Assembly: GCA_048213135.1 (NCBI GenBank)
Contig: PS015120.1
Coordinates: 116,743 to 158,562, forward strand
Source: Reclinomonas americana ATCC 50394
Lineage: Eukaryota
DNA: 41,820 nucleotides
Direction: 5' to 3'
This document shows positions 1 to 41,820 of the stretch, piece by piece. The translations under genes and the position numbers were made by a program. Every line of letters starts with the position of its first letter. Within the stretch, counting starts at the first letter, position 1. A model generated the notes under the pieces. The model searched no databases, was not told the DNA's origin, and saw only the letters and a program-made list of their open reading frames with translations.

Positions 1-3000
1 TCCGACTGCTGCAGGCACGCATCTACGACGTCGCGGTGTCGCCGCTCAACCCACTCACCGGCAACAACACGATCACCATTCAGTGGCGCTGCAGTGACCC
101 GCAGACCACCTCCGTTTCACTGATGGTTCCGGCGTCACCATCGGTCCCCATTGCCTCGCCAGTCCCCGTGGCGTGCGGCATCTCCTCGCCAGCCCTGCAA
201 ACGCGCACGTGGACCGTCTCCAGCCTGGCCGCCGGCTCGTGGTCAGTGCGTATCACGGACCTGTCGCGCTCGTGGCTGTACGGCGACAGCAACACATTTA
301 CTGTGCCAGGTGATTTTCCTTTCCGTGCACGGTCTCAGCGATGTGTTCTCAACAATTCTCTCTGCAGCTGCACAAATCTCTTCCGTGATTGTTGCGCCCG
401 TCTCCACCTCGGTCATCTATGCTGGCGCTGGCAGCACGATTGCGTGGCGCTGCTCGTCACCGTCTGTTGCGTCTGCATGTATTGACATGGGTGCTGGCGC
501 CTGCTTTTCACCTCTAACTTCTTCGTGTCCATCTGGCAGACGACCTCGGTCACGCTGACTGTGGCCGACGGCATCACCATTCCATTCGGCTCGCCGTTGA
601 TGATTGGCACGGCGGCAGCCTCATGCGACTCAGTGCTCCTGCACGACAAGCTCAACGTGTACAACTGGACACCGGACACTAGCACACTCGGCGCCAACTT
701 TGTGGTCACGGTGGCCGCTGGAAGCGTCACCGCCTCATCTGGACATTTCACCGTCTACAAGCGCAGTATCACCGTGTCCACTGCCTCGTTGGTCGCCGTT
801 TACTTGGACTACCCGCTGCAAGTGACGTGGACGTGCCAATACGAGGGCACCACAGCGGTCGACATCCTCATCACGGATGCCGTATCCGGTTCCACGTTGG
901 CCACCGCCGTGTCCATGTATCCGACCACGTGCGCCGCGCTCAATCCCACGACGCAGACCTACACGTGGAGTAGCGCAAGCAGCGCGCTGCTCAGTGGCTC
1001 CGCAAATGTGATTCTGGTGGTGCGCGATTCGTCCGACGGAACCGTCGTTGGGTCGTCCACATCGCTGCCGGTGCGCAAGGCCATCTCCAATGTCACGGTG
1101 CCGGTGGCGTCGCCGCCGAGCATCGCGGTGATTGGTCGCAGTTACACCATCACCTGGCAGTGCGACAACAATCTCGGCGGTACCACACTGGCGACTCTGG
1201 AGGTCCTCCTTGTGCCGGCCACAGGCAGTGGCGGAACCGCGGTTCGCGTGGACTCGCTGCCTGGCGCCGTGTGCTCCGGCTTCCCGTCGTACCGATGGAC
1301 GGCCTCGGCAGCGTACACACTCGCCGCCACCTCCTACGTGTGGATGGTGCGAGATGCGGATCGACCACTTGCGGGCCGCGCTGTGTCGTCGCCATTTACG
1401 TTGACAACGGGCGTGACCGGCGTCATGGTGGCGCCGATTGCGCCTTCGGTGGCTTTGGTGGCCGCTGGAACGGCACGCCTGTCGTGGAATGTTGCGCGCC
1501 TTTTGGAGTGCTTTTTTTCTCTCGGCGTGTGTGTGTGTTCACTCACCCGTCGTCATCGCGCACTACAGTGTTTCGATCCGGCAGTGTCCACCGTGCGCGT
1601 GACTCTGCTGCGGCAAGCACAAGCGTCGCTCTTCCTCGGCCAGTTTCCGAGTACGTGCTTCTCATCGGGTGCCGCCAACACGGTGACAATCAGCCTGCCT
1701 GTTTCAGCTGCCTCGCCCAGCGCCACATTCACCGTGGCAGATTCGGTCGTGGCTTCCGTGTCGGCAACCTCCGGCTCCATGGTCATTTCCGGTACGTAGT
1801 GGCATCACGGTAACATGCAAAATGCGCGTTCACTTCTTGACTACTGGTGACACACACAGCTCCGAGCGTTGTTGTGGTCTCGGTTGCGCCAGCTGCAACT
1901 GTGTACGCCTGTTCGACTTGCACTGCCACGGTCACGTTCTCGTGCAACACCGGAGCTGGTGTGGAGCTGCTGCTGGATCGCGGCGGACTGTTTACGCTCA
2001 TTGGCCCACTCACATCGGCACTCTGCTTCGCGGCATCGTCGGACGGTCACGGGTACCTGCAGACGCTGACGTGGAGCGTGTCGACACCTCTAGTGGGCAC
2101 TGGCGTGTCGTTGTTGGTGCGCTCGCTGTCCGATGCCGCACTCACCGGCTCGTCGGCCACCTTCAACGTCGTCGCCGCTGGATTCTCGCTGTCCTCCATC
2201 CAACCGGTGTATGCCGGCTACTCGCTGGCACTGTCCTTTGTTTGCTCCAACTCCAACACCAAGACCATCCAGGCTCAGCTCGGTGGCGCCATCCTCACCA
2301 CCAGTTATCCGATCGTTGCCTCTGTGGCCAACACAGCCGTGTGGGGTCCCATTCCCGTGTCCATGACGGGCATGTCGGTGTCGCTGAGCCTGCAGGATAC
2401 TGCCGACTCTGCGGTCAGCACCGTTTTCCCGGGCATTGCCGTGCTGCCTACAGTCAGCAGCGTCACCACCAGCTCATCAGTGATTCAATACGGCTCGGTG
2501 CTGACCATCAACTGGGTGTGCGATGGAGCCAATAGCGCCGTCGGGCCGATCGAGGTGGTTGCCGTTACGCAAGTGACGCTTGCACCCACGGCCGTGTCGT
2601 CGACTCCTTCGGGGAGCACAGTGGCCAGCGGAGTGGCGTGCGCCGGCGCAGGTACTGCTTCGTGGACTGTGCCGAGCAATTTCCCGGTGGGTGCGGCAGT
2701 GATTATTGTCCGCGACGCCCGGAATGCCAGCGTTGCCGCACAGAGCAGTACTGTGTATGTGGTGGCCGGCTTGCTGTCCTTGGTGAACGTGGCGCCGATG
2801 CCGCTGTCACCAGGCAGCGTGGTGACGGTGTCGTTTGTTGTCGGAGACTCGGCGCTGACGACTGTGGTGGAGTTGTGGGTGTTGCCGAGTGCTGGTGTCA
2901 GCTTCATGGCGGCCAGTGTGGCGGCCACCGCAGGTGCAGCGCAGTGGACAGTGCCTCGTGCGTTTGCCGATCCTGCAGTGCAGTTCCAGGTGTGTGTTGA

Positions 3001-6000
3001 GAGAGAATGAGTGTGTATTGCCCGTGGTCAAGCTTGTTCACCGGTGGTGGTGCAGATTGTCGATCCCATGCGCACCTTCCTGGTCGACACCAGTGCGCCA
3101 TTCACCATTCCTGGTTGCGTGCCAGTCCAACTTGCTGTACTCCGTTCTCCCATATTCTGTGTTCCACTGACGCGTGCCTGCACCAGCCGTCTCGCTGTCG
3201 CTCCTGCCATTGAACCTGGCGGTGTCGGTGACCGGCGTTCCGATTACCATTCAAGCCACATGCAACTCGCCCACATCGGCGCCACTCACTGTCACAGCCA
3301 ATGGCGTGCCGCTGGGTACCATGACCGGCGTGTGCGCAGTCGGCGCCGCTGCCAGCACGCTCACGTGGACGCCGACAGCTCCCTCTGCCAACACCGTCAT
3401 TACGGTCACCGACGCCGTCGGTGTCACGTCCAGCAGTTCGCCGCTGGTGATTGTCGGTGAGTGCCTGTTGTTTTTCTCAGTGCCTCCTTCCTATTCTCTC
3501 CCGCCTGGCGATTCACACATGCGACACAGATCGCCTGTCTGTCGATGTCAACACTCCGTTCCCTCCGACGGTCGGCGGTCGTGCGTTCCCGTTTTACACG
3601 TACTCGGTGATGGTACAGTGCCGGCTGAGTGCCGCGCAGAATGCACGATTGGATTTGGTCGACGTTGGCACAGGAGTTGTGACCAGCACCATCTTTGCCA
3701 GCACTCGCGTACAATGCGGCTCGGCCACGGTGCCGGCGGGAACACTGCTGACGGTGCTGATGCCGAACGTGCCCTCGTCAACGTATCGACTGGAGCTCTC
3801 CGACGTTGCGCTGCCAAGTGTGCGCTACACGACGGCAAGCTTTACCGTCACTCGTTGCGTCGCCGCATTGGATGAGCGTCTTGCTGTTTACCGTCGTCGC
3901 CTCACACTTGTGGTGGTGTTTGTCTGTATACGCAGCCACACTCTTCATGCCAACGCCGTCTGTGCCGGCGGTGCTGCTTGCCGGCGTCCCGGTGAGCGTC
4001 TCATACGGCTGCCAACCGAACCCGCTCATCAGCTATGCCCGCATGACCTTGTTGGATGCGTCGACCCTGCGCACCGTGCAAGACTTTGGCCTGGTGACTC
4101 CGTTCACGTGCTCGAACTTGACGCCTCTTCCCACGTGGGTGTGGAGCATGCCAGCGCCATCGCCTCCCACAACCACCTATCTGCTACAACTGAGCGATGA
4201 CAATGTGCCGCAAGCGTTTGTGCGCACCACCGCGTTCACCTTTCAGAGTGCGTCGTCACTCTTAATTTTTCGTCGTCGCTCTTGATCTGCACGCTAAATT
4301 CTTGATCCAATCTCCTGCCGTAGCTCCATCGCTGGCCTTTGAGCCGCGTGCCATTGGCGCCGAAGTGTACCCACCAACAGTGTATGTCGGCCAGCCATAC
4401 TCTCTGCAGTGGATGTGCGACTATCCGGGTCTGGCGTCGCGTGCTGCCTCATTTGATGTGGTGCTGGAAGCTGTCGGTGTGGACAACTCGGCTGTGGCGA
4501 TTGCTTGTGAGTACGAAGAGACATCTTGCACATATTTATATCTCTCTTTCTGTTCCTCTGCCCTCATGCGCTTCACCGTAGCCTCGCTGGGAGCCACTTG
4601 CGATGGCAGCGCTGGGGCGCAAGCGACCATCACCTGGCGACCGACGGCGGTGACCAACACCACGCTGCGTTACCAGATGCGTGTCACGGACTCGGTGCGC
4701 GGTCTCACCAACGTCACCGACTCGTTCTACATTCAAGGTGATTAGTGATGGCGCACGTCGCCACTCACCGCCCATTTACTGACTTGCTCGCCGTCGCCGC
4801 CGCACAGAGTCGACCATTTCGTTGTTGCCTTTGTCGGCCGCGTCACGAATGCTCTTCTTCAACTACACCTCCACTATTCTTCAATTCACGTGCAACGATC
4901 CACAGACCACGGCTGTGGATGCGGTGGTGTACGAGGGAACCAGCGTGGTGGCTACGATTGCTCGCTCCCTCTCCGTGACCTGCTCACCAACCATGAGGCC
5001 GGTGTCGACACGCTGGACGCCTTCATCACGCAACGCTCGCGTCGCACAGCAAGCGTACCTGGTGGTCACAGATTCGAACCGACCAACGTACGTGGTGCCG
5101 GCGCAGTCGGAGACATTTCCGATCTTGTCGTCGCCACTGTCGGTGATTTCACCGCTGTCGGGCGCGTTGCTGGCGTCGCACGAGCCCGCCGTATTCAGCT
5201 GGCGCTGCTGGTCGACAGTGATCGAACGTGTGCATGTATACTTGCGGCGAGGCGTGGAGCGCTTTGCTGTGGCACTCGATGTGCCGGCGCGGTGTGGAGT
5301 TGACGACAGCGGCAACAATCTCGTGCGGTCAGTCGACGCGCATATTGCCACATCTTTGCATGCTCGTACTTGATGCACTAAAGTCGTATTGGTGGCGCAG
5401 GTGGACGTCGGTGGACGTGGATCGCGGTGCAAACAGCAACGACACCGACACCGTGTATTTGGAGTTGGTGGACGCGCGGACGAATTACACGACAGTCGGC
5501 GCCACGTACGGCTTGACGTACCGTCAAGTGTCGCTGGTGGATCTCGATCAACCCATGCCAGTGGTAACCGTCGCCGTGCAGCAGTCAGTGCAGTTCCGCT
5601 GCACTCGTGCAGCTATGAAGCGTGCGCATGTGCTGCTGCACCAAATCGACGGACCTGGCACGCAGCTCGCGTCGGCAGAGAGTCGAGTTCCCACCAGTTT
5701 CGTGGTGGATGTGTGCCTTCAGTTCTTTTTGAGGGGATGCTTATGCTCGCATACGCAGTCACGGCGGGCGGCTTGTCGACCGTGGCCTCGTCGAGTTTGA
5801 ATCAGCGTTTCTGGATCGTTGGCTACAATACGACGGCTGTGTGCGATTCGAATGCGCGAATCCACCTGACTGCAGGTCAGTTTCCGGTGTTTGTGTGCGT
5901 GTGTCCCTCCAGTACAGTTATGCCTGACTTGTGCCGTAGCCGATACTTCTGACCCGCTGACCAATGAGGTTTTCTGGCGTCTGGACCCTTCGTTCCAAAC

Positions 6001-8386
6001 ACAGAGTCGTCAATTCCAGGTGCGTGCAATCATGCCGTCCATGCCATGGAGAGAGCGAGAGAGTGATACTGACACCAATGTGCGTTGCAGGTGGAAATCG
6101 TCGACGCGGATGTGCCGTCGGTGCGCGCCGTCAGCAACCCGTTCTCGTTCTCGGGCACGCCAGTCGGACCGACCACGTCGGTGGTGGCCAGTGTGTTCGG
6201 GTCGTGGTGGATCATCGGGGCGGCCGGTGGTGCCTTTTTCCTCTTGTGTGGGCTGGTATTCGCCGTGTGGCTGGTGCGCCGAAGACGGCGTCAGAAGCGC
6301 GCAGCCGAGAGCCTCTTGATGCAGCAGATTGTGCCGATCAACGATCCCAAGGCCCTGGTGCGTGCATCATCCGTCTTTTGGTTGTACAATAACACACACA
6401 CACGTCTCACTCTTTTTCATGCTTTGGAAGGCACGACCATCGTTCCCGGGCAAGGTGATGGAGGCCTTTGAGCCACCCAAGATGGTCGATCTTATCACCG
6501 ATCACTCTTCACGGCCGTCGTCGGCCCAGAGCTCCAGCTCGCTGGCCTCGCGATACGACGATGACAAGGAGCACCACCAGCAGCAGCAGCTGGACAGATC
6601 GCCGATACTGCTGCCACTGACTCCACCACCCTTGCCGCCACCGAATCAGCCACCACCGCTTGTGATGTTGCCACCGCCGCCGCCACCGGCGCAGGATTCC
6701 GTGCTTGAGGCGCTGCGTCAGCGCGTGGAGAAGCAGCGGGCTGCTGCACTGGCGACAGCTGCTGCGGCTGCGGCTGCGGCCGTCAATGCTGCCGCCGCCG
6801 CTGCTGCCGCTGCAGCTCCGGTCGAGCAGTTGGAATCCGAGATCGCCGGCGGTGACGACAACAACAACAACGATTATGGCGCTCTGGAGCTAGTGGAGCG
6901 TCCATCGCAGCTGCCGCCGGCAGCTGTGATCTCGCCGAGTGTCTTTGCTGTGCCGACACCGCAGCAGTTGGCGTATTCGTCGCTATCTGTGCCACTGGCG
7001 ACATCGGTGCCTCTGGTGGACGATGCCGACGAGCCAATGGATCCGTTCAACGCCGTCGTGCTCTTCGAGACCGATCAAGAGTTGCAACAGGAGGAAGTCT
7101 ACGTGGACAAGTACTCGTTCCCCCGCCAACCGTCGCCGGCCCCATCCCCTCCGCTGGTGCAACAGCAGCAGGCGACACTGGTGCTGTCATCTCCCTCGCC
7201 TCCCTTGTGGACCTCCTCCAACGTCGCGCGTCAGTCGGTGCGCTCTCCGGCACCAGAACTTGATCCCATCAACTCAGTCACGCTGCTGGAGTACAACTTT
7301 GCGGAGCCGGCCGAACAAGAAGCCACACATTCGCCACCGACGTCGTCGGCCGCCGTGGTCTACCTGCCGTCACTCCCCGCCCTTCCTGTTCGCCCAGCTC
7401 CGTCGGCCACGATGGAGGTCGATGTTGGCTGGCGACCTCCTCGATCGACGCAAGAACCACCGCGTCTCGATCCTCTAAATGCGGTGGCGCTAATGGAACT
7501 CGACGACGCGCCATCTGCTGCTTCGCCAGCGGCGGTACTGCTGCCGCCACCACCACCACCACCACCGCAGATTCCGGCCGCACTGATGAAACTGTCGGCA
7601 CCGCTGCCGTTGCCGCCGCCGCTGTTGGTGGCACCGAGTCAACTGCGTGGCAGCAGCAGCAGCAGCAGTCGCAACACCGCCGTCGACAGAAGCGATGAAC
7701 AGCGGCGGCTTCGCGACGCGCTGGAGGACCCGTTGAGCGCCTTTGCGCTGGTCGAAAGTAGTGACGGCGCGGGCGACGATTACCATGTGCCTCCGACCCC
7801 GACTGCCATGCTTGTGGACGCGCCGCGCATCGCCCAGCCACCACCGCCTCCAACTCCACCCGTGCTGCAGCGACCGGCCGTGTCCAAGATCGCGCCACCG
7901 CGCGTCGTGGCCGGTCCACCGCCACGCCTCTCGCCGTACAGCGCACTGGCGCTTCTCGACGTTGCACCGCCACCGCCACCGCCGCCAACCGCAGCAGCAG
8001 CAGTACCGGTACAGCGGTTGCCGCAACCCATGTCGCCGCCCCAGTCCGTGGCCTCGCCGACACCGGTGCCACTGCCGGCTGCCGCATCGCGCCCACCGTC
8101 CACCACCACCGTGCCCGTGCGCCGCTTCGACGCACTGTCGCTGTTCGAGACACCATCGGCAGCAGTCGCCCCGTCCACGGCCACCAGACTTGCGCCAACT
8201 CCACCGGTCGTGCCGCAGGTTGCAGTTGTCGTCGCACCGACGCCTCCTCCGCCTCCGCCTCCACCGCCTCCACAACCCAGAGCATCGATACGCCCGCCTC
8301 GACCAACTTCCACTTCGCGTTTCGATGTGCTGACGCTGATTGAGTGGCACGAGGGACACCATGATGATCAGCATGTGCAGGAATGA
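1..8386 (+). CDS. Giant type I transmembrane surface protein (5'-truncated): about 16 tandem Ser/Thr-rich beta-sandwich repeats (Kre9/Knh1-N or Ig-like), one TM helix, ~650-aa proline-rich cytoplasmic tail
   Basis: 16 GT-AG introns (e.g. 310-367, 466-539, 1491-1568, 1792-1859, 2990-3055, 3114-3186, 3457-3529, 3854-3935, 6358-6430) join the ORF pieces into one frame. Repeats of ~105-115 aa follow hxhxWxC...C...W...hxhxD...SxxFxh. TM WWIIGAAGGAFFLLCGLVFAVWLV at ~6205-6276 is followed by RRRRR. Stop TGA at 8386. The family label is by motif resemblance only. Confidence 0.8.
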
Positions 8387-8442
8387 AATGAAAATTTATG
8401 TTGTGCTTGTTGCGTTGGTGTCGACAGAGAGGAGACAAGCGA

Positions 8443-9746
8443 ATGACGACAGCGCACAGGTGAGGGTGCTCTCTTTACACGCGTTGCTGTGGACATGTCT
8501 ATCACTCACACTCGCGCACACATGATTGCAGACCGACATTCAACGCCGTTGCGTTGCCACACTTGCGCGCACTCTCTCCCTCTTCCTCACTCTCACACTG
8601 ACTCTGTGTGCATCTCCTTTCGTCACACACACAGGCCATGGGCGGCAATGAGCGTTGCGTCTCTCTCTCTCCCTTCATGTGTTCAATGTCAGAGTGGACT
8701 TTCTCTCTCCCTCTCTCACCGCTGACAATGATGGGGTGTGTCTTGCACAGAGGGCGGCTATCGCTGGCACGTTCCATCGCGAATGCTCTCGGCCAAGAAT
8801 GTCACCGGCTTCACCAAGATGAAGAAGCGGTGAGACAGTGAGAGAGACAGTGAGAGATGCTTGTGATTGACTGCAGCCTGCTGCTCACGCTCTCCACGCA
8901 CAGCCACTTCCCCACTGCGGCGGCCAGCAAGGACGACCTGAAGCAGTCGCTGCAGCAGCGCGAGCGCAAGCACTTTGAGGAGAAGCGCAAGAAGGAGCTG
9001 GGCGGTGCCATTGGTTAGTGTCTGCGCGTGCACACTGTGTGCACGTTGACTCTCACGAGTGCGTGCGTAAAGAGGACGAGCCTGCTGGTGGCGAAGACGA
9101 GGAGATGGAGGACGAGGAAGAGGGCGAGGAGAAGGCCGCGGCGCGCAAGCCGGCGTCGGGACCAGCACCGGGGCTGCCGACGGGCGTGGATGACGAGGAT
9201 CGCGACGAGGACATTGAGAGTGAGTCGGGCGACTCATCGTCGTCGTCGTCGGACGATGACGACGACGACGATGACGATGATGATGAGGAGCTGATGCGAC
9301 AACTCGAGGCCATTCGCAAGGAGAGAGCAGAGGAGGCGATGAAGAAGGCATGCTATGCTGCTGCTGCTGCTGCTGCTGCTTGTGTGTGTGTCGCCACTGG
9401 CCGTACTCCTTTCGCTGACCTGGTGTGCCCCAGGAACGAGAGGCGCAAGACAAGGCCAATCGCGAGCGAGAGGAAGCCGTGCTGCTCGGCAACCCGCTGC
9501 TGGCACACGCCGTCGACAAGTCGTACGCCATTAAGCGACGGTACGCGGAAATAAGCAAGGCCTTGACCCGTCGCCGAGATTGGCTTCATTGATTGTTGAT
9601 TTTGATTGATTGCAAACAGGTGGGACGACGACGTGCTGTTCAAGAACCAAACACGCGGCGAACCGGATCGCAAGCGCAAGCGTTTCATCAATGACACCAT
9701 CCGCTCCGACTTCCACCGCAAGTTCCTCGAGAAGTACATCAAGTGA
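8443..9746 (+). CDS. CWC15: Pre-mRNA splicing factor Cwc15/Cwf15
   Basis: Exons 8443-8459, 8532-8547, 8635-8653, 8751-8829, 8904-9013, 9073-9347, 9434-9540 and 9620-9746 give MTTAHRPTFNAAMGGNEQGG...TKMKKR...[14 protein letters not shown]...LLGNPLL...[13 protein letters not shown]...[21 protein letters not shown], which are the hallmark Cwc15 motifs. Confidence 0.96.
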
Positions 9747-9926
9747 GAGAAAGAGAGAGAGAGAGACAATTGGTCGGAGCAATTAAATGTCCGAATGTCC
9801 GCAAGAAATCCGTTTTTCGTGCCGAAAGTCGTTGGTTGTTTGCGGGGAGTGCGAGAGGAGAAAGAAAAATTCAGTTGTCAGCATAGCACACAGCACAGCA
9901 CCAGCACACTCACTGGCACTGGAGGA

Positions 9927-12900
9927 ATGAGCACCGCCGGTGACTCATCGCCCTCGGAGGGCAGCACGGTGATGACGATGAGCCCGAGCTTCTCACTGCC
10001 GAGTCCACTTCCGGCGGCACCCGCTCGCAGCAACCTGCTTCGCGGCCCCACTGCCGCCGCCATTGCGTGTGGGACCGCACGGCGACGCGTCTCACTCGCC
10101 GTCCTCACCATGCCTCCCATGCACATGAGTGGCAGTCCGGGTACGGGTCATGGTGATGGTGGTGCCAGTGGTGGTCAACGCGAGCAGGTGCCACTGCAGC
10201 GGAGACCGTCCATGGTCGCCGCAGCGGCCATGATGAGTCAGCGCTCGATGCAGCCGCTGGACATGGACGATGTGCAGCAGGAGAGCGAGCGGGGTGAGTC
10301 TCCGGCGCGACCGGCGGTGGTCGCCGCCGCTGCTGCGCACAACAAGAAGCCGTCGCCAAAGAAGCCGTCGCCCAAGACGCCGAGACACGTCAAGACGGCG
10401 CAGACAGCGGCGACGGCGACGACGACGTCGACGACGTCCGCTACTGGCACGGGAAGGGCGAAGCACGCCAAGCCCAAGGCGTCGCCGCCAAAGTCGGCAG
10501 TGGCGACGGCGGCTGTCGATGCTGCCACTGCGACGACGCCCACAGCGGCTGCAGGAGGAGAGGATGGGTCGGCGGAGGATGGACAGGATGCACCGATGGC
10601 ACGCAAGGGCAGTGTCATTGTGACGCGTCGTTGGAGCTTTTTCCGAAAGCACAAGAAGCAGTCGGTTGCCCCGACGCCAACTGTAGTTGCGTGGGTGGAT
10701 TTGAGATGCTCTTCCTTTTTTTGTGGCTGTTTGGCTCATTCGCTTCTGTTTCGCAGGCCGTGCGAGTGTCTCCGTATTTGGAGCCACTGCAGCTGCCACC
10801 CGACTGGGCTGGCCTACTGGAGACGGTAAATATTGGCGACGAGCCGGAGCGCATTCCATGGCACACGGGCGTGGAAATGCTGCGGTCGGTGTGCAGCAAG
10901 CAGCTGAACGCCGTCACGGACAACGTCAACAAGATGGTGCAGACGCTCGACAGACGGCACGCCTCGCTCATGTCGGCGCTGTCGACTGTGTACGTCGACA
11001 TGAAGGACTCGCTGGAGATGGAGATGCAGCAGTTTGCGGAGAAGAACCAGGCGCTGAGCCAGTCGCTGCATGCCGTGGTGGAGAAGTCGAATCGCGACAT
11101 GAGCGACACGCTGGCGGAGATGTTTCGACGCACGTGGGACAAGCAGCACGAGGCCTTCTCCTCCAAGGTGGTCTTCTTGCGCGAAGAGTTCACCGAGGCG
11201 TTGAGGAGATGTCGTGTGGCGCACGAGGTGGAGCTGGAGAATCAGCGACGATCGCACGCGGAGAAGATGGAGACGGCGCAGAAGCAGACCGAGTTGCGCT
11301 TGCGACGCCTGCTGGAGGACCACTTGAAGGTGAAGCTGGCCGAGGCGGCCGCACGCGAGCAGGATGTGCGCGACGAGTTGTGGCGCCACAAGCTCGGTCG
11401 CGTCGACATCACCAGCAGCGATACGCAGACCGAGTCCGACATGGAGACGGAGCTGCGTTTGCTGCGCGAGCAAGCCGGCTACCAGGAGCGCATGCTGCGC
11501 GACAAGGAGGAGTTGTTGCACAAGTTTCGTGTCCCTCCCCAACAGTGATTTGTGTTTGATTCATGAACTCATCGTGCCTCTTTTGGCTGCAGTGCCAACA
11601 TTTTCCTGCGACACAAGTCGGACGAGCTGGCCAAGAGCGCCGAGGAGATGCAGCGATTAGAGCGCGAGGCCGGCAAGTTGAGGCTGGAGGTGATTGGCGC
11701 GCAGGATCAGATGCACCGAGAGCAGCGCTCGGCGGCAACCGCCAAGGAGCAATTCAATGCTGCCACCGCGCAGATGCAGTCCGAGTTGCGTGCCATCTCA
11801 AAGAGAACTTGAAGCGCTTCTCTCCTGTGTGGCTGACAGTCGCCAATACACAGAATGGAGCATTTGCGCGCCTCGTTGATGAGCGAACGCGATCGCTTCC
11901 GACAGACCAACTTGCAGTGGGAGTTCAAGGAGGCCACCCTGCTGCAAGAGATGGGCGAGATGGAGAATGAGATTCACCGACTGCGCGAAATGATCAAGGC
12001 GGCACGCATCTCGGCGCTGAACGACGAGGCCATTTTCGGCAAGGCGCTCCGTCACACAGTGGCGGTGGCGCACGTGGTTGGCAGTTTCGTGAACAACACA
12101 GAAAAAACTCAAGTCGTCTTGCTTTTTGTTGCACTCAACCCTCGATGATGCAGAAAACGAAACCACCGTGCACACGCCCCGAGCACCCGCGGCTCCCACA
12201 TCTTTCTTCTTCCCGACGGCTCTCGACTGCCCGCTGCCACCGTCGCCATCGAAGAGCTTTGGGCGATTTGCTCGCCGAGCACCACTGGCGAGCATGGCGG
12301 CGCCGAATGCCGTGCAGGAAAACTACTTTGTCGACACGAGCTTCGGCAGCGAGACGAGCCAGCGCTCTTCGAATCGCAGCTCGAACACGACGACGACGAC
12401 GGGTGTCAACTCGCCGGCGGCGACACACACATCGTCGGCCACCGCCCACGGCGGCAGTCGACTGGCGGCCGCAGCCGCAGCTTTTAATCAGGTGCCGTCC
12501 ATGACGGCGCCCGCGTCACCATGTGCCCCACCATCGGATTCGGATATGGACTCGGAGGGCGATGGTGGCTCGGCCAGCAGCGCCCCACCCAACATGCTCG
12601 AGGCCAGCGCCCCGAGCTCGGCAGCACCAACAACCACCATTACCACACCGTCACGCAAGGCACTGCCAGTGATTCCGCGCTTGATGGCACCATCTCGCGG
12701 CGGCACCACCACCTTTAGCGACAGCGCAACCGCATCGACCGCCTTCTCTGCTGCCGGCTCCACGCGACACACACTGGCGAATGCAATGGCCCAGCTGAGC
12801 GACATGTACAGGAGCGGCGACACGCTCGTGCATGTGCCGCTCTCTGCGCGCGCCAGCAGCAGCAGCACCAGCTCCACTGTGCCTCCACCGTCACGCTCCA

Positions 12901-13097
12901 GCGTCGGCACGGCCGCCAGTGCCACCATGTCCATTCTCAGCGCTCACAACCCCGGCAACCTCAGCGCCCGCGGCACGAGCACCTGCGTACCGTCACTGAC
13001 CGGCACCTCCATCGGCAACATCTCCACCTCCCTGCAGAGCTCCCGCTGGAACGATGCCATTCGCTCACCGTGGAGTGCCATGCCGGTCAAGAGATAA
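9927..13097 (+). CDS. Hypothetical protein with central coiled coil and low-complexity Ser/Thr/Pro termini
   Basis: ATG near 9927-9928. Four introns with donors at 10686, 11524, 11785 and 12084 join ORFs 9795, 10631, 11855 and 12126 in frame. The central region is E/K/R/L/M-rich and heptad-like. Stop TAA at 13097. Confidence 0.7.
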
Positions 13098-13252
13098 TAA
13101 TGAATAGTGTAATCCTGTGTGTTTTGTTTCCACCGTCGCTGTCTCTCTTCAATCCACCCCCACAGAGAACAGAGAACGAGAGAAAACGAGTCGTCTTGAT
13201 TGTTGTCGATCTAACAAGCAAAAGAAAGAAAAAAAAGAAGGGCCAGCCCTCG

Positions 13253-13774
13253 TTATGTACCGTCATCATCCCAACCCAGCCCGGAAGTCGGGAACAGATT
13301 CCACACATTCGGCACCAGCGACTGCATGGCCGACGCAGTGGCGCCACTGACCAGACGAGGAGCAAGACGAGCTCCTGCTCCCATTGTCGACGACGAGGGC
13401 ATTCGTTGACGCGGCACCGCAAAACCTCGCGATGAAGCTGTTTGTCGAGTGAGTAAACTGAGTGAGTACCCACGTGCATTTGCATGCGATGTGATATACC
13501 TGCGCCTGTTATTGTTGCAGTGGAGGTGGATGACGTGGCTGCAGCAGCAGAGGAGGAGGAAGAGGAGGAGGAGGAGGCAGGGGGCATGGGAGCTGTGGTC
13601 GGTCGAGAAGGACCTCGTGACACGCGCATCGACGAGGGTGTTCGCATCGCTCGTGTGACCTGTGCAGCCGCGTGTGTGTGAGTGATGCAGCGATGGATAG
13701 AGACAGAGAGAGAGAGAGTGTGTGTGCATAAGCGTAACAGAGCGCATCACAGCACGGACAGAGCCAGTCAGCAT
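13253..13774 (-). CDS. Small putative mitochondrial protein, NFD6-like
   Basis: Exons 13774-13739, 13659-13500 and 13437-13253 give ~126 aa: MLTGSVRAVMRSVTRAMRTPSSMRVSRG (Arg/Ser-rich, no acidic residues, presequence-like)...RLVSGATASAMQSLVP...GWDDDGT. The resemblance to plant NFD6-family proteins is from recalled motifs only. Confidence 0.5.
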   Translation of the reverse strand: MLTGSVRAVMRSVTLMHTHSLSLCLYPSLHHSHTRGCTGHTSDANTLVDARVTRSFSTDHSSHAPCLLLLLFLLLCCCSHVIHLHCNNNRRRYITSHANARGYSLSLLTRQTASSRGFAVPRQRMPSSSTMGAGARLAPRLVSGATASAMQSLVPNVWNLFPTSGLGWDDDGT

Positions 13775-13852
13775 TCGCACGCGCAAAGAAAGAAGAAGTG
13801 AGATCGTCCTTTGGGACACTCAGTGTGCGTTGTGTTGCGCGTGTGAGCGCCA

Positions 13853-14939
13853 ATGGAGGCCTTGAGAAGAGAGCTGCGTGCGTGGGAGGGCGAGTGGCTG
13901 CGCACGAAGCTCGATCAGAAACCACTGGAGGATGAGATCCATCAGGGACTGACGGTGTGTGACGTGTGGGCCCGCGCTCTCTCACATTCTCGCACACACT
14001 CTCTCACGCCACACACTCACGCGCGCGTGAGCAGGGTGTGTCGAGCAAGTTGGGCGAGCTGAATGCGCGAAACAGCGCGTGTACCTCACAGAGGAGAAGA
14101 GGACTGGAGAAGCGGTGCGCGCAATCAATCGGGATCTTCTCGCGCTCGCGCTCTCTCCAGAGCTGACCGCGTGTGTGTAGGATTGCCGAGTTGCGACGAT
14201 TGAAGGAGCTCATTGGGCATCGACTGGACGAGGGCGAGGAGGCCACACGTCGCGTGTCTGCGTTGGTGGAGAGCGTACGGGTTCGTCACACAGTCGTTGT
14301 TCTCTCGCTCTCCTCCTCTGATCATCGATCGAGTGCGTGCAGATCGCTCAGCTGACAGTCATGGAGAGCCCGCGATTGTCGGCAGTGGCCGCCGCCGCCG
14401 CCGCCGCCGATGGATCGTCGTCGGGGCAGGTGGAGCCTCCGTCGCCGACGCAGGCACTGTCGGTCGGCGGCGCCTCGTCGACTGCATCGCCGGGATCGCC
14501 CATGTCGCTGCCGGCGTCGCCACCTCTGCCTTCGCAGAGCAGTAATCGACTGGACGAGCTGCTGTCGGTGACGGTGCGGCTGGCCAGCACCGATCCGCTG
14601 GCTGAGACGCGACAACGCTTGCAAGGTGGTGGTGGTGGTCATGGTGAGCAGAGTCCGCGACTGGTGGCGGCCGACAATAGCGAAGCGGTGGAGGCCGAGG
14701 AGCGGCTTCGCCAGCGTCTGCAGCGATTGATGGCCGCCGAGGAGAAACTCTCGGCGCTCATGCTGCAGCCGTCGGCAAGCTCGCTGGTTCATGTTGCGTC
14801 TTGGATGAGAGCTGCGGATTGGTGTACAAGTCGTCTCACACATGTGCAGTCGGCTTCGCCCAAGCTGGCGGCGCTGTATGGAACGCAGCGCACAGTGTCG
14901 GCCGCCGAGATTTCCAAGCAATTGCGGAAACCCAATTGA
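13853..14939 (+). CDS. Hypothetical coiled-coil protein
   Basis: MEALRRELRAWEGEWL... continues in frame through GT-AG introns (donors GTGTGT, GTGCGC, and GTTCGT at 14281) into ORF 14337-14939. A possible further in-frame intron lies near 14787-14849. Confidence 0.6.
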
Positions 14940-15103
14940 AACGTGTGCAGAATTGTGTTGTATGAGGGTCAGAAGGTGTGCGCGGGACTTGGTGAACGAG
15001 GGTACAGCACTTTGCTGTCGAGCTGGAGGCGGGTGAGGCACAATTGAGACACGCGAGCTTTGTCCCGCGCGGCTCTTGGCCTTTTAATCATAATCTTTTC
15101 ACG

Positions 15104-17258
15104 ATGTCGAGATTTAAGAACACCCCTGAGCTGAACAAGAAGCACACGGCCATCCTCAACACGCTGCTCACACAGCCAGATAACAAAGTGTGCGCTGATT
15201 GCAACGCGAAGGGTGAGCGTCATCATCTCTCTTTGTATGTGTGTGTATGTGTGTGCGTGCGGAAGAAGGAGGAGAAAGAAGAGAGGGCGAGAGAGCAACG
15301 CACGCGCGCACTCCTCCCCAAGTGTGCTGGCGTCAGTTGATGATGGCCACGTGCCATGTCACACAGGCACTCACACGCAGAGAGAGAGCAGATAGCACGC
15401 GCCTCTCTTACATCTCACACGTGCATCACGTGTGTGTATACGTGACATGATCAATATGTGTTTTCCGATCTTTGCTCACACGCGCACAAATAACTCCTCT
15501 CTCTATCTCTCACATTCACCAGGTCCACGATGGGCGTCGATCAACCACGGCTGCTTCATCTGCATTCGCTGCTCGGGCATCCACCGCAACCTCGGAGTTN
15601 NNNNNNNNNNNNNNNNNNNNNNNNNNNNNNNNNNNNNNNNNNNNNNNNNNNNNNNNNNNNNNNNNNNNNNNNNNNNNNNNNNNNNNNNNNNNNNNNNNNN
15701 NNNNNNNNNNNNNNNNNNNNNNNNNNNNNNNNNNNNNNNNNNNNNNNNNNNNNNNNNNNNNNNNNNNNNNNNNNNNNNNNNNNNNNNNNNNNNNNNNNNN
15801 NNNNNNNNNNNNNNNNNNNNNNNNNNNNNNNNNNNNNNNNNNNNNNNNNNNNNNNNNNNNNNNNNNNNNNNNNNNNNNNNNNNNNNNNNNNNNNNNNNNN
15901 NNNNNNNNNNNNNNNNNNNNNNNNNNNNNNNNNNNNNNNNNNNNNNNNNNNNNNNNNNNNNNNNNNNNNNNNNNNNNNNNNNNNNNNNNNNNNCACATCT
16001 CCAAGGTCCGCTCGACCACGCTGGACACGTGGGCGCCGGAGACGATTGAATTCATGCAGCAGAATGGCAACGCGCTGGTGAACTCGCGCTTCGAGGCCAA
16101 GCTCGACCAGTCGCAGAAGCCCACAGAGAACACAGACGATCGACGGACAGAGGAGTTTATCCGTGCCAAGTACGAGCACCGCAGGTGGTACGCGGATGGA
16201 GCCTCGTCGCCGGCGCTGGAGGAGGAGGAGGAGTATGTGGAGCGCAAGAAGAAGCGCCGATCGAAGCGCCGCGATGAGGAGGATGAGCAGCGGTTGGAGG
16301 CCACGTCGTCGCCGGTGGTGGACGAGCCGCGTCGTCCGCGCACCAGGGAATCGTCGTCGAGGTCGGGCGGTGGCGAGTCGCGACAGAGCCAGCGTGAGGC
16401 GCAGCCNNNNNNNNNNNNNNNNNNNNNNNNNNNNNNNNNNNNNNNNNNNNNNNNNNNNNNNNNNNNNNNNNNNNNNNNNNNNNNNNNNNNNNNNNNNNNN
16501 NNNNNNNNNNNNNNNNNNNNNNNNNNNNNNNNNNNNNNNNNNNNNNNNNNNNNNNNNNNNNNNNNNNNNNNNNNNNNNNNNNNNNNNNNNNNNNNNNNNN
16601 NNNNNNNNNNNNNNNNNNNNNNNNNGGCGATGGCTGCTCCGGCGCCCACCAAGAAGGCCGCCAAGCCGGCCGAACAGGAGCTGGAGGATGCCTTTGGCTT
16701 TGTGTCGGTGTCGGATCGCAATCCAGTGTCGGGTGATGGTGAGAGGAGGAGAGAGGCAAATGGGGGAAAGAGCAGCAGTAGCTCACGCGCATGCTCTCTC
16801 TCTCTATCCCTCTCTCTCCAGACTTGTTCATGGTTCCGGAGGACGCCAAGAAAAAGTCGTCGATCATGAGTCTGTTTGACGAGAAGCCAGCGGCCGGTGC
16901 GCAAGTGCCGCCCGGACAGATGGCTCCCGCAGGAGCTCCGCAGCACCACTTTGCGGGCATGATGGCACCGGCCGGTGCGCGCCCGCCAATGGGATTCGCC
17001 GGGCAGCCGATGATGATGATGCCGCCGGGAGGCATGCCGATGATGGGAGGAGCGCAGCCGGCATTTGCAGGCATGATGGCTCAGCCGATGATGATGGGCA
17101 TGCCCATGGGAATGGCCATGCCCGTGCAGAGCGGGTACGCCGGCATGATGCAGGCGCCGCAGGGTGGCATGATGCAGCCGCAAATGATGGGTGGCGGCAT
17201 GGGAATGGGCATGGGCATGAATATGGGCATGGGCTACGGCGGTGGCTTCCCGCGCTGA
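15104..17258 (+). CDS. ArfGAP domain protein, SMAP1/2 (AGD5-like) type; interrupted by two assembly gaps
   Basis: [49 protein letters not shown]...GN...EEFIRAKYE is the ArfGAP C4 zinc finger with the catalytic Arg. KKSSIMSLF and a Met/Gly/Pro-rich tail are typical of SMAP proteins. Confidence 0.93.
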
Positions 17259-18999
17259 GGCGGACCCACTGCGGAAGACGCATGCCGATAGAGAGAAACG
17301 TTTGATTGCTGGTTTGCTCTTTTTTCCGACCTCCTGCTTCCGCCTTTTCCACCCCTTTTTTGCGTGTGTGTGTGTGTGTGTGTATGTGCTGCTTGCTGCA
17401 TAGTGTATATGCGACATTATTTTCGCTGTTTTATGTCTTGGTGGTGGTGGGTGATGGTGAAGCAGATGTGCTGTTTGGTTTGAGTCCCTCATGCTCGGCC
17501 AGTCGCGCCATGAGCGCCTCTGGCCGGTGTCCTCGAACCAGCAACGCGTCTACCTCGTCATCCTGTACAACCATGGAGTGAGAAGACAGAAGGAGAGTGA
17601 CGAGGGAAGAGTGACGCGNNNNNNNNNNNNNNNNNNNNNNNNNNNNNNNNNNNNNNNNNNNNNNNNNNNNNNNNNNNNNNNNNNNNNNNNNNNNNNNNNN
17701 NNNNNNNNNNNNNNNNNNNNNNNNNNNNNNNNNNNNNNNNNNNNNNNNNNNNNNNNNNNNNNNNNNNNNNNNNNNNNNNNNNNNNNNNNNNNNNNNNNNN
17801 NNNNNNNNNNNNNNNNNNNNNNNNNNNNNNNNNNNNNNNNNNNNNNNNNNNNNNNNNNNNNNNNNNNNNNNNNNNNNNNNNNNNNNNNNNNNNNNNNNNN
17901 NNNNNNNNNNNNNNNNNNNNNNNNNNNNNNNNNNNNNNNNNNNNNNNNNNNNNNNNNNNNNNNNNNNNNNNNNNNNNNNNNNNNNNNNNNNNNNNNNNNN
18001 NNNNNNNNNNNNNNNNNNNNNNNNNNNNNNNNNNNNNNNNNNNNNNNNNNNNNNNNNNNNNNNNNNNNNNNNNNNNNNNNNNNNNNNNNNNNNNNNNNNN
18101 NNNNNNNNNNNNNNNNNNNNNNNNNNNNNNNNNNNNNNNNNNNNNNNNNNNNNNNNNNNNNNNNNNNNNNNNNNNNNNNNNNNNNNNNNNNNNNNNNNNN
18201 NNNNNNNNNNNNNNNNNNNNNNNNNNNNNNNNNNNNNNNNNNNNNNNNNNNNNNNNNNNNNNNNNNNNNNNNNNNNNNNNNNNNNNNNNNNNNNNNNNNN
18301 NNNNNNNNNNNNNNNNNNNNNNNNNNNNNNNNNNNNNNNNNNNNNNNNNNNNNNNNNNNNCCACGCGGAGGCGATGCGGCGGGCGGGGTCGGCGGTGGTC
18401 CGTCCTCCAACCCGGCGAATGAGTTGAAGGCGCTGGCCATGGACCCGCCGCTCTCGGCCACGGCGTCGGCCGAAGCCATGGGAACGGCGGCGGCGGCGAT
18501 CGGGACGAGTGTGGTGGCCGATCAGCGACGGCGGCTGCGTGCGCTGGGCGAGACACTGACGCCGCTGCGTGTGGTCGACGAGATTGTGTGCGAACTGACG
18601 GTGCGCGANNNNNNNNNNNNNNNNNNNNNNNNNNNNNNNNNNNNNNNNNNNNNNNNNNNNNNNNNNNNNNNNNNNNNNNNNNNNNNNNNNNNNNNNNNNN
18701 NNNNNNNNNNNNNNNNNNNNNNNNNNNNNNNNNNNNNNNNNNNNNNNNNNNNNNNNNNNNNNNNNNNNNNNNNNNNNNNNNNNNNNNNNNNNNNNNNNNN
18801 NNNNNNNNNNNNNNNNNNNNNNNNNNNNNNNNNNNNNNNNNNNNNNNNNNNNNNNNNNNNNNNNNNNNNNNNNNNNNNNNNNNNNNNNNNNNNNNNNNNN
18901 NNNNNNNNNNNNNNNNNNNNNNNNNNNNNNNNNNNNNNNNNNNNNNNNNNNNNNNNNNNNNNNNNNNNNNNNNNNNNNNNNNNNNNNNNNNNNNNNNNN
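15600..18999. other. Four assembly gaps (N runs) at 15600-15993, 16407-16625, 17619-18360 and 18609-18999
   Basis: Seen directly. Confidence 1.
17491..18608 (+). CDS. Fragments of an unknown gene broken by assembly gaps
   Basis: MLGQSRHERLWPVSSNQQRVYLVILYNHG is followed by a GTGAGA donor. The island 18361-18608 is coding-like on + (…DQRRRLRALGETLTPLRVVDEIVCELTVR). Start, end and linkage of the pieces are unresolved. Confidence 0.35.
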
Positions 19000-19445
19000 C
19001 GAGCGCGGCACTGCGCCCAAGTTGCGTCGCAGGACCTCGAACTCGCGGTACTTATACAGCAGCATAAAAGCACTCGGATCGGCGCGCATGTTCACCAGCA
19101 CGTGATGCTTGAATGCAGGCACCTCGGTGCTCTGCACGGAGCCACGCACGAATCGCAGATGGCGAGTGGAGGGCACGGTGACGTCCTGGTGGGCAGGGTG
19201 TGAGGAGGGAAGGGGAAGGGGAGAGGGAAGGGAAGGGCATGTATGCATTGTCACCTTGATGTAGTCGTGCCATGCAAAGTCTTGCACGACACGCGAGAGC
19301 ACACGCGCAGCCGACAATGCTTGCAGTCTCTTGACGCGCACCACGTACCAACGGAATGGGGAGCTGCGCGGCGGTGGTGATTGCAGGTGAGAGCGGTGTG
19401 AGGGAGGGAGGGAGGAAAGGAGAAGAACCTGGCGAGCGGAATCAT
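19000..19445 (-). CDS. nusG: Bacterial-type transcription elongation/antitermination factor NusG, N-terminal (NGN) domain; 3' part lost in gap
   Basis: Exons 19445-19429, 19363-19255 and 19185-19000 give MIPLASSPFRWYVVRVKRLQALSAARVLSRVVQDFAWHDYIKDVTVPSTRHLRFVRGSVQSTEVPAFKHHVLVNMRADPSAFMLLYKYREFEVLRRNLGAVPRS. From RWYVV to VLVxM it aligns without gaps to the recalled E. coli NusG (RWYVV..L..D..V.VP..G..E..F..VLV.M). The start exon is less certain. Confidence 0.75.
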
Positions 19446-19649
19446 TGCGGCAAATGATTGAAATCTGCTTTCGTTTCTCGCACGTCCCACCGACTACGTG
19501 ACGACGGTCGATGGTCACTGCATGCTACAGCCATCAATCCAGACGCCTGTTCCTCCTTTCCCCACCGACCACAGCAGAATTTCTGTCAAATTTTTTCACT
19601 TGGAAACGTCGCAAGTGGAGAGACGCACTCTGCCACTCGCTGTCCAATA

Positions 19650-19685
<36 letters not shown>

Positions 19686-19729
19686 CTGTGCTACAGTCGG
19701 CGTGTATGTAAGTGTGTGTCCGTGCTGGC

Positions 19730-22339
19730 TTAGAATTTCAGCACGACCTTGCCGCCGCTGCGGAACGGTTGTTGGCTAAGCTCGAGCGCGCGCTCGAACT
19801 CGTTGAATGGTACCGATTGGACCTGCGTCTTGAGAGCGCCGCTCTTGATGAGGCCGAACAGCTCGTTCAACATGGCAGCCTTGTCGGCCGTCGAGTGCTG
19901 CTCCACCCATTTGGAGACCCAGAAACCGCGGAGAGAAATGTCGCGGAAAACAAGCGACGACGTCGACACTGTCACACCGTGCTTCGACATTCCACCGTAC
20001 GTCACCAGCGTGCCACCGGTACTGCAGTGCACAAAAGGTAAGCACGAAGCAAAAAAAAAAGGAAAAGGGAGGAAAGAAAAAAAGTGGCAAAAGCATACAA
20101 GCACTGGGGCTTCCCAAGTGGTCCCCCACCCTAGTACTGACCCAGCTGAACGCGGCTTAACTTCACAGATCGGACGGGATGTGGTGTTTTCCGCGTCATG
20201 TGGCCGTATGCGACTATTTGAGGGAAAGAGTGCACGGGGGGATTGCAGGAAGAGGAGAGTGGAAAGGAAAGAAAATGAACGAATGACGACAACAAATGAT
20301 CTCGTGAAGGGAGAGGGCACACGATGTCTGCAGGAACGGAGAGCGGGAAAGACACGATCCCGGACGGAGGAGGCTTGCAAGTATCAGCAATCTCTGCAAA
20401 GAAACGAGGGACTGCAGGGAGGGAGACAACCCCAGAAGACGAACAAAGATAAACATGACCTCTGCGTCCTTGCAGACAGACAGAGTGGATCGCAAGGGAC
20501 TGCAAGACGAGTTGAATGGAAAGGAGATACCACCAGAAGAAAGACGAACAAAGAAGAACATGATCTCTGCGTCCTTGCAGACAGACAGAGTGGATCGCAA
20601 GGGGGATTGCAGGAAGAGAAGTGGAATGGAGACATGATTCACCCCGACTCCAGAGGAGTGAAGAAGATAAGGACACAACTGATCTTTCAACAGACAGAAT
20701 GGATCGCAAGAGGAACTAGAAGAGCGATAAGGAGTCGTCAACCACCCCGCCTCCAGAGGAGTGAAGAAGAAGAAAAGGACACAAATGATCTCTGAGAAGA
20801 CAGAGTGGATCACAAGAGGAACTGAAGGAAGAAGAGTGATAAGGAGACACCAACTATCCAGACCTCAGAGGAATGACAAAAAAGACACAAATGATCTCTG
20901 AACAGGATCGCAAGAGGAACTGAAGAAAGAATAGTGATAAGGAGATGTCAACCACTCCGCCTCCAGATTGGGTGATCTTTCTTCTTCTTCCACCCTCCCT
21001 CCCCCTCCCCCCTCTCCCTCCTCCTCCTCCTCCTCCACCTTCCCCTCCATCGCCACCACCACCGCTACGCAACGCCAACAGATTAGCCAGGTTGGTGGCC
21101 GAGTCACCGCCCACAGCATTGAGGCCCAGCTTGGGCGCGGGGAGATCGCTGATCAGCTCGCGCATCTTGTGGCTCGCCGCGTACTTCTCCGTCACCACCA
21201 AATCACCGCCCAGCGACTTCAAATACTCGACCGTTTGCTCCTGGTCGGGTCGCTCGCGAATGACATTGATAGTACGCACGCCACGAGAGCGCGCAATCTG
21301 AATCACAGCCTGACCCACAGCGCTGTTGGCAGCATTCTGAATCACAGTGTCGCCTGTACCATGGAGCATGCGTGAGCCCGGCAGCTGCATGTCGCCACTA
21401 TCATCATCATCTTGGCGCGTACCCTTCTTGAGCTGCACAAAGTCACTCAGCAGCCGCAACGCCGTCGGCGGGTTGACCGAGATGGTGGCCAGCTGCTCAA
21501 CAGGGATATCCGCCGGCACCTTGATCAGCTGATCCACAGTCGCAATCGCATGCGTGCGCCACGTGCCTACCCGCATCGCGTCAGTACGAGCGAAGCACCA
21601 CCATCAACAATAACACCAACAGTTGCTCCTCACCAAACTGCGGTCGCGCAGGGATGACCACATCGCCAACAGCCAGGCCCTTGACACCCGCGCCCACAGC
21701 TTCCACGCGAGCAACACCCTCGCTGCCGCCAATCGCCGGCAACGAAGGCTTGGTGCCGTACCTGCACATGCATGAAACATCAGCACAACGAAGATTGATT
21801 GCAGTCGTGCTGATGTTTGACTGACCTGCCCTGCACAATGTTGATATCGGCCGGGTTGATGGAGGCCGCCAGCATGCGCACAAGCACCTCAGAGGCCTGC
21901 GGAGTGCCGACCTTTTCAGGTGCACGGCTGTGTGTGTGTGTGGAGCGCCATGTCAGTCACACACGCGCACACGCAAGACGCAGACGTGGAGGCAGACGTG
22001 TATGCACGTGCGTTTGTGCGTGTGCATTGCGAGCGTGGAGAGAGAGTGTGAGATAGAGAGAGCGCATACGTGACGTGCATGCATCTATTGTGCGCGAGTC
22101 TCTCACTGCACAACGACACACACACACACACGAGTCGCACACTGCCACCACGCACATTCACAGAGACAGACAGACGCACAAGCAGCGCCAAGAGAGACAC
22201 AAGATGGCGCGCACACAGTCATGTCCATGCCACACACACACACACAAACACAACGCAACCGCAACACCGCGCGCGGATCACCGTGCTCCGCAAAGCGCAC
22301 GGCCTGTGACGAGAACAACCGCCGTGCCGCAACAAGCAT
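19730..22339 (-). CDS. MECR: Mitochondrial trans-2-enoyl-ACP/CoA reductase (MDR family, mtFAS)
   Basis: Presequence [16 protein letters not shown]; motifs [95 protein letters not shown]. At least 5 introns, one of them 1052 nt (20022-21073). Confidence 0.96.
20092..20211 (-). rRNA. 5S ribosomal RNA gene, nested in MECR intron
   Basis: Reverse complement GCATACGGCCACATGACGCGGAAAACACCACATCCCGTCCGATCTGTGAAGTTAAGCCGCGTTCAGCTGGGTCAGTACTAGGGTGGGGGACCACTTGGGAAGCCCCAGTGCTTGTATGCT, about 120 nt. It has terminal helix GCATACGGC/GCTTGTATGC, conserved CCCGTCCGATC, GAAGTTAAGC, AGTACT and box C-like GGGTGGGGGACC, and is followed by T-runs (Pol III terminator). Confidence 0.95.
20235..20975. repeat. Degenerate ~106-bp tandem repeat (5 clear copies plus relics) immediately upstream of the 5S gene
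   Basis: GGATC(G/A)CAAG recurs at 20487, 20592, 20701, 20807 and 20905 (spacings 105, 109, 106, 98). TCTGCGTCCTTGCAGACAGACAGAGTGGATCGCAAGGG is exact at 20461 and 20566. ATGATCTC and CTCCAGAGGAGTGAAGAAGA also recur. Confidence 0.85.
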
Positions 22340-22413
22340 CACGAGAGAAAAAAAGTTATGTGCAAGATCCACATGCTCAGCGAATCAACCAAATCACACA
22401 CACGCAACAACTC

Positions 22414-24605
22414 ATGCTCGGGGCGGCAGCGGCTGCTGCGGCTGCGGCTGCTGCTGCTGCTGCTGCTGCGTCGTCCTCCTCCAACTCGTCACGCTCATCA
22501 CCAGCCACGCTCTCCTGGCTTGGGCTGAGCAGTGGTGGAGATGGCAGCAGTCACTTGCACACCCACCTCTTCCACCACCACGCACCCGCGTGTCTTGTCA
22601 TCTCCTCTGCTGCTGCTGCGGCGGCGGCGGCACCACCGCCACTGCCGCCACCGCCATTGTGCTCATCACCGTCGTCATCATCGAGATCCATGTCGTCACG
22701 TCGACCTGTCCCGCTGCCGCCGCGACCGCCGGCCGTGCCCGCCGTGCCGTCTACAGCGGCGCAGCGGCATCTCAAGCTGCAGAAACGGCGGCAACGGAAA
22801 CGGGTGGCGGATGTCGATCGAGCGTGTACAGATGAGGATGATGTTGATGATGATGATGATTGTGATGATTGTGATGATGATGAAGTTGTGGAGGATGAGG
22901 AGGAGGATGAGGATGATCGGATGGGCAGTGCGCACCTGGGTGAGTGGCATTGTTGTCAGCTTCTTCTTCTTCTCATTCTTCTTCTTCCTTTTCTTGCTTC
23001 TTCTTCTTCTTCTGCTTCTTCTTCTTCTTTTTCTTCTTCTGCTTCTTGTTCTTCTTCTTGTTCTCCTTCTTCTTCTTCTTCTTCTTCTTCTTCTTCTTCT
23101 CCTTCTCTTCTCCTCCTCCTCCTCCTCTTCTTCTTCGTCTTCTTCTTCTTTCTCCTTCTTCCTCTTCTTGTGCACGCTCGCTCATGTTGTGCTTCAGTGA
23201 CAGCGACGATGTCAATGACTCGTGAGCGTGGCGCTCTTGGCACGCCGCTGCTGAAGAGACCACGACGATCGGGGTTTGAGTTGCGACTCGCTTGTCTCTC
23301 TTTCTCTCGCGGTGGGGGTGCTGATTCCTGCTTGTTTGTGGTTGTGTGTAGTGAGTTTCACAGTCTGGGAGTGGCGCTGCGCGAGGTGGAGAGTCCGTCG
23401 GGCTCCATGATGAATCCGTACACGGTCGACAACAAGGAGGACTTGTTCAATGTGTACGCGCATGGTGGGAGTGTGATTGGACCGGAGGCCTTTACGGATC
23501 TCTTGCGCAATCTGCGATTGGAGGCTCGTTTTTTTTTGATTGCCTTGTCTCTGTCAGTGTGCGTGTCGATGCTGACTCGTGTCATTGCAGGCGTCATTCG
23601 CCTACTTGCTGGTGTATCTGTTCGAGTGCCGCAAGTATGCTCAAGTGTCGCGTGTGGAGTGGATCAATGGCATGACGAAGCTGAGGTGGGGTGATCCGTC
23701 ACTGGTTTTTTCTGCGAAGATCTGTGCTGATTTCATTCGTGGTGGCAGCTGTGAGACGCTGCAAGAGTTGCAGCAGGCGCTGCGACACAACATGGACATG
23801 GTGCAGAGCGGAGTGCAGGAGCAGCGGGCCGTCTACACCTACATGTTCCATTACCTGTCGTCGTTTTGTGATCGCAGCCAGTATGTTGGTGAGTTCAGTC
23901 GCCGGTGGATGAAAGGGGTGCGTGTGTGAGTCGATCTCATGCGATGCTGGCGGCAACAGATCTCGAGCCAGCTGTTGCATGCTTGACGGCTCTGCTCGGA
24001 AACGGTCACTTTACGAGTGATTTCATCTTGTTCCTGCGCCAATCCGGTCGCAAGTGTGTGACGAAGGATCAGTGGATGGTGTGTCAGGAGTACAAGAGCT
24101 GAATAGGAGAGGGGTGGGAATGGCACAGAGAGAGAGAGAGAGAGAAAGGAGGAGGAGGAGGAGGAGGAGGAGGAAACAGAAACCCGTGCGATCTGAGGCA
24201 GAGCGGAGTGTGTGTGTATGTGTGTGTGTGAGAGAGAGAGAGAGAGCACTGAGAGAGGGTGAGCAAGAGAGAGACGCCCATTGAGTGAGAACTTAAGCTA
24301 TGAGAGAGCAGCAGCCTTGATGCGTCTCTTTCCAAGTCATGCTCACTCACTTCTCCTTTTCTGGTCCGCAGCTATTCTACACCTTCACGTGTCAAATAGA
24401 ACCCGACTTGTCGAATCACAGCCCCGACGATGCATGTTGCGTGCCCAGTTGAACAAATGACTGGGAAAGTGCATGTGTTCTGACTTGCCCTACGCACTCC
24501 CTCTCCCACACAGGGCCCACATTATACGACGAATTCGTCATCTGGCTGCGTGAACGGCGCATGTCGCCCGACACAACCGAGGGCGGCGATGTGGATATGA
24601 TGTGA
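22414..24605 (+). CDS. DCN1-like (defective in cullin neddylation) protein with low-complexity/acidic N-terminus
   Basis: The spliced product contains IGPEAFTDLLRNL, EWINGMTKL, YTYMFHYL, FILFL, VTKDQWM and DLSNHSPDDAWPTLYDEFVIWL (PONY/cullin-binding domain). The start could be 22414 or 22690. One intron is GC-AG (23524-23590). Confidence 0.9.
22961..23165. repeat. (TCT)n/(TCC)n microsatellite tract inside DCN1 intron 1
   Basis: Visible trinucleotide run within intron 22940-23197. Confidence 0.9.
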
Positions 24606-24665
24606 GCGAGAAAAAGAAGAAAAAGGAAACAGCAACCAAATGGAAAGATTAAATTAGGATACTTG

Positions 24666-25863
24666 TTATGTTGATAACCACTGACAGCCGAGCGCTGCGT
24701 CCCACTGGCACACGCGGAAGCCGCGCAGATCGAGGAACTGATCCGTGTATTGGCGCACTGCGGGAGGCAGGGTCTGCAACACGGGGGCGCGCACAAATGG
24801 TTGGCGAGGTGGCCGGAAGGAATCCGTCTGTCGAGAGGAGAGAGCATAAGTGAAAAAGGGATGAGAGATTGGTGGCAGTAGAGGCACCTCGGCAGGCGAG
24901 AACATGAAGAAATAATATCGGCCCGACTGCAGGCCGGTGACGGTGCGGACAAGCGGAGTCGCGGGAGAGGGAGTGGAGCCTGTCCACGAGAATGAGATGA
25001 AGGGTGAGAGAGGGAGGCACTGCAATCGCGGCGCAACTCTGCCGATCCAAGTACACGGGTGGCGAGTCGGGCGAAAAGTACTGAAACCCCACCGTCTGCG
25101 ATGTGACCTCGTACGCACGGAACACCACACCCATGTTGGCGTAGTACGACGAGTAGTACGCCGACACAGACACCACGGCCGACGACGCATCCGTGCGACT
25201 TGCATCCACAGTGTACGGAAACACACTGCGGTAAGGTATTACAAAGGATCTATGGTTGTATTTGTATAGGTGAGTGGCAAGAGTGAGAACAAGGAGTGGA
25301 AGGCACTGCACGCAACGCGTTGCTGAAGGAGCCGTACAGGATCATCATGCCAAACACACTGGCAAAGAGCGCCGTAAAGGCAATGAACTTGAATCTGTGC
25401 GAAAGAGTGAGTTTTTTGTTGGCGATGCAGATGCAAAAAGACTGACCGCAGAGGCTCCGCCATGAGGGTGCCAGGCATAAAGGCCAACATCAGTGCAGCC
25501 ACAAAGCCCAACGAAAGCATGATCGTCACTGCGCAACACGGAGATAAGAGAGAGAGAGAGACAGAGACAGAGACAATGCATTGGAACTGAACTGATGACC
25601 ACAAAGCCGACGTGATTGTGCAACGGATGCAGAGGTCCACAGAAGAAGTCGGAGCAGTAGACGAGACCCGGAAACGCCGCCCAGCGAATGAGGACCGCGG
25701 CAAAGGCCACCAGGGAGAGCAGACACACCAAGGCCACCAGCAGTTCGTGCCACCTGCGTGTGTGTGTGAGAGAGAGAGGGAAGGTGTGCATGTGATGGGA
25801 GTGTGTAGGGACGCACTTGGCGACGCGGAGGGGCCTCCAGAAGAACCGCGTCTTCGCTTTCAT
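24666..25863 (-). CDS. Hypothetical membrane protein: 3 predicted TM helices plus a C-terminal FN3-like beta region
   Basis: Six introns give MKAKTRFFWRPLRVAK|WHELLVALVCLLSLVAFAAVLIRW...FVVIMTIMLSLGFVAALMLAFM...FIAFTALFASVFGMMILYG...VRTVTGLQSGRYYFFMF (FN3 tyrosine-corner-like). Stop TAA at 24666. Confidence 0.7.
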
Positions 25864-25964
25864 TGCAAGTGAGATGACGGGACGCGGATGATCACAGGAC
25901 GACTTACGAGCGTCGGTTTCTTGCACGCAAGTCACCCTTCGCGCAAAGTAGGTTCACTTGTAAA

Positions 25965-28238
25965 TTAGTCGACGTCTTCCATTGGAACAGCACACGGCTG
26001 CAGCAGGAAAACTTCGTAATCAGCCACGCGAAAGTCGTTAGCGCCAAAGAGAGCCTCCCGGCTCAGTGCGCCGCCGTCCGTCGCCTGAAATGGGTCGCCG
26101 CCTGCCCTTTGGCGCTGCGCATAGCAATTTTCACATAGATGAAACTGTTCTCCAAAGTAGGGGCCCCAGTTGGAAGCATGCCAAACTGGACCTTGATTGC
26201 ACTCAGGCCGCATCGTGAACTTCCGCAGGCCGCCGGACGGGGGGCAAGCGAAGAGAAAGCTGGTCGACGACGAATCTGTCTTCCAGCCACCGTGCGAAGC
26301 CCAAGGCACGGGCGTGAACGCGCCGGCAACATAGCCATAGCCGACGGTTGATTTCGCAACGACGAGTGTCGGCCTGCAAAACCACCGAACAGGTGAGAGC
26401 CCTGAGTACAAACAGCTGCATTTGAGAACATGTGCAGACCCTTTGTTATCACACAAGCGATGAAATGCTGCCGCTCCGAACCCATCGCGAGAGGCCTTGA
26501 ACAGCAAAGTCACCGAGGGCTGATGCCCGAGTGCCTGCCTCAACAACTGCAGCACTTCGACACCCAGTTCTCGAGTCAACAGAGTGGACGGGATACTGAT
26601 CTCCGCCAGTTCTCGCAGTCGGCGCTCCTGTTCTTCCCGCTCCCGTGCCTCTCGTTCCCGTTCCTCACGTTCCCTGGCCTCCGCGGCCAGTCGTTCAGCA
26701 GTCTCCCGCTCCTGCATGGCTCGTTCGCGTGCCTCCAGCGGTCCCAGTCGCGCGAGCAACTGCATCCAAGTAGAAGTGGGCCAACAGTGTCATGGTAGCG
26801 CCACAAACGTGAATGGACTCACGCACCGTGGCCACTTGCTGAGTGACTGTGAGCTCCAGAGTCGCCCGCGCTTCTCGCTCCATCGCCAGCTCACGTTCCA
26901 GCACAATCACTCGCTCCGTCAGCACAGCTCGGCACTCCAGCTCCTCAGCAAGAAGCTGCGACATAGAGCGAGTGTGCAGATGCAACTGCAGACGACGAGT
27001 GAGTTTGCGCAGACGTGGATCAGTGACAGCCATCCCATGCCGCGCGCAACATCGCGCAGCGGTCGCTCCACTCGCACGAGAGCGCATTCGCGTTCGTGCT
27101 CCACACAGTCGCCACGCGGTCCGCGCCACGTACACCCAATGTCACGTGCGCGACAGTGGCACGGCCGGAGAGCGCACTCCGACTCTGCGTGGCGACGATG
27201 AGGATCTCTCAAACAAAGTCGCTCCCTGCAAACACAACGCAACCCAGATGATGCAGCATTTGCGCCACGGAGCACTGCTCCTGGCACCCACGTGGACACG
27301 GTCGCACGCAGCCGCGCCGACTGTGCTCCACCAGCTCGCTCAGCACCACGTCCCGACCGCACCCGAGCGGGCACGGACGCGGGCATCCACTCCACGCATG
27401 CTCACCAGTCTCACGCAGCGACATTTGTCGCCAGCACTGCGTGCATGCGTGCATGCACTCCGACAGCGCATGCGTGCGATAGTACTCGCCCACCGACTGC
27501 ACGCCCAGTCAGCATAGTGGCAGAGGGCAACGAGAGAGAAGGAAGAGTCACCATTGGTCGTGCGCAGAGTGGACAAGTGACCTGTGCAAGAGTGAACGAG
27601 TGATGGAGTGCGTAGGTCGACAGACACACAGGCTCACGCACCCTCAAGTTCTCAAACAGCAAGCGCAATCGTCGCTGCACCTCGTGCGCCGTGGAGAGTG
27701 AGGTCGGTCCATCGCCACACAAATCGGAACCGGCTGCAGTCACGTGCGACCTGCATCCAACAAGAGAGAGAGAGAGAGAGTGTGTGTGTGTGTGTGCAAG
27801 AGAGAGAAGGAATGCCACTCACCGACACACATGATGCAACTCGCTGGAACACAACACCATATCCCAATCGCACAGATCCTGCACAGCCGCACGACACACA
27901 CACACATGAGCACTCAGCTCCGTCCTCCTGCAGCCTCCCTCGAGTCGCACCTGACACACTGGACACACATACTCCTCCGCCAACACACGCGACTCCTCCG
28001 CCACATTCTCCCGCCACAACCGCGCCGCCTGTGGCACTCCTCCTCCAGCACCAGCAGCAGCCTCTCGCCGCACCTCACTCACCACGCGAAACACAAATCG
28101 CTCCTCTTCTACGTCCTCCTCCTCGCCACCACGCACAACAAGCACCTCGTCGACAATGATCACTGACTCATCGGCGACAGGCGGAGGGTCGGCCATGGCA
28201 ACAACAGCAGAGGAGGAACCCTCTGCGAAGCCCATCAT
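25965..28238 (-). CDS. Degenerate RING + TRAF-type zinc fingers + coiled coil + TLDc domain protein
   Basis: EEYVCPVCQDLC..C..HHVC; repeated C-x2/3-C...EH...C fingers; C.ARDIGCTWRG...EHERECA; an E/R coiled coil; and TLDc motifs LLFKASRDGF..FHRLCDNKGPTL..GAFT..W..SFLF..GPYFG..DYEVF. Confidence 0.85.
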
Positions 28239-28381
28239 TAGGTGCTCTGTTGGTCGATTCACTCACTTGACCAAATTTGGCAAGTCTTCATAGTTTCCGC
28301 CCTTCTTGGAGCACAGCGTGTCTTGCTACTGTGTCATACTCTGTGCGACTGAGACTACACACACCAACTTCTCCATCTATC

Positions 28382-30007
28382 ATGTTCACTCGATTCAAGC
28401 AGGTACCTGCATGATCATGACACACTCTCTCTCTCTCTCACATACACATGCACACACCATGCACAAACACCCACACACACACACGCACACGTACACACAC
28501 ACACGCACACACACACACGCACACATACACACGCACACATCGTCGTCGCATCACACTCGAATCTCCGAGCACTGAATCTCTCTCTCTCTCTGTGTTCTCT
28601 TGTGGCTCTCAGCGATTCCGTGAGAAGCTTGTTGGCGCCGATCCGGCTCCCGTCCCCGAGGCGTACTCGCAGCTGAAAAAGGCGGTGAAGGAGGCCATTC
28701 AGCACTATGAGGATGTGGTCAAGTGCGGCAGATTGATGTGTCAAGCGAGTCAAGGTGGGTGAGAGAGAGAGAGAGAGAGAGAGAAGGAGGAGAAGGAAGA
28801 GAAGAAGAGGAAGGAGGAGAAGGAGAGGAAGGAGAGGAAGGAGAGAGGCATCGGAGAACGAAAACGGACATTGCAACACGAGACGATTCTTTGACAGTGA
28901 GAGAGGAGCGCGGCACTGTGGCTGCCTCCTCCTGTTCCGACAGACAAGTGACGATTCATCTGGTCGCTTCCTTGCTTATATTCTTCCATGCAGCCTTCGG
29001 CAACTGTGGAGAGGCCTTGGCGTGCTCCATGCGCGACTTTGGTATCGATCATCAGGAGTCGGCACTCGGTGAGTGGGGTGGTTGGCGTCGCTGCTGCTTC
29101 TCTGCACTGTGGCCATTCACCTTTTTGTTGCAGGCGGTGCGCTGACCCGCATCGGTGAGGGCCTCCACACGGTCTTCCTCAGTCAGCAGGCCATGTACTT
29201 GCGCACGGCGGATCACTTTATCGGACCTGCGATGGCGCTGCTGGAGGAACTCAAGAGCATCAAGGTTTCTGTCTCTCTCCCTCTGCTCCTCCCTCACTTC
29301 GCCACTCTCACTCTGCGATCCAGGAACAAAGACGGCGGTACCGAAGCACGCGACTGGAGTACTCGCACGCATTGCGAGCACTGGAGAAGCACCAGGCCTT
29401 GGCCACACCCAAAGCCGAGAAAATGCAGCGGGTGCGCTCTCAACCTCCCTTCTTTGTTTTCTGTTCTCTCTTCCTCACCTGCTCGTCCAGAAAACACAAA
29501 AGCTGCGCATGAAGGAGGAGCTTATGCGAGATTGCGAGAAATCCATCATGAAGCAGATGAACTATCTGCTGTACAAGCGCGACTTTGAGTACCTGGAGGG
29601 CAGTGTGCACCTATGTGAGGGCATCTCGGAGATGTTGGAGAAGGGCCACGAGGCCATGCAAGCGCTGAAACCGTTCTTGCAGGAGTACAGGCAATCGCTG
29701 GAGCAGGTCAGTCACTCCTTCTCCTGTTTTCGCATGTTGGGGGGCAGCGTTGCCTGATGCGCTGTCGCAGGCCAAGGCACGGCCGGGGGCGTACGTGGAG
29801 TCGCCAGCGCACCGGAGCCATCACGGCGCATCCATGTCGATGGGTGGCGAATCGTCGTCGTCGCCATACACGGACGACACCATGTCGGTCGGCACACCAA
29901 CGAGCCAACGGCCAGCAGCAGCACAAGACGGTGGGATCTCGGGACCACGACTCGTTCGCCAAGTCAGCGCGCCTCCAAGCGCCATGGGGGCGACGCACAG
30001 CCTATGA
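28382..30007 (+). CDS. N-BAR domain protein
   Basis: MFTRFKQ|RFREKLVG...LACSMRDFG..ESALGGALTRIGE...HFIGPAMALLEELKSIKEQRRRYRSTRLEY is a typical BAR pattern. Six GT-AG introns; Ser/Pro-rich tail; stop TGA at 30007. Confidence 0.8.
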
Positions 30008-30126
30008 TGGACCGGATGTGCGAGACGATTGTTTTTGCGCAGTGTGACTTACTCACTCTCCTCCCCTCCCTCCTGCCTTGTGTGTGTAACATTATGCAAC
30101 ATTCTATCAAGTTGTTCCAATGCATT

Positions 30127-33100
30127 TTAGTCAGTACACGACTGATACAGCAGCGTCTTCCAGCCCTGAATGGCGCGCTCCAGTGGACTCTGTGTTGAAT
30201 CATGATGAGCGGTGGCGTGCAATGCGCCCATGCTTCAAGGGGAAAAAACGCAACATCTGTCGGCGATACAATGTCGGAGAGACCCATCCGATTCACGAGT
30301 TCTGTCACCAACAGTGAGCGACGTACCGCAGTTCAGCACAAATCACTCCCGTCTACGTACCTCGTTGGTTGCGCAAACGGCGTGCTTCGGCCCTCCTTTC
30401 GTCCTCTGTCATGTACTGATCCAGCGCCACCTCTAGCTCATCATCAACACCCACACCACCTGTGCACACACACAATGTGTCATCAACGAGCGAGCAACAG
30501 GGCGTCTAACCACGCTCTCCAATCGCACCTTCTTGCATCTGTGGGTCTTGCACGTGCCGCGAAGCGGCTAGCAACTCCGCCGCAGCCGCGTACCACGTGT
30601 GCACCTGCGAGGGAGTGCGGTCTGCGCTTCCTTGTGGTGAGAAACAAGCCCTTCCAAGCCATTCAATCAGCGACGCATTCGGCGTACCCTCTGCTGCGCT
30701 GCATCGGTCAAACAGAGCCACCATCCTCCCAAACAGCGCATGCATGGAGGTGGAGACGGATGGTGGATCGGGGCGCCGATTTCGCGTCAGCACCGGCGTG
30801 CGGGCGGTCTCATTCACAACCACCATCAGTGAGCGACGTGCTACACGAAGGATTGGGTGGAGAGCAGTAAGTGGACAGCAACAAGAAATAAATTCAAAGA
30901 CTCGTGACGAGCTTACCTCGTTCCAGTGACCAGTGCCACCGACTGCTGACTCCAACCTCCGACGCCATCATTCTCCAGTACAGAAGCGGTGATGATCCGA
31001 GCGCCACGCAAGCCAAGGTCACCTCGGCTGCTTGTGGCCACAGCGACGGTTGCATCGGCACCACGTCCAACATCTCGTTCAGCAGCCTTTAGACAGCATC
31101 ATCAGCACGCAACACACCCACAAACGACACACAGACGCCGGCACGACTCAACTTCCACTTGGTACTCGCGTCGGCAGCAGCGCCGCAAAACGCCGACGCA
31201 AACAGATGAACGCGCGAAAACACGTCCAGCTTCTCAAAGTGGCCCCTGCGGCGGAGTCAGGCCGTGTTAGTCGACGATGCGTGAAACAAGGATGCGGAGC
31301 ACGAGTGGCGCAACTGGAAGAGTGCGCCTCGCAGCTCGCGCAGTGCGCCGAATTCACATTCACCAGCCATGACTGCACAGCACCCGGCAGCAAAGGCGTG
31401 CTCCGATCCCGACGCATCGTCTGTGCGCGCGCATCGATTTTAGCGGGCAGACGCGTGAAACATGCTGCAGACGACACAGCAAGCGCAACCTCCTTCCTGA
31501 TGCGTGATAAATGTCGGCTTGAGTCGGGCCACCACCGAACTGACACGGTAAAAGTGGTGATTGGTCGCCGTGCTCGCCTCCAGCTCTGTGCACATGCGCA
31601 CCGTCAGCACTCCCACACACAAAACACACAAAGTGGAATTCACACGCATCGCACCTCGCACAGACTGCGGCTGCTGCACAGTGTCAAAAGCCAGCAGCGC
31701 TTGCACAGCTGCGTTGCCAATGTCGTCGCGCACGGCAGCAGCCACCGATGCGTCGAGTGGCGCCACACGACTGCCACCAATGCTCTGCGAGAGTGCGACA
31801 TTGAGCTGACGGCCAGTGAGCATGGCCACCAGCTTCTCCAAGGCCGCCACATCGGCTTCGCGAACAGCCTCGTTTGTGCTGCGTGACGGCAGGTCAGTTG
31901 TCCGCACCCACACTGCCGGGCATTGGAAAGAAACATGAAGACACGCAACTCGGCCGTAAACGGAAGCACCAGCAGGGAGGGCACGTGGTGTCGAATGACA
32001 TCGGGTGACAGCACCGAGAGGATGCTCGGCAGTGCCTCGAGCAAGCGCACACGTGCCACACTCGGCAGCTGCTCAAACACCATGGCCTGCAGCACCTCAA
32101 ACGTGCAGGCGTCGGTCTCACGGGCCCGCAACTCTGCACAGGCGATACCCACACACGCGGCAAGTGCCACACTCGCCAGCGCATCCTCGTGACCGGCGAC
32201 TGCGCGTCGCGACAGTAGGGGAGCCATGATGCCGGGAACTGTGATTCCACTCAGCGCAAACGGCATCTCTCGAGGCAGGAGCGAGACCACGCTGACAGCG
32301 GCGGCGACCGCAGCTGTCATCAAGTGAATGTCGCCGTAAGTCAATCAAGTGCAAGAATACAGATGCGCACACTGGATGAAAGAATCAGCTTACCTCGGCA
32401 TGCACTCTCCTCGGCGGCACCGATGGGTTGCAAAATCAGTGGCAACAAGTGCTGCGCCAGGCACGCTTCGGGGAAGTCCTGTGCACAAATTGAACAGCGT
32501 GAGTGGATGGAGGAGAACGTTCCATGAGAGACGTGCGCGCGACGCAACGTGTAGCACAATCTTGGTGGGAGACGAATTGGAGCCGCCGGCGCGATTGGCT
32601 GTTGCTGTTCGCAGGCGATCGGAAGCGACCAGCAGTGCGAGCAGCGTGGCCGCAACGCCGGCACTCCGCGGATCCTGCTGAATGGCGCGACCGACGCAGG
32701 CGACTGCTCTCTCCAGCAACTGCAGGTAGCAATTTGTGAGAGCAGGGCAGCAGGGCCACATCATGAAAAGTGCAGCCGCACCGTGCCAAACTGCCGGTTC
32801 TGCCACAGTGTGGCCTCGCTGCGCGCCACTGACGGTGGTGGAGGCGTCACATGATCCAAGTGGAACTCGGGTGACAACAGCTCGCCATCGCACACAGTGA
32901 GGCATCTGCAACGACGGCGGTGGGTGACTTGGAGATAAGATGGTCAGATCAACATGGGTGACGCACGCCAGCAGAGAGCCCAGTCGAATCTTGGCAAGTG
33001 GAGTGGTTGAGGCCAGGTGCATCACATGGTCGACAAACTGAGCCGCTGTCGGCACACCCTCCAGCAGGATGCTACAGCAAAGGAAGCAATCAATTGCAGC

Positions 33101-36100
33101 TGCCAACAAATCGATGCACCACACAACCACCTACCGATCACGCAAGCCAACGCGCAAGACCAACGCCGATCCGACTAGCGCAGCCTGCAGTACCGGCGAC
33201 GTATCCACGGTCCATCCGTCACGCGTGCACACCAGCCACAGCCTGAAACATCATTGTGAGACGTGACTGCGGACAAGGCAAATGAGTGTCTCACTCCATA
33301 CGAAACAGCTTGGCCAATGGTCCAGTCTGCTTCACGGCCGAAGCCGCCTTGCTGTGCATATTGTACAGCACAAGGGCGGTGGATAGCAGCACTGCGGCCG
33401 CGGCATCGATCATCTGCGCCGACATGGGCGGCCCATTCACTGCACATATCAAAAAAGAGTCAGCACGAAGAAGACTCAGCCAGCTGGGCAGGAGGTGCAC
33501 GCACGTGACTCAGAAACCGATACCGCCGCCTGCGTCAGCACTTTCAGAAGAGCTTCCTGCTTGGCTGCTGGCTGCGCCAAGCTGGCAAATGCAGTGCCCA
33601 GGTGTGCTCCGAGTGGCGCGAGTGAGGAGGCCAGGTGGTCGCGAGCTTGCAGAGCTGTACCCAACACACACGAGGACGTGAGGCGGGCAAGGGTCGTTAC
33701 ACCGCAAAGGTGTGCATCGCACCTGAACCGCGCAGCTGGCTGGCGTGCCTCTGCAGCCTCTCGAAAATGTCTGTCGCCAGCGCAGCACGCGCTCGCTGGT
33801 CGCCGAGTTGAGCACCAAAGTTGGCTGACGGAGCACACACGTGTGAATTGAGTTCATCGCCGTGTGTCGCACTCGCAAGCAGGCACACAAACCGCTGCGG
33901 CCGCTGGCCACGGCATGCGCAATCAGACCGAGTCCGAGACCCGCTCCAAACGCTTGCTCCATGCGACTCTCCAACACGTGCACGATGTCTTCCACCTGCC
34001 ACCACCACTGTCAGCACCGACCGCTGCGAATAACTGCGAGGACTGCAATACCTCACGCGCATCGCCCGTATCAGCCGATAAAGCCAGCGCCAAGCACAGT
34101 GAGTGCACCGATGCTTCGCCGGTCACCTGCGGCGCCAGCGCCATGAGCGATCGTCGCACCGAGCGCAAGTCAACGCCGCTCATGGCCGGCACAGCCAGGA
34201 ACAAGCTGCCGACTGCCAGCAGTCCATTCGAAGCATTCATCTCCCCACTTGCGTGCACGTCCACTCCAATGCGATGCACCGCCGCTGCCGCATCAATCCA
34301 CGCTGCCGACTCACCCAGTCCGCCGTCGCGCATGTGCACGCGCACTCGCAGGCGACAGTACTGCGCGGCCATGGTTACGATGCAACAACAATGAAAGAGA
34401 TCGAAAGAGCGTCTTAACGTACCTCACGAACAAAGGTAGTCCACGCCGGAGCGGCGTACAGCTGGAGCGTCCAGTCGGAAAGCGCCACCGATGCCACAGC
34501 GACGTCGGCCAGCAGAGTCGCGAACAAGTGGTCCAGGCTGCTTGTGTTCCACTGCCACAGACTGAGCTCTGCATTACCATTGCACCAGAACCCACAACAA
34601 AAAACACACATACCGTGATCGAGGCCGCATTCGCCTCGGCCATGTTTGCGCGAAACTCGGCGGCGTACGCAAAGAGTACCGCAAGTCCACCGCTGGATGC
34701 ACCACCACTTTGCGGCTGCATGTACACGTCCACAGCATCCTCTGCCGCCGACAGTGCGCGCACCACCGCGTCCAGCGGCTGCTGACCTTTGCTGCTCTCG
34801 ACACCTTTTCGCCGGCCTCCACGCGACGCCTGCGCACCGCCGCTGCGCAACGTGCCGTGATCCTTGGATTGCCACATGTCGGCGAGCTCCTGCGACAAAA
34901 ACTCTGCAAGCAGACGCTGCGTCTGCTCAAAACACGACATGCTGCCGTCGCCAGCATCCATGCGCTCCGACTGCATGACAACCATACGTCACAACACGCC
35001 ACGTGAATGATGGCAGAATACCAACAACAGCACTTGCACACACCTCGAAATCAAAAATCGGCTTCAGCTGTTCGGTACACAAGGCCGCATACGCCACTTG
35101 ATTGCGTCGCTTCTCCTCGAAAATGTCCACTGTGCATCACCAGTGAGCAACAACCATCCGGCCCTCAAAAGCACTCCTCCTCCCTCAACGCAACAGGCTT
35201 CCTGTGCCTGCTTTTCAGCATCCTCAGCATTGGTAGCAGCACTACCACTGCCACTGCCACCGCCGCGCGGTGCAGATGCTGTCGGCGGCGCTGCGTCTGG
35301 GTCGACAGCCGGTGGCTCATCGTCAAGGCGCATGGTGGCCCGTTGGCGCGCAATCAGGCGATCCACACCAAAGGCCAGAAGGGTGCTGTAGGCCGTCTGC
35401 CGCACTCTGCATACGCACTCCTGGTAAGTACAGAAAATGGCACGCAATATGTGCACCTCACTCGTGCGCACGCAACACGGGTGACGGGTCGCCGGCGATT
35501 TGCCATGCAGAGTCGATCGCCTCGAAAATGTGTGACACGGGTTCCTCCTCGTCCTCGTCACCATCGCCTCCTCTCTTCGCCCCCTCCTCTTGCTCCTCGT
35601 CATCCTCGTCGCCATCATCACCGTCACCCGGGTGCTTCAGTGGCTTGTTCCGTCCAGGACCCATATCGTCATCATCGCCATCATCGTCGTCGTCAGCGCC
35701 CTCAGTCAACAGTGCCAGTGCCAACACTGCGCATGTCGCCTGCGCCACTGGCGAGCTGAATGTGCACACTCTGAAGCGTGTGGCGGAGTGAGCAGCGAGA
35801 ACCCAAAAAGAGAATGCGATGTGCGCAACTCCAGCACAGGCCCTCGCATGGCGGCCCACGCCGAGGCATAATCGAGCACGCCCACCTCGAGGAACGCGCG
35901 GAAGCAGTTGAGTGCCGCACGCAAAATGCGCTCACTAGATTGCAGTGACGACTCGGCGCCATCCCACACCGCTCCTGTGCGACGGTGAGATGCAACAGGT
36001 GAGTCGCGGTCGCCGTCCACAGAGTTACACACCACGCTCCGCAATGCTGTCGGCTTCGTCCGTCACTGCCGCGCAGGCCCAGGAAACAACACGCGACAGC

Positions 36101-38632
36101 AACGGCACGTAGTCCTGTGAGGCAGAGTCCGACACGGCGGGACTTCGCACCACATCGGTCATGCACATGCAGACGGCCACACGCAGGTCTTCGCTGCTGC
36201 TTCCGGCCTCTGTTGAGTATGTGAGTCGTGCGATAAGTAAGAAAGCAGAGAGTGAGAAAGATTAGGCAACAAGAGTCGAACCATCCCACGCGCTGGTCAC
36301 TGCGCTGTTCAAGCGACCGAGATAAGGCGGATTTGCAATGGCCAGTCGGCAGTACGCACGCAGTCCGACGGCCCGCATTCCCTCGGCCTTCAACAACGCA
36401 TTGATGACGCGCAACACCGCAGCTCTGTGCAGTGCTGTTCAGTCTCACATGACAACACTGGCGGGTCGTGCGGCAGCAGCGCAAACGAACACTGTGTGCT
36501 TCTCCGTCTCGCGCGCCTGCACGTGGAAGTTGCTCGGGTGCATACTCGGCAACGCATACACCAGCTCAAGCACACTCTGCGCATCCTCGGCCGCGGTGCT
36601 TGCTGTGCTGCTGCTGATAAACGACAGCAGCGAGACGAGCAGCGGCATCATCCAGTCGATCCATTGTCCGCGTACGTGCTGCAGCGACGTTGATTGCACG
36701 CAGTGTCAGCGTCACCCAATAAACAACCACCGTCTGCATTCGACATGTACCTGCGCCACCCACTGCTGGTGAAAGTCGACCAACGCCCGTGCTGCCAGCA
36801 GTCGAACTCGTGCATTGCGTGGGTGGCTGGTGAGTGCACTCAAAATGAGGCCGCGCTCGGCAATCTTGCCCTGCACATACACCACATGTGTTAGCAGGAT
36901 GCGGTGCATGGCGGGCAGTTCTACAGAGGCACAAACCTGTCGCTGAACGCCAGAATTGGTCGTCTCGTGTGTCACCAACGCACGCAACAGCGTGGCGGCA
37001 GTGTCGGTCACCACCGCCTCCTCCGCAGTCGGGGAAAACAGCGGGGCCAGCGTGTACACAACTAGATGCGTCAGCGGCTGCAACACGGGAAGCAAGTCGC
37101 CATCAACAGACGGCGGCGACGACTGCTCGCCGTCGACAGAGGACTCCTCGGCTGCAATTGACTTTCGGGCAATCTGCAACATCTCCGCACATCGCGTGGT
37201 CACCGCCGCCGCCGTGTCTGCGCTCAACAGCTGCTGCGCTGCCGACGCCGCATACACGAGCGCCAGCTCGCCGCAGGCCAAAGCTGCAGTCGCCACGGCC
37301 GAGCGCACGTCCACCGCATGCCGCAACACAACGCCATACAAGTCAAGCAGTGGCGGCCACAGATCCGAGTCCTCCCCGCCACTGAGCAACACCAGGTACG
37401 GCAGGTGCACGAGCAGAGCACACAACGTGACGTGGCAGGTGCGCCATGTCGTGCTGTGCGCCAACAGCTACACACACAGAGCGACATTAGTGCGCTCGAA
37501 TCCACCTTCAGGCAACGGAGTGCCAAACCTCTCGCAAGTGGTGGACGTGGTTCTCCACCTCCACTGCCTCGCGTGCCGCTCCGTTCTCCGCAGCTCGCAC
37601 CGCCGTCACAATGCGCTGCAGCACAGCTTGCACAAGCAGCGGCGAAGCGTGCCGACTGTGCGACAGGGCGCGGAACGCCGCATCGTGCAGGCTCTCTGCT
37701 GCCACCGTCGGCCACTCCCCACGCAACACGGGCGACAAGCGGATCGACTACGCAGAAGAGTGCCACGCGTCAGGCAACAAGGGGAAAGAACACAACGGTG
37801 TGAACGCGGCACGACGCACCGACACAAACGGTGAGAATGCGCGTTGCAGAAGACGACTCAGCGCCGTCAGCGCTGCCGGCGAGGAGTCTGCGCGCAACAT
37901 CAACTCTCGTGCCTGCGCCCAGAATTCACCGCGCACCACTGCCGTCGCACTGGCAGTGGCCGCGTCGGCCGACACATTCTCGCCGACAAACACCATGCAC
38001 GGCAGAAACACCTCACTCGCCAGCGCCAGCACACTCTGCGCATGCGCCTCTGCACGACGGGCGTCACGTCAGCAGCAGCAACAGGAGGAGCAGCACCTGC
38101 ACTATTCTAAACACGGAGCACACCATCGCGAATGCCGTGGAGAACCGCAAAGCACGCCTGCAACAAGTCGACTCGAATCTCCGGCCGCGACGTCCACAGA
38201 TCGCGCAAGAGCACATGCACATCGGCACGCCCACTATCCGGCATTGTGAAGATGTGTCGCACTATGTCGCCCAACAGTCGGCGATGAATGCCTCCCGCGT
38301 TCTCAATGAGCACTGGTGCGAGGTGCGATGTGATGATTGATGCATGCATGCATGTGAATGAGCAAGTGAGTGAGTGCGACGCACTTGTCAGCACATCGCG
38401 TGCATTCGGGGAGAGTTTCCACAGAGTGTCGAGAATGGCGTGCTGCACCGAGCTGGTCTCTGCGCGTGCAAACCGCTTGCGCAAGTCGGTGATCCATCCG
38501 TCTGTTCTCGGAGAGCATGAGTATCACTGTGATGTGTAAGAGGGTGAGTGGCACGGAACTTATCTCACTGCGCGAGGCAGTGTTGGCACGAGTGAGCAGG
38601 CTGCGACACCAGCGCACAACCTCGCTGCTCAT
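30127..38632 (-). CDS. Large HEAT/ARM-repeat protein, focadhesin/RST1-like (DUF3730-type)
   Basis: About 30 short introns link an all-helical Leu/Ala-rich product. GLRAYCRLAIANPPYL, EDLRVAVCMCMTDVV, AALNCFRAFLEVGVLDYASAWAAM, DPSPVVRQTAY and FGAGLGLG resemble recalled focadhesin/RST1 motifs. Stop TAA at 30127. A few junctions are uncertain. Confidence 0.65.
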
Positions 38633-38685
38633 CGAAGGACGCTGAAAGAAGAAATGTGCAACAACAGGACTTCTTTCATTCAATG

Positions 38686-39713
38686 TCAACTTGAGAGTGT
38701 GCCTGGTGGGAAGCAGCTCACTCCATGCTCGAGACACTTGAAATGCAGAGTGAGCGACGCACTGCGCCGATCCTCGTCCTCTTCTTCGATGGTGATCTGG
38801 CGCAGGGGGGGAGAGCATTGAGCATGAGAAGACAAATGTTCCTTATTTGCTTGTTGTATCGCACCTGTCCGTGCACGTCCTTGCTGATGCCAGTCTCCAG
38901 CCCCTGCACTGTGAGCACTGTGCGACTCCAGTGTCTTAGCGACGCCGCCAGCAGCTTCGCCTCCGCGTCGTCCTCATCCGCGTGAGCGCGAACGATCAGA
39001 CGAGCACCGTGCTGCATGAGCTCCAAAATGTGAGCCGCAAGCACTCCCACCGCACCGCACCGTCTCCTCCTCCGCGCTCTCACCTCCTCTGCAAACACGC
39101 GCAGGTAGTGCACCACCTGCAGCGCCTCTGTCGCTCCCCAAAACAGCGCCAGCGTATTCAAACAGTCGACAATGAGCAGCTGCGGAGTGACACCGGCCAC
39201 AGGCGACACCATCAGCTCGACCAGTCCACGCGCACCGCCTCCTCCCCCCTCCGCGAGCGGGAAGTGTGTCACAGGAGGAGGCGCCGCCACAGCCTCCCCG
39301 ACCTCCACAGTCAGCGGCGACTTGAGTGCCAGCGTGCCTCCACTTGCACCAGTCTCCTCCAGCACATCGACAAAGGCGAGTGGAGCAGCAGTGCCGGCGC
39401 CCAAGCGCAGTCCGCCACCAATCTTGCGCGCAACTGTGCTCTGGTGCAGCCACGTGTGCTCTGTGGAGAGAATGCGGCAAGGCACTGCGTTGGCGGTCGC
39501 GCAACGAAGGAACTCGGCCGTGCAGAAGGAACCGTCGGCGGCCACGCTGTCAAGAATGCTCTGAGAGAGTGTCAGGAGTGACTCAAGGAGAGAGAGAGAG
39601 AGAGAGATAGAGAGGAGCGCAACAGTGAGGCCAGCACCCGGCACGACTCTTCTCTCTAGTAGCTCCTCCCAGCGACACGCGCGGTCGCCGTACTCGCACC
39701 ACCCGCGCTGCAT
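38686..39713 (-). CDS. ELP6: Elongator complex subunit 6
   Basis: ILDSVAADGSF, VARKIG, LLIVDCLNTL, TVLTVQGLETGISKDVHGQ|ITI...LHFKCLEHGVSCFPPG; three introns. Confidence 0.88.
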
Positions 39714-39916
39714 CGATGATTGAGATGGAAGAGAGGACGATGCAGGACGCAACTGCGTGCCTTCATTGTGGTTGCGTCCTCCCTCCTTCGCTCAGCGTTG
39801 CACAAGAGAGCGTCTCTCACACCCGCGTCCATCGCTCGCAGTGAGACGAGTCGCCAGAGAAAGACAGAGCGAGAGACAACTCCAACGTCGCGTCCTCTCT
39901 CCCACTCAACGCATTG

Positions 39917-40793
39917 ATGTCACTGCTGGAGTCGGCGCTGTCCACTCTGGGCATTGTGCTCTCACTGTGTGTGTTCCTGGCACCACTGCGGACACTAAGA
40001 ACGCGATGGCACGAGGGCACAACTGACAGAGAACCGATTCTGGTGTTGCTGGCTTCGTCGCTCATGTGCTGGCTGTGGTGGACGTATGGGTCTGTCTCTC
40101 TGTCTGTCTGTTAATGTCTCTCACACAGTGTCTCACTGCTTGTGGCTGAGCAGCGTTCTCATTCCAAACTGGAGCATTGTCACTGTCAACTTTTGTGGAA
40201 TGGTGCTCGGTGTCGCCTACTTGTACATGTATCACCAAGGGAGCGAGCGAAAGGTCACCACCACTCACTCTCCTTTGTTTGCATAGTCAGTCACTCGTTT
40301 GCTCAGATAGTCGCTCACTGCTGCAGGACTCGACTTTGGTTTCCATTGCCGGCACCCTGCTCATCTATGTGCTCGTGCTCGGCTACTTGACACTGGCCAA
40401 CCCGATGCACACGGTCACGCACTTGGGATTCATCTGTGCGGCCTCCTCTGTGGCCATGAATGCCTCGCCACTGGCCAAACTCGTTTCGTCGTGGTGCTGT
40501 TGTCTCTCATCGTACTTCATGCTGCTCATTTGGGGGCGCGGCAGTCACACGTGGTGCGCACCAAGAACGCCGACTCGATATCGTCGGCACTGGCCGTGGC
40601 CAGTCTCGCCAACGCCATTGCGTGGACGTTCTACGGGTACGTGATTGAGGACGCGTTCGTGGTGGTGCCGAACGGGATCTCGCTGTGCTTGGCCGCCATT
40701 CAGGTGGCTCTCGTGTGCCGCTACTCGTGGATTGGCGGTCGATGGGGCGCCAAAGCGCTCCACTCCTCCACCTCTAATGTGCTCTTCTTTTGA
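39917..40793 (+). CDS. SWEET (MtN3/saliva) sugar transporter
   Basis: VFLAPLRT...CWLWWTYG|V...IVTVNFCG...MNASPLAKL|SHVVRTKNADSI...AWTFYG..DAFVVVPNGI..IQVAL show two MtN3 repeats; three introns. Confidence 0.93.
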
Positions 40794-40857
40794 CGTAGAC
40801 ATCATCATCATGTTACACACAATTCATAAACACAATAACAGGCAACAAAAACCACCA

Positions 40858-41820
40858 TTACTTGCGCAGCGCCGAGGCCGGCACGAACGGATTCCCGGGT
40901 CGAACGGATCCACCGTCTCCCGGCCCCGTTGGTCGTGTCGACGATACTCCTGTTGACGGCAACCGCTTCGGCGGCTTGCTGTAATCGTCGTCGTCGTCGT
41001 CGTCGTCATCCTCATCATCATCACCACCGTCCTCGTCCTCGTCCTCGTCACTACCTCCCAGACGTCGCTGCTGCAGCCGCTTCTTTTTCTCGTCAGAGTC
41101 CGTCTTGCGCCGTTTCAACAGCGGCGGGTTTTCGGGACTCTCCAGCTTCTCCAGCACTTTCTCTGTGTGTAACGCAGTGAGCAACAGCGGGAGATCTGTT
41201 TGTCGTATCGTGTGCGACGACACACCAAGCTCCTCCGAGTCTGGCGAGTCAAAATCGGCGAAAAAGTCGGGCGAGCGTGTGCGCTTCCCCGTCTGCGCCG
41301 GTGTGATGAGACTCGACGAGGACGCTGTCGACGAGTTCATCGAGTACACGGTCACATCGGCACCGGGCGAGCCTCTGCTGCCCCTGCAAGGTGGTGACAA
41401 GAGGCAACTGTCAGCTGTGGAGGAATCGGCTTCACGAACAAAAAACACACACGCAACATGGCACCGGGCGAGCCTCTGCCGCCTCTGCAAACGTAGCGGC
41501 AAGAGACAGTTGTGAGCTGCGGAGGAAGGCATCGACTTCACAAACAAAAAAAAACACGCAACATGGCAGGTGGTGACCCATTCGGATGCGCTGCTTTTCT
41601 GACCAGCTCGGCAAGGGAGAGTGGCTCGGGGGCCTTCAGACGGGCCTCCTCCTCCAGCTCCCGAATCTGCTCCTCGTCCGTGATGGCGTCTTCGGGCGTC
41701 GGTGCAGGGAACTTTTTGGGATCGGCCTCGTGCATCTTTCGTCGAAAGTAGTTCACGAAGGGGATACACTCGCGGAGACGACCAATACCTGCACGTGCCA
41801 TCAGCCAGTGAGTTCGCTGT
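40858..41820 (-). CDS. Unknown protein, 3' part (5'-truncated by window), with acidic tract and basic NLS-like motif
   Basis: …IGRLRECIPFVNYFRRKMHEADP…SPPA|IGGRGSPGA|MGSRGSPGAD…PLLKRRK…poly-D/E…; introns 41485-41562 and 41384-41457; stop at 40858. Confidence 0.65.
   Translation of the reverse strand, partial: TANSLADGTCRYWSSPRVYPLRELLSTKDARGRSQKVPCTDARRRHHGRGADSGAGGGGPSEGPRATLPCRAGQKSSASEWVTTCHVACFFLFVKSMPSSAAHNCLLPLRLQRRQRLARCHVACVFFVREADSSTADSCLLSPPCRGSRGSPGADVTVYSMNSSTASSSSLITPAQTGKRTRSPDFFADFDSPDSEELGVSSHTIRQTDLPLLLTALHTEKVLEKLESPENPPLLKRRKTDSDEKKKRLQQRRLGGSDEDEDEDGGDDDEDDDDDDDDDYSKPPKRLPSTGVSSTRPTGPGDGGSVRPGNPFVPASALRK

Follow-up and report, generated by a model that had tools for sequence, protein, structure and literature searches.

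The window, that is, the whole stretch of 41,820 nt analysed here from the GC-rich, intron-dense eukaryote Reclinomonas americana ATCC 50394, carries on the plus strand a repeat-rich surface protein gene, Cwc15, a coiled-coil protein gene, a DCN1-like gene and SWEET, and on the minus strand MECR, a membrane protein gene, a TRAF-type zinc-finger gene, a large HEAT-like gene and ELP6. A 5S rRNA gene (20092-20211, Rfam) lies within the 1052-nt intron of MECR and is the only Rfam match in the window, where no snRNA genes were found. The working set comprises 105 introns, modelled from DNA only and including some weak models near gene borders. These models show two donor classes, a main one, aG|GUGcGU, and a second, N|GUUGCG(U/C)g, in which the GCGY block is set back from the cleavage site by one more nucleotide.

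Support for individual junctions comes from gene parses, homology profiles, hand models and open frames. The donor-agnostic parse takes as inputs GT..AG, coding potential and 3' signals only; its coding and intron models were trained on an earlier parse using donor patterns that included those of the preliminary description, although that training did not use the first 8 intron bases. The second parse is a self-trained two-class parse. The GTTGCG introns are listed below with coordinates, strand, length, gene and basis.

466 to 539, plus, 74 nt, repeat-rich surface protein gene; both parses
1491 to 1568, plus, 78 nt, surface protein gene; both parses
3114 to 3186, plus, 73 nt, surface protein gene; both parses, sole in-frame GT within +/-18 nt
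3854 to 3935, plus, 82 nt, surface protein gene; both parses, sole in-frame GT within +/-18 nt
8548 to 8634, plus, 87 nt, Cwc15, after a 16-nt exon; Cwc15 profile
8654 to 8750, plus, 97 nt, Cwc15, after a 19-nt exon; Cwc15 profile
10686 to 10756, plus, 71 nt, coiled-coil protein gene; two-class parse only
11785 to 11853, plus, 69 nt, coiled-coil protein gene; both parses
14793 to 14849, plus, 57 nt, additional to the preliminary description; two-class parse
23280 to 23363, plus, 84 nt, GTTGCG(A), DCN1-like gene intron 1; two-class parse in a low-scoring gene model, frame by eye
24436 to 24513, plus, 78 nt, DCN1-like gene, splitting a Trp codon (DDA-W-PTLYDEF); frame by eye
20022 to 21073, minus, 1052 nt, MECR, containing the 5S rRNA gene; MECR profile
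21928 to 22259, minus, 332 nt, MECR intron 1, with a second GTTGCG 6 nt upstream (22265); MECR profile
24980 to 25037, minus, 58 nt, membrane protein gene; both parses
25250 to 25316, minus, 67 nt, membrane protein gene; both parses
26986 to 27050, minus, 65 nt, TRAF-type zinc-finger gene; hand model, in frame, sole in-frame GT within +/-18 nt
27185 to 27243, minus, 59 nt, TRAF-type zinc-finger gene; hand model
30190 to 30254, minus, 65 nt, large HEAT-like gene; 12-exon open frame and parse
31246 to 31314, minus, 69 nt, large HEAT-like gene; 12-exon open frame and parse
31421 to 31489, minus, 69 nt, large HEAT-like gene; 12-exon open frame and parse
31879 to 31949, minus, 71 nt, large HEAT-like gene; 12-exon open frame and parse
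32479 to 32548, minus, 70 nt, large HEAT-like gene; 12-exon open frame
35130 to 35194, minus, 65 nt, large HEAT-like gene; both parses
35407 to 35476, minus, 70 nt, large HEAT-like gene; two-class parse
35756 to 35829, minus, 74 nt, large HEAT-like gene; both parses
39561 to 39623, minus, 63 nt, ELP6 intron 1; hand model, sole in-frame GT within +/-18 nt
41378 to 41457, minus, 80 nt, after an 18-nt exon; both parses, duplicate of the intron at 41562
41476 to 41562, minus, 87 nt; both parses, tandem duplicate of the 41378 to 41457 unit

The 27 GTTGCG donors proposed in the preliminary description all read GTTGCG at their coordinates on the plus or minus strand. Sixteen are recovered by the parse without donor information and 21 by the two-class parse. 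The six sites that the two-class parse missed, 21073 and 22259 in MECR, 24436 in DCN1, 27050 and 27243 in the TRAF-type zinc-finger gene and 39623 in ELP6, were checked by hand, and all six preserve the frame. The two MECR sites were missed because their introns, 1052 and 332 nt, exceed the 130-nt limit of the parser. For 13 of the 28 GTTGCG introns there is no alternative in-frame GT (a multiple of 3 within +/-18 nt).

Exact junctions were compared with their in-frame alternatives by profile score, with margins of about 6 bits, roughly one indel, that are supportive rather than absolute. In MECR the junction at 21073 is the best of three alternatives (482.2 versus 476.3 and 472.1 bits), and that at 22259 is tied best of ten at 482.2 bits, its upstream GTTGCG copy at 22265 giving 476.5. 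In Cwc15, 8548 is the best of six (213.4 versus 207.7 bits) and 8654 the best of four (213.4 versus 207.4), and the SWEET junction at 40483 is the best of six (196.0 versus 183.8). Junctions said earlier to be pinned by conserved protein motifs are thus borne out for MECR, Cwc15 and SWEET, and for DCN1 in part only. The exon upstream of 24436 aligns over its whole length with DCN1-like protein 3 (4gba_A residues 162-182), weakly, at E = 0.43; a homologue search with the 45-residue DCN1 exon gave no match, nor did PDB searches with the last DCN1 exon, downstream of 24436, and with the third SWEET exon. With these searches empty, the DCN1 junction is only half pinned.

Further junctions agree with internal repeats or domain matches. 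In the surface protein gene, the junction at 466 recreates the C-x4-TT spacing of intron-free repeat copies and that at 1491 the W-x-C repeat motif. The junction at 27243 yields, by eye, the H-x4-C spacing of three upstream intron-free finger copies, and the exon downstream of the 39623 intron is the Pfam ELP6 match (9.8e-14). Removal of 11 introns (5 GTTGCG, 1 GTTGAG) from the large HEAT-like gene leaves a single open frame of 12 exons. For about nine GTTGCG junctions of this gene, frame continuity is the sole basis; Pfam searches, run exon by exon for the large genes, assigned no useful family, and the only matches were weak ones to an RRP12-like HEAT (E = 0.008) and TLDc (5.5e-4).

Other donors share the displaced register, and those placed individually are as follows.

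5697 to 5758, plus, GTTTCGT intron, 62 nt; GTCGAGT at 5682, 15 nt upstream, is an in-frame alternative donor of the same intron
11524 to 11592, plus, GTTTCGT intron, 69 nt; two-class parse
25529 to 25592, minus, GTTCAGT intron, 64 nt; both parses
31087 to 31152, minus, GTTGAGT intron, 66 nt; 12-exon open frame and parse
40483 to 40544, plus, GTTTCGT intron, 62 nt, SWEET; SWEET profile

Seven such sites had been put forward in addition to the GTTGCG donors. Those at 11524, 25592 and 31152 hold by parse and that at 40483 by the SWEET profile, the sites at 12084 and 13738 are unsupported, and GTCGAGT at 5682 is indistinguishable from GTTTCGT at 5697, 15 nt downstream in frame. The earlier estimate of about a third of introns agrees with the present count, in which 28 GTTGCG and 8 same-register donors make 36 of the 105 working introns (34%). 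GTTGCG donors by themselves are 28 of 105, giving the class a share of about 27-34%.

GTTGCG(T/C) is confirmed, at the level of gene models, as a second major class of intron start in which the conserved recognition block lies one base deeper in the intron. The hexamer occurs 61 times on both strands of the window versus 43.3 +/- 6.4 expected, a count reached in 0 of 100 dinucleotide shuffles, while the ordinary GTGCGT is at expectation (49 versus 49.5). Within gene regions, sense copies outnumber antisense ones by 52 to 10, and 25 of the 52 sense copies are followed after 50-100 nt by a branch plus YAG signal, versus 466 of 2779 of all sense GT sites. GTTGCG is the commonest donor picked by the donor-agnostic parse; over-representation at donors, a check that had been proposed earlier, is nine-fold, with 16 of 95 parse introns versus 53 of 2872 sense GT sites (1.85%). 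An unsupervised two-component donor model separates aG|GTGcGT (weight 0.67) from N|GTTGCGTg (0.33).

That the class is not real, and reflects GT/GC-rich composition, wrong gene models, an introner family, a divergent minor spliceosome or assembly errors adding a T, is very improbable. Modelled donors account for 28 of the 52 sense-strand copies, leaving 24 that are not modelled as donors, and the introns at 41562 and 41457 are tandem duplicates that amount to one event when counting. Composition is rejected as a source by the nine-fold enrichment and by the shuffles. Gene models fit exactly in frame and profile, with removal of the introns giving continuous frames collinear with homologues (the 12-exon frame; MECR, Cwc15 and SWEET profiles). 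Interior 9-mers are shared by just 11 of 325 pairs of GTTGCG introns (B-B pairs, 13 of 1596), which rejects an introner family, and the one clear similar pair is the local tandem duplicate. A T-adding assembly error is rejected since the frame is kept through exons as long as 1130 and 1888 nt, so that indel error is low.

As modelled, the GTTGCG introns are shown to be genuine U2-type GT-AG spliceosomal introns. All 28 begin with GT and end with AG, with C at acceptor position -3 in 27, and 25 of 28 have a branch motif CT[ACG]A[CT] in the last 50 nt (CTGAC, CTCAC, CTCAT). The median distance of the branch motif is 22 nt, compared with 19 nt for the +5G class, and the median intron length is 71 nt, compared with 69 nt for other introns. 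CUNAC branch sites and CAG acceptors are common to both classes, in line with the normal U2-type 3' ends described before. U12-type introns have the 5' motif RTATCCTT and the branch site TCCTTRAC. Like these, the GTTGCG introns make up a second class whose 5' motif is rigid and intronic, the exon end having no consensus; unlike them, they carry neither RTATCCTT nor TCCTTRAC and share the CUNAC branch site with the main class, which rejects a minor-spliceosome origin.

The G-Y pair had been placed at +6/+7 instead of +5/+6, and 34 of the 36 shifted donors indeed have a pyrimidine after the anchor G. The further idea that each is an ordinary donor with one extra pyrimidine is sound for the register shift and fails as simple addition, since the exon-end G is lost and the motif is more stereotyped. 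G at -1 is found in 4 of 28 GTTGCG donors versus 43 of 58 ordinary donors (Fisher p = 1.5e-7), and an exon-end AG in 1 of 28 versus 16 of 58 (p = 0.0087). GC directly precedes the anchor G in 28 of 36 shifted versus 15 of 58 ordinary donors. The GTTGCG motif is nearly invariant over seven bases, with almost no variation in the block. On the exon side, position -1 is T in 11, A in 7, C in 6 and G in 4 of the 28, and -3 is C in 13; these bases give no clear support to the bulged or to the shifted variant of the register.

The displaced block suggests an unusual reading of these splice sites. Shifted and bulged (+2/+3) registers of 5' splice site and U1 have been proven in human cells, according to Roca and co-workers (PMC4856993), who give the +2/+3 bulge for 68 (curated, 54) of 201,541 donors (~0.03%) and all non-canonical registers as ~2%. 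The present class is like these in having U after GU, a G-U pair at +6/+7 instead of +5/+6 and cleavage before GU. It differs in share, about 27-34% of introns here versus ~0.03% for the human +2/+3 bulge, and in its block, GCGY here and AAGU in human, so that standard U1 barely pairs with it. Duplex modelling used an energy model that ignores pseudouridines and U1C/LUC7-type proteins. In it, a U1 with the standard 5' end forms next to no base pairs with GUUGCG, whichever register is tried (mean -1.0 kcal/mol), and so the mammalian situation, a simple bulge against an unaltered U1, is unlikely to explain everything seen here. When a hypothetical U1 strand is given G at position 5, the same model does form the displaced register, the anchor G pairing with C4 in 28 of 28 GTTGCG donors at a mean of -5.3 kcal/mol.

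The reading favoured here, to which we give a probability of about 0.55, is that both donor classes are real and U2-type, that the second is read by U1 pairing displaced by one nucleotide, and that a U1 with an altered position 5 is predicted. The 5' splice site would first be recognised through pairing to the UGCGY block, with U+3 opposite U1 A7, normally the place of U+2, and the anchor G paired with U1 C4. G+1 could pair with C9, pair with C8 next to a bulged U, or stay unpaired. Only later, on the handover to U6 and Prp8, would the GU itself set the point of cleavage, and for this U6 would have to accept one extra nucleotide between the GU and the ACA pairing. Since C stands almost without exception in front of the anchor G, and since the main class reads GUGCGU, the U1 of this lineage is predicted to have a recognition strand with G at its position 5, ACGUAC or ACGCAC in place of ACUUAC.

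Co-evolution of donors and U1 strands has been reported in the preprint 10.1101/2022.06.08.495308, with GUUUGU(U) and (A)ACAAAC in Entamoeba and GUGCGC and ACGUAC in Mastigamoeba balamuthi, while Thecamonas and Mamiellales prefer C at +4 and keep a standard U1. The main class here resembles the donors of Mastigamoeba, Mamiellales and Thecamonas in being lineage-specific and atypical with C at +4. Since Thecamonas and Mamiellales keep standard U1 despite this C, a changed U1 would not be a necessary consequence of GUGCGY donors. Unlike the present case, lineages of the Entamoeba and Mastigamoeba type are described with one donor consensus in the normal register, and the text of the preprint makes no mention of a bulged or shifted register or of GUUG or GTTG.

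Two U1 snRNA species could also serve the two classes, a paralogue with one extra recognition-strand nucleotide (the complement of GUUGCGU) forming an unbroken helix, with no bulge or shift at the U1 step. The sharply bimodal, ungraded donor classes and the near-invariance of the seven bases fit this. If one A is added to a hypothetical strand in the model, 28 of 28 GTTGCG donors pair with it from G+1 through +8, and the mean of -11.0 kcal/mol is stronger than what any model with a single U1 gives; the same preprint also records recognition-strand changes in some protist U1s. However, the extra nucleotide would still need acceptance by U6, the donors GTTTCGT, GTTCAGT and GTTGAGT fit the extra-A strand poorly (mean -4.2 kcal/mol), and an organism with two functional U1 classes for two donor classes was not found in the literature searched. 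This arrangement is considered unlikely.

Recognition could instead be mainly independent of U1, with GUUGCGY an extreme form of the intron-side ('NN//GURAG', U6-/LUC7-dependent) class that is read by lineage-altered U6/Prp8 or U1C/LUC7-type proteins. The loss of exon-end G and AG against a strong intron-side motif parallels the two major animal and plant 5' splice-site classes, as described in PMC11732430, PMC9803359 and PMC11842720, and the very weak pairing of standard U1 agrees with it. Compared with those classes (PMC11732430), however, the intron-side class here is one base displaced, GUUGCGY and not GURAG, and the main class retains both exon G and intron consensus. In the normal register GUUGCG has, by hand, no pairing to the standard U6 ACA, so that a one-base displacement would still be needed, and this reading appears quite improbable.

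Beyond displaced U1 pairing in this window, a genome-wide dual-register code for intron starts is conceivable, through a second, extra-nucleotide U1 or through a single altered U1 (with U6) that natively accepts two registers; we hold this tentatively, as a rather doubtful extension. If true, the distance from cleavage site to anchor would not be fixed in the spliceosome and could evolve as a stable, heritable second standard. To our knowledge, U1 pairing in a displaced register has been described only for a small, rare fraction of human donors, mostly oddities or disease alleles. No splicing paper on a GTTGCG/GUUGCG donor motif was among the matches listed in a full-text literature search, in which subscription journals are thinly covered. 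A free-living eukaryote in which between a quarter and a third of the introns start with one rigid, displaced motif would offer a natural test system for splicing. It would open the questions of what sets the cleavage site if not U1 pairing, how much extra length U6 and Prp8 tolerate between the GU and the ACAGA pairing, and how the co-evolution of snRNAs with splice signals proceeds.

In such a genome, about one third of the introns would be modelled wrongly by gene finders that have learned +5G donors. This may be part of the reason why a search of the protein collection gave no identical match to the MECR of this window. The nearest named relatives there, from a jakobid, a dictyostelid and oomycetes, are 61-64% identical, and the top match overall is 68%.

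The hexamer GTTGCG is present in 61 copies in the window against 43.3 +/- 6.4 in shuffled sequence, a count reached in 0/100 shuffles, whereas the ordinary donor GTGCGT is at expectation (49 vs 49.5). All 27 sites reported in the preliminary description as GTTGCG intron starts read GTTGCG at their coordinate and strand. Within gene regions the motif has 52 sense-strand copies vs 10 antisense, and a branch plus YAG signal lies 50-100 nt downstream of 25/52 sense GTTGCG copies compared with 466/2779 of all sense GT sites.

Gene models were obtained with a purpose-written dynamic-programming parser whose coding and intron models were trained on window genes and whose intron limit was 130 nt. In a donor-blind parse, where GT was the sole donor information used, GTTGCG was the commonest donor picked (16/95 introns vs 53/2872 sense GT sites), a nine-fold enrichment that rests on composition models trained on a parse using donor patterns, with the first 8 intron bases left out of training. 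An unsupervised two-component mixture seeded by the donor-blind parse converged after one round, giving the classes aG/GTGcGT (weight 0.67) and N/GTTGCGTg (weight 0.33), the slash marking the exon-intron junction. Of the 27 sites, 16 are recovered by the donor-blind parse and 21 by the two-class parse. The remaining six escaped because their introns exceed the 130-nt limit or adjoin introns that do, and all six hold up in hand models. A hand model of the gene at 32800-30100 (- strand) yields a single open frame of 12 exons once 11 introns of 59-80 nt are removed, five of them beginning GTTGCG and one GTTGAG.

The resulting working set of 105 predicted introns, including some weak models close to gene borders, can be grouped into 28 with GTTGCG (the 27 sites plus 14793), 58 with G at +5 (the ordinary class), 8 further GTY..G donors whose G lies at +6, and 11 others. 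The shifted register, with its conserved anchor G at +6, accounts for 34% of the set (28 plus 8 donors), in keeping with the earlier estimate of about a third. That the GTTGCG donors are a real second class is considered about 90% probable.

The window is intron-dense, eukaryotic DNA of about 55-64% GC, except for an AT-richer stretch at 14-20 kb (38-48% GC). Its features are as follows.

Predicted genes and N runs in the window
3-6357, + strand: predicted surface protein, very large, with Kre9/KNH-like Ig repeats (weak Kre9/KNH Ig-like match, E = 2.8e-4)
8435-8750, + strand: Cwc15, region of the conserved N-terminus
15600-15993, 16407-16625, 17619-18360, 18609-18999: four runs of N inside the AT-richer 14000-20000 stretch
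introns at 21073 and 22259, - strand: MECR
GTTGCG intron start at 24436, + strand: DCN1-like gene
junction at 27243, - strand: TRAF-type zinc-finger gene
donor at 40483, + strand: SWEET
also named in the window: a TLDc-like gene, ELP6 and a very large HEAT-like gene

An open frame (16630-17258, +) lies between N runs of the AT-richer stretch. The surface protein carries at least 13 copies of a [WFY]-x-C repeat of about 100 residues, a single transmembrane helix and an extended tail of low complexity, and introns coincide with several of its repeat borders. In Cwc15 the conserved N-terminus is broken up into tiny exons; a GTTGCG donor stands directly after both the 16-nt and the 19-nt exon.

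Reading frame alone is insufficient to fix a donor because a 3-nt shift (GTT/GCG) also preserves frame. Homologue profiles were therefore used to score, in bits, all in-frame GT/GC..AG alternatives near a junction.

Profile scores of claimed donors and their alternatives
MECR 21073: claimed donor 482.2 bits; next best 476.3; 3 alternatives scored
MECR 22259: claimed donor 482.2 bits, tied best; tandem copy 6 nt upstream 476.5; 10 alternatives scored
Cwc15 8548: claimed donor 213.4 bits; next best 207.7; 6 alternatives scored
Cwc15 8654: claimed donor 213.4 bits; next best 207.4; 4 alternatives scored
SWEET 40483 (GTTTCGT): claimed donor 196.0 bits; next best 183.8; 6 alternatives scored

Protein motifs had been said to pin several junctions. 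Profile scores bear this out for MECR, Cwc15 and SWEET; for DCN1, a weak alignment was obtained with the upstream exon (4gba_A residues 162-182, E = 0.43), and a search with the downstream exon gave no match. Splicing at 466 and 1491 restores the C-x4-TT spacing and the W-x-C motif, respectively, of the surface-protein Ig-like repeats, and splicing at 27243 yields the same H-x4-C spacing that three zinc-finger copies nearby show, as read by eye. For 13/28 GTTGCG introns, the 18 nt on either side of the donor hold no further GT at a distance divisible by 3.

Individual introns show further peculiarities. The first MECR intron has two head-to-tail GTTGCG donors of identical phase, offset by 6 nt (22254-22265, -), alternative use of which would gain or lose two residues. 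In the DCN1-like gene the intron at 23524-23590 (+) keeps frame only as a GC-AG intron (GAG/GCTCGT...) or as a very short GT intron, its obvious GTTTTT donor being out of phase. The SWEET intron at 40254-40326 (+) begins GTCACC, with no G at +5 or +6, and is one of the 11 donors outside both classes; this donor has the top SWEET profile score among 3 alternatives (196.0 vs 193.5).

The 3' halves of the two classes are alike and of ordinary U2 type, as previously described. Median intron length is 71 nt in the GTTGCG class and 69 nt in the ordinary class; 25/28 GTTGCG introns have a CTGAC, CTCAC or CTCAT branch motif, and 27/28 have C at acceptor -3. The branch sites rule out a U12-like system. 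A family of introners is likewise ruled out by unrelated interiors, any 9-mer being common to just 11/325 pairs of GTTGCG introns, with a local duplicate as the clear exception. This exception, the sole clear interior match, consists of an 18-nt exon with its GTTGCG intron, present twice in tandem (41378-41562, -; donors 41562/41457). The two units align from end to end, and the alignment takes in the exon bases just ahead of the donor.

The 5' ends differ. The exon ends in G at 43/58 ordinary donors vs 4/28 GTTGCG donors (p = 1.5e-7), and GC immediately precedes the anchor G in 28/36 shifted donors vs 15/58 ordinary ones. The shifted donors had been described as ordinary donors with one extra pyrimidine; the loss of exon-end G and the bias towards GC before the anchor do not agree with this, and because of these two differences the second class is better described as a rigid heptamer than as the ordinary repertoire shifted by one base. 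The missing exon-end G mirrors the division of animal and plant donors into AG//GUNNN and NN//GURAG classes (PMC11732430).

Pairing of each donor (-3 to +9) with several U1 5' strands was modelled, ignoring pseudouridine and proteins.

Mean modelled duplex energies (kcal/mol)
ACUUAC, standard: GTTGCG -1.0; +5G class -6.1
ACGUAC, Mastigamoeba balamuthi type: GTTGCG -5.3; +5G class -7.7
ACGCAC, hypothetical: GTTGCG -7.3; +5G class -8.7
ACGCAAC, hypothetical, one added A: GTTGCG -11.0; +5G class -7.1

With the standard strand, modelled duplexes adopt the normal register (G+1-C8, anchor G-C4) at 40/58 ordinary donors, and both pairs form at 1/28 GTTGCG sites. With ACGUAC, a recognition strand reported for Mastigamoeba balamuthi (10.1101/2022.06.08.495308), the models pair the anchor G with C4 in 28/28 GTTGCG sites, with U+3 opposite A7 and G+1 on C9 in 11, on C8 in 5 and unpaired in 12. 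The common GCGY block, displaced by one base, agrees with the earlier reading of a displaced register, which is partly supported. Recognition may proceed through the UGCGY block, with the register displaced by one, by a U1 that in this lineage probably has a changed recognition strand, and the cleavage site would be set later by GU itself. This mechanism, with a single altered U1, is tentative, its chances being put at slightly under even; Thecamonas and Mamiellales also favour C at +4 yet retain a standard U1, according to the same preprint (10.1101/2022.06.08.495308). That a second U1 species reads the GTTGCG class is unlikely.

Human cells provide proven cases of displaced U1 registers, but these are rare: PMC4856993 places 68 (curated: 54) of 201,541 human donors on the +2/+3 bulge and about 2% in all non-canonical registers. 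Normal-register donors of GUGCGY type are already known from Mamiellales, Thecamonas and Mastigamoeba (10.1101/2022.06.08.495308); the text of that preprint contains none of the terms bulge, shifted, GUUG or GTTG. In a full-text literature search for the motif, with most subscription journals and supplements outside its scope, no splicing paper was among those listed, and GUUGCG as a major donor class appears undescribed in the literature searched.

The nearest MECR relatives are 61-68% identical, so the lineage is poorly sampled. For the MECR exon at 21076-21351 (-) the best database relatives reach 65-68% identity; no identical protein was found in the collection searched, in which the source organism seems to have no entries. 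The 1052-nt MECR intron at 20022-21073 contains a complete 5S rRNA gene (20092-20211, -, 103 bits) in the same orientation as MECR, ending about 70 nt upstream of the 3' splice site. The same intron also contains two tandem-repeat arrays with units of about 105 nt (20436-20632 and 20640-20827), both 5' of the 5S rRNA gene on the gene strand.

Follow-up and report, generated by a model that had tools for sequence, protein, structure and literature searches.

The window analysed in this study is a stretch of DNA of 41,820 nucleotides that contains four N runs. On its minus strand, positions 19000-19445 hold a NusG-like gene, the 3' side of which is truncated by one of these runs (18609-18999). 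One minus-strand frame runs open between 19524 and 18999, where the N gap is reached, and along it RWYVV (at ~19350) is followed by a Pro/Ser/Leu-rich stretch and then by a segment with VP.FKHH-VLV.M and LLYK. The preliminary description had placed a gene for a bacterial-type NusG at this position, which was confirmed, and the locus comprises the following features.

19429-19445, minus strand: putative first coding exon, with ATG at 19445, five codons and two bases
19364-19428, minus strand: putative intron 1, 65 nt, GT..AG, pyrimidine-rich, with a length that matches the local 64-69-nt introns
19255-19363, minus strand: exon 2, encoding strand beta-1 (RWYVV) and helix alpha-1 of the NGN domain; NusG HMM positions 8-39
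19186-19254, minus strand: intron 2, 69 nt, GT..AG (GT 19254-19253, AG 19187-19186), in frame and stop-free
19000-19185, minus strand: exon 3, encoding beta-2, the bacterial-type beta-hairpin, beta-3 (FKHH-VLV-M), alpha-2 and beyond; NusG HMM positions 39-85
18609-18999, no strand: assembly gap of 391 N, which must contain the 3' end of the NusG-like gene
19446-19735, minus strand: upstream spacer from the stop codon of the neighbouring MECR gene to the proposed start, with a (GT)15 microsatellite at 19653-19682

Exon-intron structure

An upstream spliced exon is needed for the start because the frame holding RWYVV has no in-frame ATG upstream. A scan of all right-phase ATG-to-GT combinations, taken over the 290 nt as far as the MECR stop codon, shows that only the ATG at 19445 gives a 65-nt intron in the right phase; an alternative start, ATG 19534, requires introns of 127-142 nt and supplies 9-14 codons. 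The first exon beginning at ATG 19445 and intron 1 are plausible and are treated as putative. Two spliceosomal introns had been proposed for this gene, and intron 2 was borne out by the codon score and by the removal of its 69 nt (GT..AG), after which a local NusG HMM scores the product at 32.0 bits instead of 18.0, whereas intron 1 remains only plausible. At least one short spliceosomal intron, and probably a second, thus interrupts the gene.

Codon usage was scored with a model trained on the neighbouring exons, a small training set, by which exons 2 and 3 reach +0.20 and +0.31 per codon, each being the best of six frames, the last 17 codons before the gap reach +0.45 and intron 2 read in frame gives -0.33. 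An interpretation of the 69 nt as an insert in the protein was rejected on the basis of this codon score, the HMM gain on removal and the loss of similarity to a relative, P0002, at the same boundary.

Exon 3 is open into the assembly gap. The segment 18361-18608 was considered as the downstream part of the NusG-like gene and was rejected; because it scores best as plus-strand coding, the end of the minus-strand gene most likely falls in the gap, within ~390 nt. On the plus strand this segment forms an 82-codon open frame, isolated between two N gaps and with no Pfam family, which probably belongs to a gene that converges on the NusG-like one.

Nuclear linkage and neighbouring genes

Directly upstream of the NusG-like gene and on the same strand lies a gene for a mitochondrial-type trans-2-enoyl-CoA reductase (MECR), with its stop codon at 19733-19735, and the sequence is unbroken from 19000 upward into this gene. 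Alignment to three MECR homologues gives GT..AG introns of 64, 67 and 69 nt, the last of which (21422-21354, minus strand) is in frame and stop-free, and its removal yields a gapless alignment to all three homologues. Because the MECR introns measure 64-69 nt, the proposed introns of the NusG-like gene match the local size class; unlike the MECR introns in composition, the proposed 65- and 69-nt introns are pyrimidine-rich. The other genes of the window are eukaryotic, namely those for ELP6, a TLDc protein, an ArfGAP, a DCN1-like cullin-binding protein and a SWEET transporter, and a Pfam search of ~28 further window ORFs returned generic eukaryotic domains only. The NusG-like gene is nuclear, and bacterial contamination is excluded, because it is joined without a gap to eukaryotic genes with 64-69-nt introns. 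The earlier statement that this is not bacterial contamination is therefore upheld by the unbroken MECR linkage, by the local intron size class and by the local codon usage.

The genome of the host is GC-rich. Among the MECR homologues, the highest identities are 53-55% and occur in unrelated groups (streptophyte alga, oomycetes and vertebrates), the nearest named homologue being that of a streptophyte alga at 53%. The MECR of the jakobid Andalucia godoyi is 49% identical and does not group with the window MECR in a tree that is unresolved and that places the window MECR in no group. For the ELP6 of the window, the nearest ESM Atlas clusters are from a chordate, an arthropod and a diatom.

Several further features of the window were recorded. 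If read through, the 69-nt MECR intron appears as a 23-residue insert, and it resembles intron 2 of the NusG-like gene in size and phase behaviour; gene callers that ignore introns would translate through both of these 69-nt introns. The last MECR intron, of ~1 kb, contains a 5S rRNA gene that is complete and has the same orientation (20092-20211, minus strand; Rfam RF00001, 103 bits, model positions 1-120) followed by a T run. This large intron also holds two adjacent tandem arrays (20436-20827) with units of ~105-106 nt, 1.8-1.9 copies each and 84-86% matches.

Microsatellites of the (GT/AC)n and (CT/GA)n types and purine/pyrimidine tracts are common window-wide in spacers and introns, for example at 19653-19682, 22100-22300 and 28421-28759. 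When translated, such microsatellites give HTHT or SLSL runs in spurious ORFs, and these swamp a word-based protein search, as was seen for ELP6.

Two plus-strand loci lie nearer the start of the window. The ArfGAP-type gene (14996-17300) has a zinc-finger start motif at ~15300, a core at 15994-16407 and a low-complexity tail; it is broken by assembly gaps at 15600-15993 and 16407-16625, and its family was assigned by eye from the translation. Positions 1-6000 carry a long ORF run with repeated Ig-like modules and recurring motifs of the I.W.C.DPQTT type, which probably encodes a large repetitive surface or secreted protein; one weak Kre9/KNH-like Ig match was found there, with an E value of 2.8e-4 that lies under the cut-off.

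Relationship to the NGN domain of NusG

NusG/Spt5 is the only transcription factor family common to all domains of life, and the elements of its NGN domain follow the order beta1-alpha1-beta2-hairpin-beta3-alpha2-beta4. For comparison with the product of the window gene, a local NusG HMM of 179 positions was prepared from 19 non-redundant proteobacterial NusG sequences (<75% identity), reduced from 115 NusG-like proteins; the sources were 80 loci of gammaproteobacterial genomes and 30 loci from a phylum-wide sample of Pseudomonadota, in which the NusG family is present in 60 of 61 genomes, and the HMM accordingly spans Pseudomonadota only. The spliced product was assembled from the coordinates of exon 2 (19363-19255) and exon 3 (19185-19000). 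It scores 32.0-32.2 bits against this HMM and aligns without gaps over 78 residues (HMM positions 8-85), more than the ~66 gap-free residues claimed in the preliminary description, while the unspliced ORF reaches 18.0 bits, its match being broken into two pieces (4.0 and 12.3 bits). None of 2000 shuffles of the spliced product scored above 11.7 bits against the local HMM, the reversed sequence gave -1.8 bits, and the other 533 window ORF pieces of at least 50 aa reached 4.5 bits at best. When the candidate and P0002 were aligned together to the NusG alignment using hhalign, a probability of 96.3% was obtained (P 1.6e-9, 78 columns, 24% identity), and all 30 column-shuffled control alignments remained at or below 3.5% probability.

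Searches of general databases with the intron-containing frame gave lower scores. In Pfam, the unspliced ORF (P0001, 127 aa) matched the NusG family PF02357 with an E value of 0.019 and 15.9 bits, under the curated cut-off of 22.2 bits, and this match spans the 23-codon intron. No other family appeared for this ORF at E up to 10, including the Spt5-NGN family PF03439, and neither single exon gave a Pfam match. NCBIfam assigned no family, phmmer found no match among PDB sequences at E up to 10, and the same was true of a two-sequence profile of exon 3; a word-indexed homologue search with the unspliced ORF returned 47 candidates, none at E <=1. The profile assignment therefore holds for the spliced product, which is significant with both the local HMM and hhalign, whereas the Pfam match of the unspliced ORF is sub-threshold.

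In a low-confidence model the window protein appears to follow the secondary-structure order of bacterial NusG (PF02357 plus KOW, as in E. coli), and in the alignments it has, like bacterial NusG, a conserved core with RWYVV, VP, RG and VLV.M. The beta2-beta3 hairpin lies within the 78 gapless residues, and the bacterial length of this insert, which had been noted at the outset, is kept in both the HMM and the hhalign alignments. Spt5 of archaea and eukaryotes would have the superfamily fold in common with this domain; unlike the short beta2-beta3 connection of the Spt5 NGN, however, the window protein retains the full bacterial hairpin length. A bacterial-type rather than Spt5-type NGN is further indicated by PF02357 being the sole Pfam family up to E 10. 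The differences from E. coli NusG are considerable, with 19 of 78 residues identical (24%), a very basic visible part (pI 11.1 over 104 residues, the corresponding E. coli NusG stretch having 9.6) and a nuclear gene with spliceosomal introns. The motif changes described earlier are also seen in the alignments, with RLQA in place of SGFE and FKHH in place of FPGY. FPGY is a conserved NusG motif at the start of beta-3 and is present in E. coli NusG; it is kept neither in the window protein nor in P0002, where it is FRTH. Judged from these comparisons of sequence, the visible product of this gene is a genuine NGN domain, highly diverged but of bacterial NusG type.

It may be argued that the resemblance arose by chance or from an assembly artefact and that no NGN gene is present, as all database-wide scores on the genomic ORF are weak. 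However, the shuffle, other-ORF and hhalign controls, the independent relative P0002, the naming of the same family by four separate methods and the continuity of the sequence into a eukaryotic neighbour gene all oppose this explanation, which is very improbable.

A full HMMER scan of 1.84 billion representative proteins gave two matches at E <=0.001, P0002 and P0003, the query having contained intron 2, which reduces the sensitivity of the scan. P0003 is an unrelated repeat protein and was discarded as a relative. P0002 is a protein of 98 aa, the single member of its cluster, encoded on a metagenome contig of 1819 bp. It shares 27 of 68 residues (~40%) with exon 3 at a pairwise BLASTP E value of 2e-14, and 19 of 46 over the exon-3 part. 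The similarity ends exactly at the intron-2 boundary, and upstream of this boundary P0002 resembles a translated pyrimidine tract ending in Q; the position of intron 2 is probably common to both genes. The 19 residues that are invariant between the two proteins include the NusG core (VP, RG, F and LV.M), together with the lineage-specific VP.F[KR].H and LLYK. Scans of metagenome contigs gave 79 pattern matches with a profile of exon 3 and P0002 and 293 with P0002 alone, none of which was confirmed by tblastn, and a tblastn search of phages and plasmids was negative at E up to 1. Searching 1.84 billion representatives with the intron-containing query yielded a single relative, which marks the family as extremely rare.

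The conservation of the core in this distant relative argues for purifying selection and bears on whether the gene is a decaying, endosymbiont-derived relic or pseudogene that has lost its expression or function. The divergence of key motifs and the uncertainty of the 5' exon are in keeping with decay. Nevertheless, both exons are open with coding-type codon usage while intron 2 scores as non-coding, and a ~40%-identical protein that retains the core residues and probably the intron position is what purifying selection would be expected to leave; a relic is accordingly improbable.

Weaker lines of evidence were obtained from language and structure models. The three nearest clusters in the ESM Atlas are NusG families (0.85, 0.84 and 0.84), and the ten best family-carrying matches all belong to one family or clan; scores below 0.9 serve as leads only, and 157 features are shared compared with 170 typical of true family members. 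A single-sequence AlphaFold model has the NGN order of strands and helices but a poor mean pLDDT of 46.8. In Foldseek, ranks 1-9 are NusG or RfaH chains, none at E <=0.001, and the best match is a cyanobacterial elongation complex (E 3.3e-3, TM 0.47); no entry titled as an Spt4/5 structure occurs among the best 50 rows. The language-model features and the low-confidence fold appear to agree with a NusG-type NGN.

The nearest Atlas clusters consist of short NusG-family proteins (89-116 aa) from Bacillota and phages, comparable to the NGN-only NusG paralogues of bacteria and phages. This would fit a different history, in which an NGN-only module of short bacterial or phage type was repurposed or horizontally acquired, gained introns and would now act without a bacterial-type RNAP, for example on nucleic acid or on another polymerase. 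The alteration of the polymerase-side FPGY motif in both eukaryotic copies and the single relative in 1.84 billion representatives are consistent with such a history, as is the failure to see a presequence or a KOW domain in the 290-nt spacer and the window ORF pieces of at least 50 aa. On the other hand, the tblastn search of phages and plasmids (E up to 1) brought up no relative, the Atlas scores, being under 0.9, serve as leads only, a KOW domain could be encoded in the gapped 3' part, and the gapless bacterial beta-hairpin length suggests that a polymerase-binding architecture has been retained. Taken with these points, a repurposed module is unlikely, though less so than a relic.

Possible role and significance

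The ends of the protein bear on where it might act. Under the ATG 19445 model, nine residues precede RWYVV, close to the ~8 proposed previously, the exon itself being putative. An upstream exon in the 290-nt spacer can supply 5-14 codons at most, so that ~9-20 residues would precede the domain. With this putative 5' end, there appears to be no room upstream for a long presequence or transit peptide, which supports the earlier remark that no clear plastid or mitochondrial presequence is present, the 290 nt to the upstream stop codon being too short for a long one. The first 33 residues include six basic and no acidic residues. Such a basic N-terminus would agree with import into an organelle in the absence of a long extension, and it is compatible with, but not diagnostic of, mitochondrial import. 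Bacterial NusG carries a C-terminal KOW domain, whereas the visible part of the window gene encodes the NGN domain only. The full-length NusG HMM finds nothing above 4.5 bits in the 533 other window ORF pieces of at least 50 aa, and a KOW domain could only lie in the 391-N gap, which is roomy enough for a KOW domain or for none.

Nuclear-encoded bacterial-type NusG is a known kind of eukaryotic gene, to which the window gene belongs. To our knowledge, the bacterial form of NusG in eukaryotes has so far been documented only alongside a plastid polymerase. In bacteria, NusG contacts the clamp helices of beta-prime and the gate loop of beta through its NGN domain and favours elongation without pauses (PMC7593976). 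Three origins had been suggested at the outset for the window gene, namely a factor for a bacterial-type mitochondrial RNAP, a relic and a domesticated transfer; a plastid role was not weighed among them. The best explanation of the window gene, to which we assign a probability of about 0.55, is that it is a nuclear, diverged NGN gene whose product acts in a NusG-like manner on an organellar bacterial-type RNA polymerase; this role is the most likely because the bacterial architecture, including the hairpin length, has been kept. The protein would be imported into the organelle, where its NGN domain would bind the beta-prime clamp helices of a bacterial-type multisubunit RNAP and, once bound to the clamp, keep the organellar polymerase elongating; a KOW domain, if there is one, might mediate coupling. 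In a plastid-bearing host this polymerase would be the plastid-encoded one, and in a host that lacks plastids it would be a mitochondrial enzyme like that of jakobids.

Where a plastid is present, a role in it is the default, because nuclear bacterial-type NusG is documented in photosynthetic eukaryotes; it is reported from every major lineage of plants and algae as well as from photosynthetic chromists (PMC7593976, section 8). The window gene, in an algal host or in a different protist with a plastid, would then be an ordinary but unusually diverged plastid NusG of the pTAC13/AtNusG type that serves the plastid-encoded polymerase as elongation factor, a sub-case of the preferred organellar reading that is counted within it. 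The window protein is like plastid NusG in being a nuclear-encoded bacterial-type NGN protein of low identity to E. coli NusG (24%, compared with 22% for pTAC13, the chloroplast NusG of Arabidopsis; PMC9262611, PMC7593976), a likeness judged without sequence-to-sequence comparison, and the streptophyte-algal origin of the nearest named MECR homologue, at 53% identity, is a weak hint in the same direction. However, the transit peptide of AtNusG comprises 105 residues (PMC9262611), and with the putative 5' end no long transit peptide can be encoded in the window gene, where ~9-20 residues are possible. Furthermore, plants, algae and cyanobacteria contributed no NusG to the matches at E <=0.001 in the HMMER scan of 1.84 billion representatives, a scan made less sensitive by the intron that its query contained, and the MECR tree puts the host in no group. 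A plastid NusG is thus rather doubtful, if slightly less so than a repurposed module.

The organellar reading takes another form if the host is plastid-less. In concept, the window gene would be akin to the divergent GreA/GreB of Andalucia godoyi, which are nucleus-encoded helpers of a bacterial-type mitochondrial polymerase (PMC7050145); with respect to that system, the main text of PMC7050145 makes no mention of any NusG. A full-text literature search, covering main texts, found no NusG-type factor described for mitochondria or for non-photosynthetic eukaryotes, and the supplements of PMC7593976 and PMC7050145 may bear on this point. Among the texts found, the main text of PMC1950548 cites NusG for the KOW motif only, and that of PMC13289920 deals with Spt5 and RNA polymerase II factors. 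In a host without a plastid, the product would be either the first NusG-type factor of a mitochondrial bacterial-type RNAP beyond the jakobid descriptions or a bacterial NGN module re-deployed where no bacterial-type polymerase exists, a tentative proposal that we consider possible and a little less doubtful than a plastid NusG.

The significance of the gene consequently depends on the host, since a plastid-bearing host would make this copy ordinary and a plastid-less one would make it remarkable. If the host is an alga, the gene would represent a very diverged plastid NusG that is missed by standard searches because introns split the domain. If the plastid-less reading is true, it would define a very small family, of which 1.84 billion representative proteins include a single further member. 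Such a diverged copy, lacking a targeting extension and found in a lineage with no close match among the sampled groups, bears on the switch of mitochondria from a bacterial-type to a phage-type polymerase, and the NusG-like gene could be a surviving helper of the bacterial-type system or an example of the reuse of a module.
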